Origin: a virus | Lineage: Duplodnaviria; Caudoviricetes | Reading direction: 5' to 3' (one strand) | IMG/VR virus record: IMGVR_UViG_3300002485_000002 | Location: 1 to 61,697 of that record | DNA: 61,697 bases | Part shown: one piece after another, positions 1 through 61,697 of the stretch | How the letters are laid out: every line of letters begins with the position of its first letter | Numbering within the stretch: the first letter of the stretch is position 1 | Notes under the pieces: generated by a model | Databases searched by the model: none | What the model saw: the letters and a program-made list of their open reading frames with translations, nothing else | What the model was told of the DNA's origin: nothing | Translations under genes and position numbers: made by a program

Positions 1-73
1 AAGCGCCCGGCCTCCCACTCATCGGCCCGCCACAGGGTCGAATAGACATTGGCCCCCGTCCGCCAGGCCGCCC
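1..73. repeat. Terminal direct repeat (assembly overlap), identical to 61625-61697
   Basis: aagcgcccgg...gccaggccgccc is identical at both ends; a reading frame is continuous across the join. Confidence 0.97.
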
Positions 74-560
74 GGCGGACGTCGATGATTGGCTGGCCTC
101 CCTGAGCAGGCAACTCGAACCGCCCATCGGCAGGAGCGGGATTCACGGAAATCAGATCGCGTCGCAAATCGGAGGCGGTCTCGAACAGGAACTGGTTGCG
201 ACGACGCTGGATGGCCGCTACCACTTCGGCGGCGGTATATTGATCGGTCCCGCTCCAGCCGGTCTGGTTCAGCGGTTCCAGGAAGTGATACTGAATCTCG
301 CTCAGGATCATCCGGTCGGTCACCGTGTAGTTGAGGGCCGCTATCAACGTGGTGAGGTCGTACCACATGGTTCCCACGGCGGTCGAGAACGTGTGGCGGT
401 CCCTCCAGCGGTAGGCGGCGGCCTGCCATACCCGCATGGCCTCGGCCAAGTATGCGCCGACCTCCGAGTAGGTCGCGCTGTCAGTCCAGAAGACGGTGTC
501 GCCCAGCCGGTCTTGCAGGGCTTGCTTCAAGGCTAGAAAAGTAGTGTGCGTGTAGGGCAA
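1..560 (-). CDS. 5' part of an origin-spanning gene, join(560..1, 61624..60835), ~449 aa; probable head-tail adaptor / tail tubular protein
   Basis: TTG at 560 after GGGAGG; MPYTHTTFLALKQALQDRLGDTVFWTD...; open to position 1 and continues in frame into the 60835 ORF; position in the tail module. Confidence 0.7.
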   Translation of the reverse strand, partial: MPYTHTTFLALKQALQDRLGDTVFWTDSATYSEVGAYLAEAMRVWQAAAYRWRDRHTFSTAVGTMWYDLTTLIAALNYTVTDRMILSEIQYHFLEPLNQTGWSGTDQYTAAEVVAAIQRRRNQFLFETASDLRRDLISVNPAPADGRFELPAQGGQPIIDVRRAAWRTGANVYSTLWRADEWEAGR

Positions 561-578
561 GCCCGGCCTCCCGTCTGA

Positions 579-731
579 TTACTTGTTGTGATCCTTGGAG
601 GAAACCAAGCCCGCTGCCGCTACAAACTGCCAGATCGTATCCTTGATCGGCTTGTTCTCGATAAAGGAGTTATACAACCCGGACAGGGCAAGAAGCAGCC
701 CTGCCGCGCTGGTCTTCCAGTTGGTGAACAC
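579..731 (-). CDS. Holin-like small membrane protein (50 aa, not in ORF track)
   Basis: GTG start after purine-rich RBS; MFTNWKTSAAGLLLALSGLY...QFVAAAGLVSSKDHNK; NWKT..G / GL...KD pattern of small phage holin-like proteins. Confidence 0.55.
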   Translation of the reverse strand: MFTNWKTSAAGLLLALSGLYNSFIENKPIKDTIWQFVAAAGLVSSKDHNK

Positions 732-746
732 TTTTTTTCTCCTTTC

Positions 747-935
747 CTATCTCTTGCCTGCCGCTAAGTCCGGCTCGATTGAGATTTCCTTGGCGACCGG
801 AAGCTGGTCCTCATAGATCTTCAGCTTCGGGGCGTTCGGCGATGAAGTCCCGCCGCCTTTAAGCTGCGCGGCGGCTCCGGCGGGCGGAGACGCCAGCGGC
901 TCCATCGGGCCGACTACGAAGTTGTTTTTCGGCAT
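747..935 (-). CDS. Hypothetical protein
   Basis: AAGGAG RBS before MPKNNFVVGP. Confidence 0.55.
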   Translation of the reverse strand: MPKNNFVVGPMEPLASPPAGAAAQLKGGGTSSPNAPKLKIYEDQLPVAKEISIEPDLAAGKR

Positions 936-1106
936 TCCGTTTCTCCTTTCTACATGCGTCGCAGTAGCGACGCCCATCTTTTAGCCACCGGAGGCATTCA
1001 GCGCAGCGGCGGCTCATATCGGGCGCTGCCGGAAGCGGCGGCCCACTGGGATGGGCACGCGGCGTCCGCCAGCGGAGGATGTCAAGGTCTCTTGCTATTG
1101 TGTCTG

Positions 1107-2027
1107 TCATATGGCGTGCCTCTGCAACCACGCCGCGTCGAAGAACGGCCACGGAGCCATCCCTGGTGGATAGCTGAACTCCTGCATGTTCGTTTCTTCG
1201 TCCTGGCGCTCCAGTTCCGCAATCATCCGCTCCGCCCTGGCGTCGTGCATTGATGCCAATTGGATCGAGAAGTAAGGATTGGGGTTGTCCTTCGACGGAC
1301 CCGGCCATCGGGCCGCCATCGCCAGCGCCGTCTCGATTAGCAGGTCGCCCCGGATGTAGCGTGGCAAGGTAGCGGCGGCGTCGCTGATGTCGGTCGGGCG
1401 GGCCTCATAAAGAAATGGGTAGACATATGCCGCCTTTTGGTGGGGCCATAGCTCGAAGCGGGGCAGCGGCGGACTCGTAGTATCGTAAGTCCAGGGCGAC
1501 AATAAGTAAGCATTGCCCGAGTTAGAGCGTTGAGCGTCGGCGTCGTTGATCGTTTCTTGCGCGATGTTCAAATGAAGCTGCCAATTCAGGCGCGGGTCCC
1601 AAACGGCGATAAAGGCGTGGAAGTCGCTTGGGGCGGTGACATAGGCTTGCCAGATTTCATAGCTCTGTCCGCCGGCGGTAGCGCTTCCCCAGACGGCCTC
1701 GATCGTCATGCTAATGCCGCTGGCGACGGCGGTGATCGTATAGATCGGAGAGGAGACCGAGGTTCGGAACTGCCGCCCGATCATCGCCGATGTCCAGGCC
1801 GTGCCGCTCCCCGTGACAGTCGCGCTGTTTAGAGTGACGGTGACAGTCCCGGTGTTGTAGACAGCCGGGATGATGAACTGGCCGTAACGCCAGAGCCAGG
1901 ACCAGCGGCGCCGCTCGGCAACTTGCCGGAAGGCCCGCTTGACCCAATTTTGCGCCAGTAGCGGCCCGGCCAGCGGGACATAGCCGATAACCTCGTTCCA
2001 GACGACGCTAAAGGTATCGAGAGCCAC
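1107..2027 (-). CDS. Head-tail adaptor / connector-like protein with an inserted beta segment
   Basis: Helical N-terminus (NWVKRAFRQVAERRRWSWL), GTVTVTLNSATVTGSGT segment, ELWP...YPFLY...LP..I..DLLI pattern; downstream of the capsid. Confidence 0.65.
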   Translation of the reverse strand: MALDTFSVVWNEVIGYVPLAGPLLAQNWVKRAFRQVAERRRWSWLWRYGQFIIPAVYNTGTVTVTLNSATVTGSGTAWTSAMIGRQFRTSVSSPIYTITAVASGISMTIEAVWGSATAGGQSYEIWQAYVTAPSDFHAFIAVWDPRLNWQLHLNIAQETINDADAQRSNSGNAYLLSPWTYDTTSPPLPRFELWPHQKAAYVYPFLYEARPTDISDAAATLPRYIRGDLLIETALAMAARWPGPSKDNPNPYFSIQLASMHDARAERMIAELERQDEETNMQEFSYPPGMAPWPFFDAAWLQRHAI

Positions 2028-2068
2028 AGTTCTCCTGTGCTAACCGGGCGACTGCCATCGAGCGACGT

Positions 2069-2311
2069 TCACCGCCCGATAACAGTCACCAGAACATTGG
2101 TCTCGGCCCCGGCCGTCTGAAACGTGACCGTGCCGCCGGAGATGGTCGCCCCCATAGCCGAGTTGCTGGACGGCGTACAGGAGACCGTCTCGATACGCTT
2201 CAGCTTACTGTCGAACGTATCGGCGTCGGCGGCGATGTCCACCTGGGCTAAGACCAACCGCTGATTCCCGATCACCGAGTCCCGCCTGCGATCTACCGTA
2301 ACGGCTGCCAT
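2069..2311 (-). CDS. Small virion structural protein
   Basis: GGAGG RBS; beta-rich, 80 aa, in the head module. Confidence 0.55.
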   Translation of the reverse strand: MAAVTVDRRRDSVIGNQRLVLAQVDIAADADTFDSKLKRIETVSCTPSSNSAMGATISGGTVTFQTAGAETNVLVTVIGR

Positions 2312-2320
2312 AGTTCCTCC

Positions 2321-2857
2321 CTACGGGATCGGGGTGATCCGTAAATCGACGTTGATGTTGCCGCCAGAGGCCGCACCGCGCATGACGCCGACTTCTTGAT
2401 AGGTCAGGGATGAGCCGACGGCTATGTTGGTTACGTCCTGCGACGAACCCGAATTAGCGATCGCCGACTGGCCGACGCCGCCGTTGCCGTCCGACTTCAC
2501 GGGGTAGTTGTCCCCGCGTTGCAGGATAAAGCAGTAGTTTCCGGCAGTCACGGCATAACGGAAGACCCCGGCGACTTGATTGCGCCAAGCGTTTGCGGTC
2601 TGACCGCCGATGGCTTGAGCGCCGTCGTTGGTTACCAGGTAACTATTCTTGTCCTTCCAGAATGCCAACTGGTTGGCGGCAACCGCTCCTGCTGCGGCGG
2701 CAACCGCCCCTGAATCGCACCGCACGAGTTGATAGCTGCGATCGACATAGTCGAGCGCCATTCCCAGCTCTCCCTCGCGGTACAGCGTCGAGTCATTCAG
2801 CGTGTCCGGGTTTCCGGTCGTGATATAGAGAGTTTGAACCGTTCTTGCGTTAGGCAT
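2321..2857 (-). CDS. Putative capsid decoration/cement protein
   Basis: Directly after the MCP with AGGAGG RBS; YQLV.../AVTAGNYCFILQRG pattern of post-capsid decoration proteins. Confidence 0.6.
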   Translation of the reverse strand: MPNARTVQTLYITTGNPDTLNDSTLYREGELGMALDYVDRSYQLVRCDSGAVAAAAGAVAANQLAFWKDKNSYLVTNDGAQAIGGQTANAWRNQVAGVFRYAVTAGNYCFILQRGDNYPVKSDGNGGVGQSAIANSGSSQDVTNIAVGSSLTYQEVGVMRGAASGGNINVDLRITPIP

Positions 2858-2867
2858 CGTCTCCTCC

Positions 2868-3816
2868 TCAGCCGGTGATCCGGTACATCTGACGGTGGTA
2901 GCGCGGCGCGAAGGTTACCTGGACGGCGGCCAACACCTGACCGGCGACCTTGGTATTGCCTTGGCTGGGCTTCCAGCCGGTGAACCCCAAGCCGAAGTCG
3001 GGGTCGGTGGACATGTAGAAGTTCATAAACGGCTTGCGGGCATTGATCCAAAAGAAGGTTTCCGATGGAGTGGTGCCGGCGGGATAGCCCCCAACCGGGG
3101 CCGGGTACGCTGTCAGCGCTCCAAGCGACATCTCCCGCATGAAGGTGACGGCTACGGGGTCGTTCGTGCCGTTTGACTGGAACAGGTGGGTGCCCGGACA
3201 GTAGCGGCTGGCGATGACGGTAGCGCCGTTGAAAAGGAATCCCCTGAAGCCGATCTTCGGATCGACCGTATCGACAAACCGTTGCTGCGGCTGGAACTTC
3301 TCCTTGATGAAGCTGCGGCAGATCACCGTAGTGACCCCAAGGTTCGGCTCCAGATTGCCGAAGGTGGCATTGCCAAACTCCTCCTCCAGCGTGTTGTACT
3401 CGATGGTCCCGTTCACGTCATTCGGAGCGGAGTTGAGCACGGTCCCGACAGCCCCGCCGCGTGTGATCGTGCCGTAGGTTGGGTACGTGTTGCCGTCCCA
3501 CGATGCGGTCACGTTGTTGTTCAGCGCCTCCGGCAGACCGTTGAAGTTGGCCGTGTAGTTGGCGTTGATTCCGTTGAGGAACATCCCGATTTCCATGTGC
3601 GCGCCGATCGAGGCGTAGGCGTTCTGCATCCGGCTGTCGATCAGCCGGAAAGCCGCCGCCGGGCCGGTGTTGAGAACCTGGGTTTCCTCTTTCGAGAGCG
3701 TGACGTTGACCTGAAAGAACCGCATGGTGAACTGAAGCTGCTGCTCAACTTGCGGCTCGGTAATGTCGAACTCCTTGCCGATGTGATACGGCCCGCCGAT
3801 CAGGCCGTTGTACCAG
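2868..3816 (-). CDS. Major capsid protein, exon 2 (spliced product 368 aa, HK97-like fold inferred)
   Basis: Joins exon 1 in frame (...GENF|WYNGLIGGPY...); FNGL, GFRGFLFNGATV, FFWIN and C-terminal PRYH...ITG motifs; follows the scaffold gene. Confidence 0.88.
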
Positions 3817-4490
3817 CGATCTGTTACTTGATGACCTGCTTCTATTGAAGCAGGCGGCTGCCCATTTCTGGACAACTCTCACGGTTGTCATTCCCGTGAG
3901 ACCGGACTATCGCACCATCCAGCAGTGCTTCCGCCGCTGGAGCCTTCTCGCTTAGTCTCTCAGCCTGCAAGGCACGCCCTCCGTTGAGTTCAACCAATGC
4001 CGCCCAAATCATTCGCCGCTGGTCGTAAATCTCTTGTGGTATCGGGCAGTATCTTCCAAGTTTGGTATGAGGCGCTCGGCTTACTTCACTGAAGTCCATC
4101 ACAAGTTCAGCTTGCCGTCGCTTAACAACCAGATATGGAAGCAGAAGGCGTAAGGCAGTGCGGGCAGATTCTCCAAAAACCCGCCATTGCCATATACCCT
4201 TGTGGTCGTTCTCGCGGAAGTTGATCCGACCGCCGAACATCTTCTGTAACCGTGCAACTGGTTCAGGATGAATCTGCGCGGCATCCAGCATGATGCGGTA
4301 ATATATCCGACGATGTACCTTGTTGAAATTTCTGGTCACTCCAACATAGCCCTCACCGTCGATAAAACCAGCCGCCCACGCTAGTTGAATCGGTTCAATT
4401 GCCAGCTTGGCCCCTGTTTGCATCTCAGCATCCAAGTCAATCAGAGAAGGTTTTTTGCATTCACGTTACCGTGAAGGAACTCCGTAGTTG
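3817..4490 (-). mobile_element. Group I self-splicing intron (674 nt) in the major capsid gene
   Basis: P1 GAACUU/GAGUUC with U.G at the 5' splice site; P2 UUCACG-GUAA-CGUGAA; P3 CCUUCUC(4450-4444)/GAGAAGG(3949-3943); P7 GACUA(3957-3953)/UAGUC(3909-3905); P9 hairpins; terminal G at 3817; removal restores the frame. Confidence 0.92.
3842..4435 (-). CDS. Intron-encoded single-motif LAGLIDADG homing endonuclease
   Basis: LAWAAGFIDGEG motif, LQKMFGG, LLPYLVVKRRQAEL; lies inside the intron. Confidence 0.9.
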   Translation of the reverse strand: MDAEMQTGAKLAIEPIQLAWAAGFIDGEGYVGVTRNFNKVHRRIYYRIMLDAAQIHPEPVARLQKMFGGRINFRENDHKGIWQWRVFGESARTALRLLLPYLVVKRRQAELVMDFSEVSRAPHTKLGRYCPIPQEIYDQRRMIWAALVELNGGRALQAERLSEKAPAAEALLDGAIVRSHGNDNRESCPEMGSRLLQ

Positions 4491-4648
4491 AAGTTCTCCC
4501 CTATAAGCCGCCCACCGGGAAAGTCCTCCCTCACGTTGAGTTTGGCGTAGGCAACCACGGGGCCGCCCTGAAACGCCATGTCAACTAGTTTGGGATTGGC
4601 TCTGATGTATCGGTGAGTGGCAGTCGTTAATTGGTTTAACTCTGCCAT
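4491..4648 (-). CDS. Major capsid protein, exon 1
   Basis: AGGAG RBS; MAELNQLTTATHRYI...LVD..F...P..GG..I capsid N-arm pattern. Confidence 0.88.
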
Positions 4649-4664
4649 GCGTTGTGTCTCCTAA

Positions 4665-5456
4665 CTAGGTGGAAGGCTCCGGCCCTGTGCCGGGCTTCCA
4701 GTTGTCCCACCCTTCCAGGAAACCAGCGCGAGCGAAACGCTCCTGCTCAAGCTCGGATACGCCCTCTTTAGGAGCCTCGCGGTCGTAGAAGGTGTGGAAT
4801 GGTTTGGGGCCGGTTTCGATAGGCAGTTTGTTGCGGGAGGCGTAGTCTCGTACAGCTTCTTCACGCTCTCTCTTGATGCGCTCGTTCATGGCTGCCTCTC
4901 GGTCGGCCTCCTGCTTCTGCCTCTGGGAGTCCAGCTTGGGAGTAACGTAGAGTTCGTAGGCCCGATCCATGTCAGTGATCTTGCGATCGAGCGCAAACTT
5001 TTCCAACTCCCTCGTGTCCAAAGGCGCCCCGAAGCGGTGAAGATGGTCCTGCGCGATGCGTAGTCCGTTGTGGAGCAGGTTGGTGTAGGCTTGATCGCGC
5101 ACGGCAAACAATTGTTCGACCTCTTGCCGGGTAAGGACATTCGCGCCGTTGTTAGCCGCTTGCTGCCCTTCCAACGGGCCGTAGAGTTGCTCGTACCGCT
5201 TGAGCGTCTCGATGCCCGCAAGGTTGGTCTTGTAAGCCTGATCGGCCTTGCCATACCACTCCGCCAATGTTTTCTTCTCCCCGGCGAGTTCATCCATCTT
5301 CCGGCTGTAATCGTCGTGGCGCATCAGCGGATCGGTTGCTCCCGCTACGAACTTGTCGTTATCGAAAGCCTTCAGGACCGCATCTTTCTGGGCGTCTTCC
5401 AGCCCCGCGTCCTGAGCCAGCTTCGTAAAGTACGTTTTCGCTTCTTCCCGCGTCAT
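4665..5456 (-). CDS. Putative capsid scaffolding protein
   Basis: Helical, charged 263 aa with DYSRKM.EL motif; immediately upstream of the MCP; GGGAGG RBS. Confidence 0.7.
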   Translation of the reverse strand: MTREEAKTYFTKLAQDAGLEDAQKDAVLKAFDNDKFVAGATDPLMRHDDYSRKMDELAGEKKTLAEWYGKADQAYKTNLAGIETLKRYEQLYGPLEGQQAANNGANVLTRQEVEQLFAVRDQAYTNLLHNGLRIAQDHLHRFGAPLDTRELEKFALDRKITDMDRAYELYVTPKLDSQRQKQEADREAAMNERIKREREEAVRDYASRNKLPIETGPKPFHTFYDREAPKEGVSELEQERFARAGFLEGWDNWKPGTGPEPST

Positions 5457-5556
5457 TCAGGTTCCTCCCAAACTGCCAGCGCCTTCCGCAGAAGCGGAGC
5501 CAGCACCTAGTTAGGAGAGTGGATCGCCCGCTCGGGCGAATCCAGTCCCTTCGGGG
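5457..5556 (-). promoter_or_regulatory. Structured 5' leader of the scaffold-capsid transcript
   Basis: Hairpin UGGAUUCGCCCG-AG-CGGGCGAUCCA; segment 5504-5518 is complementary to the capsid RBS region 4657-4671. Confidence 0.6.
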
Positions 5557-5560
5557 TAGA

Positions 5561-5589
5561 ACAATACATCAAGTAAATGGTTTTGTAAA
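5561..5589 (-). promoter_or_regulatory. Sigma70-type promoter TTTACA-17-TATTGT
   Basis: Intergenic AT-rich stretch; same -10 as the promoters at 6273 and 16637. Confidence 0.6.
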
Positions 5590-5600
5590 GAGGGGGGAAG

Positions 5601-5966
5601 CTAGGTTGGCTGGCCGGGGGGTCCGCCGCCCATGCCTAGCATCGGAGGTCCGGGGGGCGGCGGGGCAGTCGGCGAGGCTGGCTGTACGGCCTCCGCCATC
5701 GCCTGAGCGACAAGCTGTTGCACAGCGGCGGACAATTGGCTCATCGGCGCGGCCAGCATGGGGAGAACCGATCCGAGGGCCTGGGCCGATTGGACAAGCT
5801 GTTGCGTAAACTGGAGGGCCATGATCTGAGGAGAGCGAGCCGGGCCTGCGCCTTCCGGCGACCCCATCATGATTGACCGGGACGGACGGGGCGTAGGGGC
5901 GGGAGGCCCGGCATCGAGGGAGACTCCAGGCGGAGGAAGCGGGTGCATCGCAGTCATGGCGTCCAC
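5601..5966 (-). CDS. Pro-rich hypothetical head-module protein
   Basis: AAGGAGGT RBS and GTG start. Confidence 0.6.
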   Translation of the reverse strand: MDAMTAMHPLPPPGVSLDAGPPAPTPRPSRSIMMGSPEGAGPARSPQIMALQFTQQLVQSAQALGSVLPMLAAPMSQLSAAVQQLVAQAMAEAVQPASPTAPPPPGPPMLGMGGGPPGQPT

Positions 5967-6078
5967 GTGGACCTCCTTTACCGCTTGGGGGACTTCAGCG
6001 AGGTGGCCGGGCCGACTACCAGACCCTTGCCGAGTTTCTTGCCGCCGCCCTTGCGGGGAATGCCTTTGCTCATGCCTT

Positions 6079-6264
6079 TCATAAGTGTCCTTTCATTGGA
6101 ATGTCTGCACCGAGTTTTCTGGCCTTGCTAAGCAGGATCGCCTTACGCTGTCGCTCTGCACGGGCCGGTCCATATTTGCGGCGGGTCATGCTGAGGATGC
6201 GCGGGCGGTTGGCCTTGAGCTCGCGCCCGACCCTGCCCAGAATGCGCTCAGACTTGGCGGCCAT
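6079..6264 (-). CDS. Small basic protein
   Basis: QRKAILLSKARK motif typical of small basic podovirus-like proteins; start lies directly after the promoter. Confidence 0.6.
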   Translation of the reverse strand: MAAKSERILGRVGRELKANRPRILSMTRRKYGPARAERQRKAILLSKARKLGADIPMKGHL

Positions 6265-6272
6265 CGGGAGAT

Positions 6273-6301
6273 ACAATACGTCATCAGGATGAAAATGGCA
6301 A
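6273..6301 (-). promoter_or_regulatory. Promoter TTGCCA-17-TATTGT, near-leaderless
   Basis: Followed by ATCTCCCG ATG; GTATTGTATCTCCCG is identical to the copy at 16629-16643. Confidence 0.65.
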
Positions 6302-6309
6302 GTTTCTAT

Positions 6310-7518
6310 TCATGGTACGATCGTCACCCGGCGGCGAACAGTCGAGGCTGGACCGCCAGGCGTGTAGTCCACATAGATGCCCATGAAGTCCGCGTGGGCG
6401 GTGCGCGTGGTAGTGTCTGTCTTGACTACCTCCACCGTTGGCGAGTTGCCAAGCGTGACAGAGGGACTGGCGGTCACCGGGCCGATATGGGTGCGCCAGC
6501 GCGTCGGGAATGTGTCGATGTCTCCCACGTTATCGCCAAAATCAAAACTCTGTCCTGTTTGACCAGAAGGGTTCGCCTGTATCCGAACGGTGCCGGTCTT
6601 GGTTCCTGTGTTAATCCCTTCCCCATCGTTACAGATCGCCATAACCGCGTTGATCGTGTCCGATGCCCCGATGCCGCCGGTCGTGTAGCTCTGCGTATTT
6701 ATGATAACCGCATCCGTACCGCTCTTGCTGGCGGAATTGATCTGGCTAGTATCCGTGTCACTGGCTTCCGCTACGCCCACTGGCGGGATGTTGTCCACGG
6801 CAGGAAATAGCGATGTACCGCCGCCACCGCCGACCCAGGCCCCGTCGGTGTTGTCGGAGATAGGCCGTAGGAGGATGGCTTGGCCTGCCCCCAAGTAAGC
6901 GCTAGAGTCACTTGCGATTGTATCATCAAAGTATATATTGCATGTTGGGAATGTCGCTATACCTCCTACGCCTATCTGCAGAGTATTAAATACTGAAGTG
7001 GGTACCGTAGATGTCGCTTCGGACGCCCACTCTACAGAATCCACCTTGACTCGCATTCCCACGCCGCCAACATTCCACCCGTTATCCCATTCAATTAAAT
7101 GCCACTGGTTGTCGGCAGTTAAAAGATTGGTGCTTGTTGCGGTCACAGTACCATCTGACACTCGTAAAGCACCGGTGGATAATAGGATTATCCTCTGTTT
7201 ATAATTTGCACCGTCAAGTATCGCTAGTATTATAGAATCAGTATCCACCATCGTCGCAATCCGCATATACATGCGAGCTGAGCGAAACAGATTCCTCTCC
7301 GCGCCGCCTGCCGCCAATGACCGAACCCTCACAAAGCCATCGGTGGCTGTAGGATTTACTTGCAGCGCGAAAGCTCCGGTTCTGACCGTTGTTCCCTGAA
7401 TACTTGGAAATCCGCCAATAACAGGAAATTCTCCTAGGCTCCCCATCTCAAAGCCGGTGATGTAGGTGTGCGCCCCCCATGCAGGCAAACAGAGAAGCAA
7501 CAGCGCCAGCAGTTTCAC
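6310..7518 (-). CDS. Beta-rich virion/surface protein with LamG/ConA-like domain and signal-peptide-like N-terminus
   Basis: MKLLALLLLCLPAWGA; DNQWHLIEW...VKVD...LQIG...YFDD pattern. Confidence 0.6.
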   Translation of the reverse strand: MKLLALLLLCLPAWGAHTYITGFEMGSLGEFPVIGGFPSIQGTTVRTGAFALQVNPTATDGFVRVRSLAAGGAERNLFRSARMYMRIATMVDTDSIILAILDGANYKQRIILLSTGALRVSDGTVTATSTNLLTADNQWHLIEWDNGWNVGGVGMRVKVDSVEWASEATSTVPTSVFNTLQIGVGGIATFPTCNIYFDDTIASDSSAYLGAGQAILLRPISDNTDGAWVGGGGGTSLFPAVDNIPPVGVAEASDTDTSQINSASKSGTDAVIINTQSYTTGGIGASDTINAVMAICNDGEGINTGTKTGTVRIQANPSGQTGQSFDFGDNVGDIDTFPTRWRTHIGPVTASPSVTLGNSPTVEVVKTDTTTRTAHADFMGIYVDYTPGGPASTVRRRVTIVP

Positions 7519-7877
7519 CGCCGAACCTCCAGATCCCCGGCCATGTCGTCCGCCAGCGCCTTGGCGTAGCCGTTGTCGGTCTCGCCTATAACGTAGAGCA
7601 CCTTCCGTAGATCCGGCCTGTAGAGCGGCCCCGTCACTTCCAGCCGCCGCATGTCGGGATCATCACCGTTACCCCTACAGATGACGTGCGCCTCCTTGGC
7701 CTTGTCCGCATCCTTGACGCCTGCCTGCCATAGACGCTCCGCAAGTTTGCGAATCGTCGGAGCGATCCTGGCATCTCTCCTACCTTGATCTACGGCCTTG
7801 CGGATCTGGAGCATGTCCGCGCCGTTGTAGCAAATAGCGAAGGCGAAAACCCAAGCGAGATACCGCATCGTTCTCAT
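7515..7877 (-). CDS. Hypothetical protein, paralog of 7874-8227
   Basis: Shared YN..D, DAR, W.AG, DPD.R, Y..A.ADD.A blocks. Confidence 0.65.
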   Translation of the reverse strand: MRTMRYLAWVFAFAICYNGADMLQIRKAVDQGRRDARIAPTIRKLAERLWQAGVKDADKAKEAHVICRGNGDDPDMRRLEVTGPLYRPDLRKVLYVIGETDNGYAKALADDMAGDLEVRR

Positions 7878-8227
7878 GCCGGTGGCCACGGTTGCTGACC
7901 TCCACTCGGTCTTGCAATATCGTCCGCAATCGCCAACATGTAGGAAGCACCGGGGATGCGCGTCCCCACAGCCCGCAAGAGATCAATGAGCTGTTGAATA
8001 TTAACTTGCGGGTGGCTGACTACTACGACCCGTGTGTCGGGATCGCCCGACTGCCATTCCAAAGGAGCAACCGGGGCGGTGGACCAGGCATTCAGGCCCG
8101 CGTTCCAATGACGGTTGGCAACCTGACGCTCTTGATTTGTAAGCCGCGCATCAGTCAGGCTCGTTTGTACGTTGGCGGCGATTGCCGTCAGGTCTTGGTG
8201 GTTGTATAGAATCCCGTAGGTTGCCAT
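7874..8227 (-). CDS. Hypothetical protein, paralog of 7515-7877
   Basis: GGGAGG RBS; ATGA coupling to the next gene. Confidence 0.65.
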   Translation of the reverse strand: MATYGILYNHQDLTAIAANVQTSLTDARLTNQERQVANRHWNAGLNAWSTAPVAPLEWQSGDPDTRVVVVSHPQVNIQQLIDLLRAVGTRIPGASYMLAIADDIARPSGGQQPWPPA

Positions 8228-8361
8228 GTTCAATCCCTCCCACTAGCCGATAGAATCCGTTTCATCGCCATCCTACTTTCTGCGAATTGCAAACACAACT
8301 CTCTTGAGCCGACACCTTTCATACTCGTCCTTCGGCGTTTTCTCCGAAGGGCCTAGCCCGA

Positions 8362-9033
8362 TTACGCCGTCTTCTTGCCCGCCACAATCTCGGCTACAGC
8401 CGCGGCCACCGCCCCGGCAATCGCATCCTTGAACGTATTCTGCCGCAGAATCTCGCTTACGATGTGACTCTGCTCATCGACGTTCCAAATACGGTCAGTG
8501 GCGATGTCGCTATGCGCGCTGGTCTGCTTGCTCGCATCTGCATAATGGGACGCAAACATCGTATCGAGCTGCTTGGCCGCGTTCACCGCGTTTTGTAGGT
8601 GCTGAGTCGTTACGGCGTTGAGCGTCGCCAGTTCCTTCTGCGCCTGATTGGCCGCGTTCTGGAACAACCCCTGATTAAGAGCGAGCTGGGTGAAGTGAGT
8701 GAGCTGGCAGGTATCCGACAGCCACTTCAAGTTGTTGAACAACGTCCCGGCGTGGTCCGGCCCAGCCGAGTGCAGTCTCGCTGTTTTGCCCGCCGCCGCC
8801 GCCTGGATCGCCTCGGCGGAGAATGTCTCCGCCTGCTCGACCTGTGAGGCCGCGACTCCGGACGCGACTTGCTCAGATGTCTTCTGCGTCAAGTCGGCGA
8901 TGAGAGTGTTGGCGGTTTGTACCGCCTGTTGAACCGTCTGGGAAGCCCCCTGGGCTGCCGCAACGGCTTGAGTGAGTTGGGCTACAATCTGCGCAATTTG
9001 ATCGACAGTCAGTCCTGCTTGCACCTCAGCCAT
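8362..9033 (-). CDS. Ala/Gln-rich helical protein
   Basis: AAGGAGG RBS; extended -10 TGTGGTAAAAT just upstream. Confidence 0.7.
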   Translation of the reverse strand: MAEVQAGLTVDQIAQIVAQLTQAVAAAQGASQTVQQAVQTANTLIADLTQKTSEQVASGVAASQVEQAETFSAEAIQAAAAGKTARLHSAGPDHAGTLFNNLKWLSDTCQLTHFTQLALNQGLFQNAANQAQKELATLNAVTTQHLQNAVNAAKQLDTMFASHYADASKQTSAHSDIATDRIWNVDEQSHIVSEILRQNTFKDAIAGAVAAAVAEIVAGKKTA

Positions 9034-9108
9034 GTTTCATCCCTCCTTCGTCGATTTTACCACACGTTGCTGTACGGAAAATAGTCATTGGCGAGAATTG
9101 GGCTCATC

Positions 9109-12100
9109 TTAATCCACAACGAACTTTACCGCCACCGTGATCCGCTTCGCCGTCCCGCCTGCCGTGATCATCAGGTAGTCGATCCGCTCGGTGTTTGCCA
9201 CGTTGTCCTCGTTCGTGTCGATCGTTCCCGTCGCTCCCGAGGTCGAGCATGTCAGGTTCGATGACAAGATGTTCGCCGGGCTGCCATCGTCGCGCTGTAA
9301 GTTGATGATCGGGCTGCCCGCGTCTGATTCGCACTGAACCTCTGTGATCGTGATCCCCTGTCCGAGTCTGTTCATGTAAATCGTCGCTTGATCGTCACCG
9401 TCAACGATAACCGCACCGTTGTCGGCCCCGACTATGAACATGATCTGGCGCGTGCGGTCCACGGCGGGGAGGTCGCCGTGGACGATGGCGGCGGAGATGA
9501 AGTTCGTCCCGTCGCCCCGTAGGTAGTTCCCAGTGGTAGCCGCGCCCCCAACCCTCAACCCCGTCGTCACATTCACGATCGAGCTGAATTGGAAAATCTC
9601 GGAGGCATCGACCGAGAAGGTTATATCGGTTCCGGCGGGCGAGGCTTCCCATCCGATGATGGCGGCGTTCTGTAGACGGAAGTATCCGGCGTCCGCCACA
9701 TCCCCATCTTGTAAAAGAGATGTAGTGATCGTCGGCGAGGTCCCGAAGACCAAAGCGCCAGAGCCGACTTCGTCGCTGATGACCCCAAGTAACTGCAATG
9801 AGGTGGTGGCGGCAAAGAATGAAAGGTTGTCAGTCGCGTTGGGAACGGCATTACCGCTCTCCGTGAGGGTGACAGCATTGAAGGTGCCCGAGGCCTGCAT
9901 CACTTCGGAGGTATCCACGGTGAGGGTGATGTCGGTCCCGGCGGGGGAGGCTTCCCATCCGATGGTGGCGGCATTCTGTAACCGCAGGTACCCGGCATCG
10001 GCTGCGTCGCCGTCCTGGGATAGCGAGGTTGTGATGGTAGGGGAAGTTCCGAAGACTGCCACTCCTGTGCCGGTCTCATCATTCAAAACACCCAACAAGT
10101 CCGCTGAGGTAGAAGCCGCGAGATGGGAGATCCCCGCATCATAGGTCCAGTTTCCAGCCGTGATCCGAGGCACCCCAGTCGTACCGCTGGTGTCATCGCC
10201 CGTGCAACCCCGAGCAGCTTCACATTGCCCGGCGGCCCAAAAGGATGTAGCGCTGTCGCCCAGCGTCGCGGTAATCGACCCGGTTCCCTCAGCCGTGAGC
10301 GCCCCGGTCTGGCTGACCGTGATCCCGTTCGTCCCGTCGCCCGCCCGAAATACCGTCACCTGCGCATCCGCCGCCCGAACATCGAGCAGCGTACCGGCAG
10401 TGGGATTCCCGGTCTGCTGCCGGATTAAGAATTGCTGACTCGCCCCAAACGCCGATTCAAACGAGAACGTGACCGTCTCGGCAGTATTGTTTGAGGTGTA
10501 GGATGTGGCGGTATCGGCGGAATTCACCAAACTTTCCCATGCGGGAGTCCCTCCACTCACGTCCGCCGAGCAGGCAACGACGCCAAGAGCCGATACGGCG
10601 CTCACCTTGTCGCTGCCCGAGCAAGTCAGTGGCTGCACCGCCACGCTGTTCGCATTGGGCAGGGTAAAGGTACGAGCCAGAGTCGGGTCAGTCACCACAA
10701 TCGTGGTGTAGACATTGTCATCGGTTGTGCCCTCGAACTGGATAGGCGATCCGCCCAATAGTTCTTTCCCCGACAGGGCAAGTTGCGCAGCCAGCGATAT
10801 AACCGGAGTTTGTCCCCCGGTCGAACCGATTTCACTGGCGGTGCCGGACACAGAATCGACGGAGTTGTTGAAGGTCGTCCAGTCCGCCGACAACAGCGCC
10901 CCACGAACGGTCGCCGACGCCGACGGGAGGTTGAACGTAACCGAGTTGGCCGCGTGGGCAATGGCAAAGTCGGTTCCAGTAGTGCCCGTCGCCAAGCTCT
11001 TGTGCTCGATCGCCGTGGCCCCGGCGTTGGTTCCGAGAACTTGGTTGGCGGTCCCGAACGGGAGTTGCGCCAAGGTCGCCGAACCTGAGAGGTTTGAGAA
11101 CGCAGGTTGCGCCTTGCTGATGACCCCGAGCGTCGAGATGGCCGTTAAGAATTGATTCGCGGCTCCGGCGTCGGGCTGAACGGCGACGCTATCGGCGTTC
11201 GGAAGCGTGAACGTCCGCGCCAGCGTAGGGTCGGTCACGACGACGGTGACGTACACATTATCGTTGGTCGTGCCCTCCATCCGAAACGGGCTTCCACCGA
11301 GGAATTCCTTTCCCGAAACGTCGAGCGACGCGGACAACGAGAGCACGGGAGCAACGCCCGCTCCGCTTGAAGTAATCTCATTGGCGGTTCCCTGGACGTT
11401 GATCTCGGCGTCACGGGCGATTGCCGCCGGTACGTCGCCGTCCACAATCGCTGCCCACGCTGGAAGGGCACTCACCGCCCCCGTACCCGTCTGGGTCAAA
11501 AACTGTTTGGCGGTGGTCGTATTGCCAGCCACTCGCTGCCACGCCGGCGTCACGTTCCCCGCCAGAATATCCCCCAGAACCGCGCTCGCCGCAGCCGTGT
11601 CGGTGTGTGTCGCCGAGAGCAGATTATGCGCCGCCGTCGTGTCCACGTCCGCCGAACAGGTGATGACCCCGAGGGTCGAAACCCCACTTACCTTGTCCGT
11701 CCCGGAACAGGTCAAGGGCTGAACCGCCGCACTGTCCGCGTTGGGCACCGTGAGGGTTCGTGGCGCAGTTGGCTCCGTTACCACCAGCGTTGTCTCGAAG
11801 GCATCAGGAGTAGCCCCCTCGAACACCAAAGGGGACCCGCCAGAAAGTACTTTTGTGCTCAGATTCAGAACTGCTGCGATCGAGAGCGTAGGAGCGACGC
11901 CAGACCCGCTGGAGGTAATCTCGTTTGCCGTGCCCTGGACATTGACCTCGGAATCCCGCGTAATTGTAGCCGGCACATCCGCATCGACGATAACGGCCCA
12001 GGCCGGAAGGGCGCTGACTGCGCCGGTTCCGGTTTGAGTGAGGAACTGTTTAGTTGTCGTTGTGTTGCCGGTAACTTGCGCCCATGCCGGCGTAGCGTTT

Positions 12101-12372
12101 GCTGCAACGATGCCGCCCAGAACCGGGCTGGAAGCAAGCGAATCCGAATGGGTGGCAGACAGGAAATTATGCGCGCCCACTCCGCCACCGGGGCCGACCA
12201 GATTCCACGCTCCCGCTTGACAATCATACAAATTTCCGTTGGCATTGTTGACCGCCAGCATGATCGGAGCGCAAGAACCTGCCGGCACGCCGGCGAAACG
12301 AAGAATCACGGTGTTGCCGGCCTGAGCCAGCAAGGACGTGGTCAGACACACAAATAACAAGATCAGCCGCAT
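9109..12372 (-). CDS. Large tail-fibre-like protein with internal repeats and signal-peptide-like N-terminus
   Basis: T/S/A/G-rich; repeated GTANEIT and DE(T/V)G(T/S)GxxVFGTSPTI modules; C-terminal beta-sandwich. Confidence 0.7.
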   Translation of the reverse strand: MRLILLFVCLTTSLLAQAGNTVILRFAGVPAGSCAPIMLAVNNANGNLYDCQAGAWNLVGPGGGVGAHNFLSATHSDSLASSPVLGGIVAANATPAWAQVTGNTTTTKQFLTQTGTGAVSALPAWAVIVDADVPATITRDSEVNVQGTANEITSSGSGVAPTLSIAAVLNLSTKVLSGGSPLVFEGATPDAFETTLVVTEPTAPRTLTVPNADSAAVQPLTCSGTDKVSGVSTLGVITCSADVDTTAAHNLLSATHTDTAAASAVLGDILAGNVTPAWQRVAGNTTTAKQFLTQTGTGAVSALPAWAAIVDGDVPAAIARDAEINVQGTANEITSSGAGVAPVLSLSASLDVSGKEFLGGSPFRMEGTTNDNVYVTVVVTDPTLARTFTLPNADSVAVQPDAGAANQFLTAISTLGVISKAQPAFSNLSGSATLAQLPFGTANQVLGTNAGATAIEHKSLATGTTGTDFAIAHAANSVTFNLPSASATVRGALLSADWTTFNNSVDSVSGTASEIGSTGGQTPVISLAAQLALSGKELLGGSPIQFEGTTDDNVYTTIVVTDPTLARTFTLPNANSVAVQPLTCSGSDKVSAVSALGVVACSADVSGGTPAWESLVNSADTATSYTSNNTAETVTFSFESAFGASQQFLIRQQTGNPTAGTLLDVRAADAQVTVFRAGDGTNGITVSQTGALTAEGTGSITATLGDSATSFWAAGQCEAARGCTGDDTSGTTGVPRITAGNWTYDAGISHLAASTSADLLGVLNDETGTGVAVFGTSPTITTSLSQDGDAADAGYLRLQNAATIGWEASPAGTDITLTVDTSEVMQASGTFNAVTLTESGNAVPNATDNLSFFAATTSLQLLGVISDEVGSGALVFGTSPTITTSLLQDGDVADAGYFRLQNAAIIGWEASPAGTDITFSVDASEIFQFSSIVNVTTGLRVGGAATTGNYLRGDGTNFISAAIVHGDLPAVDRTRQIMFIVGADNGAVIVDGDDQATIYMNRLGQGITITEVQCESDAGSPIINLQRDDGSPANILSSNLTCSTSGATGTIDTNEDNVANTERIDYLMITAGGTAKRITVAVKFVVD

Positions 12373-12719
12373 CATCGTGTTATAAAGAGGACATTCACCG
12401 TTTCGGCGTTAGTGTCGCAAGCCAAGTAGATGTGGTCTAGCCGGATGAGGTTCACGTCCATCGAATAAATCGGCCAGACCTGCGTGGCGTAGATCAGCGC
12501 GCCGTAGTTGGTTGTACTCAAGTCAGGATTGCCGATGTAGAAACGAGCGCCGCCAGCATCGGGGTTGGCTTGGATAGCGACGAACTGAGCGCGTGGGGGG
12601 TTGCCCATAATCGGACGACGGGCTGCGGGGACGTCACTAAGTAGTTGCGACAACTGATAAGGCGTATTAGCCGTAGTCAGGGTAAGCGTGCCTGCCCAGG
12701 GAGTGTTCGAGACGGGCAT
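12372..12719 (-). CDS. Small beta-sandwich virion protein, paralog of 13176-13460
   Basis: IG...S.T.YGA...LD..Y pattern shared; TGATG coupling. Confidence 0.6.
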   Translation of the reverse strand: MPVSNTPWAGTLTLTTANTPYQLSQLLSDVPAARRPIMGNPPRAQFVAIQANPDAGGARFYIGNPDLSTTNYGALIYATQVWPIYSMDVNLIRLDHIYLACDTNAETVNVLFITR

Positions 12720-13162
12720 CAGGGCCTTCTCCACAACTTGCTGGTTGCCGTCCAGCTTCGGTCAGCGCAAACCTTGATCCACTGCCACAGGCTGTAGCAG
12801 AATAGTTCCCACAAATGATCCTCCATCCAGACAAATCGCCTCTGAAGATCATTGTGTTGCTCGCGCTGGATCTCAATGATCCGTACCTGCGTTCGATCAA
12901 TCTCCTGAAGGAGTGTCGCATTGAGAGCAGCCATCGCGGCGACCAGCGCCGTTTGATCGTTCGCTTCTTGCTCTTGCAACCCCCGCAGGATCAGTAGGAC
13001 TTCGACCTGGTTCCCCTGCGTGTGCGCACGAAGCTCGTCCTTGGCCGACTCCAGGGCTTCAGCGGCGCGATACTGATTGGCTATCAACTTCTCCAACCGA
13101 TCGTCAATGACTGGCCCGACAAAGCGGGTGATCTGCGGTGTAGGCACGCCCCAAGTAGACAT
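12719..13162 (-). CDS. Coiled-coil hypothetical protein
   Basis: AAGGAG RBS; heptad-like composition. Confidence 0.6.
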   Translation of the reverse strand: MSTWGVPTPQITRFVGPVIDDRLEKLIANQYRAAEALESAKDELRAHTQGNQVEVLLILRGLQEQEANDQTALVAAMAALNATLLQEIDRTQVRIIEIQREQHNDLQRRFVWMEDHLWELFCYSLWQWIKVCADRSWTATSKLWRRP

Positions 13163-13175
13163 CGGCGATAGCTCC

Positions 13176-13460
13176 TTACGGCGTGATCGCCAAAAGGTGA
13201 ATCTTCTGGGTATCGGTGCCTAAGAAGTAGAACTCGTCAAGGTTCGTGATCCCGTGCGGGAAGGGACCGATACGCTTTGCGTTGTTCGGGCCGGCGGTGA
13301 CGATAGCGCCGTAGTCAGTAGCAGAAACGCCGGAGCCGCCGATTTTGACATCGGCGTTGCCTGTCTCGCTCTCGACCATCAAGAATGAAATAGGCGTGTG
13401 TGCGGTAATGGCACGGGTCGCTGTCGCCCCGAGAGTAACGGTAATTGCGCGAAGCGCCAT
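13176..13460 (-). CDS. Small beta-sandwich virion protein
   Basis: AGGAG RBS; paralog of 12372-12719. Confidence 0.65.
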   Translation of the reverse strand: MALRAITVTLGATATRAITAHTPISFLMVESETGNADVKIGGSGVSATDYGAIVTAGPNNAKRIGPFPHGITNLDEFYFLGTDTQKIHLLAITP

Positions 13461-13473
13461 ATATTACTCCTAT

Positions 13474-15366
13474 CTAGCTCTCTTTCATCACCATTCTGGG
13501 CATCTCCTGCCCGCTGGCTTTGCGCCCCGCCGGATTGACCTGCATCCCGATGCCGAGCGATTGAGCGGCCTGTAAGCGCTCAGTGATGCTGTTGGCCCCT
13601 GACGGGGGATTGCCTACATTGGGGATGCCTAAGACCTCAAGAAGCGTCCAGGGGTCCACCAGACCAGCCCGCGCCAACTGCAGATACAACAACTTCCGTT
13701 CGATTTCGCTGGCCGACAGCAGCGATCCCGGAGCGATATGGAATGTGAACTGGCGCAGAAACTCTTGCGCCCGGTCGAAGCGAGGCATCGGCCCTCGGGC
13801 CAGCGCCTCGGCGGTCGCTACCCCGCGATTGTCAAAGTCAGAAGCGTGGACATAGTCTGGAATCAAGCTGCCCGGATCGAAGTCGAAGTCCTCCGGCGTA
13901 ACGCCATCTTCCCCTAGAAGGTGCAGCCGGATCGGCAGCGTGTCGAATTGGGCGAAGTTATAGGCCAACATCATCGCAAACTCGCGGACGAAGGACTCCA
14001 TCATCCGGCTCCACAGGCGGATTTTGGGCGTCATGGCCTCTACCAGCCGCTCAATGGTGTCACCGGAGGGGAGTTGGTTGAGCCGCGAGAGGTGCCCGAG
14101 ATCCCGAACGCCGCTCAGGGTGTCCATTTCGTTGATGAGGAACTGGATTGTCTTCTCGATCGTCGGGTCGAGCGGCGGTTCGAGCGCCAAGACCACGCCT
14201 TTTCCGGCGGTAGGATTGTGGCGGATGCGCAGACCGGCCCGGCGGGTGTCGATCGAGTTCAACTCCGACTTGCTGATCGAGTTCTTGTCGGCGATCAGGC
14301 CAGGACGCGCTACTCTCTCGTTATGGTCATCGACCACCCTCAGCAGGCTGTTGAGAGATTTCTGAAGCGGTAACAGGTCCCACAAGGGCGCTTTGCCGAG
14401 CCATGACCACGGCCAGGGGTTCAAGGTGAACTTAGGCAGCGGGATCAAGCCGTGCCAATACCTGTTCGGACCATCATGCAAGATGACCGTGTTGGTGGCA
14501 GTGATGCAGCGCCCACGCGGATAGAGCGGCTCATCCGGCTGGACGATGTAGGACCAGTTCGTCAGCGGGCGGCCAGCCTGATCGAATTCGCCCATCTGCA
14601 CGGGGTAGCTGTTCTCATTACGGGAATCGTCCCGGAGATAGACCGTGTAATGATCGGCGGTGGGGATGCGAGGGATTTCCCGCGCTGCCTTGCCTCGGAT
14701 GCGGTCCCAGAATGGGGAAACAGCCTCATAAATTTGGGCGGCGCGGGATTGAGCATCCTGCCGGGAGGAAGTCGAGCCGTCACGGTCAGGATGAATCTGG
14801 GAGGCGAACTGAGGCCACCGACGGCGCAGCGAGTTGACTGTCCGCTCCTCGCGGATGACGGCTCCGAAAGCGTCCTGCAACGTCAGGTTCGAGGAGGGCC
14901 GAATGGGGAGAACATCCCGAGGGTCCAAGGCGCGAACATCGGTGTCGCCTATCTCGGGGTTCCAGAACACATGCGGAAATCCGGTGCCCGCTACTAACCA
15001 ATACTTGACAACCTCCAGCAAGCGCAAGTCGATCTGGCGCTGAAGGTACCAGTGGGTTGCGCGCTTGCCGAAGATTTCAGATTGCTTCTCGTAGCGCTTG
15101 TTCTGGGTACGGTATTCCCAGAAAGGCTTGATGTCGGTCAGATAGGCAGCGAGGTCGTCGGCGACCTTGGCGTAATGGTTGGCCGAGGTAGTCGAGAGGT
15201 TTCCGGGGCGGATGTCTTCGCGGGTCTGGCCGACAGCCTCGATGGACTTGGCGATCAGGTTGTAGCCGGGCTGAGCTTTGACGAAGGATTCCCCCTCCTG
15301 AATAGCTTCCCGTATCCATCCGTGGACTTGGCTGTCACGGTCGGAGGTTGGAATCTGGTCAGCCAA
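13474..15366 (-). CDS. Portal protein (630 aa)
   Basis: Size and position after the terminase; motifs L.AGTG..HV.W, LDPRDV, GP..YWHG..P, L.PLQ..LN, M..LSG; GGAGG RBS with TTG start. Confidence 0.85.
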   Translation of the reverse strand: MADQIPTSDRDSQVHGWIREAIQEGESFVKAQPGYNLIAKSIEAVGQTREDIRPGNLSTTSANHYAKVADDLAAYLTDIKPFWEYRTQNKRYEKQSEIFGKRATHWYLQRQIDLRLLEVVKYWLVAGTGFPHVFWNPEIGDTDVRALDPRDVLPIRPSSNLTLQDAFGAVIREERTVNSLRRRWPQFASQIHPDRDGSTSSRQDAQSRAAQIYEAVSPFWDRIRGKAAREIPRIPTADHYTVYLRDDSRNENSYPVQMGEFDQAGRPLTNWSYIVQPDEPLYPRGRCITATNTVILHDGPNRYWHGLIPLPKFTLNPWPWSWLGKAPLWDLLPLQKSLNSLLRVVDDHNERVARPGLIADKNSISKSELNSIDTRRAGLRIRHNPTAGKGVVLALEPPLDPTIEKTIQFLINEMDTLSGVRDLGHLSRLNQLPSGDTIERLVEAMTPKIRLWSRMMESFVREFAMMLAYNFAQFDTLPIRLHLLGEDGVTPEDFDFDPGSLIPDYVHASDFDNRGVATAEALARGPMPRFDRAQEFLRQFTFHIAPGSLLSASEIERKLLYLQLARAGLVDPWTLLEVLGIPNVGNPPSGANSITERLQAAQSLGIGMQVNPAGRKASGQEMPRMVMKES

Positions 15367-15368
15367 GG

Positions 15369-15785
15369 TTAGCCTTCCTCAAGGAAGCTGCGTCCGCTGC
15401 CTTGATCGAACCAAGCAGCCTCGTTTTGGACGTTATGATCGCGCTCAAAACGCTCGACGGAATGAAGGGTGGGCAGATCATGGCGGACGAAACCTTGACG
15501 GGCATAACGCTCGGGCATCCGGCGGTCGTTGCGGTCAGGGTAGCGGACTTCGCCGGTTTTGGGGTGCATCCAAACAACAGCTCGCTCCGATGGATGGATA
15601 GCAGGAACATGCCGATACCCGTAGGGGCGGATTGGCAGCGAGGTAATCGAGACTTCATCGTCGTGGACGATATGCCCATCGGCGATTTGCAGGTGGCGAA
15701 CAGCCTGGGCGACCGCCAGTTCGCCATGCTGAGAACAGTCTCCCTCAATCGCTAGACCACAGGAGCAGCAGGCAAGGAAGGGCAT
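15369..15785 (-). CDS. Hypothetical pre-portal protein
   Basis: Packed between neighbours; its 3' end carries the portal RBS. Confidence 0.6.
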   Translation of the reverse strand: MPFLACCSCGLAIEGDCSQHGELAVAQAVRHLQIADGHIVHDDEVSITSLPIRPYGYRHVPAIHPSERAVVWMHPKTGEVRYPDRNDRRMPERYARQGFVRHDLPTLHSVERFERDHNVQNEAAWFDQGSGRSFLEEG

Positions 15786-15789
15786 GGCT

Positions 15790-16209
15790 CTACAGGTACT
15801 GATCCAGTAGTGCGATCATACGTTGACGACCCTGTTCAATCAGTTGCAAACGGTATTTTTTCTTGAACATTCCCTCTTCATCTTCAAGTGTCCAACCACC
15901 GATATAGAACTCATCCCCTGGCCGATACGGACCCTCTCCAGTTCCAGGCGTATTGACGTAGAAACACCGTCCGACTCTGCCATTCGGTAATCGTTCCAAT
16001 GCGGTCCATTGTCCACAAATGTGGCGAGAAGTTGATGCGCCTTTCCATCCTGTCCAACTAACCGGCATCCCCCTATAGACGAACACTGGCTCAGGCCAGT
16101 CGCACAATAAATCCTGCGGAATACAATCTGAACCCCATAGATCTACGATAGAGGCTAGATTTGCTGTCGCCAGTGCTGGCAACATCACAACAAGTGTTCT
16201 CCGCTTCAT
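15790..16209 (-). CDS. 139-aa protein with RR-hydrophobic leader and two capsid-like segments
   Basis: GGAGG RBS; TGWK-x9-GQ-xx-A and GPY-xx-G-x-EF-x-I match the MCP. Confidence 0.7.
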   Translation of the reverse strand: MKRRTLVVMLPALATANLASIVDLWGSDCIPQDLLCDWPEPVFVYRGMPVSWTGWKGASTSRHICGQWTALERLPNGRVGRCFYVNTPGTGEGPYRPGDEFYIGGWTLEDEEGMFKKKYRLQLIEQGRQRMIALLDQYL

Positions 16210-16213
16210 GGCC

Positions 16214-16627
16214 TTATCCTCCGAGATAGCCCTGCAACGCCCGCGTGACGATTTCCTCGATGGCGTCCTCCAACGGCTTGCGCCCGGCGGCGTACTTAAT
16301 CTTCTGAAGCAAGTCGGGCTTGATGTGGACAGGCTTACCGTCGAGCTTGATGGTGTTAGCGCGGCGCAGAAACTCAACTACGTGACCGCCGCTAGGGAAG
16401 TTGCGGCCAAGCAGCTTCTCAAGCTCCCGGCGTCGTTCATCGTTGAAATAGAGCGATCGGCCATCGTCATGGGACCAGCAGGAACGCAGGCGGGCGACGA
16501 TGGCGGCTTCAGTGGTCAGCCCGAGAGCGCGAGCCTGAGACTGATAGACCCGGTAGGTCTCCTCGGGAAGTTCGATCGACAGGACGATGGTGCGGGCGGG
16601 GGCGGACTGCACAGGGGCGGCTGCCAT
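16214..16627 (-). CDS. Putative ribbon-helix-helix-like DNA-binding protein
   Basis: VLSIELPEETYRVYQSQARALG and VHIKPDLLQKIKYAA segments. Confidence 0.5.
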   Translation of the reverse strand: MAAAPVQSAPARTIVLSIELPEETYRVYQSQARALGLTTEAAIVARLRSCWSHDDGRSLYFNDERRRELEKLLGRNFPSGGHVVEFLRRANTIKLDGKPVHIKPDLLQKIKYAAGRKPLEDAIEEIVTRALQGYLGG

Positions 16628-16636
16628 ACGGGAGAT

Positions 16637-16665
16637 ACAATACAGCAAGCCGGGGCGAGAGGCAA
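16637..16665 (-). promoter_or_regulatory. Promoter TTGCCT-17-TATTGT, near-leaderless
   Basis: Followed by ATCTCCCGT ATG; matches the 6273-6301 motif. Confidence 0.65.
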
Positions 16666-16673
16666 GATGGAGG

Positions 16674-17522
16674 TTAGCCCTCCGTCAGTTCCGAAAACCG
16701 CTCCTCCCACTCATCCCACATTTTAGCGGCTGAGATGTCGCTGGCCTGCCACGAGGGCACCTTCTCGCCCGCAAGGACCGGCTCCCGCTCGGTCTCTACT
16801 TCCATCGTCCAGTGGTGGCCAGCCCATAGGGTCAATAGGAGCGCCCGCAGGCGGTCATCGTGGGCGCCGTAGGCGGCCTTGGCCGACATCTTCACGGGAT
16901 CCATCTCGGCGCTGCGCATCTCCTCAATCAGCCACGGGCTGTTGATCGTAACGCGGTCACGATGTATGAACTTGGCCCCGCGTACCCATAGGTGAGTGAC
17001 CGACTTGGCGGTAGCGGTCCAGCCCAAAGCTCCAGTACGGCTCGGATGTGGGACCAAGGCATCGAGATAGGTCCAGACATATTGGTTGGTGTAGCCGAGC
17101 GTAATCATCTTACGCAGAGTCTGGAGACCAGGGCCGGGATAGACTTCGATGATCGAAAGGCACTGACCATCCTCGTTGGAGCCGCCGTAGAGACGCCCGA
17201 GGGCGTTGGCGACGATCCCGAGGTCCTCCGGGTCGATTGGGGCCGCATACTCGGCAACCTGCACGTCTGGTTCAGGCTCCTGGCCGATTCGCAGGACAGT
17301 GATCGCCCCGTTGTCAACGGTAATGTCATCCCGAGTGCGCAGCATACGGTCCCAATTGGGGATGCCCATGGTCGGGTCGATGCCCATAACGTAGGAGGCG
17401 CGTGGGCGCGGAGGTTCCCAGAGCCAGATAATGCCGCGAGGGTCGCGGTCGATTTCCCCAGCGTCGAGCGGAGAGAGAGTCTGAGTGGTTCCGATCGTAT
17501 AGGAGGTGGGTGTAGGCATCAT
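16674..17522 (-). CDS. terL: Terminase large subunit, stand-alone nuclease (RNase H-like) domain
   Basis: WEPP...YVMGIDP..G, QVAEY, IIEVY..G and HDDRL motifs; ATG at 17522 overlaps the upstream stop (ATGA). Confidence 0.85.
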   Translation of the reverse strand: MMPTPTSYTIGTTQTLSPLDAGEIDRDPRGIIWLWEPPRPRASYVMGIDPTMGIPNWDRMLRTRDDITVDNGAITVLRIGQEPEPDVQVAEYAAPIDPEDLGIVANALGRLYGGSNEDGQCLSIIEVYPGPGLQTLRKMITLGYTNQYVWTYLDALVPHPSRTGALGWTATAKSVTHLWVRGAKFIHRDRVTINSPWLIEEMRSAEMDPVKMSAKAAYGAHDDRLRALLLTLWAGHHWTMEVETEREPVLAGEKVPSWQASDISAAKMWDEWEERFSELTEG

Positions 17523-17731
17523 TTCCAAACAGTAGTTACGTAAGCTCCTGTTGGAGTATGATATTCTGTACCTTCCAGAACTACCCATTGCAGATTTGTT
17601 CCCGGACAGTTGGGTGAGAGTTCCGCATGGCTAACCATCAAGCAGCGTATCAGATCATCCGTCAACGCTCCATCTATTGCAGTACTACCCTCCTGTTTGC
17701 AATCCAGGCAACGCCACTTCTGTTTATCCAA
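17519..17731 (-). CDS. Small Zn-binding hypothetical protein between the terminase halves
   Basis: GGGGAGG RBS; CxxC...H...C. Confidence 0.6.
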   Translation of the reverse strand: MDKQKWRCLDCKQEGSTAIDGALTDDLIRCLMVSHAELSPNCPGTNLQWVVLEGTEYHTPTGAYVTTVWK

Positions 17732-17755
17732 TTTAGTAACCCTCCCTTTTAGGAG

Positions 17756-18004
17756 TCACGTCGCTGTATCATCGGCGGGACTATCTTCCCGCCTTTCACC
17801 ATCACGAGCCAAACGGTGACGATGTTTCAGCTTCTCAGCATCCAAGTGGGCTGCAAGTTCATTGGCTGCCTCAGTGAAACGGTTGCCTGCGGAGGCGGAG
17901 ATTGACACATTGGACCTGTCTGGACTATCAACATCATATTTTGGCTCAGACTTGAGAAAAGCCTCTCCCGTCTCTTCCAACATTTGATATGGTCCTTTTA
18001 TCAT
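17756..18004 (-). CDS. 82-aa protein resembling the portal N-terminus
   Basis: ATGA-coupled; GEAFLKSEPKY and NRFTEAANELAAHL align to portal residues 24-80. Confidence 0.7.
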   Translation of the reverse strand: MIKGPYQMLEETGEAFLKSEPKYDVDSPDRSNVSISASAGNRFTEAANELAAHLDAEKLKHRHRLARDGERREDSPADDTAT

Positions 18005-19239
18005 GATGCTCTCCGTATCAATTCATAGGGTACGCCCGCGCGCGCTCTCAAGTCCAGCCGCTCCATCAACTCGGCATCGAAGGCAGCCTGGCCGGAGTGC
18101 TGAAAACTTTCCTCGGGAGTGGCGCAATAATTCGTAAGGAAGATATTCAGCGTAGATGAACTTGGCCCCACGTGCCCATCGCCGTCGCCCTGCGCTGCTC
18201 TTCGAGTCGTCTCCCACCAATACATTTGCTCTGGTGAAGGACTGTAGCGATAACCAACCAGCCTTGGGCTGGTATCCTCAATCTTGCGAGCAGCCAGTAC
18301 GGTAGTTTCGAAGGGTCGCCAGTCAACAGGCGGATTGCGTCGATAGCGCTTCGGCTCAATATACCAGGGGGTGAAGCTATAGATCCAATCGACGCGGCGG
18401 CCTGCTCGGACAGCTTCACTAAAACTATGCCACCAGTTGCCTCGACCGTTTGCGGCGCTTTCCAAAAAAGCGAGGGTGTCGATCGACCGGGGCAAGGTCG
18501 GGAAGAAATCGTTCTCGATTGTCAGCGGATATTCCCAGGAGGCACATTCGGTAAGATGACCAGTCGGAAAGTTGCTTCCCTGCCCGATGCCAGTATGTTG
18601 AAGACCCTGCTGGTAAAGAATATGCGAATTGAGCCGATCAAAATGAAGATGTTGAGACTTCACATCAAAACCGATAGAAGGATGAAGAAACCAAGGAAGG
18701 TTGTCGAGAATTAACTTGTCGCGCCGGTAGAGTTCAAGGATCTTACCCTCACTGACGGAGGCGGCAAGCGAACGGGTATTCTTGTGAAACAGGACGCGGT
18801 GAAGCATTAGGGCGCGGGCCAACATCGTAGCTCCCAATTGGCGAGCTTTGTGACAGGCGATCCGAATACCGTCGGCTATTTTGGCACGGTCGAAGGAGTC
18901 CCACTGGGATTCTTCCGCCTGGCCGATGAGCTTGAGCATGATTTCCTGGGAAGCCCAGAAGGTCATCGGGCCGACGCCGCCTCCCATCTCGGGGTCAATG
19001 TCGATGGTGGCGTAGCGTTCGGCGAAGTAGCGGAAGTCGCACATCGACAACAGCACTTCGTTGATGCAGAACAGGCTCTCCTCGCGGGTCAGCGGACGCT
19101 TCAATCCCTTGTCAGTCACCAGCGAGTGAATCTCAAGAGCGCGGCCCTGCGACTCAGACGGGGCGTGTCGCTTGAGGCGGACTTTCGTTGCGCTCTCGAC
19201 CTGCTCAGTGCGGCGAAGGATGATCTTGTCGGAGTACAC
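18001..19239 (-). CDS. terL: Terminase large subunit, stand-alone ATPase domain
   Basis: KARQLGAT Walker A, HLTECASW Walker B, ESAANG motif III, FTPWY, YCATPEESF. Confidence 0.9.
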   Translation of the reverse strand: MYSDKIILRRTEQVESATKVRLKRHAPSESQGRALEIHSLVTDKGLKRPLTREESLFCINEVLLSMCDFRYFAERYATIDIDPEMGGGVGPMTFWASQEIMLKLIGQAEESQWDSFDRAKIADGIRIACHKARQLGATMLARALMLHRVLFHKNTRSLAASVSEGKILELYRRDKLILDNLPWFLHPSIGFDVKSQHLHFDRLNSHILYQQGLQHTGIGQGSNFPTGHLTECASWEYPLTIENDFFPTLPRSIDTLAFLESAANGRGNWWHSFSEAVRAGRRVDWIYSFTPWYIEPKRYRRNPPVDWRPFETTVLAARKIEDTSPRLVGYRYSPSPEQMYWWETTRRAAQGDGDGHVGPSSSTLNIFLTNYCATPEESFQHSGQAAFDAELMERLDLRARAGVPYELIRRAS

Positions 19240-19497
19240 TCAGTCCTTCAACTCAATCATATCCTTCAGCCTGAATCTCCGCTTACACTTCCAGCATGTC
19301 CCTACGCCGCCACTAGTTTCATTCGCGTCGTACCACTTTGTTGCAATAACCCCTCCTACTCCCCACCACATGCCGCGCCGCCCGTCTGGAAGTTCTACGA
19401 AATGGTTGCTATCCATGCCGTCGTCGGACAGATTGTACTCATCGTAGGGACAAAGAACAGGTATGCCATTGGCGGCATCGTCTTTCGTGGATTTCAT
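19240..19497 (-). CDS. Hypothetical protein
   Basis: ATGA-coupled; Cys pairs. Confidence 0.55.
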   Translation of the reverse strand: MKSTKDDAANGIPVLCPYDEYNLSDDGMDSNHFVELPDGRRGMWWGVGGVIATKWYDANETSGGVGTCWKCKRRFRLKDMIELKD

Positions 19498-19778
19498 TCC
19501 GTCTCCTGCCCCACCGGGCTGACGATGCCCTGCTTGCGACGCATCTCCTGACGCAACTGGGCTAGTTCGTCTACGTAGGTGATGGCGTCATCGTCAAACG
19601 GTAGAGCCTCTGGCGAGGGCTTGATGCCCAACAGCGCCGCCTCGACCAGGTTATACAGACGCCGCAGGCTCTCGTTAAGGACGCGAAGTTCGGCCAGCAT
19701 AGCCTGATTGATGACGTAAAACATCCCGAGCAGTGCCATACCAAAGAACAGCAGCAGAAACAGCGTGACGTACATCAT
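19494..19778 (-). CDS. Membrane-anchored hypothetical protein
   Basis: N-terminal transmembrane segment. Confidence 0.6.
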   Translation of the reverse strand: MMYVTLFLLLFFGMALLGMFYVINQAMLAELRVLNESLRRLYNLVEAALLGIKPSPEALPFDDDAITYVDELAQLRQEMRRKQGIVSPVGQETE

Positions 19779-20380
19779 GTTGGAATCTCCGGCTCGGCAG
19801 GGCGGCCCGGCCTGACCTGAACCATCTCGATGATCTTCTCCATGCCCTGATCGGGGCCGAAAGAGGCGGAGAAGGAGTTGAAGTTAGCGACCAGGGGGGC
19901 GTCGCCGGTGACCCCCAGCGCCTGCATCATTATGTGGCGGGATTCGAGGTCGCCGGGCTTCTGGATGACCCCATGACCCGAGCAGCGCGGGCAGAGCGAC
20001 TTCGACTTGCGGCTGAGTTTGCCCTTGCCCCGGCAAGTCGGGCACAGATCGGTGAAGGAGGCGGCATCGGAGGCGATGTTTTCCATCACCTTGGGAGCGA
20101 ACGTGGACATCGCCATCAGGCCCAAGTTGACCTGATGACGCCGCCAGACATCCTGAAGGTCGGTCAATGTGACGGCATGATGGCGGCAGAGCGTCACTAG
20201 CGTCATACGGGAGTTGCGCGGGTCGGTCATGGAGGTCTGCAAGTCACGGAACCGTTGCTCCTCCTGGAGAGCAAGGGCGGCGGTAAACTCCCCCAACGGG
20301 ACGTTATGAAAGAACTTGTGCATCGAGGCGTCGTAGCGGGGGTTGTCAGGGACCGGGCGATTGTCGAGGTCGCGTTTCAT
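19775..20380 (-). CDS. Probable terminase small subunit with CxxCxGxG zinc-finger insertion
   Basis: Upstream of terL; CPTCRGKG...CPRCSGHG; helical core. Confidence 0.5.
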   Translation of the reverse strand: MKRDLDNRPVPDNPRYDASMHKFFHNVPLGEFTAALALQEEQRFRDLQTSMTDPRNSRMTLVTLCRHHAVTLTDLQDVWRRHQVNLGLMAMSTFAPKVMENIASDAASFTDLCPTCRGKGKLSRKSKSLCPRCSGHGVIQKPGDLESRHIMMQALGVTGDAPLVANFNSFSASFGPDQGMEKIIEMVQVRPGRPAEPEIPT

Positions 20381-20601
20381 GTCACCTTCCGATCCACATT
20401 GGGGATTTCCAAACCTTCAAGAAGCGTCCAGTTGTCGATTAAGCCGACCCTGTGTAGCTGCATGTATAACATCATTCTCTCAATGTTGCTGATGGACAAA
20501 AGCGCCCCCGGAGCGATGTAGAACTGACGAAGGAGTTCTTGTGCTCGATCAAAGCGCGGAAGCGCTAAAATCGGAAGCGTCAACAGAAAACGACGGGTCA
20601 T
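20377..20601 (-). CDS. 74-aa protein: TRRFL leader fused to a copy of portal residues 528-584
   Basis: GGAGGAG RBS; 41/57 identical residues by manual alignment. Confidence 0.85.
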   Translation of the reverse strand: MTRRFLLTLPILALPRFDRAQELLRQFYIAPGALLSISNIERMMLYMQLHRVGLIDNWTLLEGLEIPNVDRKVT

Positions 20602-21326
20602 GTTATCTCCTCCGGGGCGGTGTTCCCAAATAAAGCATAGTACTCAGGCGAGGCTCCTGCAACGCCCCACTTCTTTCGAAAGTAAGCCCGGTTGCGGTCA
20701 GCCTGCTTTTGGATGGCATGGGCCTCAGCATCGGGAGCGGCTTTGAGAGTCTGACTGGCGTGGTGCAGGAATGGCAGATCGAGCGAACAGGCGGTGATGC
20801 CCGCACGATGCAGGCGCACGTGGTAATCCCAGTCCTCGCAAAAGGCGATCTTGAAGTTCTCATCAAATGGGCCGACGCGGTCCCAGGCAGAGCGCCGGAT
20901 GAGGAAACAAGAGAAGTCGGGATGGGGGCGTTTCAAGGCCGGGTCGGGAGGCAGGTACGGACTGCCGATCTTCTCTCGCTCTCTTACGCCGATTCCAGTA
21001 ACGAACTCCCCGCCATCTTCCACTAGTCGTCTATACGTATCGGGCCGAAGCTCTACGTCATTGTTCACCACCAAAACGTAGTCTTCGCTCTGTGCGAATA
21101 TCCACCGCAACCCGGCATTCCAAGATTCAGCCACTGATCGGGGCGGGCGGGAATGCCAGATACCAAGATCGGCTTCGGAATCATTCGGCAGCCATCGGCT
21201 GATGCCCTCGTCGCTGTTGTCTATCAACAGAATGAAGAGGTTGCCGATGTCCTGAGCATAGAAGCTGGCAAGAGCGGGGCGAGTAAGATGCAGGCTATTG
21301 CGGTGAGGACAGAGAATCCAGTTCAT
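20598..21326 (-). CDS. Glycosyltransferase, GT2 family
   Basis: LIDNS, WNAG, VVNNDV, VGPFDENF..FCEDWDY. Confidence 0.9.
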   Translation of the reverse strand: MNWILCPHRNSLHLTRPALASFYAQDIGNLFILLIDNSDEGISRWLPNDSEADLGIWHSRPPRSVAESWNAGLRWIFAQSEDYVLVVNNDVELRPDTYRRLVEDGGEFVTGIGVREREKIGSPYLPPDPALKRPHPDFSCFLIRRSAWDRVGPFDENFKIAFCEDWDYHVRLHRAGITACSLDLPFLHHASQTLKAAPDAEAHAIQKQADRNRAYFRKKWGVAGASPEYYALFGNTAPEEIT

Positions 21327-21339
21327 CGACATCCTCTTT

Positions 21340-21822
21340 TCACTGAAGAATTGCCGCCAACGCTGTGGTCTTTCCCCGCGTATACTCAACTTTTGCCATA
21401 GCGAGGGCTTGTTTATATTCATCCCACGTGTCTATGCCCTTATGATTAGCCAACGCTACGGCTCTCGCTTGTTCATACTTCACTTGTGCTGGAGCTATTG
21501 CACGGTAGTACTCCACCCACACTGGACTTACATCCTCTTGGGTTGCAACGGTCATCACCCAAAGGCAATCCCCCAAACCATTCGCATTGAGGATCACTGT
21601 CAAATTAATCGGCTCGTTGCATTGTACGGAGGTTAGTCCTCCCAGGATGCTGTCTAGATGCTCGGGGTTCGCATCTGGGGCCAAGCCGATCAAAAATAAC
21701 AAGCTAGCGAAGCGCTCAGATATGCACGCTAGGGACCAACCGCTGACAAAACCGGTGTCTGCCGCTGCCGCCACACAAGCGCGATGCTTGTTTATTAGGT
21801 TGATGGTTGTGGTCAGTGTCAT
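21340..21822 (-). CDS. Hypothetical phage protein
   Basis: MTLTTTINLI..H..C...EPI....IL..NGL.DCLW pattern common in phage accessory genes; AT-richer than flanks. Confidence 0.6.
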   Translation of the reverse strand: MTLTTTINLINKHRACVAAAADTGFVSGWSLACISERFASLLFLIGLAPDANPEHLDSILGGLTSVQCNEPINLTVILNANGLGDCLWVMTVATQEDVSPVWVEYYRAIAPAQVKYEQARAVALANHKGIDTWDEYKQALAMAKVEYTRGKTTALAAILQ

Positions 21823-22334
21823 TTCACGGCCTCCAGTGATAATACCCACCAATCCCGAGCGGCGCTCATGCCCGAAATCGCCCGCCAATCAAAGGGCTTG
21901 ATCTGCGCCCAACGAACGCAGTCATCGCCTGCTAGGGTAAGAGCCAGGCTTTGACGGCGAAAACCCCAACGGTGTCTGTCGCTTTCCAGCCCCTGGTAGG
22001 CCCCATACAGGTTGACGCAATAGATGTAGTCGTTGATCTGCCCGAGAATCCAGCGCTGAGCGAGTTGCCAGAGGTCGGGGACAAACACGAGCAGGCTGCC
22101 TCCAGGGGCGAGAACACGCCAACACTCTCGAATCAAGCCATCACCCTCACCGCAGCCAAAGTGTTCGAGGACATGATGCAGGCAGACGATTTCGGCGCTC
22201 CCGGTCGGGAAGGGCAGGACAGCGCCGTCAGCGAGCACGTCGGGAACCTGATCGGGCGGGCGAGAGACGAGGTCGATATTGGTCCAGCTTTCCCCGAAGC
22301 GGCGCTGACCGCTGCCGATGTTGAGTTTCAGCAT
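21819..22334 (-). CDS. SAM-dependent methyltransferase (type 11-like)
   Basis: LNIGSG, W.NID, HVLEHF, RVLAPGG. Confidence 0.9.
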   Translation of the reverse strand: MLKLNIGSGQRRFGESWTNIDLVSRPPDQVPDVLADGAVLPFPTGSAEIVCLHHVLEHFGCGEGDGLIRECWRVLAPGGSLLVFVPDLWQLAQRWILGQINDYIYCVNLYGAYQGLESDRHRWGFRRQSLALTLAGDDCVRWAQIKPFDWRAISGMSAARDWWVLSLEAVK

Positions 22335-22685
22335 CTACTCCTCTATTAGCTGCATCGCGTCTACATTCATCATCCGTTCGACCCGGTAATCGGTATTGGC
22401 AGCCCGGCTAAAGCGAGCAACCGCCTCGATGAAGGAGCCGCCCCTTGAGTACATTAGCGTCATAGACTGCGCTTCTCCTTGGACTAGCCATCGTGCTGCA
22501 CCCTCAGGAGCCTGCCGATTGTAACTGATACGTATTGCCCGATCTGGGTTTTGGATCAGCCAGCGGCGAATCCAGAAGATCGTTCGGGGGTTCATGCGCA
22601 ACTCCTGTTTCTGAGCAGGACATTCTCGGCGCCAACAGTTCCGAGCAAGCCAACGACGCATCAAAACGATGGTTTTGGAGTTCAC
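22335..22685 (-). CDS. Hypothetical protein with duplicated N-terminus
   Basis: MNSKTIVLMRRWL / MNPRTIFWIRRWL. Confidence 0.5.
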   Translation of the reverse strand: MNSKTIVLMRRWLARNCWRRECPAQKQELRMNPRTIFWIRRWLIQNPDRAIRISYNRQAPEGAARWLVQGEAQSMTLMYSRGGSFIEAVARFSRAANTDYRVERMMNVDAMQLIEE

Positions 22686-22912
22686 GTGCTCACCTCTTTG
22701 CCTACAAGTTCCCTAAGTTGCTCAAACTGGCCCGGCTCCAACTGGTCAATGTTGTAAACAACAAGTGGTGAGCCATCTAAATCCGTCGCACGTATCAGGA
22801 GTGCCATGATAGCCCACTTCTCCTTCATCGCTTTGCCAACAGCTTCCATCTGCCATGTAGATATTCTCCGCCTATCCCAAATCACGATTATGCGTTTTGA
22901 TTCTTGCGTCAT
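22682..22912 (-). CDS. Hypothetical protein
   Basis: Start and stop overlap the neighbouring genes. Confidence 0.55.
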   Translation of the reverse strand: MTQESKRIIVIWDRRRISTWQMEAVGKAMKEKWAIMALLIRATDLDGSPLVVYNIDQLEPGQFEQLRELVGKEVST

Positions 22913-23523
22913 ACGTGCTCCAGCAGAACGTTCTCCGCGTCCTGCATGACCAACTGAAAACCCGGCAGCATGGCCAGCAGTTCCGAGCGCACGGCCTGTC
23001 CCTCGTACATCTCGCACTCATAGGCTTCCATGTAGAGCCAGTGGGTACGGGCCAAGGTCTTTCGACCGCCCTCGATCATGTCGCGCTCGGCTCCCTGGAT
23101 GTCAGCCCATAAGAGATGAATTGGGCCAATGGGTAGTTCCCGCCCTGCAAGTTTATCTAATGTAACGCAGGGTACCTCGATAGTTTGGTCGAATCGGCAC
23201 CAGGGCCAGTGCTCCTGATGCAAGAGCGGCTGCCGGATTGAACTAGAAGCAGGAACCACACCAACATCGTTGTCGCTTAGGTGTAGGGTAATCATGCCCG
23301 TGTAGGATGCGATTGCAGCCTCCACCATCTGAAACCCCCATATTTGGCGTAGCAAGGGATAGTGGCGTGGATCGGCCTCAACGGCAAGATATTTGGGCGC
23401 TCCAGAGCACAGACTCCGCAACCAGACTGTATCATTCCCCCGATGAGCGCCTAACTCAATCACCGTAGGATCGGGGATAGTCCGTAGGATGTCGGCAATC
23501 CGCTCCCTCACTGCTGCCCCCAT
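22909..23523 (-). CDS. FkbM-family methyltransferase
   Basis: ELGAHRG, EADP, VTLD, ADIQGAE..IEG, YEGQ. Confidence 0.9.
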   Translation of the reverse strand: MGAAVRERIADILRTIPDPTVIELGAHRGNDTVWLRSLCSGAPKYLAVEADPRHYPLLRQIWGFQMVEAAIASYTGMITLHLSDNDVGVVPASSSIRQPLLHQEHWPWCRFDQTIEVPCVTLDKLAGRELPIGPIHLLWADIQGAERDMIEGGRKTLARTHWLYMEAYECEMYEGQAVRSELLAMLPGFQLVMQDAENVLLEHV

Positions 23524-24173
23524 TTTTCTGCGAAGATTCGCGCACCTTCGGCGGTATCAGCCGTTCCCTTTCGCATGTAGGTGTTCATACAGGGCGAATG
23601 GAAACCGTGTTTGACGATTACGTCGGCTATGAGCAGGTTCCAGCCTACTCGGCGGATACGTTCGCAATAGTCGAAGTCGTCATGCCCGTAGCTGGTGAAC
23701 TGTTCGTCCCACCCGCCAATCAGGTCGATGATCGCCCGGCGAATGTAGATCAAAATGAAAGCGAGCCTGGTAGCAGTAATAGCCCAGTAACGGTAGTCCG
23801 CTTTCACGACTTGCTGTTCTACGATTCCGCAGCCTCCGTCAATTCGGGGAGAAACGACCGCGATCTTGGAGCGCATATATGCGGCGTCTTGTAGTCGCTT
23901 AACCGTATCTGGAGTGATAAACTGCGTGTCGTCGGACGCCATTAGAACGTCAGCCCTACCGGCCGCCAGCAGCCCCAAGTTGATGTTACGAGGCATGACG
24001 TAGGGCTGCGGGCCTTCGACCACTGCCCAATCTGACGGAGGTTCGATCGCCGGGCCGTCGCGGACCAGGATTTTGCGACAGAAGGTGTCCGGCTCGTACT
24101 GCTGCTGTGAACACAGGAACTGAGCGAAGATGTCCGGGTAGCAGGCTGGAACGACTAAGGCTACCTCTCGCAT
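23508..24173 (-). CDS. Glycosyltransferase, GT2 family
   Basis: NLG, SDD, IGGWDEQF..YGHDDFDY. Confidence 0.85.
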   Translation of the reverse strand: MREVALVVPACYPDIFAQFLCSQQQYEPDTFCRKILVRDGPAIEPPSDWAVVEGPQPYVMPRNINLGLLAAGRADVLMASDDTQFITPDTVKRLQDAAYMRSKIAVVSPRIDGGCGIVEQQVVKADYRYWAITATRLAFILIYIRRAIIDLIGGWDEQFTSYGHDDFDYCERIRRVGWNLLIADVIVKHGFHSPCMNTYMRKGTADTAEGARIFAEKWGQQ

Positions 24174-25105
24174 AGGCCTATCCTCTGAAAGATTTCATTA
24201 AACCGGCGCTCATAGGTGTGATCCCGCAGGCAGCGCTCGTAGCCACGACGGGCGATGGCCATTCGTTCGCTGCTGTGGGCAAGATAGTAGCGAACCTTAT
24301 CCACTAGATCGCCTAGCCCCTCAAACACACCAATCTCTTTGCCGAGTTCAAAGTAGTCGCCCAAGTTATCGGCTACATTCGTCAGGAGGAACCCTCCGCA
24401 GGAGGGAACCTCGAAGTTCCGCCCCTTGATCTGACGACAGCCCGGCTGGGCAGCCTCAGCGAAGTTCAGGTTGATCTTGCTACTGCCGAAAACGCGGATC
24501 ATATCCTCCTGGGTGAGCCTGCCGTTTCCATGATTCGGACCCCAGACTTGAACATTGATGCCCGCGTCTCGAAGCGCGTTGAGATAGAGATGGCGATCCC
24601 CATGCGAGCGTCCGACAAAAGTTACAGAGTGCTCCCAATCCCTATCCCTCTCGTAGAGGATAGGGTTCGCTCCCCACTGGCTCTTGATGACATTCGTGTA
24701 GCCGATGGAGGCGTACTTGGCCGGAGCCTCGCTGGCGGTAGTGACGATCCAGTTGAAGCACGGCGCCCACTGACAGGAGAAGCTGTCCCACCGCCAGTGG
24801 TCGTCGCAGAACCAATGAAGCGTGGTGGTGAGGCCGCTGTCGGAAATCCGCCGCATGGTCTCGCGGCTGACCTCGTCGTACATGAAACAGGCGAACAGCA
24901 AATCGGGTCGTTCGTCTTTGACAAGCTGTTCCAGATCGCGGTTCATCGCCTCGTTCCCTTGTCGGCGAGAGTTCTGGAAGTAGTCGAAGTAGATGATCCT
25001 GTGTCCCATCTGCCGCAGGGAATCGTAGAAGTTGTAGTGCTCGAAGCTGCGCCCGGCGGTCGGATCGCCGTAGTCCCACTCGTTAGCTACGTAGAGAATG
25101 TTCAT
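24161..25105 (-). CDS. CgeB-like GT-B glycosyltransferase
   Basis: WFCDD, FVG...R, SKINLN, KGRNFEV..CGGFLL, HTYERR. Confidence 0.88.
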   Translation of the reverse strand: MNILYVANEWDYGDPTAGRSFEHYNFYDSLRQMGHRIIYFDYFQNSRRQGNEAMNRDLEQLVKDERPDLLFACFMYDEVSRETMRRISDSGLTTTLHWFCDDHWRWDSFSCQWAPCFNWIVTTASEAPAKYASIGYTNVIKSQWGANPILYERDRDWEHSVTFVGRSHGDRHLYLNALRDAGINVQVWGPNHGNGRLTQEDMIRVFGSSKINLNFAEAAQPGCRQIKGRNFEVPSCGGFLLTNVADNLGDYFELGKEIGVFEGLGDLVDKVRYYLAHSSERMAIARRGYERCLRDHTYERRFNEIFQRIGLCER

Positions 25106-25338
25106 GACTTGTTCGCTTGAATCGCCTCAGGCATCAACTGAAGTCCTAGACCTACGCCCATAGCGTGCTTCTCGGCACGCTCCAGCGCCATGAGAATGGC
25201 ATCGATCTGATATGACGTTAGTTTCAGCGTCATGCCGTTCTTTAGGACTACTATCCCGCCTCGTGAACCTTCGCTATCCTGTATCGCCACCACCTCATCC
25301 AGATTCACGTAAATGTCCCTATCTCGGTATATCATCAT
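25102..25338 (-). CDS. Hypothetical protein
   Basis: Tightly coupled ORF; C-terminus weakly similar to the portal tail. Confidence 0.55.
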   Translation of the reverse strand: MMIYRDRDIYVNLDEVVAIQDSEGSRGGIVVLKNGMTLKLTSYQIDAILMALERAEKHAMGVGLGLQLMPEAIQANKS

Positions 25339-26058
25339 TCACTCCATCACCACTCCCGCCACTCTCGCCATCGCCTCATGCCCCACTGCTTTCTCCCCAA
25401 AGCTACTGGTCAACCCTGCGTTATGCACCACATGTGGATGCACCGCACCCACCTTGAATCCTGCCCCTCTGATCCTCTGTGTGTACTCCCAGTCTTCCGA
25501 CTTGGCCACCCCCACAACTTTGGCATCCAGCATCCCGAACCTGTCCCACGTCTGCCACTCCATCAACCAACTCAGCCCGCCGACCGTGTAGTATTCGCGG
25601 ATCTCGCCGTGCGGATAAGGGGTAACGGGCGCGGGTCGGCCCACCTCTATACCCTCGATGGCGTGGTAAGGATGGTTATATCCCCCAAGAATCCTGTAGC
25701 CCTCCACGCATGCTGCGGGCCACGCGACCAGCAGCCTCTCCAACCATCCGGGGGTGAAGTAGGCGTCGTTGTCGCTCATGTAGAGCAAATCCCCCCGGCT
25801 CCAATACAGTTCCGCCGCCCGGATGCCGAGATTGCGTACCAGCCCGACGATGCCCTTGGAGCGAGATAAGCGGACAATGACAGTATCATCACGCCCGGTA
25901 GTCGTCAGATCGAGGACGCCCCGAGTCTGGAGTTGTGAGCCATCATCAACAACAGTTAGACTGAATGAACCGCGCTCGGTGTGGGCGTAGAGCGAAGACA
26001 GCGCCTGCTCGGTAAGGCGAGGGCGATCCTTGACTAGCATGACGATGTTGACGGTCAT
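25339..26058 (-). CDS. Glycosyltransferase, GT2 family
   Basis: VVDDGS, RNLG, SDNDAYF..GWL, SEDWEY. Confidence 0.9.
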   Translation of the reverse strand: MTVNIVMLVKDRPRLTEQALSSLYAHTERGSFSLTVVDDGSQLQTRGVLDLTTTGRDDTVIVRLSRSKGIVGLVRNLGIRAAELYWSRGDLLYMSDNDAYFTPGWLERLLVAWPAACVEGYRILGGYNHPYHAIEGIEVGRPAPVTPYPHGEIREYYTVGGLSWLMEWQTWDRFGMLDAKVVGVAKSEDWEYTQRIRGAGFKVGAVHPHVVHNAGLTSSFGEKAVGHEAMARVAGVVME

Positions 26059-26400
26059 TCAAGGACTCCGCCTATTCAAGTAAGCGCAATGCAGAAACTC
26101 AACATAGTAGCGGAGATCAGCCACTGACCGCTCCAGCTCATCAAGGCGCTTGACAAGTTCCTCAAAGCGCTTGAGTATTTCACAAATATCATGCACCGAA
26201 TGCTCTAGTCCCTCAATGCGATCGCGTAACACACGTATGTCTGCATCCAGGTAGAGGAGATCCTGGCGTCTATCAAGCTCGTTTTGAGGTCCAGCGTGCA
26301 TCATAGGTCCGTGACCGTGTGGACACAGCGCCCCACCGTACCTCATTGGGGCTGTTGCCCCGCATACCAAGCAGACATCGTAAGCAGCTTGATTCGTCAT
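26059..26400 (-). CDS. Zn-ribbon plus coiled-coil hypothetical protein
   Basis: CxxCGAT...C..GHG.M, also present in 43438-43728. Confidence 0.55.
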   Translation of the reverse strand: MTNQAAYDVCLVCGATAPMRYGGALCPHGHGPMMHAGPQNELDRRQDLLYLDADIRVLRDRIEGLEHSVHDICEILKRFEELVKRLDELERSVADLRYYVEFLHCAYLNRRSP

Positions 26401-26448
26401 ATCAGTTTGTTCTTCATCACGACCGACAGTCCCTTCATGTAGGGGCTT

Positions 26449-26586
26449 TCATGGCAACTTGACTCCGTTCACGACCAGAAAAGCCTTGATCCAAGGGAAT
26501 CCGACCTTCAGGAACCATGTGAAAACGAGATAGAGCGCAAATAACTCGATTATCACAACCGTCCAAAACCAAGTACGTTCGCTCAT
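26449..26586 (-). CDS. Small membrane protein (45 aa, not in ORF track)
   Basis: GGAGGTGA RBS; MSERTWFWTVVIIELFALYLVFTWFLKVGF... Confidence 0.5.
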   Translation of the reverse strand: MSERTWFWTVVIIELFALYLVFTWFLKVGFPWIKAFLVVNGVKLP

Positions 26587-27290
26587 GCCCTCACCTCCCA
26601 CGGCAACACATCCCGCATCTCATCCCACAGCCATCGGTGAGCGTCCGCGTGTGTCTGCTCATCGGTCAACCCGCGCTCCCGAAGCCAGTCTTGGTAGGCA
26701 GGCTTGGTAGAAGTCTGCCCGCCTTTGTGCAGGCACGAGACGCCGACCATGCGGATGCGATAGCCCTGACGGCGGGCGACACCGCAGAGCCAGTAGTCGT
26801 AATTATGGAAGATCAACTTGTGAACCGGCCACCCAGCCCACTGCTTCATCCCGTCCTGGTGCCACGCTCTCTCCAGGATCACCCGGCGAACAATCAGAGC
26901 GAAGCCATCAAGCACGGCCACGTCGCACGCGCCGGTGAATCGCTGGCCGTGCTGTTCGGCGTCTGTAGTATTCGAGAGGTATCCGTAGCGAGCGAGGTTC
27001 TGCAAGCGGTAGGGCGAGCGGTAAAGGTCGGGGCTGCCATGTCGCAAAGCGCCGCCGAAACCGATGAGGCCGACCGAAGGATCGGAAAACTCGGCCAGCA
27101 CACGCTCGGGCCAATCAGGATCGTAAATCTCCACGTCGTTATGCAGGTAAGCCAGAATGTCGGCCTTAGCTACCTCAAGTAACTCTTGGTACATAGCAAC
27201 CACCGACCCGACTCCCGTTACAAAGTACCGATCATCTCCAGGCCCGCTAACAGGTTCGGAAGGACAGGCCATGCAGACTGTCATGGTCAC
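26583..27290 (-). CDS. Glycosyltransferase, GT2-like
   Basis: YLHNDV, G.IG..G, AVLDG, FHNYDYW.C. Confidence 0.85.
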   Translation of the reverse strand: MTMTVCMACPSEPVSGPGDDRYFVTGVGSVVAMYQELLEVAKADILAYLHNDVEIYDPDWPERVLAEFSDPSVGLIGFGGALRHGSPDLYRSPYRLQNLARYGYLSNTTDAEQHGQRFTGACDVAVLDGFALIVRRVILERAWHQDGMKQWAGWPVHKLIFHNYDYWLCGVARRQGYRIRMVGVSCLHKGGQTSTKPAYQDWLRERGLTDEQTHADAHRWLWDEMRDVLPWEVRA

Positions 27291-28462
27291 TTCAGGCCCT
27301 CCAGAAACCACTTCTTCCAGCAGCCTTCCCACAGCCGGGGCCATTGAAGATGCTCGACGATACCGACTGCACGCTCAGGGTCGCGCCAGCTCGATTCGGC
27401 CAGCACCTTCTGAATGCAGGCGCTCCAGTCGGCAGGCTCAAACACCGGACGGAGCAAATTGTAGGGGCCGTCGAGGCGATAGCTGACGGGGCGCACGAGC
27501 AGGTCGTCGTCGTTGCGCAGCAGGCAAGCGCCGCCGCCGTAGTCGCCGTGAATAACCGGGACGCCGCAAGCCAAGCTCTCAACGATCGGATAGCCGAAAC
27601 CCTCGCCGAGCGACGGCAAGATCGTCAGGTCGCAAGCTGAGTACAGATAGCTCAACTCCACGTCGTTCTTGGTCTCTGACATCGTGACTCGAACAACGTC
27701 TGCCAGCCCGAAATCTTGGATTAGGGCATAGATCGACCAAGCGCGGACCATCGCATCGACGTGAACCCAAAAACGCAAATTCTGAATCTTGGAACGCAGG
27801 TCAGCGACGGCGGCGAATGCGAGGCCCCAGTCCTTCCGGGTCTGATTGGTCATGACGCAACCAATCAGAATGTCGTGCGCATGAATGCCGAGAGTCATCC
27901 GACCGGGAGCACGCTCGCGGGGCGAGAAGGATGCAGGGTCATATCCGTGCGGCAGCCAGTCTACCTCTGTGCCGAGCGAACCGCTAAGAATACTGGCTCC
28001 CCAGGGCGTATAGGCCAACCGGCGGTTGAAGCCTCTGACGGCAGCGACCGCGAGGCCGGTTAGGCGGTCGCCGGGTCCGGTTGCATCGACCGGGAAGTAG
28101 CCCCAGCGGCGGAAGGGCGGGCGGCGGAGGAAACTGAATGTCTGTTGATCGAACGCCTCTGGCCGGGGGTCTACCAACCAATGCAGGCGGACCGGGTCCC
28201 AGATCGTCATGAGAATGCCAGAATCGCCTTTGGAGAATTCCCGCCAGACCCGTTCCAGGTGTTGCTCACCCCAGTCCCAGCGCTCATCGAAAGTGTATTG
28301 ATGGAAAGGGAGCTGGCTGGAACCGCAGCCGCCACGCCCTAGGAACCCGACACGAAACTCGGGGAGTGACGATACGCGGACGGCCAGATCGCGGCTGATG
28401 CGTCCGAGGCCGGTCTGGAGGTCGGGGGAGTCGCCAAGAAACAGGATAGGAGTAGGTTTCAC
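27287..28462 (-). CDS. Glycosyltransferase, GT4 family
   Basis: TGLGR, PHG.D, NQ.RK, PSLGEGFGYPIVESLACGVPVI. Confidence 0.92.
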   Translation of the reverse strand: MKPTPILFLGDSPDLQTGLGRISRDLAVRVSSLPEFRVGFLGRGGCGSSQLPFHQYTFDERWDWGEQHLERVWREFSKGDSGILMTIWDPVRLHWLVDPRPEAFDQQTFSFLRRPPFRRWGYFPVDATGPGDRLTGLAVAAVRGFNRRLAYTPWGASILSGSLGTEVDWLPHGYDPASFSPRERAPGRMTLGIHAHDILIGCVMTNQTRKDWGLAFAAVADLRSKIQNLRFWVHVDAMVRAWSIYALIQDFGLADVVRVTMSETKNDVELSYLYSACDLTILPSLGEGFGYPIVESLACGVPVIHGDYGGGACLLRNDDDLLVRPVSYRLDGPYNLLRPVFEPADWSACIQKVLAESSWRDPERAVGIVEHLQWPRLWEGCWKKWFLEGLK

Positions 28463-28463
28463 G

Positions 28464-28829
28464 TCACCGCCTTGCTTCTTCTAGGCATCTCAGGGTCTCC
28501 AGTTGTCTTGCCAACCGTCGCCGCTTGATCCCCTCCAGCGTCAGGTAGTCGTGAATCACAGCGTCCAAGAGCATCAGGTTCTGCGGGCAGTTGTGCGCCC
28601 GGCGCTGGTCGATGTGGTGAACGTGGAAGCCTGCGGGCAACCCATCGCCATTCAATCGGGCCTTCAGCCACTCCGGGCAGAAGATTTGTAAGGAAACACA
28701 CATAACCACACGATGCTCGTATCGGTGCCGGTTCGGGCCAGCGGTGAGCCGAACATAGCCTTTGGCCGTCGTAGTATGCCCGGAATGGCCGTTTCGGGGC
28801 TGTTTTATAACGCCCGTGTCATATTTCAC
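28464..28829 (-). CDS. HNH endonuclease
   Basis: GYV...EHRVV...VHHID....N...NL....H. Confidence 0.85.
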   Translation of the reverse strand: MKYDTGVIKQPRNGHSGHTTTAKGYVRLTAGPNRHRYEHRVVMCVSLQIFCPEWLKARLNGDGLPAGFHVHHIDQRRAHNCPQNLMLLDAVIHDYLTLEGIKRRRLARQLETLRCLEEARR

Positions 28830-28832
28830 AGC

Positions 28833-29270
28833 TCACGCCTTCCCGTGCATTTCTAGGCCCAATTGTTGCGTTCTAGGTGTACTTCCAGCGATTCTCCGGG
28901 CTGCCCTAGCCGCCGCAAGGCGTTCCGCGCCGGCCACAGCCTGGCTCTCGGACAGTACTCGCCGACGCTTGACTCCTGCCAACTTGATCGCGGCCTTGGG
29001 AGGTAACCCCCAAGCCTGAAGGTCCTGCGCTCTGCGCCCCTCCGGGGTCCGTGAGATGTCGCCTTGCCAGAAAGTTCCGTCGCCTAGTAGGTTTCGGACC
29101 AGTTCCCGTAGACGCCGAGGCTGCACGGGCCGAGCATTCAGCATCATCAGGCATAGCCTGCCAGCGTCACAATACAGGTGACCTCGCCGCCCGGGGATGA
29201 TCGGATCGCCGCACTCGTCGCGGCGGATCTTCAAGCGATAACGCTCGGCGAGGGATTCCAGGGCAGTCAT
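28833..29270 (-). CDS. Hypothetical protein
   Basis: GAGGTGAG RBS. Confidence 0.65.
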   Translation of the reverse strand: MTALESLAERYRLKIRRDECGDPIIPGRRGHLYCDAGRLCLMMLNARPVQPRRLRELVRNLLGDGTFWQGDISRTPEGRRAQDLQAWGLPPKAAIKLAGVKRRRVLSESQAVAGAERLAAARAARRIAGSTPRTQQLGLEMHGKA

Positions 29271-29276
29271 GTTTTC

Positions 29277-29882
29277 TCACCTCAGAGCGAGAAGCGCCTT
29301 ATATTTCCGCAAGTGCCTTAATCCGCGCGCCTCGATCATCCGCACACGCTCGCGCGTGACATTTAGATCACGACCGAGTTCCTCAAGGGTTTTCTCCTCA
29401 CCATCAAGACCAAAGCGCTGGCGAATGACTTTCTCCTCTCGTGGGGACAATCGAAGGAGTGCTTTATCGATACACAACTGGGTATCAATCAGTTCATCTG
29501 GCGGCGGCACTGTCAGATTCCGAGCCGCTTCGAGCGGCAAGAACATCTCGGCATCGACATGGTAAGCGCAGAGTTTCGGCCAGCGCTGCGCGTACAATTC
29601 AATGGGGAACAATTCACTGACGGGCATATCCAGGACTTCCGCAATCTTGAGGGCAGTTTCTGTAGCCTGGGCAGTTCTCGCCCTGTAAGGCGACTTCGCT
29701 AGACGTAACAGTTCTCGCAAAGTCTCGGCAGAGACACCTGCAATTTGCGCGGCAACCGGAATGGGCGATCTGAGGCCAGCCCTACCTTCAAGCAAGAGCC
29801 TGGCCGTCTTGCCAAACCGATCCCGTAACGCCTGCCAGAGCACGGCGTTTTTGAAGCGCAATTCAACACGAAGGCTCTTCAC
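29277..29882 (-). CDS. HTH domain fused to sigma-70 region 4
   Basis: [15 protein letters not shown]...[27 protein letters not shown]; N-terminal [17 protein letters not shown]. Confidence 0.85.
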
Positions 29883-30072
29883 GGCTCATCCCCAAAATCC
29901 GCAGGCAGCAATCCCCCGGCAATCTTATCCTCCGCGGTCCGGTCAGACAGGTCCTTATCGTCCCCGCAAGCGAGCGCCCGGAAGCCCTCATTGAGTCGCC
30001 GCTGTAGCCGCCAGTCGCCTCCGGGTGCGCGGCGCGGGTCCGTCCAGTCGGGATTCCAGTAAGGCGAATCGC

Positions 30073-30471
30073 TCATTCCGCCTCCGAGTCTCTGTAGGGA
30101 AGCCGCGTAGCCATCACACGGGCGCCTGGGTGGCAAACGCACCGCTCTACGCACTCGACTCCGTACTTGGTTACAGGCCGCCAGCCTGTGCTGTCGCACT
30201 GCGGGCAGTGCGGTTGCTGCTTTGCCGGTCTCAGCCGATGTCCGGCCCTCCAGGCGTCTGCTTGCGATGGGCAAAATTCAACCTCGTGTAATACGTCCGT
30301 AACCCACTGCCGGAGCGCGTCGCCGCCGCCGGCAAAACTGAAAGCACCTTGTAGCGTGTCGATGAATTCGCGCTTCGCCTCCTCAGTCTCAGGATAGCCT
30401 CGCAGCCCCGATAGCCGGGCCATTTGCTCAGAGCAGAATTGGCGGTCGGGTATGGCTATTGAATTATCCAT
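30073..30471 (-). CDS. Replication-module protein with CxxC..TGW..C.C knuckle (helicase-loader-associated, inferred)
   Basis: Position after the initiator; motif. Confidence 0.5.
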   Translation of the reverse strand: MDNSIAIPDRQFCSEQMARLSGLRGYPETEEAKREFIDTLQGAFSFAGGGDALRQWVTDVLHEVEFCPSQADAWRAGHRLRPAKQQPHCPQCDSTGWRPVTKYGVECVERCVCHPGARVMATRLPYRDSEAE

Positions 30472-30638
30472 CTCCCCCCTACTTTTTTTGAATACCGCAA
30501 GCTGCCGCGCCGCGCCGCTGCTACCAGTTTGTCGAATTCCCTCTCAAGTTGAGCCTTGAGAAGCAAGTCTTTTTCTTTTTCGTTATGAATGCGCTCGATA
30601 GATCGAACGATAAACTGTTTGCGTTCCCTGAAAGTCAT
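30456..30638 (-). CDS. Hypothetical protein
   Basis: ATGA coupling. Confidence 0.5.
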   Translation of the reverse strand: MTFRERKQFIVRSIERIHNEKEKDLLLKAQLEREFDKLVAAARRGSLRYSKKVGGRWIIQ

Positions 30639-31426
30639 AACCGCCTCAACCTCTCCACTTCGGAGTACTCTCGCTTATCTGAAACCGCCTCGCCGAAAGT
30701 GCCCTCCCACATGCCGTCGCGGAGGAAGTTCTCCAGGCTCACGACTACGCCCCGGCTGACCTCGGAGGAAAGTTTGTACGCCTCGACGCCAGCAAGAATT
30801 CTCGCCTCGGTTTGAACGTCTTCGCACCGCGAGAGAAAAGTCTGACAGGCTAGGTCTGGTTTCCTGATCCTCGGGGCGATCGGTTCCCGCTGGCAAGCGG
30901 CAACCAGTCGCTCCCATCCGGCCCGTGGATCGTAGCCGTTTTTCGGCGCAAGCGCCGCCGCGAAATGCTCTCGCGCGCGCGTAGAGGTTTTTCGCTCATC
31001 TTCAGGTTTTCTTTTCAGGAAAGACACAGACACAGAGTCAGAATCAGACGCGGTGCTTAAGGGGGGCTTACTTAAGTTCTTGATTCTTCTAGCATTAACC
31101 ATTCCACCCCTGCGCCCATCTTCGATTGATTTTGTTTTCTCTCGTAGTTTCTGCTTCCGCATAACGGCCAGTTTTCGATTGCGATACCTCCCGTTTTTCA
31201 GGTTGAAATGAGGGAATACCATCGGCCCGGCGGCGCTGAGTTCCGCGATAGAAAAATTGGTCATCCTTGCCAGCTTTTCCGGGTCATTCGGAATGTACCC
31301 ATCCTTCCATTGGTACATCAGCAAGTCGAGGTAAATTGCCCTGGCCGTTGCGGTCATGGTCAACCGCGTCGGGGATGTGAGCCAATCATCCACGTATAGC
31401 GGCATGAACGGCAGCACCGCCATCAT
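30635..31426 (-). CDS. Replication initiator-like protein (YdaU/DUF1376-type N-terminus)
   Basis: LPFMPLYVDDWL...IYLDLLMYQW..G.IPND..KLA...YRN.KL; C-terminal ENFLRD..W. Confidence 0.8.
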   Translation of the reverse strand: MMAVLPFMPLYVDDWLTSPTRLTMTATARAIYLDLLMYQWKDGYIPNDPEKLARMTNFSIAELSAAGPMVFPHFNLKNGRYRNRKLAVMRKQKLREKTKSIEDGRRGGMVNARRIKNLSKPPLSTASDSDSVSVSFLKRKPEDERKTSTRAREHFAAALAPKNGYDPRAGWERLVAACQREPIAPRIRKPDLACQTFLSRCEDVQTEARILAGVEAYKLSSEVSRGVVVSLENFLRDGMWEGTFGEAVSDKREYSEVERLRRL

Positions 31427-31463
31427 CGCCACCAGCGTTTTGACTTGTCGGATTGTAACAATA

Positions 31464-31512
31464 GCCCCTCCTAGCAAGGGTGTGGGAGCGGTGCTGCTAG
31501 GCCACCGCCCCC
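31464..31512 (-). promoter_or_regulatory. Predicted H-type pseudoknot overlapping the SD upstream of the initiator gene
   Basis: 10-bp stem GGGGGCGGUG/CACCGCUCCC; loop CCUAGCA pairs with UGCUAGG. Confidence 0.6.
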
Positions 31513-31564
31513 GGTGACCTTCTTCGGTTACTACGTCTAGGGGCCGTCGCCGCCAGACATGAGG

Positions 31565-31593
31565 ATTATCCGCCATCTTGCAGCCCGTGTCAA
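31565..31593 (-). promoter_or_regulatory. Sigma70 promoter TTGACA-17-GATAAT
   Basis: Near-consensus, intergenic. Confidence 0.7.
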
Positions 31594-31602
31594 GAGAAAA
31601 GT

Positions 31603-31815
31603 TCACGGCAGCAACTCGATCGACCGATGCTCTCCCACCGTGCGCCGGAGCCAGCCTTTCTTTTCGAGTGCACGTAAAACCAGCGTGATGTAATTCAGGG
31701 ACCAATCGCACCGCTGTGCGATTTCGGCAATGCTCGGCGAACGCCGCTGCTCCTGGAAGTAGCGGACAACTTCAGCGAAGACTCGTTGTTGTGAGGGAGA
31801 CAGGGGCAAGGGCAT
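31603..31815 (-). CDS. LexA-type winged-HTH DNA-binding protein (no protease domain)
   Basis: LSPSQQRV...PSIAEIA...L.ALEKKGWL.R....RSI. Confidence 0.8.
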   Translation of the reverse strand: MPLPLSPSQQRVFAEVVRYFQEQRRSPSIAEIAQRCDWSLNYITLVLRALEKKGWLRRTVGEHRSIELLP

Positions 31816-32171
31816 CAGTAGTACTGCCTCCCATACCAATCTCTGAACTGCTTCATGCTGTCGCACCAGATGGCCTTATAGCGTTCGCGTATACGCTCGG
31901 CAAGCCACTCTGTTTGTTCAGTGTTCGGCTTCTGGCCTTTTCGTTTCAGCTCCAGGAAGAAGCCGTCAAGTTTCCCGAACGATGCGGGCCGAATAGCCAA
32001 AATATCGGCGGCGCCGATTTCGCCCATGCGTTGACGCCCCCGCAGCCCCCGTGGCCGGTGGCGGATGATGCGCCAGTTTCTCTCGTGCAGGAAGTCGAAA
32101 ACCTGCTTCTCCAGATCGGCTTCAACCAGCAGGCTGTCCTTCGGGTCAATCTTCGATGGTCGTTTCGGCAT
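31815..32171 (-). CDS. VRR-NUC domain nuclease
   Basis: EADLE...GAADIL...FLELKR...Q..W. Confidence 0.85.
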   Translation of the reverse strand: MPKRPSKIDPKDSLLVEADLEKQVFDFLHERNWRIIRHRPRGLRGRQRMGEIGAADILAIRPASFGKLDGFFLELKRKGQKPNTEQTEWLAERIRERYKAIWCDSMKQFRDWYGRQYY

Positions 32172-32390
32172 CCAGCACCGCCTCCACATTTTTCCATTGC
32201 AAGGCGAACGCAGCTATAGCTGCATCGAAAGATCGCTTAGCCACGAGTCGATCACCTGAGAGCCAACCAGGAGAATCTTGTACGGCTTGATAGTGTTCTT
32301 GAGCATAGCGAATCCGCTCAATAGCGCTACGAACGAGACTGCGTAGCGCCTGCATGTCCGTTCGTCTTCGAGCATCACGTCGAATACGTT

Positions 32391-32630
32391 TCACGATTTC
32401 CTCCCCAGGATGATCTGCTGTTCTCTCGACGCGTATTGCCGATTGCGCACTCGTTCGCCTTCGAGGAGCGCGTCGAACATCCGGTTTGTCCGCTGCATGA
32501 TCCGCAGGGCGGTACACGCCGCCGCCAGCACCTCAGCTCTCGCTACATCATTCGGCAACGCCCGCAACAGAGCGATGATCTGCTCACGGGTCTCCTTACG
32601 CTTTTCTACCCGCTTCGATCCGCGAAACAT
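32391..32630 (-). CDS. Hypothetical protein
   Basis: TGATG-coupled; similar helix pair in 38032-38220. Confidence 0.5.
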   Translation of the reverse strand: MFRGSKRVEKRKETREQIIALLRALPNDVARAEVLAAACTALRIMQRTNRMFDALLEGERVRNRQYASREQQIILGRKS

Positions 32631-33172
32631 CAGCCCTCCGCTTTCTCGAATTGCCCGTTGGCGTTGAGCCGATACCAAACATGCGGCTCAAGGCATCCTT
32701 CGCCGGGGCCGGTTCGGGAACAGCGCATCTCTGAGCGCTGATCCGATTCGTTCCACCAAGCGAGAGCAATACATCCAAACTCGCCAGCTTTTGCTCGTGA
32801 TTGTAGACCAGTACAAACGGCTGCTGACGATAATCCGCTGGCCGCCGCGCTGGACCTGTCGCCGCTGGTCGCCGCGCTGGACCTGGCGCCGCTGGCCGCC
32901 GCGCTGGACCTGTAGCCGCTGGCCGCCGCGCTGGAACTGTCGCCGCTGGTCGCCGCGCTGGACCTGGCGCCGCTGGTCGCCGCGCTGGACCTGTAGCCGC
33001 TGGCCGCCGCGCTGGACCTGTCGCCGCTGGTCGCCGCGCTGGACCTGTCGCCGCTGGTCGCCGCGCTGGACCTGTCGCCGCTGGCCGCCGCGCTGGACCT
33101 GTCGCCGCTGGCCGCCGCGCTGGACCTGTCGCCGCTGGCCGCCGCCCGCTTCTTTTTTTGTTCGTCGCTCAT
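32630..33172 (-). CDS. Protein with 9-aa SSAAASGDR repeats and C-terminal WYRL...G.F domain
   Basis: AAGGAG RBS; recognisable phage repeat-protein tail. Confidence 0.75.
   Translation of the reverse strand: MSDEQKKKRAAASGDRSSAAASGDRSSAAASGDRSSAATSGDRSSAATSGDRSSAAASGYRSSAATSGARSSAATSGDSSSAAASGYRSSAAASGARSSAATSGDRSSAAASGLSSAAVCTGLQSRAKAGEFGCIALAWWNESDQRSEMRCSRTGPGEGCLEPHVWYRLNANGQFEKAEG
32835..33145. repeat. 27-bp coding tandem repeat, ~11.5 copies
   Basis: Unit CCGCTGG(C/T)CGCCGCGCTGGA(C/A)CTG(T/G)(C/A)G on the plus strand. Confidence 0.95.
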
Positions 33173-33211
33173 GCCGTTCGTTCTCCTTTTTTCAGACTGC
33201 TAACTCCTCAC

Positions 33212-34036
33212 TTATGGCAGCCCGGAAATGGGCGAGGGTCTATCCTCTCCCGGCTCTCGCTCCGTTCCCCGTTCCAGCTTCGTGCAGATTTCCTCGTACT
33301 TGTCGATCGTTACTTCCGTGCTGTGAGCGAAGCCGTACCGCGCCAGCAACTTCTTCATCTCGTCATCGGTCCAGCCAGCCTTTTTGCCGATCGCGTACAT
33401 ACGTTTGCGTCGGGGGTCGCTGATGACCGCGGGTTGACCACCGCTGCTAGGTGGCGGTGGCTGTTGACCGGGCGTAGAAGGCGCGCCCATTTCTTCGGCG
33501 CTGACTTCACCCGCGCCGATCGCATCACTGATGGCTCGATTCTTCGCCCGCGTGTGCGCCGTGGCGGGAATGTCGCCCGGATGCGCCCAATGCTCGCGTC
33601 CATCACATCCAAACTTGCAACACGTATGGCTACTCCATTCCTCTCTCTTGCAGGGGCGTCCGGCCGCTGCCGGGCAGCAGCGCTCTCCTACGTGGCACTC
33701 ATGGTAGCCGGTGGATCGTTTCCCTTGGCGGGAATAGATGACAGACCAAGCCGTTGCGAACTGCGGGAACCCGTCAGGGAAGCGCACAACTTCGACCCGT
33801 GAGGCTGCATCGTCCTCAGTCAGACCGTAGAAGGTCATGTACTTTCTCCAAGCTGATTTCTTTTTGAAGCGTTTGTCTCCGATCTTCTGATAGTCAGCGG
33901 GTTGGAGGATCGCCGCCGTGAGCGCTTGGTACTCCCTCCATGCCTGGAGCGCCTCTGTGGGCGATACCAATGGGCGCAAGAGAGCCGTTGCGCCTTCCGG
34001 TTCTATCACCGCCAAATCTCTTGTTTCGTTTTCCAT
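33212..34036 (-). CDS. Putative single-strand annealing / recombination protein
   Basis: DYQKIG..F.KKSAWRK, ATAHTRAKNRAISD.IG.GEVSAEE; next to an exonuclease. Confidence 0.65.
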   Translation of the reverse strand: MENETRDLAVIEPEGATALLRPLVSPTEALQAWREYQALTAAILQPADYQKIGDKRFKKKSAWRKYMTFYGLTEDDAASRVEVVRFPDGFPQFATAWSVIYSRQGKRSTGYHECHVGERCCPAAAGRPCKREEWSSHTCCKFGCDGREHWAHPGDIPATAHTRAKNRAISDAIGAGEVSAEEMGAPSTPGQQPPPPSSGGQPAVISDPRRKRMYAIGKKAGWTDDEMKKLLARYGFAHSTEVTIDKYEEICTKLERGTEREPGEDRPSPISGLP

Positions 34037-34149
34037 TTTTCTCCCCCTTCGCAACCGCTCCTTTACTGATTTCGGGTTCTCCGAAGTCATCAATATCCCA
34101 GTCTTTGTCATACTCTCGCAAGAGAAGATCATCCATGCCGCTCATCGGA

Positions 34150-34797
34150 TCACCTCACTCTCTTTCGGACTTTCTTATCCAGGTCGTATGCCCGGCGCAG
34201 GAGCAGGAACATTTCCTCGGCAACATCAAGTTGCATGAAATATCGCTGCTCGAAATCGGCCTCCTCCTTGCTGAATCGCACGATCTGATAGCCCTCGATC
34301 GGCTCAGCAGGCCGGTTTTCTTTCCACAGGATGTCGTAGGCCGCAAGCTGTAGCAGGTGCTCGGTGTAAATCGCGCCCGAAGTTTTCCAATCGCCTAGTA
34401 GCCGCCTGCCGCCCACGAGCACCACGTCCAAAGTCCCGCCAAAACGATGTTGTTCCGAGACAAGCTGCACTTCGGTTACCAGCGGTTGAAGTCTTGTTTG
34501 CGTGGCCCACTCATTATACATAGAGTAGGCTTGACAGGCTTTGTTTCTAATCTCGGGGGGCGTATCCTCGGGGACGACGAAGCGCTTACCGCGAATTTCC
34601 GCCTCGACCATTGCGTGAGCAAGAGTACCTGCATCAGCCGCCGCGTCTCGCGTCTCGCGGTAGTCCCGCCCGGCGCACCCTTCTTCCCACGCCCAATGGA
34701 GCAACCCGCCCATATCCTTGAATCGCCCCAGGATCGTAGTCACTCCCGGCACGCGAGCGCCGTCAGAGAGGAAATAGCCCCGCTTAGGGGTTGGCAT
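34150..34797 (-). CDS. PD-(D/E)xK (Cas4/RecB-like) exonuclease
   Basis: VPGVTTIL, GTLAH, E..L, FGGTLD, DWKTS, QLAAY. Confidence 0.88.
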   Translation of the reverse strand: MPTPKRGYFLSDGARVPGVTTILGRFKDMGGLLHWAWEEGCAGRDYRETRDAAADAGTLAHAMVEAEIRGKRFVVPEDTPPEIRNKACQAYSMYNEWATQTRLQPLVTEVQLVSEQHRFGGTLDVVLVGGRRLLGDWKTSGAIYTEHLLQLAAYDILWKENRPAEPIEGYQIVRFSKEEADFEQRYFMQLDVAEEMFLLLRRAYDLDKKVRKRVR

Positions 34798-34871
34798 CAG
34801 GGTTGCCCGTAGCCGTCGCCGGAGCCGGAGCCGGAGCCGGAGCCGACGATAACGTAAGTGTTCTTCTTCAT
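34797..34871 (-). pseudogene. 24-aa remnant MKKNTYVIVGSGSGSGSGDGYGQP
   Basis: AAGGAG RBS; TGATG coupling to the exonuclease; GGCTCC repeat. Confidence 0.5.
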
Positions 34872-34900
34872 CTTTTTCGTTCTCCTTTTTTTCAAAATCA

Positions 34901-35224
34901 CTAGACCCCACTCGGGAAGCGATCCTGGTGCGGCTCTCGCTCGGGAGGATCGCCTTCGCGCTCAAGCCGCCGTCGCTCCTCCGCAACACACGCCGGGTGT
35001 ACCCATCCGCTCCATTTGCCGATCCCCCAGGGCACACTCGGGATTTCATGGTGTTTATCCGGGCCGATCTTCTGACAGATACGACAGCGGCGTTCGTTGC
35101 ATTCGGCGCAGAATTTCACCATGTACGGCAGATCGCAGTCGGTCTTGCGGCACTCATAGGGTCCGCAGATCAGGCAGTCGTGCTCATGCGGGGCGAAGCC
35201 GCCAGGTCGGACGTTGTCAGGCAT
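34901..35224 (-). CDS. Cys-rich hypothetical protein
   Basis: GGAG RBS; multiple CxxC. Confidence 0.5.
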   Translation of the reverse strand: MPDNVRPGGFAPHEHDCLICGPYECRKTDCDLPYMVKFCAECNERRCRICQKIGPDKHHEIPSVPWGIGKWSGWVHPACVAEERRRLEREGDPPEREPHQDRFPSGV

Positions 35225-35684
35225 TGATGCTCCCTTCTCGGGGTGCGGCTAGTGCGGCTAGAAGGCGTTTCCCAACAGTGTAATGTTCTCGGGCCAGCAC
35301 CGCCTTGATCGCATATTCAATTTCGGTTGCCAGTAGTTTTCGCTGGCCCACTGTCAGATGATTGTTCCAGGAGTTTGCGACATCCCTAGCGATCCTGGCG
35401 ACGGACTTTTTCCCGACGTCAGTTGTCATGTTTTCCCCCATTCCTTGTGCCGCGATCCGAACCTGTCGCGGAACTCCCGCAAGATCATGCGACCTTCTTG
35501 ACGCTCAATTACGGTATCCGCTTTCCAGGCTCGCTTTTCAAGCCACTCCTCAAACTCACGGAGCGCCTTGATGGTCGGTCGCTTCATGGTCTTGTCTTCC
35601 GTTTCTCTCGCCGTGCCCGCTCGACTTCCAACTTGACCGCCTCCAGCGCGGGGGTTTCTCGGCTAACGGTACGGGCGAGGCGGG

Positions 35685-36263
35685 TCATCGGGCGTATCCC
35701 TCGCACCATGCGCCGATCCATCCGCCCTTACGGAGCGCCGGCCGGTATTTGCGCTTGAGTGCCTTGATATCATCTCGGTCATCCGCATTCGGTATGTCAG
35801 CCCAAATGTCGAAGTAGATAGCGTCGAAGGCCCGGCGCGGTGGAATCCAAGATCGGGCATCGGCCTCAATTATCTTGACGGTAGGGAAGTGAGGAGCTAC
35901 GAGAGCGATTACGTCGGCGTTCTTTTCAAGAACAGTTACAGACGCAATGCCGTCCTGGAGAATCGGGCGCAGAATAAATCCAATACCCAGTCCGGCAATC
36001 AGGACATCTCCGGTCATTCGCTTGACGGCTTGCAACTGTGTGCGCCATTCAAACTCCGCATCGGTCATCCACAGGGTATCGCCGATAAACAACCGCGTGT
36101 ACGTTTGGCAGTCGAGCGGTTGACCCTCGAAGCGTGCCCGCAGTCTCGTGAACCGATCCGGCGTGTGATGGACAATCTTCGCCGTTCCGTGTTCGCCAGC
36201 CGGGATCAGTTTGTGAAAAGACCCAGGCTTCCACGGCGTCCGCTTCGGCTTGTTCTCAGGCAT
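35685..36263 (-). CDS. SAM-dependent methyltransferase-fold protein (spermidine-synthase-like)
   Basis: DVLIAGLGIG, VTVLEK..DVI, EADA, FDAIYFDIW. Confidence 0.8.
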   Translation of the reverse strand: MPENKPKRTPWKPGSFHKLIPAGEHGTAKIVHHTPDRFTRLRARFEGQPLDCQTYTRLFIGDTLWMTDAEFEWRTQLQAVKRMTGDVLIAGLGIGFILRPILQDGIASVTVLEKNADVIALVAPHFPTVKIIEADARSWIPPRRAFDAIYFDIWADIPNADDRDDIKALKRKYRPALRKGGWIGAWCEGYAR

Positions 36264-36430
36264 GGGAACCTCGTATTTTGTCACTCGCGCTGTCCGGCCA
36301 AGGAGGCAACTCGCTCCAGCTCCCGATTTCGACATGCTCAGTACCGTCTGGTTCGATCCAAGCCCAGCCCTCAACATCTTCTTCGTCTCAGTCTGGGCTT
36401 TATCGGCTATCATCGCAGCCTCCAGACACA

Positions 36431-36460
36431 ACTATACCCCAATGGGAATAGAATTGTCAA
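36431..36460 (-). promoter_or_regulatory. Sigma70 promoter TTGACA-18-TATAGT
   Basis: Near-consensus; heads the leftward operon. Confidence 0.75.
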
Positions 36461-36475
36461 GAGAAATCTTTCTCT

Positions 36476-36670
36476 CTATGTTTTCAGAGACTTACGGGGA
36501 CGACCGTTCTTTCGCTTGGTTATCTGACGCCGGAGAAGGTCCCCTGGGCGGATCGCAAAGCGGCCCCCGATGGCTTGTGCCGGCAACCGGCCATCTTCGA
36601 TAAACTGCCGGATGCGGCGGGGAGACAGGTCCATGCGCAAGGCGGCATCCTTAGTCGAGATCAACTCCAT
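36476..36670 (-). CDS. Excisionase/HTH_17-like DNA-binding protein
   Basis: ISTKDAA..MDLS.RRIRQ.I..GRLPA..IG....I; GRPRK tail. Confidence 0.8.
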   Translation of the reverse strand: MELISTKDAALRMDLSPRRIRQFIEDGRLPAQAIGGRFAIRPGDLLRRQITKRKNGRPRKSLKT

Positions 36671-36678
36671 CGCCAATA

Positions 36679-36752
36679 AGTGTACCCGAAGCGGCAGGAA
36701 AAATGCAAGCGAAAAAAAAGTCTTGACATTCCGCTTCCCCTGCGGGTATACT
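36679..36752. promoter_or_regulatory. Back-to-back promoters: leftward TTGCAT-18-TACACT (36708-36679), rightward TTGACA-18-TATACT (36723-36752)
   Basis: At the strand switch; both spacers contain CCGCTTC and end in CGGG. Confidence 0.7.
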
Positions 36753-36841
36753 TTCTGCTGTGCCTCTTAACGGCCCGGTAGAATGAAGGGTGCCGAACAG
36801 CAGACGGGTTGAGTGAGCGGTACTAGCGCATTGGAGGGACG

Positions 36842-38503
36842 ATGGAAAATAAAGCGAAGACGCTGCTGGAGCTTGCCCGTGAAACACCTGTCCGGAAGCA
36901 TTCGCCGATAGATGAACAGCATGTGAAACTGGCCGTTGCCTGGGTGTGCGGCGAAATCGAGTTGAACCAAGTTCGGGTCGTTTTGAACAAAGGTAAGACG
37001 GCGGGTGAGGCGATTTACTGCATATTGGCCCGTGGCCTTCGCGCCGCCTATACCGCTGGCCTGCTCCAGAAGGGGGGCAAGTAAATGGCAAAGCAAACAT
37101 TAACTCGGCTCCGAGAGAAGGAAGTTTGGGACCGCGCACGGCTTCTCCGTGAAGTGTATCACGTTGCTCCGTCCTTAGCCGATGCCATAGGACGCGAGCA
37201 GATAGACGAGCGGGATGCCATGCTATTGCTTTTGGCGGCCTTAGTCCACGGGCCGCGAAAGGCTAATAGCGTTGTATGTATTCCTAAGAAAAAGTGCGCA
37301 CTCTTTACGCGACGGCTGCGGGTCAATGGGATATTTCGCGGTGATCGAGTCCACGGTTCTTATCTCGGTAAAAATGGTGGCCTGAGCCTTGTCGCGGATT
37401 CCTGTGTCGCTCTTGGTTGGCTGAATAGACAATGAGGGCTATCGAACAGCACGAAGCTGCGCTCCTACGCGCCCTGGTGCGCTTTAGCCGGGGGCAGCGA
37501 CCTTCTGGACCTGGCGCATCTTATCATAAACTCGAAGTGAAGGGGTGGGTGCGGAAACGAATACACGAGGTAACGAGAAATGAGTTTTACTACGAACTCA
37601 CTCCAGAAGGCAAGCGCATGGTGAAGTTGGCGACTGGAGGGCAGGAATCATGACGACCCGTGAACGTCGGTTGCAAGAAGCGGTCCAAGAGATAATGCAC
37701 CTTGCCTATAATTTTCCCTCCGGGATTGAAGAGGACGCTGATCCGAACAACAAATCGCCGGATGATATTATGGCTTGGGGTGCCGGGTTGATTGTGCAGA
37801 TATGCGAGCGAGTGTTGGCGGAGACGGAGGATAACAAAAAGTGACGCGGCAAGCGCTCTGGCAAAACAAGCATAGGGAAGCCGGATTGTGCGTGCATTGT
37901 CCAGCCAAGATATGCAAGCAGAGCGTGAAATTCTGCCTGAAACATATGCAGATGCGTAGAGAGAGCGAACGGCGTAGGTCTGGCCGGGTGAGACGGAACT
38001 TCGGTGCGTCTAGTTATCAAGAGGGTAAATCATGAGACAAGCTAGAGATCCATTGCTCTGCGCGATCATCAAGATACAGCGGGCGCTCTCGAAGCTGCCG
38101 ACTGAGGCGCATCGCCTATGGGCGCTCGGCAGTGTAGCTAACGCCTTCGGACTTCCCGATGAGGCGTATTTGATCGCCAAGGAAATCGTAAGGCGAGCGC
38201 AGGAGAAGGCCAATGGCTGACATGTGCCTCTACTGCCACTTGGATACGGCGGGAAACCACGAGTACTTCTGCCCCAATAATCCCGTGAACTCGGGCTTGC
38301 TCCAACCGCAGACCGAGACTACGACCGGGATCAAACGTGCAGGTTCACTCGCAGACACGGACATCTGGAAGGAATCCTGTCTGCCACGCTATACCTTTGA
38401 GGATGTAGAGAAATGGCATAACGAACACCCGTTATTTGTCAGATACGGACCCAAGCTGAGCCGCCCTGCGGCGGTTGAGCCTGGCCCCGAGCCAGAGAAA
38501 TAA
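36842..38503 (+). other. Run of short coupled early genes (36842, 37085, 37432, 37650, 37841, 38032, 38213)
   Basis: Overlapping stop/start codons and RBSs; no functions recognised. Confidence 0.6.
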
Positions 38504-38522
38504 TGAAAGGGAGGTAAGAAGC

Positions 38523-39206
38523 ATGGCAGGTTTTCGACTTATCAAGGGGTATCCGGTGCGAGATGTTCTGCCGCCCGGTTTTCTCACCGTCGAGGATGGT
38601 GGACGGTGGGTGAAAGCGCCTTCAGGTAATTTTGATGGCGCAGGTTTGTACTGGCAGACCTTTGGGCCGTTTTCTCCGCAGCGGCCTTGGGAGGAGGTAC
38701 AGGAACAGAAGCAGGAATCTCCCGGTTACCTCCTCCCGCCAGCTTACGTGGCCATCGCTGGCCCTCGACCCCTTCCGGGCGAGTATGACGCGCATACTTG
38801 GTGGCAAGCCGCCAACCAAGGATGGGAAGAAGACCTGGAACGGTTTGGGGACCAAGGCCGATCAGAGGAAGTGGCGGCAGCTCTCGCTCAGGTCAGTGGG
38901 GGAATCGTCGCTAAGCACCTTGGGAAGTATGGTTTAGGCTGGTCGATGCCTTGGTTCAGTACCCGGGATGGTTGGCTATTACGGTTCACTAAGTTCACGC
39001 AGCGGCCGCGAAACGCGAAGCGGCAGTATCTGGATTATTCACTTTTCCAGTTGCTTGAGAATCTGGGGATCGCCATTTCTTCTCTCCAGATCGCAGCGCT
39101 GGAACGCGGGATGGACCCGAGCGAGGGCGGGTTCGAGAAGTTTCCGTGGGTGCCGGTGCAACTGTGGCCGGATTTTGAGACGGGGCCGCACGCGCCGACG
39201 GGTTAA
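38523..39206 (+). CDS. Hypothetical protein
   Basis: GGGGAGGT RBS. Confidence 0.7.
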   Translation: MAGFRLIKGYPVRDVLPPGFLTVEDGGRWVKAPSGNFDGAGLYWQTFGPFSPQRPWEEVQEQKQESPGYLLPPAYVAIAGPRPLPGEYDAHTWWQAANQGWEEDLERFGDQGRSEEVAAALAQVSGGIVAKHLGKYGLGWSMPWFSTRDGWLLRFTKFTQRPRNAKRQYLDYSLFQLLENLGIAISSLQIAALERGMDPSEGGFEKFPWVPVQLWPDFETGPHAPTG

Positions 39207-39213
39207 CGAGTTT

Positions 39214-39576
39214 GCAGGCAGAAAAGGGATGGGACGACAATCTGACAAATCGTCCGCCTTGTCGGTTGCGGTAAGTGAAGGCAACCGCTGGGGAAACCGG
39301 ATGTACTTCCGGCTGCCTGCCCGGACATTCGGCGAGGCCCCGAGCCTTGCCTGGAAAGGAGGTCCCGTACCAGAGCCACCGGCCCCCTGTGAATAGAGGC
39401 GCAGGGGGCCGTTTTGGGGCTGACTGCGAACGTACCCGAAGTTTGGGCAAGATTACAGCGTTCACAATTCAGCCCCTCCAGATTGAGGGACCTGAAGTCT
39501 GCGGCTTCCAACACGGTTGGAGCCACCAGCACGTGCCTGGGCGCAGTGGCAGTGCTCAGGGGGAGGCCGCAGACTT
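39214..39576 (+). ncRNA. Putative structured non-coding RNA cluster
   Basis: Intergenic, no credible gene; multiple nested stems (see findings). Confidence 0.5.
39380..39415 (+). terminator. Rho-independent terminator-like hairpin
   Basis: CGGCCCCCTG/CAGGGGGCCG followed by TTTT. Confidence 0.55.
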
Positions 39577-39605
39577 GAGGTTCTTATGCCAAAGGAGGCT
39601 AGAAA

Positions 39606-40037
39606 ATGAGAAGTTCGCAAAACGGGCAGATCGAATGGATTCTGGTTCCAATTCTTGGGCTGTTTTTGATTCTCCTTGTAGCGTTCGGAATGTGGGGATG
39701 TCCCAGATACGGTATCTACGAACAACGACTCAGTGGCGAGGCGGAGTTGGCGAAGGCTACACAGAACCGACAGATCCGCATTCAGGAGGCCAGCGCCAAA
39801 ATGGAATCAGCGAAGTTGGAGGCGGGAGCTGAGATTGAGAGGGCAAAGGGTGTGGCGCAAGCGAACGAAATCATCGGGCAATCCCTGAAGGGGAATGAAG
39901 CCTACCTGCGCTATCTCTGGATTCAGGGACTGGAGAATGGGACTGCCCCTACGATCGTCTACGTTCCGACAGAGGCCGGACTGCCGATTCTGGAGGCGGG
40001 ACGGTTTGGGTTTGGCGTGACTCCCAAGGAGAAATGA
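39606..40037 (+). CDS. SPFH/band-7-like phage membrane protein
   Basis: TM segment, GEAELA.A.QNRQI, ERAKGVA.AN.IIG.SL, YLRYLWI, YVPTEAGLPILEA. Confidence 0.8.
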   Translation: MRSSQNGQIEWILVPILGLFLILLVAFGMWGCPRYGIYEQRLSGEAELAKATQNRQIRIQEASAKMESAKLEAGAEIERAKGVAQANEIIGQSLKGNEAYLRYLWIQGLENGTAPTIVYVPTEAGLPILEAGRFGFGVTPKEK

Positions 40038-40333
40038 GGTCTCTTATGCCAGCGGAAAAGCAGCCTTCATGGTTTGCGCAACTGCGCTGGGCCAGGACAA
40101 GCTCGGCCCGCTGGCTCCAACTTTATTGCCAGCGGCGGCGGGAGCGAATCCCGCTGAGGACAATCTTGAAGGGGGCGCCCGATGGGAAGCAAAGTCGCTA
40201 AAAGCCCGGCCATAGCCGAGGACGCAGGTGGGCGGGTGACGACCGCCCTGAAACCATCGGTGTTCGGATCAGGCAACCCCCAGGCCGTACCCAATCGGCC
40301 CGCTGGCTTCAGATCGGAAGGAGGTGATGCCAA

Positions 40334-40495
40334 GTGGAATCGGTGGAATCGGCAGAGCAGCAGATAAAGCGGCTTGCTCGGTTCATCATGGAAATACCTG
40401 GTGAACCGAGTCAATCCGAGGGGGCAGTAGATACCGCAATCAGACTCTTGCGTCAATACCTACGGGCGGCGCAAGCGGCGAAGAAGGGAAGCTGA
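40334..40495 (+). CDS. 53-aa hypothetical protein (not in ORF track)
   Basis: Very strong SD GAAGGAGGTGAT; MESVESAEQQIKRLARFIMEIPGEPSQSEGAVDTAIRLL. Confidence 0.6.
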   Translation: MESVESAEQQIKRLARFIMEIPGEPSQSEGAVDTAIRLLRQYLRAAQAAKKGS

Positions 40496-41522
40496 AGATG
40501 ACCGGCTCCTGGGTACAACACAGCGGGTACGCCTGCCTCTGCGACTCCTGCGGCGCGGACCTAGTGGGCGAACCGCCCTGTTATCTCGTGATCTATTTCA
40601 TGGAGCGCGATTCGAGACGGCGGCATTGCGTTGTTTGCGCCGTCCGTAAGTGCCGGGCGGCGGTCCAGATCGTGCGGGCGCGGGAGGAGGGCAAATAAAA
40701 ATGCAACGATGTCCGCAGTGCGGCGGGAGGGGTAAGCATAGGGATTCCTGTGACCGGGGGTTTTCTGCTATGGCACGTACTTCTGGTATCACGCCGACTG
40801 ACCCTCGGCGGCAGGAAGCGCTGGAGGCGGCGCGGCAGTTCTTCTTCTCAGAGGCTCGCTTCATTGGAGACGGAGTGGAGCGGCTGGCCGAACTTCTGAT
40901 TGTCTGGGGGCACAAGGAGCGGGCGGACGAGTTGCGGGATTTGTGTGGGCTTGAGGAAGTACAAGCCCCTTTTGGTGAAATTTCTGAGGGGTTTCTCCGA
41001 GACCGCATTGACGCCATAGAAGCCGAAGGGAGGAAGTGATGACTAAGCCTAGTCGGTGTATTGATATGCTCTTGCGTAGTATCTGGCAGCAAGGGTCGTC
41101 AGAGGAGGCTATTCGTAGTAACTACATTCTCCGCGCTTGGCAGGAAGATGCGCTAATGGTTGAGCGCCTTACGAACTTTGGCCTACTAGGGCGATTGGCC
41201 GATTACATATGGCCGCAAACTATAGACCAATTCAAGATGCGTGAGATTGAGGAGCGGGCCACCCTCGAAGCCGAAGGGAGGAAGTGATGCTCACTGGATA
41301 CTTTGCTCTTCCTGACAGCCAACATCGTGGGCGCTTTCATGCGGTCGAGAGTTTTTATCCCGACAATTATCGAGCGCTTTGCGGATGGAGACCGCGCCCG
41401 GAGTTGAACTTCTTCGGACTCCTACAGTGCGCTGAAGGGTTGGAGGAAATCTCCGCGAGAGGATGGTCGTGCTGCGCCCGCTGTCAGGCGGCGATTCAAC
41501 GAAGAGGGCGAGGAGGGAAGCC

Positions 41523-42023
41523 GTGAGCGATCGACCGGACCGGCTCGAACACATCAAGCGCGAGTGTGACGCCTACGACAGATACGAACCGCCGAACTAT
41601 CCGGTGGAAGACGTGCGCTGGCTCATCGCCGAGGTCGAGCGGCTGCGACGAATGAACTTGTGCTCTGTGTGTGCTGGTGTGGCCCTTCAAAGCGGACGCC
41701 CGTGTATCTGTGCTGGCGGAGGAAGCGCCGATGATGAAAGAGACGGACTCCACGTCGAGGTCGAGCGGCTGCGAGGCGATGTAAGCGCCTGGAAAAAAGC
41801 GTGTGACTATCAGAAAGATGTGGCAATCAAATGCTCGGACACCGCAGCAAGATTTGAGCGTGAAGTCGAGCGGCTGCGGAAGGAGAACACCGACTTGCGC
41901 GAGGCCATCTCTCCAGCACGGATCGGAAGAAATGTAGATTACTACGTCGCTGTGGCCGCAAAAATGCGCGAACAGCAGCAGCGAATCCTTCCCCTGCAAA
42001 CGAAGGGAGCATATCGACGATGA
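41523..42023 (+). CDS. Ead/Ea22-like coiled-coil protein with three EVERLR repeats
   Basis: DVRWLIAEVERLR; GGAGG RBS and GTG start. Confidence 0.6.
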   Translation: MSDRPDRLEHIKRECDAYDRYEPPNYPVEDVRWLIAEVERLRRMNLCSVCAGVALQSGRPCICAGGGSADDERDGLHVEVERLRGDVSAWKKACDYQKDVAIKCSDTAARFEREVERLRKENTDLREAISPARIGRNVDYYVAVAAKMREQQQRILPLQTKGAYRR

Positions 42024-42415
42024 CGCGGACTGAAATCACCCTCGACGACCTGATTCTGCTGGCTGAGGCGTGCGGCCTGAAGCGCGTGGATACAATGCCG
42101 GAGGTCTGGGCCGGCTCAGATGTGTACTTAGTAGACCGCGGCGGTAAGGCGATCTATATTCGGGATCAGCACGGACGTCCGGCAGAACAGGCATGGAACC
42201 CCTACACTTCTTTCAGCGATGCCGGGATGCTGATGCGGGCGTTGGGGATCGACTTGATCCTTCACATGCATGGAAATACTCCGTACTGGGAAGCAAGCGG
42301 TTCGTGGTATCTGAATGAGTCTAACGTAGCGGGGCGCGGTGACGGCAACACCAAAGCCGCCCAGTGCGAAGCGATCTGCCGGGCGGCGCTCCAGATTGTG
42401 GGGGCGAAGGGATGA
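42020..42415 (+). CDS. NinX-like protein
   Basis: LAEA.G...WNPYTS.SDA..L...AICRAAL. Confidence 0.65.
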   Translation: MTRTEITLDDLILLAEACGLKRVDTMPEVWAGSDVYLVDRGGKAIYIRDQHGRPAEQAWNPYTSFSDAGMLMRALGIDLILHMHGNTPYWEASGSWYLNESNVAGRGDGNTKAAQCEAICRAALQIVGAKG

Positions 42416-44090
42416 AACGGAGGGCACATGATGTTCTGTGAAATCTGCGGGAAGCCGCCCGACTTTCGATATGTCACCGCGACAGGCGAACCAATCGGCA
42501 CTCCACGTAACTGGACACAGAGCTGGGCGCAAGGCAAAGGCGCCGGCTACCACGTCGGATGTATGGCGGAGCGCTACGATCAAATGCGGGAAGCGCTGGA
42601 GGCGTTTTGCTGGGCCACTCGCGCCGATCCTGCTCTGCATCCCACATGGGATATTCTACTCGAAGCCGGGGTTGCCGCCCTCGCCACCGTGAGGGCGAAA
42701 GGATGATACTGCAAATCGGCCAGCACGGCGTTGCTTTCAATCGCTACCAGATTTTCTTTTTCGGCGCACCGGCGAGATGGAAACTATGCGGGTGGATCGC
42801 ACGGTTCTGGATTCCGAAAAAATACCGGAAGCTCTGTATCGGAGAGTTTCTTACTAGTGCGGGGCGTATACCGTCACTGACCGCTGAGGAACGCGCAGCA
42901 AAGTTTTTCTTCGGGCATGATCCAAGATCATGACCACAACCCTGTTCATCGACGGCATGACCACATGGCTGCTGTGCATGGGTGCTCTGTGCGCAGTGTT
43001 TGCCCTGTTCGGGCTGGCGGATGAAGCGGCAGTGCGGTGGTGGAAGCGGAGGCACCTATGAACTTCTGGCCCTTCCGCTGCCGCCACGCTCATCTTCAGT
43101 TCCCGCGCCGCCAACCTGACGGGCGCGACTGGCAGTACTGCCCGGACTGCCACAAGCGAATCCTGAGCACGACGCAGTTCCAAGTACCGACGCCGGTGCG
43201 CCGTCCGGGGAATGTTACCATCGAGAAGACGGGGCTGGAACGGATGGGGAGGCTACATGGTTGAAGCCGTCGCTTTAGCGGTGAAGGCTATCGCCGAGAT
43301 GGTTACCGAGATCGTCAAGGGCCAGCCCCCGGAGCTGAAGGCCAAGATGTGGGAGTGGTACGTCAAGGACATGGAGACGTGGAGGAAGTTCTGGGGAGTG
43401 GACAAGTAGCTGGTATGCCAGTGGGAAGGATAGCCTAATGAGCACACACGAGGTAAAAACTTCCGCAATCTGCATTGATTGTGGCGCTACAGTAGCTATA
43501 CCAGATGAAGAATATGTTTACGGTAGTCAGGCTTATTGCCTCAATGGACATGGCGTGATGTTTCTAGTTCACGACTGTAAATTCTGTGGAAAAGAGTTGG
43601 CATATACCATTGGGGACCCTTATGAATCCGTGGAAGAGATAGTTTGCTCGGACTGCGTGGCAAAAGTGCGTCAGAAAGCCCTTGATACGAGAATCCAGCG
43701 AGCCCGTCACGAGTCCGCGTCTGGTTGAACCGCGCATACGGAAGGAGAATCCACTGGAGAGAATGTTCCACGTGCCACAATGAAGCCTGCGGCATCAAGA
43801 CTGCGGAAGGGGAAAAGCACCAAAGCCCTGCCCTTGTCTGGTTGGCTTACCGAGATTGACAACCCCGAGTTTGAGGATTTCTCTCTCCTAAGTTTAGAGG
43901 ATCACAGGCAGGTAGCAGAACTCATGAGTAAAACGGGGAAAGGCACCAAGGCCCGACCCTCCCCTGATGAGAAACGCACAAGAAACAGGCCCTGGTCTCG
44001 CGCGGGCGCTAAGCGCGACCGCCGTTACGGAGGGCGAGTGAAGGTAAGGGACGTGCTGACGATATGGCCGGGGTCTCAAGGGAGCTGAAG

Positions 44091-44375
44091 ATGGCAAAAA
44101 CAGCGCCGGTTGTGGAGGAAACAACCTACCTGGTGGGAACCCGTCAGGTCGCCCAGGCATTGAAGGTCACCCAGCGCCGCGTGCAGCAGATGATCGGCAG
44201 CGGGCAGTTGCATGCCTACGGGTGCGCAGGACGCTGGTTGATTGATCCTCGCCAGTTGACCGACCCTAAGATCAGGCACCGGGGTCGAGGCCGACCGCGT
44301 AAAGATCGTAAGGTGCAGATCGCGCCCCGACCAGGGCCAGTTCCAGCTCCAATGATCCGGGCTGAGGAGGATTAG
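44091..44375 (+). CDS. HTH_17-like DNA-binding protein, paralog of 36476-36670
   Basis: T.QVA..L.VT.RRVQQ.I..GQL.A...GRWLI; GRPRK. Confidence 0.75.
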   Translation: MAKTAPVVEETTYLVGTRQVAQALKVTQRRVQQMIGSGQLHAYGCAGRWLIDPRQLTDPKIRHRGRGRPRKDRKVQIAPRPGPVPAPMIRAEED

Positions 44376-44378
44376 CCA

Positions 44379-44804
44379 GTGACGAGCCTGAGTATTATGT
44401 TCGATGAAATCATGGCGGTTATCCCTGAAACAGTCGGGGTGGTCATGTTTCGTCTGCCAAGCCCGAATAAGTGGGATGCCGAGAAGGCTGGCATGTGGTG
44501 CGCTGGTTTCATTGCATGCGGTGACTATATAACCAGAGATACTCTTGATTGCGGACTATATCCATACGGCGAGGGGTCAACCATTACGGAGGCGTTAGGG
44601 GCATTGAAAAAACTGATAGAGAAAATGAAAGAGCCGCCATTAGTTCATCTGAGAGGAGCGGCTATGTGTGAATGCGGGCACGATCTAGAGCATCACGATG
44701 CAAGGGATGAAGGCCGGGGCGCCTGCCTGAAATGTGCTTGTAGCGAATACGTTGAGGCAGCGTTCATTGACGCCAGTCGCGGCTATCACTGGCCCGAAGA
44801 GTAG
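44379..44804 (+). CDS. Hypothetical protein with C-terminal CxCGH...H...CxxCxC
   Basis: GAGGAGG RBS. Confidence 0.6.
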   Translation: MTSLSIMFDEIMAVIPETVGVVMFRLPSPNKWDAEKAGMWCAGFIACGDYITRDTLDCGLYPYGEGSTITEALGALKKLIEKMKEPPLVHLRGAAMCECGHDLEHHDARDEGRGACLKCACSEYVEAAFIDASRGYHWPEE

Positions 44805-45103
44805 ACCCCGTCTTATCCCGGAGCATTTTAGGAATCTCCGCTTGCGGCTATCGCCCAGACCCACGGCGCGCGCGTACTACAGGCCGCCTTGTGCAGGGCC
44901 AAAACTACCAGGACCCCACCTACACTACGCCTGTAGTTCTGAGATTGCAAGACTTTCCTCCGGGACCTCTGCGTCCCCCAGTGGGTGCTCCGTTTGCCTC
45001 GCATGGTCGTAGGCCGCCAGCAGAGAGGGAAACCGCTCGTTACAGACCCGGCAGTGCCATATCAGCGGCTGCTCTTGTCGCTGCTCTCTCTGACTCCATC
45101 GCA

Positions 45104-45394
45104 TCAGAGCTCCAAAAGACGGTCTTCCCAGTTGTTCGGTGGATGACCTTGCGCGTGGGCAGGCCAATATGCCTTTACCAGAGCCTGGCGTGGTCCAAGA
45201 GATGGGTCGCAGAGTACCCTGGCCGCCCTGAATACGGGCTTCTCATTGCTGTCTGTGGCATAGAATAGTGCACGACTCTCTCTCATCGTTTGCATCAGAT
45301 CCTCGAAAGCTGCCTTGCCCATCCTGATTTCCTTCGGCTCTATGTTTCCAAGGGTCAAATGGTTGTAAGCGTCGCTGAGAAGATCGATGTTCAT
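45104..45394 (-). CDS. 96-aa protein resembling the capsid A-domain
   Basis: L...Y...T.GNIEP and F..A.V align to MCP residues ~191-260. Confidence 0.6.
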   Translation of the reverse strand: MNIDLLSDAYNHLTLGNIEPKEIRMGKAAFEDLMQTMRESRALFYATDSNEKPVFRAARVLCDPSLGPRQALVKAYWPAHAQGHPPNNWEDRLLEL

Positions 45395-45644
45395 GTTGCA
45401 ATTTTCCCCTACAGTAGATGCACCGGGAGGTCCGGGGACTCCGGCTGATTGAATGCCCTCCAGCACTCCGCCCATTCCCCCTTCCATCCGCAATGACAGC
45501 TTACCGGGGTGTCTAAAGTGATCGACGGCCCGTAAAGCGATATGTTTGTGGTTCCGCAACCAGGGCACGCTACCCGCCAGTGTACCATCGTGTCTCCCCC
45601 TTCAACTCTTTTGCGGAACATGGCTTCTCAATCCCGACCGGACT

Positions 45645-45674
45645 AGTTTCCCATAAACCATTCCCCCGTGTCAA
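45645..45674 (-). promoter_or_regulatory. Possible promoter TTGACA-18-GAAACT
   Basis: Perfect -35; TG before a weak -10. Confidence 0.45.
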
Positions 45675-46087
45675 CACTTTTCTCCGCTCCCATAAGTACT
45701 GGTCATACTCCTACCAACCCCCCTTTGCTATTGGTTTTTTTTATATACCTGCGTACAACCAAATGGCTGTAGCGCGGGGGTGTGGGGTACCCCCCAGACA
45801 ATCTGGAGCGACAATGGAGGCCATCCTGAAACTGCCACTACGTTTGTCGTAGCGCAAGGTAGCGGTAGGAGCTGCTTACTACAAGCGTAGTAGAGCAAGG
45901 TGTGGCCGCAGCGACACACTGACCATGCGCGCTGCTCGTGAAACACAATGCCACCAGGCCTGGCACTACGGTTGTAGTACGACAATCGTAGGATTATCAG
46001 CTCAACCCAGGGTAGTACCATGACTCACGGTATGTCTAGTCTCGCAGTACTGCTAGGCACATTTTTGCGCTTACACGCAGTTTTCTG

Positions 46088-46116
46088 TTGACCTCTAGGT
46101 AGAGGTGTGAGACACT
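46088..46116 (+). promoter_or_regulatory. Promoter TTGACC-17-GACACT
   Basis: TGn extended -10; heads the 46149-48483 gene run. Confidence 0.55.
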
Positions 46117-46451
46117 GAGACTGCAAGCGATTAGGAGCGCTTGAGGCGATGAGTGAAGAGCAGACCGAAGCGCAGTTGTATTGGGAGGGGATAGCCTACA
46201 GCGATGCCCGGTCGATACTGTACAGGCTGGCGGTAGCCACTGGCGAAGCCGGCTGGGGCTGCACGATCCTGCAGAACGCCCTTGTACACCTAGGCGACGA
46301 CGGTGACCGTATCGGCGAGAGCTCGGTAGCCGCGTGGTGCGCCAGCGAGTAGTTCGCGGCAGCGCTCGCAGCTAACGGCTTTCGACTGGTAACCCCTGCC
46401 CCGCCACCGGCCCACTGGACACAGCGGGCCGTGGGAGTGACAGGAGGCAAC

Positions 46452-46706
46452 ATGACTATGACGAATCACGAGCTGAGCCAGATTATGACCATCAACGATA
46501 AAGTCTTCTCGCCGCGATCGTTGCCGGCGTGGGCGCGCGAAAGAGTCGAGCACGGAACGCCGGGTCAGTGGGTGCGCCTCACCGGCACAATCTATGCGCG
46601 GTGTACTGCGGACCCGCTCGATCCCGGCAACATGGTCGAGATGGGCTGTACCATGCGAGGTTTTGTGGTCGGCCCCGCATATCTCGAAGGTGCGCCGTGG
46701 GAGTGA
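46452..46706 (+). CDS. Hypothetical protein, tandem paralog of 46719-46934
   Basis: AGGAGG RBS; shared PGQWV..GTIY.R.TADPLDPGNMVEM. Confidence 0.7.
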   Translation: MTMTNHELSQIMTINDKVFSPRSLPAWARERVEHGTPGQWVRLTGTIYARCTADPLDPGNMVEMGCTMRGFVVGPAYLEGAPWE

Positions 46707-46718
46707 TAGGAGCATACC

Positions 46719-46934
46719 ATGATGAATCGTGAACTCGATAGTCTTATGACGATGAACGACACGGTCTTTACGCTGAGCAGCTTTCCTGCATGGGTGCGCG
46801 AGAAGATTGAGCGCGGCGCGCCGGGCCAGTGGGTGCCGTTCCCTGGCACAATCTATGTCCGCCGTACCGCTGACCCCCTCGACCCTGGCAATATGGTTGA
46901 GATGCTGCTCTACGTCACGGAGGTGCAATCGTGA
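46719..46934 (+). CDS. Hypothetical protein, tandem paralog of 46452-46706
   Basis: AGGAG RBS. Confidence 0.7.
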   Translation: MMNRELDSLMTMNDTVFTLSSFPAWVREKIERGAPGQWVPFPGTIYVRRTADPLDPGNMVEMLLYVTEVQS

Positions 46935-47855
46935 CTACCGCAGCTCCTTACAGGCCGTTCAACTATACCTCGCCCGACTGGGCGCCGCTAGAGCGGGCGG
47001 TTGTCCTGGCGGGCCTTCCGCTGAGGCGTTGCGCGGACTACATGTGGATGCATGAAGACCCGCCAGGCGTCCACTATTACAAAAACCGGGCAACACGGCG
47101 GTATCTGCAATTGACGAAGGACACCCCGGAGGACCGCGCTTGTCGGCTTTTACGGGAGGTGCAGCCATGAGCCCCACAATCATACTCAGGTCGAAGGATC
47201 GGCGGTACGACTCCATGCAACATCCGTTTTTCAAGGTCGTGGTGGAGCGAGAGACCGACGTCGCATGGTTCGGCGCGCCTGTTGATAACCCGGCATGTTT
47301 GGCGCTGGAGTGGCCTAAAATCGCGTGGGAAAAAGTGACGAGTTCACTGTACTACGGGAGGCTGCTGTGGCTGCTTTGAACGTTCCCGGCGGTCGTGATG
47401 TGCTGCCGCGTGTAATGCCTTGCTCCAGCCCGTCGCAGCGGGCTGGGCGGAGGGCATGACCATGAGCAAAGTGATGCTACTGCCGAGCATTGATGGTGAT
47501 TTATACTCCCTCGCCGTCATACCGCCGCCGGGCTTCGATGATGATAGCGCCGCTCATTTCGCGGCTCTGAAAATCATCGAACAAGTTCACTCGCAGCAGG
47601 GCGATGAGGAAGGTGAAGGGGCCTGGACCTATGAGGATATCCACAAAGCTTTCGAGGCGGCTGGTTGGGTTGTGCCGCACACAATCCAAGGTCCGCAATG
47701 GGATGAGGCTTAATCCCGCGTCCTGCCCTCCGGCCTCCTAAGCCGCCGCACTATGCCCCGTGCTCGGGTCAGACGGGGCCGCCGGCGCTGGCCTGAGCCG
47801 GAGGGTAGGACGGGCGATTAGGAGCAGCCCTAGAGATCGTGACTGATCGAGCACT

Positions 47856-48281
47856 ATGAAGCCACCTAACTACCATATCCGCGATCTGCCTGAGCCGCCC
47901 TTGCCCGTGGTCTCGACCAAGGCCACCACCAAGCTACTGCGTAAGTTGCAGAAGAGGCGGGGGCGATCACTGACCCCAACAGAAGCCGTCTTCGGGCGCG
48001 GTCGAGGGCGCCCCCCTGGTCGTGGTAAGCGTGTCCGGGCGCGCCCCTGCCCTTACTGTGGGCACCAATTTGGCTCGGCGAAGTGGCGCACCCACGTCAC
48101 TCGCTGTGACCCCAGGGGGCCAGGGCCGTCCGGCCGGCGCAAGCAAGTTGCGATCAGTGCAAGTGCGCCCAAGATCGCGCTCTGCCACTACTGCCAGCAG
48201 CCCTACGGTGCATGGGCGCTCGATCAGCATGAGGTCGTGTGCCCAATGCGCCCAGAGGTACGACAACTAACGGAGGAATAG
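47856..48281 (+). CDS. AT-hook-like plus two C2HC zinc-finger protein
   Basis: RGRGRPP; CPYC...H...C and CHYC...H...C. Confidence 0.6.
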   Translation: MKPPNYHIRDLPEPPLPVVSTKATTKLLRKLQKRRGRSLTPTEAVFGRGRGRPPGRGKRVRARPCPYCGHQFGSAKWRTHVTRCDPRGPGPSGRRKQVAISASAPKIALCHYCQQPYGAWALDQHEVVCPMRPEVRQLTEE

Positions 48282-48420
48282 GCACTTATGCTGATTCTGG
48301 CCCAACTGCTCGCTATCCTCCTGGTATGGATTCTTTGGGGCCAGCGCAGAGCCTAAAAGGTCCGATGAAACCGCTGAAAACATGATCGTACTGATACAGT
48401 TATTGCTGCTCGGGCTGGTA

Positions 48421-49833
48421 CTACTTCTCAGTAGGACCAAGAGGAAACGGCGGCTCCGGCGGTTCCGCTTGCCTTGGACGTGATAGGCTTCTGATCCCCA
48501 GTCCTCCGGCTCGCGGAATATTTGCGGGCAGCGTCCGCAGAAATGCGCCCAAACCACCGCCACTCACTTTATTGAGGGCGATGGCAAGTCGAGCCTGGAT
48601 CTGGGGATTGGTGACGGCAGAGCGCAGAATCTGCGCCCCGATCGCTCCTGTCATTGCCTTTATCGGGTCCCCTGTCATCGCCCAGAAGCCTCCCCCTGCC
48701 AACAACGCCCAGGACGAGATCAGCTGGCGATGACCCTCCGTTTCCATGAACTTGTCGATCGCGTTCCGGAGTTCGATGAGTCCGGCATCCCGTTTGTTGA
48801 GGGCCTTGATCTCTGGATAGAGTAGTTCAAGATCCTGCATCAGCCCCTCCGAAAGTTCCAAGCGGGACTCAACCGAAATCGGCGGCTTGGCCCGTTGGTA
48901 CGGATTCCATGCCTTCTCTCTCATCTGCCGGATCACTTGGTATAGTTGTTTCTTTAGGGCCTGTGCCGCCGGACCGCTCAGTGTTGTATTCGCGGCCAGC
49001 GCACGCAAGTCGTTGAGGCTTAGAGCCGCAGCTTTTTGTGCGGGGATTTGAAACTTGCTGATTCCCCAGTTGCGGAGAAACTTATGCTCCATAGCGTCAA
49101 TCGCAACTTGTTTCTCTGGAATCATTGACCACTTTGTACGAAGACGATTCAACCCGCTGATGGCGTCGCTGAATCGCACGGTTTTGGCTGGACCGCCGGC
49201 AATGATCCCGGCTACCTCAGCTTCCAGCTCCTTGCTGATTTCCTCAGTTATGGCGCGACCTTCGGCGCCGGGAACGATCTCCTCCCGCAGCCCGGTCTTA
49301 ACGATTTTGGCTTGTTCACCGGGCGTTCCCTTGGGTTTTAGGGCGGCCTGATACCATCGTTCAGGGTTGAGAACCTTGCCGATCGCCTTGGTGATTCCTA
49401 GCCCCACCCCTTGGTAAACCGCTTGCTCGGCTCCGGCTAGTCCTACCTCCTTACCGATCATCTTCAGACCCTCGGAAAGCGAAGCCGGAGGAGGAGGCGG
49501 CTCAATCGCCATTTGTGCGGCCTTGCCCGCGCCTCCACCAAGGAAGGCGCCAGGTACGTTTCCAACTGCCCCTCCAATCATGCCGCCAATATACGGCAGG
49601 GCCTCTACCGGATCAAATGAAGGCAGGGGCGGAAGCCCTGTCGGTTGCTTTTCATAACCCGTCGGTGATTGAATGCCGATCGTGGGAGCGCCGTAGCGCT
49701 TTTGCCACTCTTCGACCGAGAGTGGTCCAAGCTCTAATGTCGGAGGAGGGCTAGTCTTGACTGCCCGCTTTGGCTGAGGGACCTTGCCGTATCGGCGTTC
49801 CCATTCTTCGACGCTAATGGGTTGCTGAGGCAT
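48421..49833 (-). CDS. Putative internal virion / ejection protein
   Basis: GG.IGG..G...G...GG.AG glycine zipper; last gene of the tail module. Confidence 0.6.
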   Translation of the reverse strand: MPQQPISVEEWERRYGKVPQPKRAVKTSPPPTLELGPLSVEEWQKRYGAPTIGIQSPTGYEKQPTGLPPLPSFDPVEALPYIGGMIGGAVGNVPGAFLGGGAGKAAQMAIEPPPPPASLSEGLKMIGKEVGLAGAEQAVYQGVGLGITKAIGKVLNPERWYQAALKPKGTPGEQAKIVKTGLREEIVPGAEGRAITEEISKELEAEVAGIIAGGPAKTVRFSDAISGLNRLRTKWSMIPEKQVAIDAMEHKFLRNWGISKFQIPAQKAAALSLNDLRALAANTTLSGPAAQALKKQLYQVIRQMREKAWNPYQRAKPPISVESRLELSEGLMQDLELLYPEIKALNKRDAGLIELRNAIDKFMETEGHRQLISSWALLAGGGFWAMTGDPIKAMTGAIGAQILRSAVTNPQIQARLAIALNKVSGGGLGAFLRTLPANIPRAGGLGIRSLSRPRQAEPPEPPFPLGPTEK

Positions 49834-49837
49834 TTTT

Positions 49838-51670
49838 CTAGCGCGTAAGGGGGATCATCATCCCCCCTCTGTTGATCCAGACACTGCCGTCCTTGGCGGT
49901 TACGGTCAGGTCGCCGGCGTCCTTATCCCAGCCCAATTCCTCCATCGCTTGGAACACGCCAATTACGTCCGAGTTCGGGTCGTTAGGATCGATCTTCTGC
50001 ATCGCACGAGCCGCGGCTCTGCGGCTGGACAAGAACTTGAACAGAATCTCATACCGTTGTAACTTTTCACTGATGACGTTTGGTTCGCCAAGTTGCTCAG
50101 CCAAGAAATCGGTAGCGGTCGGAAGTTGCGCCGCATAGAAGTCTTCTTCACTGCTTCTGGTCGCCATCCCTGAGCGCGCCCGTACAATTACTTCCTTCGC
50201 CTCATTTAGCGCAGCAGCATAGCGGCGGGCCAGAAACGATCCGGGAGTAGCGGCCTTCAGCGGCAAACTTGGGTCCTCTGTCAATAACTGCTTGATCCGT
50301 GCGATGGCCCGTAAGCCGCTGCCCGCATTACCCCACAGTCGTTCTTCTTCCGCGCTGGCTTTACGGGTACCGACAATTACACCAGGACCTGATGGTGTCC
50401 CTGGCCTTCCCGCTGGCTCTCTGCGCGGCATAGTAACGGGCGCAGGTTGTGTGGCTCCCTCGATTCCCGGCGGTGGGGGCGGAATGCGTTCCGCGCGATC
50501 TGTGCCGGCTCCAACCTGTACCGGAGCGCCAAGAACGGGTGTAGTCCGCCGCGTATAGGGGATCATTCGCAGGTTCCCCTCGGCATCCTCCACAATCGCC
50601 ATCGTCTCGGTGACGGTAGGAAGATACCCACGTGGCGGAATCATGTCACGCTGATACCTCATCAACTTGCCGCTCTGGTCGAAGAATCCAAGCGTCCAAC
50701 CCGTTCTTTTGGAATCGATGTCTTGAAAGAACGCCTTTTCTCTTACTACAGATGCCTGGGGATAGGCCCTTACCGGAACGCCGTTCTGATGCAAAACCTT
50801 GTAGGGCGAATCGTCGTCTTTTATGGGATTGCCCATCGCGTCTTCTTGGAGATATTCGAGGAGAGCGCTGCCGGGCACGGTTCCAGCGATTTGCATGGGA
50901 GGGCGTTCACGCGAGAAACTAATCCCAGAAAGCCATGACGCCTGCGTTTCGGGCGAGAGTTTCTTGAACTCAGGCATCGACCGGATTCTCTGTTCCTGGT
51001 CTTGCTTGAGTTTATCCTTGAGACGCCCTTCTGCCTCCGTTTCACTGATTGCCAACGCCGACTTTCGCTTTTGGCTAATTTCCTCCATCTGGGGCTTGGA
51101 TAGGAACCCCGGAATAGAAGGAGAAGGTATCTCCTGCGGCGGAATCGCCATGCGTCCGATGCCTGGAGGCGGGGCAGGCAGCAAGGCCAACCCGCCAGGG
51201 ACCCCGCCCGGCGCTGAAGGCTCAGGGATCGGGGCCTGCGTGAATTGCCTCTGGAAATCCGGCGTAACCTCCGTGGTCAGTCCCGAAGGCGGCATCGGAG
51301 GAAACTGAGGCTGCGCAGCCTGTGTGATCTGCGCTCCCACTGGCATTTCAATTGTCTGCGCCCCGACCTTCATCGGCGGCGGTTGGTAAGGACGCTGCAA
51401 CTGCTCCAGCAACGAGGTGGACTCGATTGCCTGCTCCAGTTCCTTGGCTAGTTTCTTGTGAGTCGGGGTGGACATGATCTGGGCAGCGTTCTGAATGAAC
51501 TGCATTGCAAGATTCGGGTCCGTCACTTGCCCGCTCATGCCCAGTTCCAGGAATAGCTGTGTGGCCCGGTCTCTGCGTTGCTGTTCCTGCTGCATCTCCA
51601 TGAGGTTCTTCTCGCGCATCGCGGAACCGATGCCGGAGATTGCGCCTGCCATGCCTAGGAAGCCGCCCAT
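49838..51670 (-). CDS. Putative internal virion / ejection protein
   Basis: MGGFLG...G.G N-terminus, Q/P-rich; R..SG.A...E motif. Confidence 0.6.
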   Translation of the reverse strand: MGGFLGMAGAISGIGSAMREKNLMEMQQEQQRRDRATQLFLELGMSGQVTDPNLAMQFIQNAAQIMSTPTHKKLAKELEQAIESTSLLEQLQRPYQPPPMKVGAQTIEMPVGAQITQAAQPQFPPMPPSGLTTEVTPDFQRQFTQAPIPEPSAPGGVPGGLALLPAPPPGIGRMAIPPQEIPSPSIPGFLSKPQMEEISQKRKSALAISETEAEGRLKDKLKQDQEQRIRSMPEFKKLSPETQASWLSGISFSRERPPMQIAGTVPGSALLEYLQEDAMGNPIKDDDSPYKVLHQNGVPVRAYPQASVVREKAFFQDIDSKRTGWTLGFFDQSGKLMRYQRDMIPPRGYLPTVTETMAIVEDAEGNLRMIPYTRRTTPVLGAPVQVGAGTDRAERIPPPPPGIEGATQPAPVTMPRREPAGRPGTPSGPGVIVGTRKASAEEERLWGNAGSGLRAIARIKQLLTEDPSLPLKAATPGSFLARRYAAALNEAKEVIVRARSGMATRSSEEDFYAAQLPTATDFLAEQLGEPNVISEKLQRYEILFKFLSSRRAAARAMQKIDPNDPNSDVIGVFQAMEELGWDKDAGDLTVTAKDGSVWINRGGMMIPLTR

Positions 51671-51671
51671 T

Positions 51672-52403
51672 TTATCCGCCGGACTCCCATCCTGCCCCGG
51701 AAGGTAAGCCTACCGTGCCAGAAGTACGCCTACCTCCTTGCGGCCAGATCGTGTTCAAGATGTCCCATATCCCACGACCCGTCTGCGCCCCGATATTGAA
51801 CGCCCCCTGCTGGGCCGCGAGCTGCGGGTACATCGCCTGAATGTTCTGACCACGCCCTTGTTGGAGGAAGTTGAGCGCCCCCATGATGCCCTGCCCTTGC
51901 AACCCGGCAGCCTGTAACCCGATTGGGGCCGCTGTTCCCCCGATCTGGAACAGCGCCTGGGCCGCCGCCGGGCGCGCTCGCCCGATCAGTCCGGCTATCT
52001 CGCTGGCCAGCAGGTTCCGCTGATTGGCCAGGGCCACGTCACGTCCGCCGCCTCGCGGGATAGCCGATTCAGAGGACCGGCGCGCCGCATTGTACTGCTG
52101 CGAGATCAGGTCAATGTCAGGAGCCAGCAGCGAGGAGATGGCTCCCCGGTCGCCCTGGAGGATAGGCAGCCAGAAGTCGCGGGCCGCTTCGAGCGACGGT
52201 ACTCCGATACCGCCCGTCAACTGCTGGTAGGACTGGCCAAGTTGGTCCTGAAGCCAGTTGAGCCAGTCGAGACGCTGAGCCTCCTGGGGCGAGGGCGTAT
52301 AGGGCGGGATGTCCTGGGGTTTCGGCTTAGCGGCGCGGCCCGAGAGCCAGCCCCCCAGGGCGCTGCCGCCAGCCATGATCGCCGGTGCTAACCAAGCGGG
52401 CAT
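51672..52403 (-). CDS. Putative pilot / DNA-transfer (ejection) protein
   Basis: MPAWLAPAIMAGGSALGGWLSG N-terminus; G/A/Q-rich; GGAGGT RBS. Confidence 0.7.
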   Translation of the reverse strand: MPAWLAPAIMAGGSALGGWLSGRAAKPKPQDIPPYTPSPQEAQRLDWLNWLQDQLGQSYQQLTGGIGVPSLEAARDFWLPILQGDRGAISSLLAPDIDLISQQYNAARRSSESAIPRGGGRDVALANQRNLLASEIAGLIGRARPAAAQALFQIGGTAAPIGLQAAGLQGQGIMGALNFLQQGRGQNIQAMYPQLAAQQGAFNIGAQTGRGIWDILNTIWPQGGRRTSGTVGLPSGAGWESGG

Positions 52404-52454
52404 CTTACCTCCATCCTACGCGCTTTACGGCGGCGCGAACAAGTGTTTTTCTCA

Positions 52455-52943
52455 TTAGACTCCTAGTGCCGGGATAGACGGGCAGGGGCCGGGTTGGGTT
52501 GGGGAAGGCGGCTCTGTCAACGCCGGGCACCCACCGCCACAAACCTCCTGCATGGCCTTTTGAAGTTGGTGCGCCCCGAAATCCGACAACCCCCGAGCCG
52601 TAAGACCTCCGCCGGAAGACGAGACGGTTGATGGAATGTCGGCAATCGTCTGCTCGGTGTCTATCATCGTGAGGATGACGCTACTCTCGGTCGGATTCTC
52701 CGGCGGACACGCATCCTGAACCACGCGCTCGAACAACGCCGTCCCCGCCATGTCGTTCGGCTCGTTCATCGCCTGCTCGAAGACGAAGCGACCGAAATCG
52801 GGAAGGCCCCGACTTTGCAAGCCAGCCGAAAAGACCGTCACCGGCACATCGTCGATCAGGCCGTCGTAATAGCGGAGCGTGACCTGCGACGGCGGCCCGT
52901 GAGGGAAGTCGCGCTGGACGTTCTTGATCGTTATGCGATTCAT
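52455..52943 (-). CDS. Hypothetical protein
   Basis: ATGA coupling. Confidence 0.6.
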   Translation of the reverse strand: MNRITIKNVQRDFPHGPPSQVTLRYYDGLIDDVPVTVFSAGLQSRGLPDFGRFVFEQAMNEPNDMAGTALFERVVQDACPPENPTESSVILTMIDTEQTIADIPSTVSSSGGGLTARGLSDFGAHQLQKAMQEVCGGGCPALTEPPSPTQPGPCPSIPALGV

Positions 52944-53803
52944 GGAATCACCACGAACAAACTGGCAAAGGCTTGTCCTCCGGTGCCGGAAGCGGTGATG
53001 CAGAACCAGTTGTGGGCATCGAAGGCATCCACGGTGTCCGCCGGGTAGTCTTTCATAATGACCGCGCCGTCCCAAAGCTGCCCTCGGCACTTGGCCTCGT
53101 CTAAGATTGACGTCAGCCCCCAGTTGATCCGTGCCGGAACCTTGTATGCCTCAAGAGTTGACCAGAGCCTGCCGACTTCCGCTCCTTGTGTAGCAAGGGC
53201 TTGAGTTCGGAAATAAACTAGTAATCGTTGATCACCTTTGTTCCCAGAAGGAAGATCAGACGCCGACCAAGCGTTTCCATTGACAACTTGCCAACGAGCG
53301 CCGCCACCCCGAGCATTACATTGCGTGCGAAAGCTACGTCGAGTCGTCGTATCGGCATCGGTATGCGCATTCCCGTGGGACCAGATGCACTCGGTAATTA
53401 CGGTATCCAGAAACGGCTCAAGATACGGGACGCCGCCACACACAAACTCGCGTGCCGCCGTCGATCCAGCGCGAAGGACAAAAAACTGGTATTTGTTGGC
53501 GATGATCCGGTAGACATACCCGGCGCTGGCCAGTAGAAACAGGTCAATCCCAAGCAGCGTAGCGCCGACATTGCGAAATTGCACGCGGCCACAGTTGCCG
53601 CCGCCGGAGTCGTACAGCCGCACGCGGCACTGAAGATTCTGCGGCGTGAGAGCGCTTTGAAGAATCCAGTCACCGGAGGCTCCGCTGATGGAGGTCCAAC
53701 CGGCAGTCAGTAAGTGCGTTCGGATATTGTCAGCGATCAGGGTACGGGTGTCTGCCGCGAATGTCGTGTTGACGTTGGTTCCGCCCGCGTATTGAAAGGC
53801 CAT
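52940..53803 (-). CDS. Virion structural protein, paralog of 53803-54690
   Basis: MA.QYA.GT..N.TF...DNI...LL.AGWT..SGASGDW; IIAN..QFF; GGVPY; RGQ.WD. Confidence 0.7.
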   Translation of the reverse strand: MAFQYAGGTNVNTTFAADTRTLIADNIRTHLLTAGWTSISGASGDWILQSALTPQNLQCRVRLYDSGGGNCGRVQFRNVGATLLGIDLFLLASAGYVYRIIANKYQFFVLRAGSTAAREFVCGGVPYLEPFLDTVITECIWSHGNAHTDADTTTRRSFRTQCNARGGGARWQVVNGNAWSASDLPSGNKGDQRLLVYFRTQALATQGAEVGRLWSTLEAYKVPARINWGLTSILDEAKCRGQLWDGAVIMKDYPADTVDAFDAHNWFCITASGTGGQAFASLFVVIP

Positions 53804-54690
53804 TATGGTATCACCAAAAAAAGACTAGGCACCGCGAAGTTCCCCTCCACGCCGTGTACGGTCAGGTTGTACCAGTTATGGCTGTCGAACACGAGCGGGT
53901 TGTAATCGGTCGGGTATGCCTGAGTTACGACGACCGCATCCCAAATCTGTCCGCGCTCAACGGCGTCATCGCTCACGCTCACGCCATAACAGAGACGAGC
54001 GGGAATCTTGAAAGCCTCGTCGTTATGCCAAAGATGGCCCGCGTTATCGGTATGCTCGCCGACGCCCCCCGACGACACCTGCCCGGTGGGAACGTCTAGA
54101 CCTTGGCAACGATTATCCCCAAGATTTAGAACCAGATGTGAAGAATCCGAAACCTGCCAGGAATTGCGAAGATTGATCCCTGCGTCCTTTAAGCTACAAG
54201 CTGTTCGGAACGAACTCATCAAGCCGCCGCCGCCGATGGCTTGCCCGTTCCCGTGACACCAAGCAACGTAAGAACCCTGGAACGACTCGACGTATGGCAC
54301 GCCGCCACAGCAAAAGTCATACACGTTCGACGAACCCGGAACCAGCGCGAAGAACTGATGCCTGTTGGCGATGATCCGAAAGGTCTTCGCCGCGAGCGGC
54401 AGTAAAAGCAGATCATCGGAAGGAACTAGCGGCGCTGGCTGAGTCATGGACAAGCCCGTGCGCTGGAACTTCACCCGAGCGTATCCACCGCTGCTGTAAA
54501 GCCGGACATCGACCTGAAGTCCAGCCACGGGCGTCGCGATACAGCGGACTACCCAATCCCCGGAAGCCCCGCTAACCACAGTCCACCCGGCATTGAGAAG
54601 TTGCGCCTTGATGTTGTCAACAATCGCAAGCTCGGTGTCCCCCACGAATGTCGCGTTGATCTTTGTCCCCGCAGCGTACTGGATCGCCAT
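53803..54690 (-). CDS. Virion structural protein, paralog of 52940-53803
   Basis: Same conserved blocks as 52940-53803. Confidence 0.7.
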   Translation of the reverse strand: MAIQYAAGTKINATFVGDTELAIVDNIKAQLLNAGWTVVSGASGDWVVRCIATPVAGLQVDVRLYSSGGYARVKFQRTGLSMTQPAPLVPSDDLLLLPLAAKTFRIIANRHQFFALVPGSSNVYDFCCGGVPYVESFQGSYVAWCHGNGQAIGGGGLMSSFRTACSLKDAGINLRNSWQVSDSSHLVLNLGDNRCQGLDVPTGQVSSGGVGEHTDNAGHLWHNDEAFKIPARLCYGVSVSDDAVERGQIWDAVVVTQAYPTDYNPLVFDSHNWYNLTVHGVEGNFAVPSLFLVIP

Positions 54691-54693
54691 GAG

Positions 54694-55248
54694 CTAGTCC
54701 TCGACCTCCCACACCAGAAGGATCGTCACGCCCTCGCCCTTGACCGTCGATCCAAGTTGGAGGATGTGCCCGCTGAATATGTCAAGCTCCTCCGCTTTCA
54801 GCGGGCTAAAAACAAACTCGGTGAGCTTCACGACCTCGGTAAAGCCCTCCGGAATAGTGAATGAACCGGCGCTAAGGATCGACTCGCCCAGCCGCCGAAC
54901 GTCCAGTATCATCGGCTGTCCCTGCGGGGGCACGGCGGCGAAGGCATAAGCGGCGCGGGCCTTGCCCGCCCGGTGAGTGAATATCTCCCGATGGAGCGCC
55001 GTGACCGGAGCGAACCCGCCGCCGACCGTCAGGTTGAACTCCATCACCTGCCGGCGGGCTTGACGCAGGCTGTAGAGCGCCCGCCATGCCCGCAACTGAC
55101 CCTCAATCGCCTTCTGCGGGTAAAGGATCGGCTGGCCCCGGATCTGCCGCTCCCCGTCAATCGGCAGGCCCGCCTCCGGCAGACCCCATCCGAGCGTCAG
55201 GTTCTCCAGCTCGGGGAACCATTGATCGGGTCTCGTGCGCTCGGCCAT
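54694..55248 (-). CDS. Tail-module hypothetical protein
   Basis: TGATG coupling; C-terminal beta-sandwich pattern. Confidence 0.6.
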   Translation of the reverse strand: MAERTRPDQWFPELENLTLGWGLPEAGLPIDGERQIRGQPILYPQKAIEGQLRAWRALYSLRQARRQVMEFNLTVGGGFAPVTALHREIFTHRAGKARAAYAFAAVPPQGQPMILDVRRLGESILSAGSFTIPEGFTEVVKLTEFVFSPLKAEELDIFSGHILQLGSTVKGEGVTILLVWEVED

Positions 55249-58200
55249 CAGATTGCCGCTCCGTCCCTGCGATGCTCGCCGCCAAACAGCATCATCGCCC
55301 GGTAAGGCTCTGTGTCTCCCCAATACTTAGTTCGAACTTCGCAATCTTTTTTGAAAAGCCGGAAGGGGCAAGTCGAGGTGAACGTGTAGCGGTAGACCTT
55401 GCCCTTATTGGCCACGTGGGGCACGCGGCGCTTCAGTTGCAGGCCGGCGGTCGATAGGATCGTGTACGCGGGCTGGTCGGTCCCGTCTACGTTGATCGTA
55501 AGCGTCACGTCGGTCGCCGACTGGAGACAGATGAAGGACTCCTTGATGTGCCCGTAGGCCCGCATATCCATCGTGGTGCCCTGGGTCTGCCACCGCACCG
55601 CCTTCTCCGGGTGCGGCTCCCAAACCCACTTGACTCCGTAGAGCCAGTTCTTGTTCGTGTCGGTGGGTCTGGCCCGCATGATCGTCGCAATCACCGGAGG
55701 GGCGAAGGCATAGGCTTTCCCCTGCCGCCCGCTGCCGTTATTTACCGTGACGGTGAAGGAGTTCCCGTCCTCGTACTCGACCAGCACCGTCTTGTTCGTG
55801 TTGTTGGTGTCGGCGTCCACGATGAAGCCCTGGAGGAATTTCGCGCCGAGATAGCCGTCGTGAGTGAACTCCGCGTCCCAGTTGGTCAGAGTCGGAGGCT
55901 CGCGGTGGACGATCCATCCTACGTCGTACAACCTCCCCTGCACTTGATCCGTCGAGTACAGCCGAAGCTGGTTTGCCCGGAAGGGCACGAAGCTGTAGTG
56001 GACGGTCAGCCTGCCGTCGTGGGTGATCGACGGATCGCCAGCCGCCCCGATCGGCACAAGATTCGTGACCGTCCCTTCCATCTCCCCCTGCATCCGCAGC
56101 GTCTTGGCGGCATTCACCGTATCCAGCGTGACCGCCACTCCCGTAACGTACCCCACGCTCCCATCGGGAACGGCGCGACGCCAGTTGGTGTCGAAGTCCG
56201 GCTCCAGCCACGGCTCCTGCTGCGCCTTCCATGTCCAATTGGTGACCCGCCAGCGGTTGCTGGTGGTGACGACCAGACGCCCGAGACGGCCCTTAAAGGC
56301 AGGCCAGGAGAACGTAATCTCCCGCTCGCCGTTAGAGTTGAACGTCCGGGTGATCCCTGTATTGACTTGATCGGCCCAAACCTCGAAGGTGATATTCTGG
56401 CCGTCGCTGTTGGCCCAGATTTTTATGCCTGCGACGTAAGCGTCCTCCTCCGGGGACAGAAACGGGTGCCACTCCACCACTCGCTTGATCTGCTCGTCCG
56501 GCTTGGGGGCGGCGCTAGGCTGCCAGCTATAAAGCTCGACCGCTGAAGTGGTCGAGTTGACAGTCCAGGAGAAATCAAGGCTGAGGTTGCGCGCCAATCT
56601 GCCGAGACCACCATTAAGGTCCAGAATACGAGGTGTTCGGCCTGTCCCGCTGGAGACAGCGGTTGCCGCCTCGTTGACTGACTCGTTGTCGAAGAAGGGC
56701 TGGACATTGACGGTTTCACCTCCTCGGTCTAGTTCGTGGAGCACGTCGCCGCAGAGCTTCTGGCCACGTGAATCGCCGAAGTCATCGGCGGCAGTGCGCA
56801 GTTGACAGGCATAGGCCGTACCGCTTGCCGGGTCGGCCAGTGTCCGCCCGTCTTTACCTGCGTTGTAATAATAAATCTTCCCGTTATTACCGCCTACGAG
56901 CACGTCTGTCATGCCAACGCCCGGTATGTTCCCGCTACGCCCCTCCTGTGAGTAGTGCATCCGAGTGGAGACTTGGTAAGTATCGTAGAACCAGCCGCCG
57001 GTCGCTAAGTCGTAAACAAGTGTGTGCGGCAATCCGTCGAATAAGCCAACATAGTCGAAGTAGATGTAGTTCTTGTGGTATTCCAGCCTTACACGATGAA
57101 CGGACATATTCGGCGGCTCGATGCCGTTGATGATTTTGGGGGGTACGTCGGTATCGCCGTGCGGGAACAACCAGTACAGGCTCTCGTTGGTGATCGACCG
57201 AGCTTGGCCACCGTCGGTCTCATAAATGCCGTCCCAATCGAGGAACCAAATCTTCGGCCCGAGGCAAAAGGCCCACGGCGCGAACAGCCCGCGCCCGCAG
57301 GGGGTCTCCTGGTAGTCATATATCTGCGGCGCTGCGAAATTCGGATAAATCGCAAACAGCCGCTCGGTCGAGAACACCCAGCATCGCCCGTCCCACAGGA
57401 AGCCGTTCATCAACTGTTCGCTTGGCTGGGTGATCTCGATATTGTTCTGGGGCGGCGCAGAATCTGGAGAGTAGGGCTTCGTCCAGGAGAGGTAGCCTGG
57501 ACGCAGACGGTCGCCGACGCCGAAGAAGCTGCCCTGGAACGGCCCCCAGACGTAGGGCAGATTCACTCGCGTCGGATCGCCCGAGGAATCGACAGACGGC
57601 CACGGCAGGTCGTTGTCATCATCCAGTAGATCGGCGGAGCCGATCGTGATGTCCAGGGCATCGTCATCGAATGAGATGGCGGTCCCTGCGATTGAGAGCG
57701 TCGGGGCGGTCGGGCCGAACGCCGTCAGCGTATCCAGGCTGATCGTGGTCAGCCAATGAAACGACGGGACGGCATCGCTTGATCGGAAGACCTGAATATA
57801 GCTGACTTGCGGATCGGGTCGAGGATCGGCCTTCGGGGTCCGAACCGTGACCGTAATGGTCGTATTCAGCACGGTGATGTCGGCGGAGACGCCCGTTAAG
57901 TCGCCATCTGAGGTGCGCTCGCCGCTGTTCGACATTGCCCCTTCATCCGATACGTAGCGGGCGCGGTAGCGGAAGGTGCCATTCAATTGGCCGGGTCCGC
58001 CAGCCGCTACGGTCGGGGCGATTGATGGAGGCTCGATGCCCCAGTAGTAGACCGTCGTGCTCGGGCTGATCTTGGGCAGCCTGCCGTTGGGCAGCGTCGG
58101 CGCTCCGTCGGCGATGTAGGCCCACGATTGAGCAGAGGTGCCGGGACGGTAGGGGACGATACTCAGTGGATAGCCGGTTAAACGAAGGTTGCCCGGAGAA

Positions 58201-58634
58201 GGCAACGATTCTGGCGTTCCGCCATCATAGTAGCGATTGATAGTAGCAGGCGGGACTGGGCTGTAATTTCTAACAGAAATAGTTGCCGATTCACCGCCTG
58301 CGACCTTCGTGCTTGTCCACAGTTGACCTAGTGGCGGCGGAAAGAAGGCAGACGGCGCGACTCCGGCAATCGTGATATTCCCCGAAGGCGGCGTGGGATC
58401 GTCTGACAATCGCCGCAAAGAATGAACCGTCAGGGCTGTGCCGGGCGGGTCTTCGATCGTATTAGTATAGAACTCAAGTAGTCCCAACCGGGATTCCACC
58501 ATCCCCGGACGGCGCACCCGGACGTTCAGCAGCCTGGGGTAATACCCGTCCGGGATCAGATCGACCGGCCCCGTCCACACACCTTTGCACAACATCTTGT
58601 GAACGCGCCGGTCGAATTGGTTGGTCGATGCCAT
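55248..58634 (-). CDS. Tail nozzle / packaged-DNA stabilisation-like protein (1128 aa)
   Basis: LLNVR....G.V.SR.G, FRYRARYV...EG..SN, L.W.KP..P, G.FAPW, WFL..DGIY.T.G beta-propeller-like blocks. Confidence 0.7.
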   Translation of the reverse strand: MASTNQFDRRVHKMLCKGVWTGPVDLIPDGYYPRLLNVRVRRPGMVESRLGLLEFYTNTIEDPPGTALTVHSLRRLSDDPTPPSGNITIAGVAPSAFFPPPLGQLWTSTKVAGGESATISVRNYSPVPPATINRYYDGGTPESLPSPGNLRLTGYPLSIVPYRPGTSAQSWAYIADGAPTLPNGRLPKISPSTTVYYWGIEPPSIAPTVAAGGPGQLNGTFRYRARYVSDEGAMSNSGERTSDGDLTGVSADITVLNTTITVTVRTPKADPRPDPQVSYIQVFRSSDAVPSFHWLTTISLDTLTAFGPTAPTLSIAGTAISFDDDALDITIGSADLLDDDNDLPWPSVDSSGDPTRVNLPYVWGPFQGSFFGVGDRLRPGYLSWTKPYSPDSAPPQNNIEITQPSEQLMNGFLWDGRCWVFSTERLFAIYPNFAAPQIYDYQETPCGRGLFAPWAFCLGPKIWFLDWDGIYETDGGQARSITNESLYWLFPHGDTDVPPKIINGIEPPNMSVHRVRLEYHKNYIYFDYVGLFDGLPHTLVYDLATGGWFYDTYQVSTRMHYSQEGRSGNIPGVGMTDVLVGGNNGKIYYYNAGKDGRTLADPASGTAYACQLRTAADDFGDSRGQKLCGDVLHELDRGGETVNVQPFFDNESVNEAATAVSSGTGRTPRILDLNGGLGRLARNLSLDFSWTVNSTTSAVELYSWQPSAAPKPDEQIKRVVEWHPFLSPEEDAYVAGIKIWANSDGQNITFEVWADQVNTGITRTFNSNGEREITFSWPAFKGRLGRLVVTTSNRWRVTNWTWKAQQEPWLEPDFDTNWRRAVPDGSVGYVTGVAVTLDTVNAAKTLRMQGEMEGTVTNLVPIGAAGDPSITHDGRLTVHYSFVPFRANQLRLYSTDQVQGRLYDVGWIVHREPPTLTNWDAEFTHDGYLGAKFLQGFIVDADTNNTNKTVLVEYEDGNSFTVTVNNGSGRQGKAYAFAPPVIATIMRARPTDTNKNWLYGVKWVWEPHPEKAVRWQTQGTTMDMRAYGHIKESFICLQSATDVTLTINVDGTDQPAYTILSTAGLQLKRRVPHVANKGKVYRYTFTSTCPFRLFKKDCEVRTKYWGDTEPYRAMMLFGGEHRRDGAAI

Positions 58635-58638
58635 CGCC

Positions 58639-58974
58639 CTACGGGGTCTTCGGCCCCTCCGCCTTAGCTACCACCTTCTTGCGCCATGCCAGGTTCTCGT
58701 CCAGCTCATATCCAGGAGCGTCCGCCTGCAACTCCTGAAGCCGCTTCTTGAGCGCACCCTCAATCTCCTGGTACTTGGTTCGCAGCAGATTCATCTGCGC
58801 TTGCAAGCGCTCGAACTCCAGGGCCATCTGCGCCAGTGACGCCCGGTCCTTCCAGATTTCGGCGCGTACCTCAGACGTGAGCGGCGCGGGTTGCGGAAGC
58901 GGTTTCCCCTGGGCATGTAGCCCTACGGACGCCGCCAGCATAAGCGCTGCGCTCAGACCTATTACTTTTCCCAT
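58639..58974 (-). CDS. Signal-peptide coiled-coil protein
   Basis: MGKVIGLSAALMLAASVGLHA; coiled coil. Confidence 0.6.
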   Translation of the reverse strand: MGKVIGLSAALMLAASVGLHAQGKPLPQPAPLTSEVRAEIWKDRASLAQMALEFERLQAQMNLLRTKYQEIEGALKKRLQELQADAPGYELDENLAWRKKVVAKAEGPKTP

Positions 58975-59258
58975 TTACCTATCCTTTCTGCGAGAAGACG
59001 CCTTAGCTGCTCCAGGATGTCATCCACCTTAGTCATCAAGGTGGCCTGCTCAATACGCATTTGGTTAAACATCTCTTGTTGGCGAGCTACCAGATCCTCA
59101 TGCGCCTTGATCCAGTCGCGGATGGCAGTAACGCTCGCTTCCGTTGCCGATAGCCGGGAGCGCACGTCGATCAGCCAGTGGATGATGTTGACTCCTATAC
59201 CGGCAATGATTAGAACAGTGAGGATGACTCCGAGGGCTTGGTTGAGGTTGTTCACCAT
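58962..59258 (-). CDS. TM plus coiled-coil protein (holin-like)
   Basis: One N-terminal TM; ...TKVDDIL tail. Confidence 0.5.
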   Translation of the reverse strand: MVNNLNQALGVILTVLIIAGIGVNIIHWLIDVRSRLSATEASVTAIRDWIKAHEDLVARQQEMFNQMRIEQATLMTKVDDILEQLRRLLAERIGKWEK

Positions 59259-59260
59259 TA

Positions 59261-60838
59261 TCAGTACTCGAAAGCGACTTGGAGATCAGCCAGCGTCTCC
59301 GTGGCTTGGGTCGTGAACTGAACAGTAACTCGGTCTCCGGCGGCGACGGCAGCGCTGTTCGACGTATCCGAACAAGTCGTGCCCGTCCCTACCGTGCAGG
59401 TAACGGCGCTGGGGGCGGCGTTAATACGCAGGGTCACCGCGCCGGACCCGGCGGCAAATCCGGCCGTCCCGGACTTGACGCGCAAATTGCGGAGCTTACC
59501 AGCGGAGGAGACCAGAAGTTCGGTGGTCACGCCCTCTGCCGTAGTCGTACACGCGCCAGACGACCACAGGACGATGAACAGCGTTTGCGAAGAGGTGGCG
59601 GTGCCCGAGCAGAAACTCGATACGCGACTCTGGAGGACAGAATCCCCGGTACCGCCATTGGCTCTGGCAAGCACCGACGATCCCACTGCGGCAGACTGGG
59701 CGAGGTCGATAGACCCGAAGGCGGGAGCGCCGCCACCACCTGAAACGCGGAAAACCTGATTGGCGGTCCCGGCTACCGTAGCGGTTGGAGTAGCCCCGGC
59801 TCCTCCACCTAATACTACGCCGTTAGCCGCCAGCAACGCGGATGAAGCTATGGTCGTGGTCCCCGTAAATCCCAGGATGCCGCCCGAGGTCCCTGAAGCA
59901 AGGCCCGTCCCGCCCGTTTCGACCGGCAGAACTCCGCCTGTCCCAATATCGTTGCTGAGATAAGAGCGCCGGTCACTGCCTCCAGCGGCGTCCCAAACCC
60001 CGCTGGTCGCCGTCCAGACCGCCAATGGCACGGCACTCGCCGGGAATGCCGTCACCGGAGAACTGGCGGTGCATCCCGAGCAGACAACCGTGACATTGTG
60101 CCCTACGGTGAGCGTGCCGCCGGCAGTCACGTAGATGTAAGCCGTGCCGGTCCCGGCGCTGATCGTCGTCGTAGCCGATGCCGTGATCGCATAGTTGGTC
60201 GTGCCGAAGCGGACGTTGCAGGGGACCGAGGCCGAGCAGTATAGCCCGATCGTCAGCACCGTTGTCGAGGTCCTGGCGACCGCCAGATCGGTCATGGCGT
60301 TCAGATTCGGGGCGGCTAACCCGCAGGCTCCGCCCGCTGAGGTTATGTTCCCGTTGGGGTCGAACTTGGCGCAGTCGTTTGCGAGCGTGGTCCCGGTGAA
60401 CATCTGGACCGTCGTTGAGTTTCCCTTCTTGCCGGTTACGTCCGTCAGATTGGCGAGCGCTGCCTTCTCGGTGATGTCGGCCAGCCCGATTGTGCCGACC
60501 GTGACGAGCGCACCGAGCGAGCTTTGCTTCAGAAACTGCCCGGTGCCGCCCGTGCCGCTCAGGTCTGAGCCTGTCCCGCCACGCGCTAGAGCGATCTGAC
60601 TGGAGGTAATGTCGGTTGCGGCGTGCGTGTGCGTCGGCAGATCGGCTCCAATTGCAATCGAGATTACTCCGGTCGCAGTCGTAACCTTGAGGATGCCTGT
60701 CGCCAAAGCGCTCAGAGCCTGCTCTGCGGTCAATGTTCCGTTCGGCGTCTGTGTAATATAGGTGGCGTCGGAGGGGGCCTGCGCCCGTGCTCCCAGACCA
60801 AGCAGAATCGTCAACAAGACTAACCTAAATCGTTTCAT
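59261..60838 (-). CDS. Tail-fibre-like protein with signal-peptide-like N-terminus
   Basis: MKRFRLVLLTILLGLGARA; repeated (L/V)xxGGTG fibre motifs; C-terminal beta-sandwich. Confidence 0.72.
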   Translation of the reverse strand: MKRFRLVLLTILLGLGARAQAPSDATYITQTPNGTLTAEQALSALATGILKVTTATGVISIAIGADLPTHTHAATDITSSQIALARGGTGSDLSGTGGTGQFLKQSSLGALVTVGTIGLADITEKAALANLTDVTGKKGNSTTVQMFTGTTLANDCAKFDPNGNITSAGGACGLAAPNLNAMTDLAVARTSTTVLTIGLYCSASVPCNVRFGTTNYAITASATTTISAGTGTAYIYVTAGGTLTVGHNVTVVCSGCTASSPVTAFPASAVPLAVWTATSGVWDAAGGSDRRSYLSNDIGTGGVLPVETGGTGLASGTSGGILGFTGTTTIASSALLAANGVVLGGGAGATPTATVAGTANQVFRVSGGGGAPAFGSIDLAQSAAVGSSVLARANGGTGDSVLQSRVSSFCSGTATSSQTLFIVLWSSGACTTTAEGVTTELLVSSAGKLRNLRVKSGTAGFAAGSGAVTLRINAAPSAVTCTVGTGTTCSDTSNSAAVAAGDRVTVQFTTQATETLADLQVAFEY

Positions 60839-61624
60839 TGCGGGCTTGCCTCCGGTCTCCCACGCTCAACCCGTAGCGGGCGGCGCATGTCTTCCAGTTG
60901 CCCTTGATCGCCAATCGTCTCCTTATACAGCGCCGCTGCCCGGAGCTTCTCGTTGTAGATCGCCGCCGCTCGGATCAGGTTGGTGTACTTGTCCGCCGTC
61001 GCCTGCAACTCGTAGGCCCCTTCCTTAAAGGCAGCGACGTGCTGCGCATAGTCCAGAATCACGTCCAGCTCTTCGGGGCCAAGCTGGGCCTGAGTCGCGT
61101 TTGTCGCTGGTACCGGGGCCGGCCCGACTACATCCACCGTGATCGTATAGATCGCATCAGGCGGCGGGAAGGCCACGAAATCGTCCATCAGAGCGCAGAT
61201 CGTCGGCTGCGCGGCGGTCGCATTCTGCCAACCCGCATTGAAAGCATCGAGCGCCTGCACGGCTTCGGTCGGAACTGGGACGCCCGCGACGCGGACGAAC
61301 ATGACCGTGCTGAAAAGGCGGGCCAGCTCGATGCCATGCTGCCAGCGACGCTCGCAGTAGGCGGCTCGGGCCGGGTCCGCCGCTTGCCCTTCCTTGCCGA
61401 GCAGGTCGGCCATCGCTCCGTACTTGACGACCCAGGCGAAGTTGTCGGGCACGCCCAGCACTACGCCCGTTGAGATGTCGAGCGTCGCCCCCGCGTAGAC
61501 GCCGACGATTTCTACGCTCCCCACGGCGCTCGGCGGGGGTATGAACTGCACCGTCAGCGGCTGCGTCGAGATGATCGAGTAGGCTGCGGGCGGGTTCGTC
61601 GCCGCATTCGGCCAGTTGGCGTTA
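60835..61624 (-). CDS. 3' part of the origin-spanning adaptor-like gene (starts at 560)
   Basis: In frame with 560..1 once the 73-bp overlap is removed; ILDYAQH.A.FKEG. Confidence 0.7.
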
Positions 61625-61697
61625 AAGCGCCCGGCCTCCCACTCATCGGCCCGCCACAGGGTCGAATAGACATTGGCCCCCGTCCGCCAGGCCGCCC

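Follow-up and report, generated by a model that had tools for sequence, protein, structure and literature searches.

Small genes related to parts of the resident portal gene in the packaging module of a soil phage

Does a phage keep small genes made from pieces of its own virion proteins, and what might such genes do? The question is raised by the complete 61.7-kb genome of a metagenomic soil phage (61,697 nt, in the following called the window), in which an earlier note had read five short genes as a dispersed panel of portal and capsid fragments, possibly decoys for host immune sensors. We compared each claimed fragment by blastp with every six-frame ORF of the window that is 40 amino acids or longer (934 in total), aligned the five candidates with three targets each by Smith-Waterman (SW; 15 tests, 500 shuffles per pair) and applied hhalign. 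Two of the five genes are portal-derived, one of them probably so, and three are unrelated orphan genes. The idea that this phage keeps small genes from its own portal thus stands for two genes and falls for the other three, and the five-gene fragment or decoy panel falls with them. The features are listed in Table 1.

Table 1 Positions of the portal gene, the two mini-genes and other features within the window
Feature	Coordinates	Strand	Length	Remarks
Portal protein, parent gene	13474..15366	(-)	630 aa	phrog_156, E 3e-7
Portal codons 512-584, source of crown mini-gene	13615..13833	(-)		C-terminal helices
Portal codons 12-80, probable source of N-terminal mini-gene	15127..15333	(-)		N-terminal helices
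Orphan gene	15790..16209	(-)	139 aa	signal-peptide-like N-terminus; between two core genes; not capsid-derived
Large terminase, second half	16674..17588	(-)	304 aa	matches residues 448-718 of the 722-aa ORF of L020
N-terminal mini-gene	17756..18004	(-)	82 aa	probable distant copy of portal 12-80
Large terminase, first half (ATPase part)	18001..19239	(-)	412 aa	phrog_5989, E 2.5e-4
Conserved Zn-finger gene	19775..20380	(-)		weak DnaJ-type CXXCXGXG; Pfam DnaJ_CXXCXGXG E 3e-5, below cut-off
Crown mini-gene	20377..20601	(-)	74 aa	RR-hydrophobic N-terminus, then copy of portal ~512-584
Glycosyltransferase-rich island	20598..28462	(-)		ends at crown mini-gene
Orphan gene	25102..25338	(-)	78 aa	inside glycosyltransferase island; not portal-derived
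Orphan ORF	45104..45394	(-)	96 aa from ATG, 154 aa from GTG at 45568	not capsid-derived

The clearest case is the crown mini-gene, which had been aligned by eye with portal residues 528-584. BlastP confirmed this assignment with 41 of 58 residues identical (71%, E 2.2e-22). The SW score of 198 lay far above the maximum of 49 in 500 shuffles, and a full portal HMM recovered the protein with an E-value of 1.8e-19, which places it in the portal family. Its nearest relative is the portal of its own phage, with 71% identity compared to at most 62% for 76 other portals, and the tree split joining the two against the rest had a support of 81.

The copy is old and has been under purifying selection. 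Mini-gene and source segment share 66% of their DNA and 71% of their protein sequence; over 55 codons pS is saturated at 0.81 and pN is 0.166, and the resulting pN/pS of 0.20 (bootstrap 0.10-0.36) is not the value near 1 that a decaying duplicate would give. The reading frame is intact. In a set of 49 distinct crown segments from portals, certain R, L and D positions are invariant and certain P, G, Q, L, R, T and N positions nearly so, and the crown copy keeps them. Since the split, 12 amino-acid changes fell on the mini-gene branch and one on the portal branch. Ten of 60 aligned residues occur in none of the 49 portals (median for a real portal, 1), and therefore the gene is no fresh capture from a working portal. 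The protein is identical on 14 contigs, and one 96% variant, P0002, has lost an Arg that is invariant in the 49 portals. Judged from these substitutions, the crown copy appears to follow a constraint unlike the portal's own; its rapid amino-acid change and shift toward AT would also fit weak constraint.

The gene is tightly embedded. A strong Shine-Dalgarno sequence, GGAGGAG, lies 6 nt upstream of its ATG, and ATGA overlaps connect it to both flanking genes, in line with the RBS or translational coupling previously described for the claimed fragments. The reported AT-richness was likewise seen for both mini-genes and the 139-aa orphan gene (GC 0.49–0.50 vs 0.56–0.62 in the flanks; 0.49 in the orphan gene), and their GC3 is 0.43–0.59 compared to 0.64–0.81. 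A scan of 15300-21500 for one promoter type, sigma-70-like, gave no sites (shuffle mean 2.8).

Directly upstream of the conserved Zn-finger gene, which has homologs in 29 ORFs of relatives, the crown mini-gene occupies a variable slot. Relatives L075, L005 and L041 hold small membrane or Tat-like proteins there. In L020, whose portal is 54% identical, a crown-like ORF lies at the same position. Its leader is of the RRGFL type, and it shares portal segment and C-terminal end with the copy in the window. It matches the L020 portal with an E-value of 3e-11 and shows a GC3 of 0.49 (flanks 0.72–0.84) and a pN/pS of 0.45. L021 is 98–99% identical to L020 across the genome, and the sole swap between the two is a 373-bp slot cassette, in which L021 has other DNA in place of the crown copy. 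Because L021 lost or never had it, the crown copy is dispensable. A tree keeps the copies of the window and L020 apart with weak support, so we do not claim a common origin for them. Among 83 relatives scanned, the window and L020 were the only carriers, and 77 further loci, some of them the same contigs, yielded none. With two carriers in roughly 150 related loci, the crown copy is very rare.

Leaders with RR and a hydrophobic stretch had been noted for the crown mini-gene and the 139-aa orphan gene. The stretches themselves are present (TRRFLL... in the crown copy of the window, NRRGFLSL... in that of L020, KRRTLVV... in the orphan gene), but a Tat assignment did not follow. The models PF10518 and TIGR01409 did not match either protein of the window at E ≤ 10, the L020 leader stayed below threshold (PF10518, 12.7 bits; cut-off 22.7), and the L075 slot protein reached 15.6 against Tat signal models with a cut-off of 16.7. 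In the window, the hydrophobic part of the crown leader is only ~10 residues long, and a clear cleavage site is absent. This leader may simply be altered portal sequence; in some portals, the residues preceding the crown align weakly with it.

The N-terminal mini-gene, located between the two terminase halves, is a more distant relative with an 11-residue deletion relative to portal 12-80. Its proposed correspondence to portal residues 24-80 is probable. BlastP gave 26% identity over 54 amino acids (E 0.004), and none of 500 shuffles reached its SW score against the portal (Gumbel p 5e-5). With a profile built from the portal N-termini of three relatives, leaving out the window's own portal, the ORF ranked second of 934 behind the portal (E 0.0042; next E 2.2). 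Across such profile searches of the 934 ORFs its E-values were 0.002–0.004, which puts it in the portal family, and when its small family was aligned with that of the portal by hhalign, the probability was 92.6% and the E-value 4.6e-7 over portal 12-80. A full-length portal profile searched against ~20,000 ORFs did not retrieve it at E 1. With E-values between 1e-3 and 1e-7, we regard its homology to the portal as probable. The N-terminal piece recurs as well: P0003 is a 97% relative, and P0005, with 70% identity over the shared part, has the deletion in common with it and retains more of the portal motif.

The remaining three claimed fragments are, by their alignments, chance resemblances, both supposed capsid pieces included. 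For the 139-aa orphan gene, described as permuted capsid pieces, the top non-self blastp hit was a non-capsid ORF (E 0.85) and the SW alignment with the capsid gave p 0.03, uncorrected for 15 tests. The 7/11 capsid match reported before exists and was reached in 3 of 200 shuffles for this one target. No protein family was found for this gene, which is absent from the 83 relatives, where its two neighbors have 48 and 62 hits. The ORF at 45104, taken for capsid 191-260, gave an SW p of 0.015, again uncorrected for 15 tests, and its best capsid 11-mer was equaled in 173 of 200 shuffles. A profile of 30 capsid sequences retrieved neither gene at E ≤ 20; for both, identity as a fragment of an HK97-type major capsid protein was rejected, as there was no significant capsid similarity. 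The 78-aa orphan gene, read as a portal tail, had an SW p of 0.11.

An AlphaFold model of the parent portal (pLDDT 76, pTM 0.71) matched podophage portals best (Pan3, Pa223, SU10, N4, T7; E down to 3e-15), suggesting a podophage-like fold. Within the source segment of the crown mini-gene the model has helices at 519-524, 529-538, 549-566 and 572-579, and within that of the N-terminal mini-gene at 10-30, 35-46 and 64-77. Of the 630 portal residues, the mini-proteins span only model helices 519-579 and 10-77. They resemble the portals of SU10, Pan3, N4 and T7 at the crown and N-terminal helices and differ in lacking clip, stem, tunnel loop and most of the wing; neither comprises the complete fold of clip, stem, wing and crown that forms a 12-mer channel.

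Given portal ancestry, age, selection against amino-acid change, embedding as genes and recurrence in one slot, we consider it likely that both mini-genes encode functional, selected portal-derived proteins. Each would be an old partial copy of the portal gene that selection retained as a stand-alone, microprotein-like product. The crown copy retains the core helices of the crown, its N-terminus has turned into RR plus a hydrophobic stretch, and the N-terminal copy would retain three N-terminal helices. Both genes are AT-shifted, lie in cargo slots of the packaging module that vary between relatives, and are read with the late operon through ATGA coupling. Presuming that the proteins are produced and have a binding partner, they may compete with or replace the matching portal surface toward a portal-binding protein; that they are such portal-domain mimics seems to us almost an even chance.

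Several known systems are partly similar. Known microproteins and dominant-negative fragments come from eukaryotes and their retroviruses; examples are plant LITTLE ZIPPER, ID-type proteins and Gag-derived Fv1. The mini-proteins are likewise small, each derives from one interaction domain of a bigger, oligomeric protein and, by analogy, they would act through unproductive binding. Morons are accessory genes inserted between core genes in phage late operons; classic ones are foreign, have their own promoter and terminator and encode small products, often with membrane or export signals. The mini-genes also encode small proteins, lie between core genes that adjoin or flank other cargo in relatives and differ from their flanks in base composition. 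Unlike morons, they come from the phage's own portal gene, are ATGA-coupled to their neighbors and showed no promoter and terminator of their own, as far as the scan for sigma-70-like sites goes. HK97 gp15 is a superinfection-exclusion protein encoded in the structural module and thought to act on the entry of incoming DNA. By analogy, the crown copy is possibly also a small membrane-directed protein from the virion gene block, but gp15-type proteins are not copies of virion proteins. SaPI Ccm and T4 gp24, compared to gp23, are structural-protein paralogs that redirect assembly. The mini-genes are also virion-protein copies with a putative new role, yet Ccm and gp24 are full-length or whole-domain proteins built into capsids, whereas the mini-proteins correspond to 55-70 of 630 residues and cannot form a portal.

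For the crown copy, our preferred version of mimicry is a membrane- or periplasm-directed protein, exported or anchored by its leader. By binding the internal core (ejection) proteins that dock on the podophage crown, it would impede related superinfecting phages in bringing in their DNA. The portal fold of the window is podophage-like, and the podophage ejectosome sits on the crown of the portal and is reassembled in the periplasm (PMC11440229). This exported, entry-blocking version is rather unlikely as it stands. We also give a low probability to a broader form, in which portal-derived microproteins make up a so far undescribed class of phage accessory genes and a false crown traps the ejection proteins of kin. 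The crown leader, which would direct the protein to the membrane or periplasm, would then have evolved out of portal sequence, and the N-terminal copy would have a cytoplasmic role at contacts of the portal or scaffold. Closeness to the resident portal would be selected, since the phage would be targeting its own kin.

If the mimic reading is true, phages can excise a single interaction domain from a core virion protein and turn it into a regulator or weapon, and short ORFs matching part of a structural protein of their own genome would provide a search rule for accessory functions. Eukaryotic microproteins and Gag-derived restriction factors are established products of this route, and the literature searched contained no case of a portal-derived microprotein in phages. 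For now, the trait is a curiosity from which a testable idea follows rather than a widespread system.

The pieces could instead be functionless scars of rearrangement or cassette exchange in hot-spot slots, whose frames would have stayed open by chance, or thanks to their small size and a position squeezed between coupled genes. Both mini-genes lie exactly where relatives hold unrelated cargo, the L020/L021 swap indicates fast turnover, and the rarity of the trait, the 12:1 acceleration with novel residues at conserved portal sites, the missing invariant Arg in P0002 and the AT shift all suit this view. We nevertheless judge it unlikely. Despite saturation at synonymous sites, the crown copy still has its frame, the invariant core and 71% of the residues. 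The two crown copies have pN/pS values of 0.20 and 0.45, and a 74-codon frame would hardly outlast such divergence without constraint. In addition, two phages with 54% identical portals share segment, ends and leader type, and the crown mini-gene has a strong RBS.

Alternatively, the proteins might help head assembly by nucleating the resident portal ring, tethering it to the membrane or timing its formation, and so would serve the phage's own portal instead of opposing other phages. In favor of this, the crown copy is closest to the resident portal, both genes are coupled into the late packaging operon beside terminase and portal, the adjoining Zn-finger gene has a DnaJ-type motif, and portal initiation is membrane-associated in T4. 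An assembly factor should be conserved, however, whereas about 150 relatives lack the crown copy, L021 among them despite its 98% identity to L020, and this role appears improbable.

That the fragments titrate or blind portal-detecting host sensors such as Avs4 or Avs11 is very unlikely. In favor of it, the portal is a known trigger of both (PMC13581612), the pieces keep conserved portal residues, and an accessory slot with fast turnover suits conflict genes, but no sequence links the mini-genes to any sensor, the Avs sensors described in PMC13581612 bind extended interfaces of whole folds while the pieces have 55-70 residues, a sensor-binding fragment might equally trigger the sensor, an export-like leader would take the crown copy out of the cytoplasm, the supposed capsid members are not real, the trait is very rare among relatives, and the full-text literature searched held no phage-encoded portal decoy. 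The other proposal of the earlier note, that the fragments work as mimics or dominant negatives in assembly or against competing phages, would be the better fit.

Two observations concern the surroundings of the mini-genes. The glycosyltransferase-rich island has no counterpart in the complete relative G002. The terminase is indeed split, as described before, and its two halves form a single ORF in three relatives (L020, L021 and L056).

The late packaging operon of this phage has cargo slots that hold two ORFs derived from the portal gene, one of them clearly selected; a relative offers a parallel. The record is complete (61,697 bp, with direct terminal repeats), has a GC content near 58-60% and, up to about 36.4 kb, has its genes mostly on the minus strand. 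The nearest named phages are two Tunturiibacter phages, with a portal identity of just 23%; megablast of the region 13000-26000 against phage records gave no match, and the DNA is held by soil and sediment metagenomes (15 soil or sediment runs listed, none of them of RNA). As relatives we gathered four viral loci, the complete 64-kb genome G002, 80 metagenome loci and 77 further IMG/VR loci, with some contigs shared between the sets. The main capsid ORF is 55-69% identical to ORFs of many relatives over at least 300 residues. The AlphaFold model of the portal (pLDDT 76, pTM 0.71) has its best structural matches in the solved podophage portals of Pan3, Pa223, SU10, N4 and T7 (E down to 3e-15). 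Searching the PDB by sequence with the portal profile and with ORF 6310-7518 gave no match.

Coordinates of the features discussed in the window
Feature	Position	Strand	Length	Assignment
Main capsid ORF	2868-3875			phrog_9953, E 1e-7
Capsid interruption	3816-4648	-		
Capsid N-terminal ORF	4466-4648		60 aa	
Repeat-containing stretch	10495-12354			
Portal	13474-15366		630 aa	phrog_156, E 3e-7
Gene 15790	15790-16209		139 aa	likened to capsid in the earlier note
Split terminase	16674-19239		412 aa + 304 aa	
N-terminal mini-gene	17756-18004	-	82 aa	likened to portal residues 12-80
Zn-finger gene	19775-20380	-		
Crown mini-gene	20377-20601	-	74 aa	likened to portal residues ~512-584
Upstream island	20598-28462			
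Glycosyltransferase gene	20598-21422			clear; within island
Glycosyltransferase gene	24161-25105			clear; within island
Gene 25102	25102-25338			likened to portal tail in the earlier note
Glycosyltransferase gene	27287-28462			clear; within island
Gene 45104	45104-45394			likened to capsid in the earlier note
Repeat-containing stretch	46353-46931			
Repeat-containing stretch	53225-54694			

The earlier note had read five short genes as fragments of the phage's own portal and capsid. We compared them by blastp with all 934 six-frame ORFs of the window of at least 40 aa and by Smith-Waterman alignment with 500 shuffles for each of 15 pairs; the capsid segments that had been cited all fall inside the capsid ORF tested. 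Two of the five alignments held and three did not, so that the observation was partly confirmed, and its interpretation is likewise partly supported. The crown mini-gene matches portal residues 527-584 with 71% identity (E 2.2e-22; score 198, the best shuffle reaching 49), and the N-terminal mini-gene probably derives from the portal as well, matching residues 23-76 with 26% identity (E 0.004; 0 of 500 shuffles; p 5e-5). The best non-self matches of the other three were at E 0.85 for gene 15790, 1.1 for gene 45104 and 0.26 for gene 25102, with uncorrected p values of 0.03 and 0.015 against the capsid and 0.11 against the portal, respectively. A 30-sequence capsid profile matched neither of the two supposed capsid pieces at E <= 20. 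The match of 7 of 11 residues between gene 15790 and the capsid is present, but was equalled by 3 of 200 shuffles against that single target, and the best 11-mer of gene 45104 was equalled by 173 of 200. Searches of Pfam, PHROG and NCBIfam returned nothing useful for any of the five. The AT shift noticed for gene 15790 and both mini-genes is real, with GC of 0.49-0.50 and GC3 of 0.43-0.59 against 0.56-0.62 and 0.64-0.81 in their neighbours. We rejected the idea that the two portal pieces are collinear remains of one second portal gene, because the upstream piece is the C-terminal one.

The crown copy shares just 66% DNA identity with the corresponding portal segment. In an alignment of 55 codons, differences affect 32 of about 40 synonymous sites (pS 0.81, saturated) and 21 of about 125 non-synonymous sites (pN 0.166). 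The dN/dS comparison with the parent segment that the earlier note had proposed thus gives a pN/pS of 0.20 (bootstrap range 0.10-0.36). Using two relatives as outgroup assigns 12 changes to the branch of the mini-gene and 1 to that of the portal, leaves 4 ambiguous and shows 10 states exclusive to the crown copy and its own portal. None of 76 other portals is closer to the crown copy than its own portal (at most 62%), and a tree of 51 crown segments places the two side by side with a support of 81. The crown copy agrees with its own portal at 41 of 60 aligned positions; at 9 more its residue, though different, is seen in some portal, and at the last 10 it is absent from all of 49 distinct portals, where a real portal has a median of 1 such unseen residue. 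The positions invariant in all 49 are retained. Saturated synonymous sites rule out a fresh duplication and the 10 novel residues a recent capture from another working portal. Together with the low pN/pS and the proximity to the own portal, these comparisons of sequence therefore argue for a long-kept portal fragment under its own, looser constraint.

The crown mini-gene overlaps both of its neighbours. Its ATG, preceded at 6 nt by GGAGGAG, overlaps the stop codon of the upstream glycosyltransferase gene (ATGA), and its own stop overlaps the ATG of the Zn-finger gene downstream; a scan of 15300-21500 found no sigma-70-like promoter. Queried with the crown copy, a "longer" homologue search gave no scoring match, and pattern scans found nothing in viral or metagenome contigs. 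Low-depth contigs derived from reads of four runs listed no difference within either mini-gene and 8 elsewhere, all from run X11; a joint from 19382 to 21192 (side 20) in these contigs was taken as spurious.

When 83 relatives were scanned, each with its own portal and with a 60-sequence portal HMM, one clear extra portal piece appeared, in locus L020 (E 3.4e-11 and 3.4e-10), and a marginal one in L038 (BLAST 4e-5, HMM 0.6). The 77 further IMG/VR loci added none, their sole row, L121 (HMM E 0.6), being the contig of L038. The L020 piece covers the same portal segment with the same end as the crown copy of the window. Its N-terminus is a hydrophobic leader of the RRGFL type, and the gene directly downstream is the Zn-finger homologue of L020, so that it occupies the same slot. 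It is AT-shifted (GC3 0.49 against 0.72-0.84) and has a pN/pS of 0.45 with saturated pS. Locus L021 is 97-99% identical to L020 on both flanks of this slot, which holds 373 bp in L020 (8833-9205) and 322 bp of unrelated DNA in L021 (5216-5537), a clean cassette swap. Other relatives carry unrelated small ORFs there, several with membrane or Tat-like N-termini: the small protein of L075 is Tat-like, and those of L005 and L041 are membrane proteins. The 51-segment tree does not join the crown copies of the window and L020 (supports there 38-55); they may share a single origin with spread or have arisen twice.

Tat models did not match the crown copy of the window or gene 15790, and scored the L020 copy and the L075 slot protein just below their cut-offs. 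The leader of the window copy aligns weakly with the stretch before the crown in some portals, for instance that of L028; instead of a signal acquired by capture, it may be modified portal sequence. Because of these unmatched or sub-threshold models and this possible origin of the leader, we regard export of the crown copy as a lead, not a finding.

For the N-terminal mini-gene, a profile of the portal N-termini of three relatives, with the own portal excluded, ranked its ORF second among 934, after the portal itself (E 0.0042; next E 2.2); adding the own portal improved this to E 0.0017. Exhaustive searches recovered two small relatives of the protein, P0003 (97%) and P0005 (70% over the shared part), the latter having the same 11-residue deletion and retaining more of the portal motif upstream. 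By hhalign, this small family matched four portals over portal residues 12-80 with 92.6% probability (E 4.6e-7). Because a full-length portal profile searched against about 20,000 ORFs nevertheless left this ORF short of E 1, we consider its portal origin probable, not certain. A 2209-aa repeat protein, P0006, which also came up with the N-terminal mini-protein as query, was set aside as a composition-driven match. Another library protein, P0004 (468 aa), is built from 8 units of about 58 aa in tandem. Every unit has a Met start and an LEETGEGF motif resembling the start of the N-terminal mini-protein (E 1e-11), which gives P0004 the look of mini-gene-like units joined head to tail.

The N-terminal mini-gene, with GGAGAG upstream, and the end of the first terminase half overlap in the same ATGA fashion. 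The flanking ORFs are indeed two halves of one terminase-like protein, as the earlier note had it. They form a single ORF in L020 (4751-6898), L021 and L056, are adjacent in many relatives, and in further ones are separated by as much as about 3.5 kb, which leaves space for other cargo; the gap in G002 (44267-48175) holds a glycosyltransferase/methyltransferase ORF.

On the portal model, helices 519-579 are the counterpart of the crown piece and helices 10-77 that of the N-terminal piece. Our preferred reading is that the mini-proteins would act as mimics of a portal surface. According to PMC11440229, the internal core (ejectosome) of podophages sits on the portal crown in contact with the C-terminal helices of the portal, and afterwards forms a channel anew in the periplasm. 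In this phage, 9109-12375 and 55248-58634 encode large candidate internal proteins. A mimic of the crown that carries an export-like leader could capture core proteins of incoming kin and thereby keep related phages from entering. Co-folding of portal residues 440-630 with the crown mini-protein scored 0.00, which weighs neither for nor against binding. Alternatively, the fragments might be assembly helpers, or scars. The proposal that they are immune decoys is weakened, since the pieces are small relative to the extended sensor interfaces described in PMC13581612 and the capsid members of the supposed panel failed.

Among known systems, mimics of the portal surface would come nearest in concept to microproteins or dominant-negative fragments. 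Both mini-genes resemble morons in placement and composition but, unlike these, are home-made and lack a sigma-70-like promoter of their own; structural paralogues such as SaPI Ccm are alike in principle only. Full-text literature searches listed no portal-derived small gene, which does not exclude a published case.

No homologue of the N-terminal mini-gene or of genes 15790, 25102 or 45104 turned up in the 83 loci, where the core neighbours of gene 15790 have 48 and 62 matches. Gene 15790 (GC 0.49) is an orphan insertion: in relatives, its two flanking core genes are direct neighbours. It has a signal-peptide-like start (KRR, a hydrophobic run and an A-x-A-like site) and likely encodes an exported accessory protein; the ESM Atlas offered only scores under 0.9 and TM under 0.4.

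The major capsid gene is interrupted, its main ORF resuming about 650 nt after an N-terminal ORF that matches the capsid profile (E 2e-18) and is 75% identical to the capsid start of L024. Within the gap lies a 197-aa ORF whose LAGLIDADG match is sub-threshold (E 0.001). The intervening stretch is not an intein, since a stop and a change of frame mark its ends, and Rfam detected no group I intron at gathering or E <= 1. In L036 (16060-17944), the capsid gene is split too: its two parts, matching query residues 21-210 and 212-335, have about 740 nt between them. As this is a different place from that in the window, capsid genes of the clade seem to have been invaded repeatedly.

The island directly upstream of the packaging genes includes at least three clear glycosyltransferase genes, together with weaker paralogues, and has no counterpart in the complete relative G002. 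An all-against-all comparison further revealed internal amino-acid repeats in three stretches, probably repeats inside a 1088-aa protein and two other genes, the strongest, at 46353-46931, reaching up to 67% identity over 63 aa.

Follow-up and report, generated by a model that had tools for sequence, protein, structure and literature searches.

The window analysed here is the entire record of a soil phage; it spans 61,697 bases, has direct terminal repeats and is rated 100% complete. The identical stretch is contained in soil and sediment metagenome runs. Its structural genes are encoded on the minus strand, where the gene under study, P0001, is located in the terminase–portal block between two conserved genes, with a 4-nt gap on both sides (Table 1). 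As for expression, no RNA datasets containing the window stretch were listed. The ATPase and nuclease parts of TerL are separate ORFs (16674-19239), and two small GC-poor ORFs (GC 46.5% and 49.8%) lie between them. The TerL halves of another phage locus, L003, have a 413-aa ORF and a 220-aa ORF in between, and the TerL of locus L006 is one ORF of 1107 aa, far longer than the two TerL parts of the window summed, an excess that suggests an insert. Outside the structural genes, the PHROG search identified a glycosyltransferase (27287-28462 (-), 1e-23), a primosomal protein (30635-31711 (-), 2e-9), an exonuclease (34150-35049 (-), 2e-26) and a methyltransferase (35685-36431 (-), 8e-21), and gave zero matches for the large ORFs 48421-49833, 49838-51670 and 55248-58634.

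Table 1. Positions of the P0001 gene, its parts and neighbours, and the interrupted capsid (MCP) gene in the window
Feature	Position	Strand	Basis or remark
TerL, ATPase part	18001-19239	(-)	
TerL, nuclease part	16674-17588	(-)	
Conserved 144-aa gene, upstream of P0001, terminase–portal block	16214-16648	(-)	C-terminal parts homologous in L002, L003 and L006
Shine-Dalgarno GGAGGA, 7 nt ahead of the ATG at 16209	16217-16222	(-)	Within the final codons of the upstream gene
P0001 gene (139 aa + stop)	15790-16209	(-)	Translation
P0001 leader, residues 1-20: MKRR, then 18-residue uncharged run; A-T-A at 13-15 as possible cleavage site	16150-16209	(-)	Family motif
P0001 residues 48-84, three predicted β-strands, WTGWK-x9-GQW	15958-16068	(-)	Against C-terminal strands of the MCP ORF (294-331); hhalign 37.9, P 3.1e-5
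P0001 residues 87-103, PG..G.Y.PG..F[DY] block	15901-15951	(-)	Against MCP stretch after the N-arm; hhalign (87-136 vs MCP-ORF 22-80) 37.1, P 4.2e-5
P0001 long C-terminal helix, residues 117-138 (predicted)	15796-15861	(-)	pLDDT >90; aligned to P0033 residues 94-114, only partly helical
Conserved 138-aa gene, Cys-rich N-terminus, downstream of P0001	15369-15785	(-)	Homologs immediately ahead of the portal gene in L002, L003 and L006
Portal	13474-15366	(-)	
Scaffold	4665-5456	(-)	
MCP exon 1, N-arm, ~residues 1-53	4490-4648	(-)	tblastn, P0033 residues 1-55 to 4648-4484, 65% identity; stop soon after GENF
MCP exon 2, from WYNGLIGG	2868-3815	(-)	tblastn, P0033 residues 54-368, 71% identity; phrog_9953 major head protein, E 1e-7
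MCP segment, ORF residues 22-80, counterpart of P0001 second half; begins 2 residues past the exon junction	3636-3812	(-)	hhalign and HMM
MCP segment, ORF residues 294-331, counterpart of P0001 first half	2883-2996	(-)	hhalign and HMM

When 1.84 billion representatives were searched exhaustively with HMMER, 29 relatives of P0001 were obtained at E ≤ 1e-3, 97-188 aa in length, which make 30 clusters with P0001 itself, and a profile search added five further members, raising the total to 35. The word-index homolog search with P0001 found P0001 alone, on 15 contigs. All ten clusters that were looked up came from metagenome collections only (JGI/IMG, ENA, Logan, MetaClust), and one of them was named 'hypothetical protein'. 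The family is rare and has been seen only in metagenomes, and, with a sequence identity of 25-44%, it is old and diverged. The alignment shows W52, G54, Q67 and W68 to be invariant and T53, K56, G98 and F101 to be conserved in at least 90% of the members; its consensus is Y.G..V.WTGWK-x9-GQW.A ... PG..GG.Y.PG..FD, with a C-terminal helix after it. Searches of Pfam, PHROGs and NCBIfam with P0001 and all 30 members found no model for the core of the family. In the PDB sequence search, the family profile matched S100-A2 alone (E 0.72) and the MCP profile nothing at E ≤ 1. No relative was detected by the search of genome contigs, the metagenome-contig search yielded the L006 contig alone, the viral-contig search with P0001, P0156 and P0016 gave nothing, and tblastn against phage records produced matches only at E ≥ 3. 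One member, P0021 (188 aa), carries a RyR domain (PF02026, E 5.4e-5) at its N-terminus in place of the leader.

The preliminary description of this locus had claimed that P0001 is built from two segments of the capsid protein placed in reversed order, and as a whole this observation was confirmed, as it exceeds chance at the level of the family. The first segment of P0001, SWTGWKGASTSRHICGQWTA (16000-16059 (-)), corresponds to GFTGWKPSQGNTKVAGQVLA of the MCP ORF (2928-2987 (-)), with the common TGWK-x9-GQ-xx-A spacing, and the second, GPYRPGDEFYI (15901-15933 (-)), to GPYHIGKEFDI (3762-3794 (-)), with 7/11 identical residues; the strings, the spacing and the identity were all given correctly. 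The order is reversed as described, since residues 51-70 and then 93-103 of P0001 match residues 296-316 and 28-38 of the MCP ORF, respectively. Conservation in homologs had been named as one of the checks on which the idea should stand or fall, and the two motifs turned out to be the most conserved blocks of the P0001 family. Compared as two proteins alone, however, P0001 and the MCP gave only borderline evidence. The best BLASTP HSP, covering the first motif, had an E-value of 0.052 and the second motif was not reported, while the ungapped diagonals scored 39 and 34. Among 300 shuffles, 2.3% attained the top score of 39 and a single one (1/300) the top-two sum of 73, both figures being without multiple-testing correction. 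A pairwise likeness of this size would lose its significance given how many ORF pairs can be scanned.

Comparison of the families gave a much firmer result. The hhalign tool reported one 25-column match between the P0001 and MCP families (P 4.5e-5), and when alternative alignments were allowed, the 30 P0001-family and 33 MCP sequences produced the two matches listed in Table 1, in reversed order. The reversed-column controls scored only 10.8 and 10.6, and 120 within-block column permutations gave a mean top score of 13.2 with a maximum of 25.1 and almost never a second match. The matches persisted when both window proteins were omitted (P 5.9e-5 and 1.7e-4) and when only distant members of the P0001 family were used (P 7.4e-5 and 2.5e-4). 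The free choice of the ORF pair in the preliminary description was accounted for by a control within the window, in which an HMM of the 29 other members, made without P0001, was run with filters off against all 720 stop-to-stop ORFs of at least 50 aa. The P0001 ORF was found at 4e-32 and the MCP ORF at E 2.2e-6 with both segments matched, while the next best ORF had an E-value of 2.4. The best non-family match was again the MCP in three other loci, L003 (1e-4), L008 (0.074, 251 ORFs) and L006 (0.25, 589 ORFs). When 120 MCP relatives were compared with the family HMM, 116 matched at E ≤ 0.1 and 72 at 1e-3, against 0/120 reversed and 0/120 shuffled decoys, but these MCPs are close relatives (59-71% identity with the window MCP, one 99%) and thus amount to about one observation from one lineage.

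The likeness had been presented as two patches, and both are real, but rearranging the MCP extends it over almost all of the mature domain (residues 48-137). For this test, an MCP alignment made without the window protein was reordered to columns [300-368]+[55-140], and hhalign then returned a single 90-column alignment over P0001 residues 48-137 (score 63, probability 96.9%, 27% identity) that is interrupted at the junction by a gap of 2 columns. None of 100 null runs scored above their maximum of 25.9. Against the relationship stand the low identity and the shortness of both blocks. Its P-value of 1.7e-10 is descriptive and not blind, since the block limits were set after the first alignments had been seen. 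The resemblance to the MCP at the level of sequence profiles is specific and permuted, and its extent over nearly the entire mature domain points to descent from the capsid P-domain and not to surface mimicry.

The 335-aa ORF that had been read as the MCP is indeed a capsid ORF, although it represents only exon 2 of an interrupted gene. The MCP gene is split after about residue 53 (window 3816-4490 (-)), and the gap holds an ORF for a LAGLIDADG-type endonuclease (3842-4435; phrog_5046, E 2e-22). Exon 2 lies in another frame, therefore the interruption is not an intein, and Rfam gave no match to a group I intron at E ≤ 1 across 3600-4800. At least 446 relatives of the MCP were found, and relatives are 356-373 aa long. 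In the alignment of 33 MCPs, the blocks GG.Y.KGKEFD and FTG[FW]K-x9-GQVL are conserved, with T299, G300, G27, G33 and F36 invariant and K302, G312, Q313, G28 and Y30 present in at least 90%. The AF2 model of one relative, P0033 (pLDDT 81.9), adopts the HK97 fold: at E ≤ 1e-3 it has 344 matches in the PDB, HK97 Head II (6e-8) among them.

The AF2 model of P0001 (pLDDT 82.5, pTM 0.70) has low pLDDT in residues 1-39, followed by strands 42-45, 48-57, 64-73, 79-87 and 92-95 and helices 108-113 and 117-138. Strands E48-57, E64-73 and E79-87 fall in register on E328-337, E342-355 and E360-366 of P0033, its C-terminal strands, which form a long β-hairpin and the last strand. The second motif is located in the MCP model just ahead of the hairpin E77-94, before the spine helix H109-131. 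Beyond this motif the predicted secondary structures differ, the place of the E-loop hairpin 77-94 of the MCP being taken by helices in P0001. The alignment has a 9-column gap in the E-loop region, and P0001 is predicted to be helical at 108-113. In terms of secondary structure alone, the comparison with the P-domain thus comprises three strands in register and a long helix after them, with an offset in the helix alignment, and it is uncertain whether the C-terminal helix of the P0001 model is equivalent to the capsid spine helix. PMC5701804 describes the HK97 P-domain as the spine helix plus a three-stranded sheet with the P-loop. Judged by the topology given there, the C-terminal hairpin in the models most likely belongs to the sheet of the P-domain, while the second motif lies ahead of the E-loop. 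The preliminary description had placed the segments in a P-domain hairpin and at the start of the E-loop, and proposed that P0001 may mimic an inter-subunit surface. This interpretation is supported in part, as the motifs are kept, the strands match the C-terminal hairpin of the MCP and the second motif lies ahead of the E-loop.

No part of P0001 aligns with the N-arm (MCP residues 1-54), and the A-domain with its 5-stranded sheet (residues ~115-326) has no counterpart in it. With the N-arm and the entire A-domain absent from its mature domain of about 95 residues, and probably most of the E-loop as well, P0001 lacks the lattice-building parts and cannot be a capsid subunit. A decoration protein with a known fold was also considered and rejected. 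Foldseek searches of PDB and BFVD with the P0001 model gave nothing at E ≤ 1e-3, the best 50 matches listed by the VIA wide fold search included no capsid chain (best Z 5.1, a curli complex), and the ESM Atlas, whose own model of P0001 is poor, had no usable match. A permuted chain order would hamper structure aligners that depend on the order of elements. The prediction of a complex between MCP exon-2 residues 21-335 and P0001 residues 40-139 returned no answer (score 0.00) and weighs neither way.

These data also bear on the simplest alternative, that the P0001 family is unrelated to the capsid and that short Gly/aromatic β-hairpin motifs recur by chance or by convergence of local structure. 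The insignificant pairwise BLASTP value, the lack of a fold match to capsids, the disagreement of secondary structure beyond the second motif and the fact that the pair was picked after scanning many ORFs are all in line with it. Nevertheless, we regard it as unlikely, since the MCP stood out so clearly among the 720 ORFs, the match recurred in three other phage loci and with the leave-out profiles, none of the 120 decoys scored, and rearrangement brought both blocks into one continuous alignment.

The N-terminus of P0001, MKRRTLVVMLPALA, was confirmed by translation, and the RR leader noted there is a feature of the family. The pattern RRx[FL][FLVIM] with an uncharged stretch of 9-31 residues behind it was found in 22 of the 35 members, while 13, including one consistent subgroup, are leaderless. 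These 22 resemble Tat signal peptides in having RR, then F/L and a mildly hydrophobic run. In P0001 itself the motif is KRRTLVV, which is non-canonical compared with the S/T-R-R-x-F-L-K type, although the uncharged h-region (18 residues) and the possible small-x-small cleavage site A13-T14-A15 fit a Tat signal. The TIGR01409 model (TAT_signal_seq) matched 8/30 members at E ≤ 1 (best E 0.0033) and PF10518 one of the 30, but P0001 matched neither at E ≤ 1, its KRRTLVV being below the reach of the models. Unlike Tat proteins, the family has no conserved cofactor-binding residues. From its sequence, P0001 is probably exported, and a leader of the twin-arginine type suggests that it probably folds in the cytoplasm and is then exported to the cell envelope. 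Export cannot be essential to the domain, given the leaderless members and the one with the RyR domain. The conservation of an export leader nevertheless speaks against a function in the assembly of capsids in the cytoplasm.

The gene occupies a variable slot. Its GC content is 49.3% and its GC3 45.7%, compared with 58-61% and 60-75% in the flanking genes, 58.5% GC in the genome and 84% GC3 in MCP exon 2. In L002 and L003, the portals of which are 47-49% identical to that of the window, another ORF of 77-88 aa is found at the P0001 site, while L006 has a family member there (TerL, 211-aa gene, member, Cys-rich gene, portal), and the member found in L008 is located immediately upstream of TerL. 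A co-occurring strain (about 92% identical) is represented in run X9 by a single contig of 123 bases and depth 3.7, in which the P0001 gene is absent and 7 other letters bridge positions 15784 and 16218. As read from this contig, the upstream gene would end in a new stop and the downstream gene would start with GTG behind the same GGAGG. The aligned contigs contained no variant letters inside the P0001 gene and were uninformative on selection. Presence or absence at a fixed site and the deviating composition identify P0001 as an accessory gene ('moron').

Another short ORF of the window contains a piece of a structural gene. Residues 14-69 of the 74-aa product of ORF 20377-20601 (-) correspond to portal residues 527-584 (71% identity, E 2e-24), and the portal-like part is preceded by MTRRFLLTLPILA. 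Like P0001, this ORF is short and GC-poor (GC 49.3%) and has an N-terminal M-T-R-R-F-L-L with a hydrophobic stretch, but it is a recent copy, whereas the P0001 family is old and spread over several phages. ORF 45104-45568 was considered as a capsid fragment, but it was not confirmed, as it matched the MCP only at E 0.015 over 24 residues.

Weighing these results, we lean towards the view that P0001 is an accessory gene of the late packaging/head operon, the domain of which descended from the capsid P-domain in rearranged order and is probably exported. According to this scheme, the mature domain would derive from the P-domain region of the lineage's own HK97-fold MCP by a circular-type rearrangement, which would have placed the C-terminal β-hairpin and last strand of the capsid protein first and joined them almost directly to the stretch after the N-arm (capsid residue ~55). 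Most relatives would have gained a twin-arginine-type signal peptide, and in the envelope P0001 may act as a small binding module. We guess that it serves to compete with or exclude other phages, or to control the envelope at a late stage of infection.

In P0001, the join between the counterparts of the capsid C-terminus and of residue 55 is two residues away from the MCP intron site (F53|W54). A wider version of the above scenario, which we consider quite unlikely, is that the lineage builds accessory genes from its own structural genes, that breaks made by the homing endonuclease may have seeded P0001, and that the pieces with RR/hydrophobic leaders are exported or targeted to the membrane against rival phages or host sensors. 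The position of the join near the intron site may, however, reflect a mere domain boundary.

An extension of the idea in the preliminary description, by which P0001 would stay in the cytoplasm as a mimic of the P-domain/E-loop contact, bind capsid subunits or their scaffold or decoration partners and thereby tune or poison the assembly of its own phage or of a competitor, appears improbable. The matched segments are capsid elements, the gene belongs to the head/packaging operon and the 13 leaderless relatives would fit such a role, but in the 22 others the export-type leader would take the protein away from the site of assembly, and the gene is dispensable in relatives. Host defence systems that sense capsids and portals exist, and a decoy function, by which a capsid fragment would occupy capsid-recognising immune sensors and portal-fragment ORFs would do likewise for portal sensors, could draw on the portal-derived ORF as at least one clear structural-gene fragment in the genome and on the foreign composition of P0001 in its variable slot, yet we find it very improbable, as such sensors are cytoplasmic while most family members carry an export leader, and a family so diverged is not a fresh copy of a capsid epitope.

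In phages, herpesviruses and encapsulins, the HK97 fold is known as a whole unit from which shells are built. P0001 resembles the P-domain of this fold in that the alignment spans the C-terminal hairpin and strand of the MCP and the stretch before the E-loop, and in that a pattern of three strands and a long helix is predicted for both. It is unlike an HK97-fold MCP in its length (~95 versus ~368 residues), the lack of the N-arm, A-domain and a recognisable E-loop, the reversed segments and the signal-type leader. According to PMC3863775, the capsid protein of Bordetella phage BPP-1 has an HK97-like fold of non-circularly permuted topology. It shares with P0001 the use of HK97-fold building blocks in another chain order, but in that account it is a complete, assembling capsid protein with swapped α/β elements, whereas P0001 is fragment-sized and its join looks circular. 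According to PMC8385771, the antiholin RI of phage T4 is a small protein that carries a cleavable signal peptide and acts in the periplasm. P0001 can be likened to it by description alone; the signal of RI is of the Sec type, and nothing ties P0001 to a holin. A small exported protein derived from a capsid was not found in the literature searched (open-access text only). If the preferred reading is true, a stand-alone, rearranged P-domain with an export signal would be a new viral reuse of a capsid gene and a rare natural permutation in the HK97 fold. With about 35 clusters and a confident model, the P0001 family offers a concrete case for studying how fragments of structural genes turn into accessory genes.

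Signal peptides of another type were also seen among the structural genes of the window. Two large ORFs of this region, 9109-12375 (-) and 6310-7518 (-), start with the Sec-like sequences MMRLILLFVCLTTSLLAQA and MKLLALLLLCLPAWGA, respectively, and such signal peptides are unusual on proteins encoded among virion genes.

What the first reader, a model, noticed from the sequence alone, without database searches (positions are those of the whole stretch)
17756..18004. Portal N-terminus mimic inserted at the terminase split
Seen: TGEAFLKSEPKYD vs portal EGESFVKAQPGYN (6/13 identical, most others conservative), and ISASAGNRFTEAANELAAHLDAEK vs LSTTSANHYAKVADDLAAYLTDIK (8/24). The blocks are in the same order with a shortened linker, and the gene is translationally coupled to the ATPase. 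Inference: a maintained portal-derived mini-protein.
Basis: partly seen in the sequence, partly recalled or inferred. Interest (0 to 1): 0.8.

Follow-up and report, generated by a model that had tools for sequence, protein, structure and literature searches.

The report
Portal-like mini-gene inside split terminase
A tiny gene wedged between the two halves of a soil phage's DNA-packaging enzyme probably descends from the front end of a portal gene, but the resemblance is weak, the gene is rare and its function is untested.

Summary
ORF 17756-18004 (minus strand, 82 aa) aligns collinearly with residues 23-76 of the phage's own portal (BLASTP 28.1 bits, pairwise E 3e-5). Its ATG overlaps the TGA of the terminase ATPase gene.

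The resemblance is borderline:
- For it: best of 120 portals 32.7 bits; 0 of 2000 shuffles and 1 unrelated ORF among 9,685 null queries reach that.
- Against it: HMMER profiles fail in both directions.

A full-library scan found one diverged relative, P0125 (70% identity over 33 aa). Its extra upstream residues align best to exactly the collinear portal columns. The joint profile-profile comparison gives 87% probability (E 3.9e-6). I put portal ancestry at about 0.7.

Context matters more than the mimic idea. terL is split in 51 of 55 related loci, and the gap is a cargo slot of 0-3.5 kb holding unrelated genes. The ORF is absent from 83 related loci and 26 near-complete relatives. It lies in a low-GC island with a zinc-finger ORF.

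A second, unambiguous portal fragment (74 aa, 71% identical to portal 527-584) lies at 20377-20601.

"Maintained" is only partly supported, and "mimic" is untested. Interest is moderate.

The parts
17756..18004 (-). 82-aa ORF (q82), the finding itself. An alternative start at Met8 (ATG 17983-17981) gives the 75-aa form that public gene calls use.
   Evidence: The ATGA overlap with the TerL-N stop is read.
17843..17974 (-). Portal-like segment of q82 (residues 11-54). It has two blocks with a 10-residue deletion between them, relative to portals.
   Evidence: BLASTP; hhalign.
18001..19239 (-). TerL-N, the terminase large-subunit ATPase half (412 aa).
   Evidence: A profile of 26 relatives hits the T4/RB49 gp17 ATPase, E 4e-10. 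Weak matches to phrog_5989 and phrog_2.
17519..17731 (-). 70-aa Cys-rich (zinc-finger-like) ORF with a TTG start behind GGGAGGG. Its stop overlaps the TerL-C ATG.
   Evidence: No family match. GC3 is 0.39.
16674..17522 (-). TerL-C, the terminase nuclease half. The start at 17522 makes an ATGA overlap with the preceding ORF.
   Evidence: A profile of 25 relatives hits the RB49 terminase nuclease 3c6a at E 5.9e-5 and gp17 at E 2e-3. The start is read.
13474..15366 (-). Full-length portal (630 aa). Residues 23-76 (window 15139-15300) are the part that q82 resembles.
   Evidence: phrog_156 E 3.2e-7. AF2 model with pLDDT 81.6. Foldseek matches the Pan3, Pa223, N4, SU10, T7 and P22 portals at E 1e-14 to 1e-10.
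20377..20601 (-). 74-aa ORF that is a clear copy of portal residues 527-584 (the C-terminal conserved region). Its stop overlaps the start of the next gene.
   Evidence: BLASTP 71% identity, E 2e-24. hhalign 99.5%. pN 0.16 and pS 0.83 against the own portal.

Best explanation
q82 is a real small accessory gene, not a piece of the packaging machine. It sits in a hypervariable cargo slot created by a clade-wide split of terL into separate ATPase and nuclease genes. It is most likely translated by coupling to TerL-N. It descends from the first ~80 codons of a podovirus-type portal gene: part of the first N-terminal helix, a shortened linker that has lost the second helix, and the third helix. By analogy with P22 these belong to the wing domain. 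It has since diverged into a small family of its own (q82, a 97% variant, and P0125). It reached this genome from a lower-GC relative, together with the adjacent zinc-finger ORF. Shown: position, coupling signals, the split, cargo variability, composition, and the weak collinear similarity. Inferred: common ancestry with portals and long-term retention as a coding gene. Speculative: it works as a free copy of the portal's N-terminal wing helices and competes for whatever binds them, such as neighbouring portal subunits, scaffold, or a host portal sensor.
For: Similarity: BLASTP 28.1 bits to the own portal. Up to 32.7 bits across 120 portals, with 72 of 88 top HSPs at the N-terminus. 0 of 2000 shuffles and 1 unrelated ORF among 9,685 null queries reach 32.7 bits. 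hhalign gives 64%.

Independent member: P0125 matches at phmmer E 2.1e-4 in 1.84e9 proteins, 70% identity over residues 9-41. It shares the 10-residue deletion. On its own it hits portal columns 6-39 at 65.7%, E 5.7e-5. Its 32 residues upstream of the shared block find their best local alignment in the whole 636-column portal profile at columns 7-23, the collinear place. The joint profile gives 87%, E 3.9e-6.

Not a recent scar: no portal scored E <= 1e-3 with q82 in the full library.

Slot: 51 of 55 related loci have a split terL, with gaps of 0-3.5 kb holding a C5 methyltransferase-like gene, glycosyltransferase-like genes, a homing-endonuclease-like gene and zinc-finger ORFs. Those gene names are read by eye.

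Coupling: ATGA overlaps and Shine-Dalgarno sites.

Foreign composition: GC3 is 0.43 for q82 and 0.39 for the zinc-finger ORF, against 0.64-0.75 in terL and portal. GC dips to 0.47-0.51 at 17500-18000.

Secondary structure is compatible: q82 has H5-18 and H37-73; the portal has H11-30, H35-46 and H64-76.
Against: HMMER profiles see nothing in either direction. The portal HMM scores q82 at 0.9 bits, E 8.5 in 1240 ORFs. The q82-family HMM has 0 matches at E <= 1 in 26 relatives' genomes, portals included.

Of the nearly invariant portal positions in the aligned range, q82 keeps F28, S58 and N63. It lacks E24, G34 and K67, and the invariant T77, D78 and F82 just beyond.

In the window's own all-against-all the pair sits just above noise.

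The extension-only alignment has P 0.066 by score.

Codon-usage score is -0.009, in the lowest 1% of in-frame windows of the phage's genes, though above every off-frame window.

The family has only three sequences among about 15 billion proteins. It is absent from 83 related loci.

There is no polymorphism, RNA or protein evidence.
Confidence: 0.5

Rival explanations
1. Unrelated ORFan cargo gene. q82 is a genuine accessory gene of the terL slot, but its likeness to the portal N-terminus is a coincidence between two short helical, Ala/Glu/Leu-rich segments.
For: HMMER is negative both ways. The pair ranks 23rd in the window's all-against-all, close to noise at 26-27 bits. One unrelated ORF scored 35.4 bits against the portals in the null set. 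The invariant portal residues T77, D78 and F82 are absent.
Against: The alignment is collinear and N-terminus to N-terminus in 72 of 88 portals. P0125 hits the same portal columns on its own. Its non-overlapping upstream residues land in exactly the collinear register. The joint profile rises to 87%. A second, certain portal fragment in the same genome shows that portal pieces do end up as small ORFs here.
Confidence: 0.25
2. Inert recombination scar. q82 is a leftover 5' piece of a foreign portal gene, carried in when the low-GC cassette was spliced into the slot. It may be translated only because it inherited the coupling position, and it has no function.
For: It is unique to one phage population plus one variant. 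It is absent in 83 related loci and 26 genomes. Codon fit is poor and GC is low. The same genome holds another portal fragment. Mosaic joints in phages commonly leave gene stumps; this is recalled general knowledge, and an earlier scan note (e1-371137) describes such a case.
Against: No sampled portal is close to it: nothing at E <= 1e-3 among 1.84e9 representatives. So the stump is old, yet it is still an open frame with a start codon and Shine-Dalgarno site. A 70%-identical relative keeps the same frame and the same deletion inside an ORF of at least 102 codons. The best-conserved stretch between the two (PKYDVD.P.R...SISASAGN) is family-specific, not portal-like.
Confidence: 0.2
3. Not a gene. 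This would be an open frame that persists by chance in the spacer between terL halves.
For: Codon score lies at the bottom 1% of real in-frame windows. No family, fold or Atlas match was found.
Against: The score is above all off-frame windows. The start overlaps the upstream stop and has an SD site. The neighbouring ORFs are tightly packed on the same strand. A diverged homologue exists in another assembly.
Confidence: 0.05

Closest known systems
Phage accessory regions: hotspots of variable accessory genes between conserved core genes (Silas et al., bioRxiv 10.1101/2023.04.06.535777; I saw passages only)
   Same: The slot is flanked by two conserved core genes (TerL-N and TerL-C). Its content differs in nearly every relative. 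The genes in it are compositionally foreign.
   Different: Here the flanking 'core genes' are two halves of what is normally one gene, and the cargo is chained to them by overlapping stop and start codons. No counter-defence role has been shown. The paper's lists of regions are in supplements that I could not see.
Podovirus-type portal proteins (SU10, N4, T7, P22, Pan3), specifically the N-terminal helices of the wing domain
   Same: There is collinear similarity to portal residues ~6-82. In P22 the wing comprises residues 6-319 and 417-524 and is where the scaffolding protein docks (PMC12005531, passages).
   Different: q82 is 82 aa against 630. It lacks the second helix, the invariant T-D-x-K-P-F-W motif and everything after it. 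It is not a portal and cannot form a ring. I did not superpose the models, so assigning these helices to the wing is by analogy.
Gene stumps at mosaic joints of phage genomes (illegitimate-recombination model; recalled, not read here). Earlier scan note e1-371137 describes one at a terL-portal junction.
   Same: It is a partial copy of a structural gene at a junction that varies among relatives. The 74-aa portal C-terminal fragment at 20377-20601 fits this picture well.
   Different: q82 is far more diverged than any sampled portal pair. It has its own start signals and has a diverged relative elsewhere. Fresh scars are usually near-identical to a donor.
Stand-alone domain copies of packaging proteins kept as accessory genes (coliphage 186 W-like terminase-ATPase paralogue; earlier scan note e1-157057, not checked here)
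   Same: A piece of a head-assembly or packaging protein is encoded separately, next to the packaging genes.
   Different: That case is a whole folded domain with clear homology and a wide distribution. q82 is two helices with marginal homology and three known sequences.

Membership tests
Portal protein family (phrog_156 / PF23899 SU10_portal-like) | Significant sequence-profile match to the family | tested here: inconclusive
   HMMER portal profile: 0.9 bits, E 8.5. hhalign: 64%, E 6.4e-5 alone and 87%, E 3.9e-6 with P0125. No Pfam or PHROG hit for q82.
Portal protein family (phrog_156 / PF23899 SU10_portal-like) | Complete clip-stem-wing-crown fold able to form a ring | tested here: not met
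   q82 has 82 aa and two predicted helices. The true portal of 630 aa folds like solved portals.
Portal protein family (phrog_156 / PF23899 SU10_portal-like) | Family-invariant N-terminal residues (T77, D78, F82; nearly invariant E24, F28, Q32, G34, L57, S58, N63, K67) | tested here: not met
   Only F28, S58 and N63 are kept. Q32 to E and L57 to I are conservative changes. T77, D78 and F82 are absent.
Accessory-region (hotspot) cargo gene | Lies between conserved core genes at a site whose content varies among relatives | tested here: met
   51 of 55 loci are split, with gaps from -112 to 3474 nt. 41 ORFs with unrelated sequences were found in the 26 loci with a gap.
Accessory-region (hotspot) cargo gene | Patchy distribution and foreign composition | tested here: met
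   0 of 83 other loci and 0 of 26 genomes carry it. GC3 is 0.43 against 0.64-0.75. There is a GC dip.
Fresh recombination scar / pseudogene stump | Close identity to a donor gene, with loss of start signals or a broken frame | tested here: not met
   No portal at E <= 1e-3 in 1.84e9 representatives. The frame is intact with ATG and SD.
Group I/II intron or intein insertion splitting terL | Ribozyme core, or intein blocks in frame with the host protein | tested here: not met
   Rfam at E <= 1 over 15000-21000 gives only a chance snoRNA-type hit. The halves have their own starts, and in many relatives they overlap in different frames. Inteins do occur in TerL-N of some relatives, such as L002, but not here.
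Molecular mimic or decoy of a phage structural protein | Binds the partner of the mimicked surface | not testable with these tools
   No partner is known. The one complex job gave no verdict (see Tried and rejected).

The most novel reading that the evidence does not exclude
This phage carries two portal-derived mini-proteins: q82 from the N-terminal wing helices and the 74-aa ORF from the conserved C-terminal region. Both would be expressed with the packaging genes as soluble decoys. They would either blunt a host sensor that recognises portal proteins (Avs4-type STAND NTPases) or poison portal-ring or procapsid nucleation of co-infecting relatives. The split terL would serve as a late-expressed, stoichiometrically coupled launch pad for such cargo.
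Probability: 0.1. Interest if true: 0.75.

Novelty: new variant of a known kind. Interest (0 to 1): 0.4.

Why it matters
If the ancestry and retention are real, this would be a case of a phage recycling a short surface piece of its own assembly machinery into a free-standing accessory protein. That is a plausible route to decoys against portal-sensing immunity or against rival phages. I found no portal-derived mini-protein described in two literature searches.

The firmer and probably more useful result is the context. In this clade of ~60-68 kb soil phages the terminase is encoded as two genes in 51 of 55 loci. The nearest cultured relatives I found are Tunturiibacter phages, with 23% portal identity and an unsplit terL. 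The junction between the two genes acts as a cargo slot, and this frames how any gene found there should be read.

As it stands, q82 itself is a weakly supported curiosity.

Tried and rejected
Searches for more relatives of q82:
- Viral contigs with q82 and with P0125: none.
- Metagenome contigs and genome contigs with alignment A2: none.
- Word-indexed protein search with q82: only its own cluster.
- Word-indexed protein search with P0125: only itself.
- tblastn against cultured phages: one chance hit at E 0.6.

Two further phmmer hits (P0124, 8 stretches; P0126, 12 stretches) are tandem-repeat proteins whose scores sum many weak matches. I rejected them as spurious.

Structure and family searches:
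- ESM Atlas: no feature hit, and helical look-alikes only.
- Foldseek of the low-confidence q82 model: nothing.
- PDB sequence search with A2: only chance hits.

Population variation: four runs were laid on 16600-20700. All pieces were identical to the window, so no dN/dS was possible.

Expression: no RNA holder is listed among the 15 runs.

Binding: one complex job, portal residues 83-630 with q82, ended as 'no answer' with score 0.00. It says nothing either way.

Zinc ribbons: the P0125 zinc ribbon against the small zinc-finger ORF that follows TerL-N in L011 gives E 0.042, not significant. Against the window's 70-aa ORF there is no alignment. I therefore dropped the idea of a fused-versus-adjacent domain link.

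Introns: an intron reading of the split was rejected.

DNA repeats: nothing links q82 to the portal 5' end.

A shuffle test of the P0125 extension was being run when the script machine was lost. I replaced it with the hhalign.

Full report
**What is there**

The window is a complete virus record of 61,697 bp with direct terminal repeats. It is held by 15 listed sequencing runs, 14 labelled soil and one sediment metagenome. All long genes run on the minus strand. In transcription order, the region reads as follows.
- A 74-aa ORF at 20377-20601.
- A DnaJ-type zinc-finger protein at 19775-20380.
- Two small ORFs.
- TerL-N at 18001-19239.
- The 82-aa ORF under study, q82, at 17756-18004.
- A 70-aa Cys-rich ORF at 17519-17731.
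- TerL-C at 16674-17522.
- Three accessory ORFs.
- The portal at 13474-15366.

The identities of the core genes are confirmed.
- TerL-N: a profile of 26 relatives hits the gp17 ATPase of T4/RB49 at E 4e-10.
- TerL-C: a profile of 25 relatives hits the RB49 terminase nuclease domain at E 5.9e-5.
- Portal: the 630-aa protein folds with pLDDT 81.6. It matches solved portals of Pan3, Pa223, N4, SU10, T7 and P22 at Foldseek E 1e-14 to 1e-10.

**Checking the observation**

BLASTP joins them into one collinear alignment of q82 residues 11-54 with portal residues 23-76, with one 10-residue gap (28.1 bits, pairwise E 3e-5).

The gene signals read as follows.
- The q82 ATG overlaps the TerL-N stop (ATGA), with GGAG six bases upstream.
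- A 24-nt spacer with GGGAGGG leads to the TTG of the zinc-finger ORF.
- The zinc-finger ORF's stop overlaps the ATG of TerL-C.

Public gene calls start q82 at Met8, giving 75 aa. Several portal alignments extend to q82 residues 1-2, which mildly favours the longer form.

**Is the likeness more than chance?**

Evidence for:
- Among 120 portal relatives, 88 give any HSP and 72 of those place the top HSP at the portal N-terminus. The best is 32.7 bits at 36% identity over 56 residues.
- None of 2000 shuffles of q82 reaches 32.7 bits, and 9 reach 28.1.
- Of 9,685 six-frame ORFs of 50-150 aa from the window and 84 loci used as null queries, four reach 32.7 bits. These are q82 twice (window and L004), the true 74-aa portal fragment, and one unrelated ORF at 35.4 bits.
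- hhalign of q82 against the portal alignment gives 64% probability, E 6.4e-5.

Evidence against:
- A HMMER profile of the same alignment gives q82 0.9 bits, E 8.5 among 1240 ORFs.
- In the window's own all-against-all of 934 six-frame ORFs, the pair ranks 23rd, just above noise at 26-27 bits.
- q82 keeps only three of the eight nearly invariant portal positions in the aligned range. It lacks the invariant T77, D78 and F82 that follow.

Taken alone, q82 is therefore borderline.

**A second family member tips the balance**

A full HMMER scan of 1.84 billion representatives found four hits:
- the 97% variant P0001;
- two repeat proteins that I reject as spurious;
- P0125, a 102-aa protein that ends at the last residue aligned with q82, so it is probably cut by a contig end.

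P0125 is 70% identical to q82 residues 9-41 and shares the 10-residue deletion. It has about 60 extra N-terminal residues: a CxxC...CxxC ribbon and then a stretch that q82 lacks.

P0125 on its own hits portal columns 6-39 at 65.7%, E 5.7e-5. The 32 residues upstream of the shared block were searched alone against all 636 profile columns. They align best at columns 7-23, exactly the collinear register, although the score alone is weak (P 0.066). The joint profile of q82, P0001 and P0125 against portals gives 87% probability, E 3.9e-6, over 67 columns covering portal 6-82.

Against this, the same three-sequence profile run through HMMER finds nothing at E <= 1 in 26 near-complete relatives' genomes, not even their portals.

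I put common ancestry at about 0.7.

**Context: a split terminase used as a cargo slot**

Of 55 related loci that hold both halves, 51 encode them as separate ORFs and 4 as one fused ORF. These loci are not dereplicated; for example, L002 and L006 are one contig.

In many loci the halves abut or overlap in different frames. In 26 loci the gap is about 90-3470 nt. It holds 41 ORFs with unrelated sequences, which by eye include:
- small zinc-finger proteins;
- a C5-methyltransferase-like gene;
- an HNH-like gene;
- glycosyltransferase-like genes with LAGLIDADG-like neighbours;
- twin-arginine-leader proteins;
- two very large proteins.

None of these resembles q82 or a portal. No Rfam intron is present in the window.

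The nearest cultured phages I found, Tunturiibacter phages Tunturi_1 and Tunturi_2, have 22.9% portal identity. In Tunturi_1, the one whose annotation I viewed, terL is a single gene.

q82, the zinc-finger ORF and two upstream small ORFs have no tblastn match in the other 83 loci.

**Origin**

q82 and the zinc-finger ORF have GC3 of 0.43 and 0.39, against 0.64 to 0.75 for terL and portal. The first 100 portal codons have 0.74. GC falls to 0.47-0.51 across 17500-18000, against 0.58-0.63 on either side. So the pair looks like one imported cassette, not a duplicate of the resident portal.

No portal in the 1.84-billion library reaches E 1e-3 with q82. A recent stump of a sampled portal lineage is therefore unlikely. 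An old stump that stays open, keeps start signals, and is open in a second lineage within an ORF of at least 102 codons argues for retention as a coding gene. Without DNA for P0125 I could not measure selection. All four laid runs were identical to the window.

**A second, certain portal fragment**

The 74-aa ORF at 20377-20601 is 71% identical to portal residues 527-584 (E 2e-24; hhalign 99.5%). It is closer to the resident portal than to any of 75 relatives, which reach at most 65.5%. It has pN 0.16 with saturated pS 0.83. It sits in a GC dip and is alone in its protein cluster.

No short portal fragment was found among 19,955 six-frame ORFs of the related loci. Two portal-like mini-ORFs in one genome is therefore unusual. 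It raises the prior that q82 is portal-derived.

**How it most likely works**

Steps that are shown: q82 is placed so that ribosomes finishing TerL-N can restart on it, and the chain continues to TerL-C. Cargo in this slot is thus made late, with the packaging proteins.

Steps that are inferred: it is a diverged free copy of portal helices 1 and 3. The predicted helices are compatible: q82 has H5-18 and H37-73, and the portal has H11-30, H35-46 and H64-76. In P22 the wing domain includes the N-terminal residues and is where the scaffolding protein docks (PMC12005531, passages).

The speculative step: q82 competes for a partner of that surface. Because 51 split-terL relatives lack it, it is not needed for the split enzyme to work.

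**Verdict**

- Ancestry: probable.
- Retention: plausible.
- Mimicry: untested.

It is best filed as an accessory-slot gene of probable portal descent, a new variant of a known kind, of moderate interest.

Noticed in passing
window 20377-20601 (minus strand): A 74-aa ORF is an unmistakable copy of portal residues 527-584 (71% identity, E 2e-24). It is lower in GC than the portal, and its stop overlaps the start of the next gene. No such fragment appears in 83 related loci.
   Followed up: partly
window 16674-19239; loci L001-L084: terL is encoded as separate ATPase and nuclease genes in 51 of 55 related loci, with 4 fused. The junction carries 0-3.5 kb of unrelated cargo. Some relatives also have an intein-sized insert in TerL-N, for example L002 5289-7577 (762 aa). 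Cultured Tunturiibacter phage Tunturi_1 has one unsplit terL.
   Followed up: partly
window 15790-16209 (minus strand); L005 2296-2841: The twin-arginine-leader ORF between TerL-C and the portal is homologous (39% identity over 66 aa, E 5e-10) to an ORF that in L005 sits inside the terL split. The same cargo family therefore occupies different slots in different relatives. By eye, leader-bearing ORFs also fill the slot in L007, L032 and L077.
   Followed up: partly
window 16966-16989 and 18156-18179: There is a 24-nt direct repeat, 22 of 24 identical, with one copy in TerL-C and one in TerL-N. The two copies are read in different frames. By eye, the TerL-N copy falls where this phage has about nine extra residues relative to the consensus of 26 relatives. 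It may be a templated patch. By my rough estimate it is unlikely by chance.
   Followed up: no
window 15750-16250, 17500-18000, 19250-19500, 20375-20624: Small accessory ORFs around the packaging genes all sit in GC dips of 0.47-0.53, against 0.58-0.64 elsewhere. This suggests repeated import from lower-GC relatives.
   Followed up: no
protein P0125 (not in the window): The only diverged relative of q82 carries an N-terminal CxxC...CxxC ribbon fused to the portal-like segment. Small zinc-ribbon ORFs are also the commonest first gene after TerL-N in relatives (L011, L029, L032, L038, L068, L084; by eye). The likeness of P0125 to the L011 ribbon is not significant (E 0.042).
   Followed up: partly

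What the first reader, a model, noticed from the sequence alone, without database searches (positions are those of the whole stretch)
20377..20601. TRRFL-leader fused to a 72%-identical copy of a portal C-terminal segment, with synonymous divergence
Seen: PRFDRAQELLRQF--YIAPGALLSISNIERMMLYMQLHRVGLIDNWTLLEGLEIPNV vs portal 528-584 (13785-13615), 41/57 identical. Codons for identical residues mostly differ (CCG CGC TTT GAT CGA GCA CAA GAA vs CCT CGC TTC GAC CGG GCG CAA GAG). Inference: protein-level selection, or capture from a related phage, rather than a fresh duplication. The leader MTRRFLLTLPILAL is Tat-like but imperfect with a short h-region, so it may be a membrane anchor or binding tag.
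Basis: partly seen in the sequence, partly recalled or inferred. Interest (0 to 1): 0.9.

Follow-up and report, generated by a model that had tools for sequence, protein, structure and literature searches.

The report
Leader-tagged mini-copy of portal crown
A soil phage carries a small, well-placed gene that joins a short export-type leader to an old, diverged copy of one piece of its own portal protein, a gene design also present in other phages but not described in the papers searched, and whose job is untested.

Summary
ORF 20377-20601 (-) encodes 74 aa. Residues 14-69 match residues 527-584 of the phage's own portal (13474-15366, -): 41 of 56 aligned residues identical, one in-frame two-codon gap, E about 1e-22. 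The copy is old: 24 of the 41 identical residues use different codons, dN is 0.185 and dS is saturated. The ORF looks like a working gene, with a GGAGGAG ribosome site and ATGA overlaps with both neighbours.

A related phage (L012, portal 54% identical) has a 92-aa ORF at the same position, just upstream of the zinc-finger gene that precedes the terminase. It carries the same portal-crown core behind a twin-arginine leader. That ORF belongs to a family of small phage proteins sharing a leader module (RR, hydrophobic stretch, DPERLLW[RT]PG). The module was found in 22 IMG/VR loci, several with capsid-protein fragments as cargo. The window's leader is shorter and does not match this module or Tat models statistically.

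Best reading: a selected accessory mini-protein that mimics the portal crown, perhaps at the cell envelope. The function is inferred only.

This scan has noted the same design on other genomes before. I found no paper describing it.

The parts
20377..20601 (-). 74-aa ORF: short RR/hydrophobic leader plus a portal-crown-like block
   Evidence: The exact protein is on 14 contigs and a 96%-identical variant on one more.
20560..20601 (-). Leader, residues 1-14 (MTRRFLLTLPILAL): twin-arginine motif and a hydrophobic stretch of about 10 residues
   Evidence: Read from the sequence. No Pfam TAT_signal or NCBIfam hit at E<=10. The RR-module HMM aligns residues 1-9 only, E 9.1. AF2 models a short helix at residues 6-12 with low confidence.
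20395..20559 (-). Crown-like block, residues 15-69, paralogous to portal residues 528-584
   Evidence: AF2 helices at 16-26, 33-52 and 57-63 mirror the portal's H529-537, H549-566 and H572-579.
20607..20613 (-). GGAGGAG Shine-Dalgarno site, 5 nt upstream of the ATG, inside the last codons of the upstream gene
   Evidence: Sequence. Strong 5-mer sites precede 25 of 94 greedily chosen ORFs, against 4% of random positions.
20598..20601 (-). ATGA overlap: stop of the GT2-like gene with the start of the small ORF
   Evidence: Eleven same-strand gene pairs in the window have 4-nt overlaps.
20377..20380 (-). ATGA overlap: stop of the small ORF with the start of the zinc-finger gene
13474..15366 (-). 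Portal gene (630 aa), the parent family of the fragment
   Evidence: PF23899 SU10_portal E 3e-4 and phrog_156 E 3.2e-7. AF2 pLDDT 76.7. Foldseek top hits are podophage portals (Pan3, Pa223, SU10, VP1, N4, T7), E 1e-15 to 1e-10.
13615..13785 (-). Portal residues 528-584: crown-domain segment after the long wing helix
   Evidence: It is among the best-conserved stretches of this portal family.
19775..20380 (-). 201-aa CXXCXGXG zinc-finger gene that heads the terminase block. The mini-gene sits directly upstream of it here and in L012.
   Evidence: Pfam DnaJ_CXXCXGXG E 3e-5. Homologues lie upstream of TerL in L004, L005, L011, L012, L013, L017 and L023.
20598..21422 (-). GT2-like glycosyltransferase gene directly upstream; absent from the complete relative G002

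Best explanation
The 74-aa ORF is a real, translated accessory gene of a complete 61.7-kb podophage-type soil phage. It is an old, faster-evolving mini-copy of the crown-domain core of the phage's portal, placed behind a short twin-arginine/hydrophobic N-terminal leader.

Shown:
- The paralogy itself, and its age.
- The gene-like signals.
- A counterpart with the same cargo, the same position and a typical RR leader in a phage whose portal is only 54% identical.
- That counterpart belongs to a wider family of small phage proteins in which an RR-leader module is joined to variable cargo. Several of those cargos are pieces of capsid protein.

Inferred:
- The protein works by molecular mimicry. 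It presents a free crown surface away from the portal ring, at the inner membrane or in the envelope if the leader acts as an export or anchor signal.
- There it would bind what normally binds the crown: a neighbouring portal subunit, or the internal ejection proteins that sit on podophage portal crowns and are later released into the periplasm.
- The most likely use is interference with a superinfecting or co-infecting related phage (exclusion or assembly interference).

Rough odds: real selected gene 0.8; acts by crown mimicry 0.45; acts in the envelope against incoming ejection proteins 0.2.
For: - Gene signals: a GGAGGAG site 5 nt before the ATG, and ATGA overlaps at both ends.
- Selection: dN 0.185 with saturated dS, and differences of 16/7/31 by codon position. 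In the first helix 12 of 13 residues are kept although 9 of 13 codons differ. The only indel is in frame.
- Not an ordinary portal piece: at the 16 sites where it differs from the own portal, the portal nearly always carries the family-majority state. The small ORF has 7-8 states unseen in 36 other portals.
- Counterpart: L012:8837-9112 (-) matches the crown HMM at E 2.1e-13 and the window ORF by BLASTP at E 1e-11 (20/46). It ends 2 nt before the zinc-finger gene.
- Family: the RR-module HMM hits the L012 ORF at E 2.8e-17. The module occurs in 22 IMG/VR loci next to terminase or portal genes.
- Capsid cargos: the third gene in G005 matches its own coat protein at E 8.4e-10 and phrog_283 at E 2.9e-5. 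L054 matches that coat at E 9e-6 and L050 at E 5e-4.
- Crown ligands in podophages: passages of PMC11440229 say the ejectosome is mounted on the portal crown, that an EP3 helix intercalates between crown domains, and that the ejectosome is expelled into the periplasm.
- The portal is of the podophage type.
Against: - There are no expression data. No RNA run holds the stretch.
- The leader has only about 10 hydrophobic residues and no AxA site. It gets no hit from Tat models and only E 9.1 from the RR-module HMM, so export is unproven.
- The gene is absent from 6 of the 8 relatives whose zinc-finger upstream region is available. In L013, a near twin of L012, it is replaced by unrelated sequence. 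It is therefore dispensable.
- It is AT-richer than the portal (GC 0.49 against 0.60), and its replacements run 15 to 5 in the GC-to-AT direction at codon positions 1 and 2. This fits relaxed constraint.
- The only variant known (P0002) has 3 amino-acid changes in 74, one at the equivalent of a portal-invariant arginine. Portal variants in near relatives differ at no more than 4 of 630 residues.
- If the fragment was captured from a diverged relative, about 15 later neutral changes would leave the frame open by chance quite often (my estimate, roughly 0.4).
- Most RR-family cargos showed no detectable structural-protein likeness. None of 13 had a strong paralogue within +/-10 kb, and 1 of 10 had a PHROG hit.
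Confidence: 0.45

Rival explanations
1. Non-functional relic. A piece of a portal gene, the phage's own or a relative's, was left by illegitimate recombination when the glycosyltransferase block was inserted. It stays open by chance, or only because ribosomes must pass from the upstream gene to the zinc-finger gene.
For: The gene is missing or replaced in 6 of 8 relatives. It shows AT-biased drift and low GC3. The one known variant has 3 replacements. The synonymous divergence could have been inherited from a donor portal.
Against: A second phage has the same cargo with the same end point, an RR leader and the same position. The ORF has its own strong ribosome site. The first helix is kept 12/13 across 9 changed codons. 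The ORF has states never seen in portals, so it has evolved for some time as something other than a portal without acquiring a stop.
Confidence: 0.17
2. Cytoplasmic immune decoy. The free crown piece binds host sensors that recognise portal proteins (Avs4-type, SpbK-type) without triggering them, or soaks them up.
For: Portal proteins are known triggers of bacterial immunity: passages of PMC13728456 on SpbK and the YonE portal, and a passage of 10.1101/2023.04.06.535777 listing portals among sensed proteins. The fragment is from one of the best-conserved portal stretches.
Against: This does not explain the N-terminal RR/hydrophobic leader, which is shared by the L012 counterpart and the wider family. 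The gene sits in the late packaging operon, so it would be made no earlier than the portal itself. No paper held the terms Avs4, portal and crown together, so which portal surface is sensed could not be checked here.
Confidence: 0.12
3. Assembly or virion part for the phage's own use. It would be a membrane-tethered or free helper that caps or nucleates portal subunits through the crown-crown interface, or a minor internal protein that extends the crown.
For: The ORF is translationally coupled inside the packaging module. It keeps the crown's helix pattern. RR-family genes lie beside terminase and portal genes in other phages.
Against: It is absent from most relatives that have the same portal family, and it is swapped out in L013. 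An essential assembly role is therefore unlikely.
Confidence: 0.16
4. Recombination donor. A partial portal copy is kept as a template for gene conversion, so that the crown can vary.
For: A direct repeat of a portal segment lies 6.6 kb from the gene.
Against: At 68% nucleotide identity, homologous recombination would be very inefficient. The start codon, ribosome site and leader point to a protein product. The portal segment is invariant among the six near-relative portal variants.
Confidence: 0.03

Closest known systems
Podophage portal proteins (SU10/T7/N4-type; Pfam PF23899; solved relatives 9vyf, 9nwm, 7z44)
   Same: Residues 15-69 are homologous to the crown-domain segment of this family, most closely to the phage's own portal.
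   Different: Only 56 of 630 residues are present. There is no wing, stem or clip and no C-terminal tail, so it cannot form a channel. It carries an added leader, a two-residue deletion, and residues never seen in 36 portals.
Unnamed family of small phage proteins with an RR-leader + DPERLLW[RT]PG module and variable cargo (L012, L038-L040, L047-L066)
   Same: A twin-arginine start (MTRR), a hydrophobic stretch of about 11 residues, cargo copied from a virion protein, and a position beside the packaging genes. The L012 member has the same crown cargo at the same position.
   Different: The window protein lacks the DPERLLW[RT]PG..LISIP part and is not recognised by the module HMM (E 9.1). In place of that part it keeps the portal's first crown helix.
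Twin-arginine (Tat) signal peptides (Pfam PF10518, TIGR01409)
   Same: An N-terminal T-R-R-x-hydrophobic motif is followed by an uncharged stretch and then basic residues.
   Different: The hydrophobic region is about 10 residues, against about 12-20 usual (recalled). There is no small-x-small cleavage site, and a proline follows directly. No model hit at E<=10. Even the family's best leaders score below Pfam's cut-off (16.1 and 12.5 bits against 22.7).
Tai tail-assembly-inhibition systems of prophages and satellites (PMC11364771, abstract read)
   Same: A mobile-element gene that would act on a competitor's virion assembly through a structural component. This is a 'works like' comparison only.
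   Different: There is no sequence relation. Tai acts on tails, is not described as built from fragments of the target, and has an experimental basis, which this gene lacks.
T4 Spackle (Sp), a periplasmic superinfection-exclusion protein that blocks an ejected virion enzyme (recalled, not checked in a paper here)
   Same: A small leader-bearing phage protein that would meet proteins ejected by a second phage in the envelope.
   Different: There is no homology. Sp is an early gene and is not a copy of a virion protein. Export of the window protein is unproven.

Membership tests
Portal protein (SU10/T7-type) | Sequence homology to the portal family | tested here: met
   hhalign E 6.5e-22 to a 17-portal profile; crown HMM E 3.5e-25. 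Of the 53 phmmer hits among 1.84 billion representatives, those I examined apart from P0002 (29 fetched) are full-length portals or portal 3' fragments cut at contig edges.
Portal protein (SU10/T7-type) | Full architecture (wing, stem, clip, crown, C-terminal tail) able to form a 12-mer channel | tested here: not met
   The protein has 74 aa and covers only portal residues 527-584. It stops 5 residues after IPNV and lacks the conserved TITERL...GRKASGQ tail that every contig-edge portal fragment keeps.
Tat signal peptide | Twin-arginine motif S/T-R-R-x-F-L-K at the N-terminus | tested here: inconclusive
   T-R-R-F-L-L-T fits loosely when read by eye. The consensus is recalled.
Tat signal peptide | Match to curated Tat-signal models above their cut-off | tested here: not met
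   No Pfam or NCBIfam hit at E<=10 for the window ORF. The L012 counterpart gets PF10518 at E 0.16, 12.5 bits, against a cut-off of 22.7.
Tat signal peptide | Hydrophobic region of usual length and a signal-peptidase site | tested here: not met
   About 10 uncharged residues (FLLTLPILAL), followed directly by P-R-F-D-R with no A-x-A.
Tat signal peptide | Tat-dependent export | not testable with these tools
   Needs reporter fusions in tat+ and tat- cells. The host is unknown.
RR-leader / DPERLLW[RT]PG mini-protein family | Match to the N-terminal module | tested here: not met
   The HMM built from 16 members gives E 9.1, residues 1-9 only, for the window ORF. The L012 ORF gets E 2.8e-17.
RR-leader / DPERLLW[RT]PG mini-protein family | Cargo derived from a virion protein of the same phage | tested here: met
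   Window ORF against own portal, E 1.3e-22. L012 ORF against own portal, E 2.2e-12. G005 third gene against own coat, E 8.4e-10. For most other members this was not detectable.
RR-leader / DPERLLW[RT]PG mini-protein family | Small gene beside terminase or portal genes | tested here: met
   Window and L012: directly upstream of the zinc-finger/terminase block. L038: between the TerL end and the portal. L040: upstream of TerL.
Superinfection-exclusion or assembly-interference proteins | Blocks a second phage | not testable with these tools
   No cultured host or phage is available. Complex prediction gave no verdict (see Tried and rejected).

The most novel reading that the evidence does not exclude
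Phages of several lineages keep a modular gene family in which an export- or anchor-type twin-arginine leader is fused to short copies of interface pieces of their own portal and capsid proteins. These leader-tagged mimics would be placed at the cell envelope. There they would capture matching virion or ejection proteins of rival or superinfecting phages, or remove them from the cytoplasm by co-export. This would be a mimicry-based form of inter-phage warfare that has not been described. The window's gene would be a portal-crown member with a shortened leader.
Probability: 0.2. Interest if true: 0.9.

Novelty: categorically new. Interest (0 to 1): 0.72.

Why it matters
Portal and capsid proteins are the most conserved phage proteins, and they are what many bacterial immune sensors recognise. 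If phages routinely keep expressed, leader-tagged mini-copies of interface pieces of these proteins, that points to an unrecognised layer of phage biology. Candidates are exclusion of rivals by mimicry, decoys, or envelope-linked steps in head assembly. The proteins would also be ready-made small binders of portal or capsid partners. The family is easy to test, because the genes are short, modular and dispensable. This particular gene is useful because its cargo is unambiguous (E about 1e-22 to its own portal) and because a second phage has the same cargo at the same position.

Tried and rejected
- **Complex prediction.** Complex prediction with portal 430-630 and the small protein gave 'no answer' (score 0.00, controls not run). 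This is no evidence either way.
- **Sequencing runs.** The look-up of sequencing runs listed 15 DNA holders and no RNA holder. Read laying on X12-X15 showed only identical low-coverage contig pieces and no variant letters, so no population dN/dS was possible. One joint (19382 to 21192) has only 20 letters on its shorter side at 80% likeness, and I set it aside.
- **Scans with the small ORF.** The 'longer' protein search returned nothing, not even the own portal, so it is uninformative.
- **Short relatives.** A search for 33-161-aa relatives with a crown profile gave 34 hits. Apart from P0001 and P0002, those I examined (31 of the other 32) were portal 3' fragments with the portal tail, or adapter artefacts.
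- **Tree.** The tree of the 63-column segment is unresolved. AU tests reject neither 'two minis together' (p 0.44) nor 'small ORF with own portal' (p 0.56). A third test failed on a mistyped name and was not repeated.
- **Origin of the leader.** Frame-shifted portal sequence is not supported. For the leader of the 139-aa ORF, my script compared the wrong slice and gave 1062 of 2000 shuffles at or above the score; reading the printed codons shows no DNA likeness.
- **Is the family's DPERLLWRPGAKLISIP module itself derived from the crown?** The module HMM hits no portal, and hits the window ORF only at E 9.1. Rejected as unsupported.
In the all-against-all BLASTP only this ORF is robust. ORF 17759-18022 against the portal gets E 0.005, a level at which several chance hits are expected, although hhalign gives probability 68%. 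The capsid likeness of the 139-aa RR-leader ORF is not significant (best E 0.053).
- **T7 portal moonlighting against RelA/SpoT** (PMC13483052, abstract and section 9 read). That activity needs an intact ring, so it does not suggest a role for a free crown piece.
- **Structure and atlas searches.** Foldseek with the small model gave nothing at E<=0.001. The protein atlas gave no hit at 0.8 or above.
- **Local signals.** No Rfam hit, and no promoter- or terminator-like site of note, in 19000-22500.
- **Literature.** Six searches found no description of portal or capsid fragments fused to Tat-type leaders. Supplements were closed and not consulted.

Full report
**What is there.** The window is a complete virus record of 61,697 bp with direct terminal repeats. 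On the minus strand, 20377-20601 encodes 74 aa. The ORF lies in a run of co-oriented genes with no promoter- or terminator-like site of note and no Rfam match nearby.
- Its ATG overlaps the TGA of the upstream GT2-like gene (20598-21422) as ATGA.
- Its own TGA overlaps the ATG of the downstream 201-aa zinc-finger gene (19775-20380) in the same way.
- A GGAGGAG site lies 5 nt before its ATG.
- In this genome, strong 5-mer Shine-Dalgarno sites precede 25 of 94 greedily chosen ORFs, against 4% of random positions. Eleven gene pairs show 4-nt overlaps.

**The paralogy.** Residues 14-69 align to residues 527-584 of the window's portal (13474-15366). 41 of 56 aligned residues are identical, with one two-codon gap. 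Every method agrees: E 1.3e-22, 6e-22, 6.5e-22 and 3.5e-25. The flanks are not significantly similar.

The 630-aa protein is a portal of the podophage type. It has weak Pfam and PHROG portal hits. Its AF2 model has pLDDT 76.7. The best Foldseek matches are the Pan3, Pa223, SU10, VP1, N4 and T7 portals. The copied segment follows the long wing helix and comprises H529-537, a short strand, H549-566 and H572-579, which is the core of the crown domain. AF2 gives the small protein the same helix pattern at moderate confidence (pLDDT 68.9).

**Age and selection.**
- Nucleotide identity is 68%, and differences fall 16/7/31 on codon positions 1/2/3.
- 24 of the 41 identical residues use different codons.
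- dN is 0.185 and dS is saturated.
- In the first helix 12 of 13 residues are identical although 9 of the 13 codons differ.

I polarised the 16 differences with 36 other portals. The portal almost always has the family-majority state. The small ORF has 7-8 states seen in none of the 36: the two-residue deletion, S to A in the PGS motif, K to M, A to H, A to V, P to N and V to G. So the copy has evolved for some time as something other than a portal, faster than the portal, and without a stop or frameshift.

Some results argue against strong constraint:
- The ORF is AT-richer than the portal (GC 0.49 against 0.60).
- Its replacements are biased 15 to 5 towards A/T at codon positions 1 and 2.
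- The single known variant (P0002, 96%) has three amino-acid changes, one at the equivalent of a portal-invariant arginine. Six portal variants from near relatives differ at no more than 4 of 630 residues.

Other portals are at most 62% identical to the small ORF, against about 73% for the own portal. No sampled foreign portal is therefore a better donor. The short segment cannot resolve the tree.

**Relatives.** Phages with portals 38-59% identical were found in IMG/VR and in metagenomes. Eight distinct genomes, including the window, cover the region upstream of the zinc-finger gene. Two of them have a crown-like mini-gene there: the window and L012.
- L012:8837-9112 (-) encodes 92 aa. It has a leader with N-R-R-G-F-L-S and a 15-residue Ala/Gly-rich stretch, then DPERLLWTPGKKLISVP, then the crown core. 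The ORF ends 2 nt before the zinc-finger gene.
- It matches the crown HMM at E 2.1e-13, its own portal at E 2.2e-12, and the window ORF at E 1e-11.
- Both mini-genes stop within 3-5 residues of the same portal position, where the ribosome site of the zinc-finger gene begins.
- On 42 shared core columns the identities are: the two portals 35, the two minis 18, each mini against either portal 22-29. The minis evolve several times faster than the portals, and neither is clearly closer to its own portal in the core.
- In L013, whose zinc-finger gene is nearly identical to L012's, the mini-gene is replaced by unrelated sequence between conserved flanks. The site is a variable hotspot.
- The complete relative G002 lacks both the mini-gene and the glycosyltransferase.

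**A wider family.** A scan with the L012 protein, and then with its N-terminal module, found 22 IMG/VR loci. They encode small proteins that begin M-[TN]-R-R, continue with about 11 or more hydrophobic residues, and then carry the nearly invariant DPERLLW[RT]PG and often AKLISIP. After that comes a variable 33-140-residue cargo. Where the context is visible, these genes lie beside terminase or portal genes. An HMM of the module recognises the L012 ORF at E 2.8e-17. It gives only E 9.1 for the window ORF (residues 1-9) and hits no portal.

Some cargos are pieces of capsid protein:
- The third tandem gene of G005 matches its own 445-aa P22-type coat protein (E 8.4e-10) and phrog_283 (E 2.9e-5).
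- L054 matches that coat's C-terminus (E 9e-6).
- L050 matches two coat pieces (E 5e-4 and 0.004).
- L066 shares an exact 8-residue coat motif (E 0.026) and has a weak phrog_283 hit.

Most cargos gave nothing. None of 13 had a strong paralogue within +/-10 kb, and 1 of 10 had a PHROG hit. Pfam's TAT_signal model scores the family's leaders below its cut-off (best 16.1 bits against 22.7).

In the window itself only one other credible RR-leader ORF exists, at 15790-16209. Its claimed capsid likeness is not significant.

**Reading.** The gene signals, the pattern of divergence, and above all a second, distant phage with the same cargo, the same end point, the same position and an RR leader make a selected protein-coding gene the best reading (about 0.8).

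How it works is inference. A free copy of a piece that normally sits at subunit and partner interfaces is most simply a mimic. In podophages the internal ejection proteins are mounted on the portal crown, a helix of one of them inserts between crown domains, and these proteins are later expelled into the periplasm of the next host (passages of PMC11440229). A crown mimic carried to or held at the envelope by its leader could intercept such proteins from a second phage. In the cytoplasm it could instead cap portal subunits of a rival.

Rival readings are a relic, an immune decoy, an assembly helper for the phage's own use, and a recombination template. They are given with odds in their own sections.

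Known comparators are only functional analogies: Tai assembly interference (PMC11364771, abstract) and periplasmic exclusion proteins such as T4 Sp (recalled).

**Earlier notes and literature.** After deriving the family myself, I looked up this scan's earlier notes. Several agents had reported Tat-type leaders fused to pieces of capsid, portal and head proteins in at least nine other genomes, and had also found no published description. These are unchecked AI notes and I do not count them as support. Six literature searches of mine found no paper on this design.

**Verdict.** The gene is a portal-crown member, with a shortened leader, of an apparently undescribed class of leader-tagged virion-protein mimics. 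Function is untested. Export is unproven for this protein.

Noticed in passing
window 17756-18004 (-): An 82-aa ORF between the two terminase halves aligns to portal residues 22-79 by profile comparison (hhalign probability 68%, E 4.8e-5). BLASTP gives only E 0.005. It has no RR leader. It may be a second portal-derived mini-gene.
   Followed up: partly
window 16674-19239 (-): The large terminase is in two ORFs, an ATPase part (18001-19239) and a nuclease part (16674-17588), with two small ORFs between them. In relatives the two parts are adjacent (L011, L015) or up to about 1.9 kb apart (L004).
   Followed up: no
window 15790-16209 (-): A 139-aa ORF has a GGAGGA site and a typical signal-like start (MKRRTLVVMLPALATANLA). 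It is the only other credible RR-leader ORF in the window. Its proposed capsid likeness is not significant.
   Followed up: partly
window 20598-28462 (-): A block of glycosyltransferase and methyltransferase genes lies directly upstream of the packaging genes: GT2-like 20598-21422, methyltransferase 21819-22334, Glyco_trans_1_2 24161-25105 and GT4 27287-28462. The GT2 gene is absent from relative G002.
   Followed up: partly
window 52943-54693 (-): Two tandem paralogous genes, 41% identical over about 300 aa (E 4e-63).
   Followed up: no
window 9109-12375 (-): The 1088-aa ORF has no Pfam hit. Frames on its opposite strand repeat each other (for example 63% over 104 aa between 11180-11719 and 11723-12034). 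This points to tandem repeats in the DNA inside the gene.
   Followed up: no
L012:8780-9220 and L013:5160-5560: Two near-identical phages differ by a cassette swap exactly at the mini-gene position. The flanks are conserved and the interior is unrelated.
   Followed up: yes
L039:505-2199: Three RR-leader mini-genes stand in tandem in one phage fragment. The first two share the leader and the next 40-90 residues; the third carries a coat-protein C-terminus.
   Followed up: partly
window small accessory ORFs (17519-17731, 17756-18004, 15790-16377, 20377-20601, 21340-21888): The small ORFs of the packaging region are AT-richer (GC 0.47-0.52, GC3 0.39-0.59) than the large conserved genes (GC about 0.60, GC3 0.72-0.81).
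   Followed up: no
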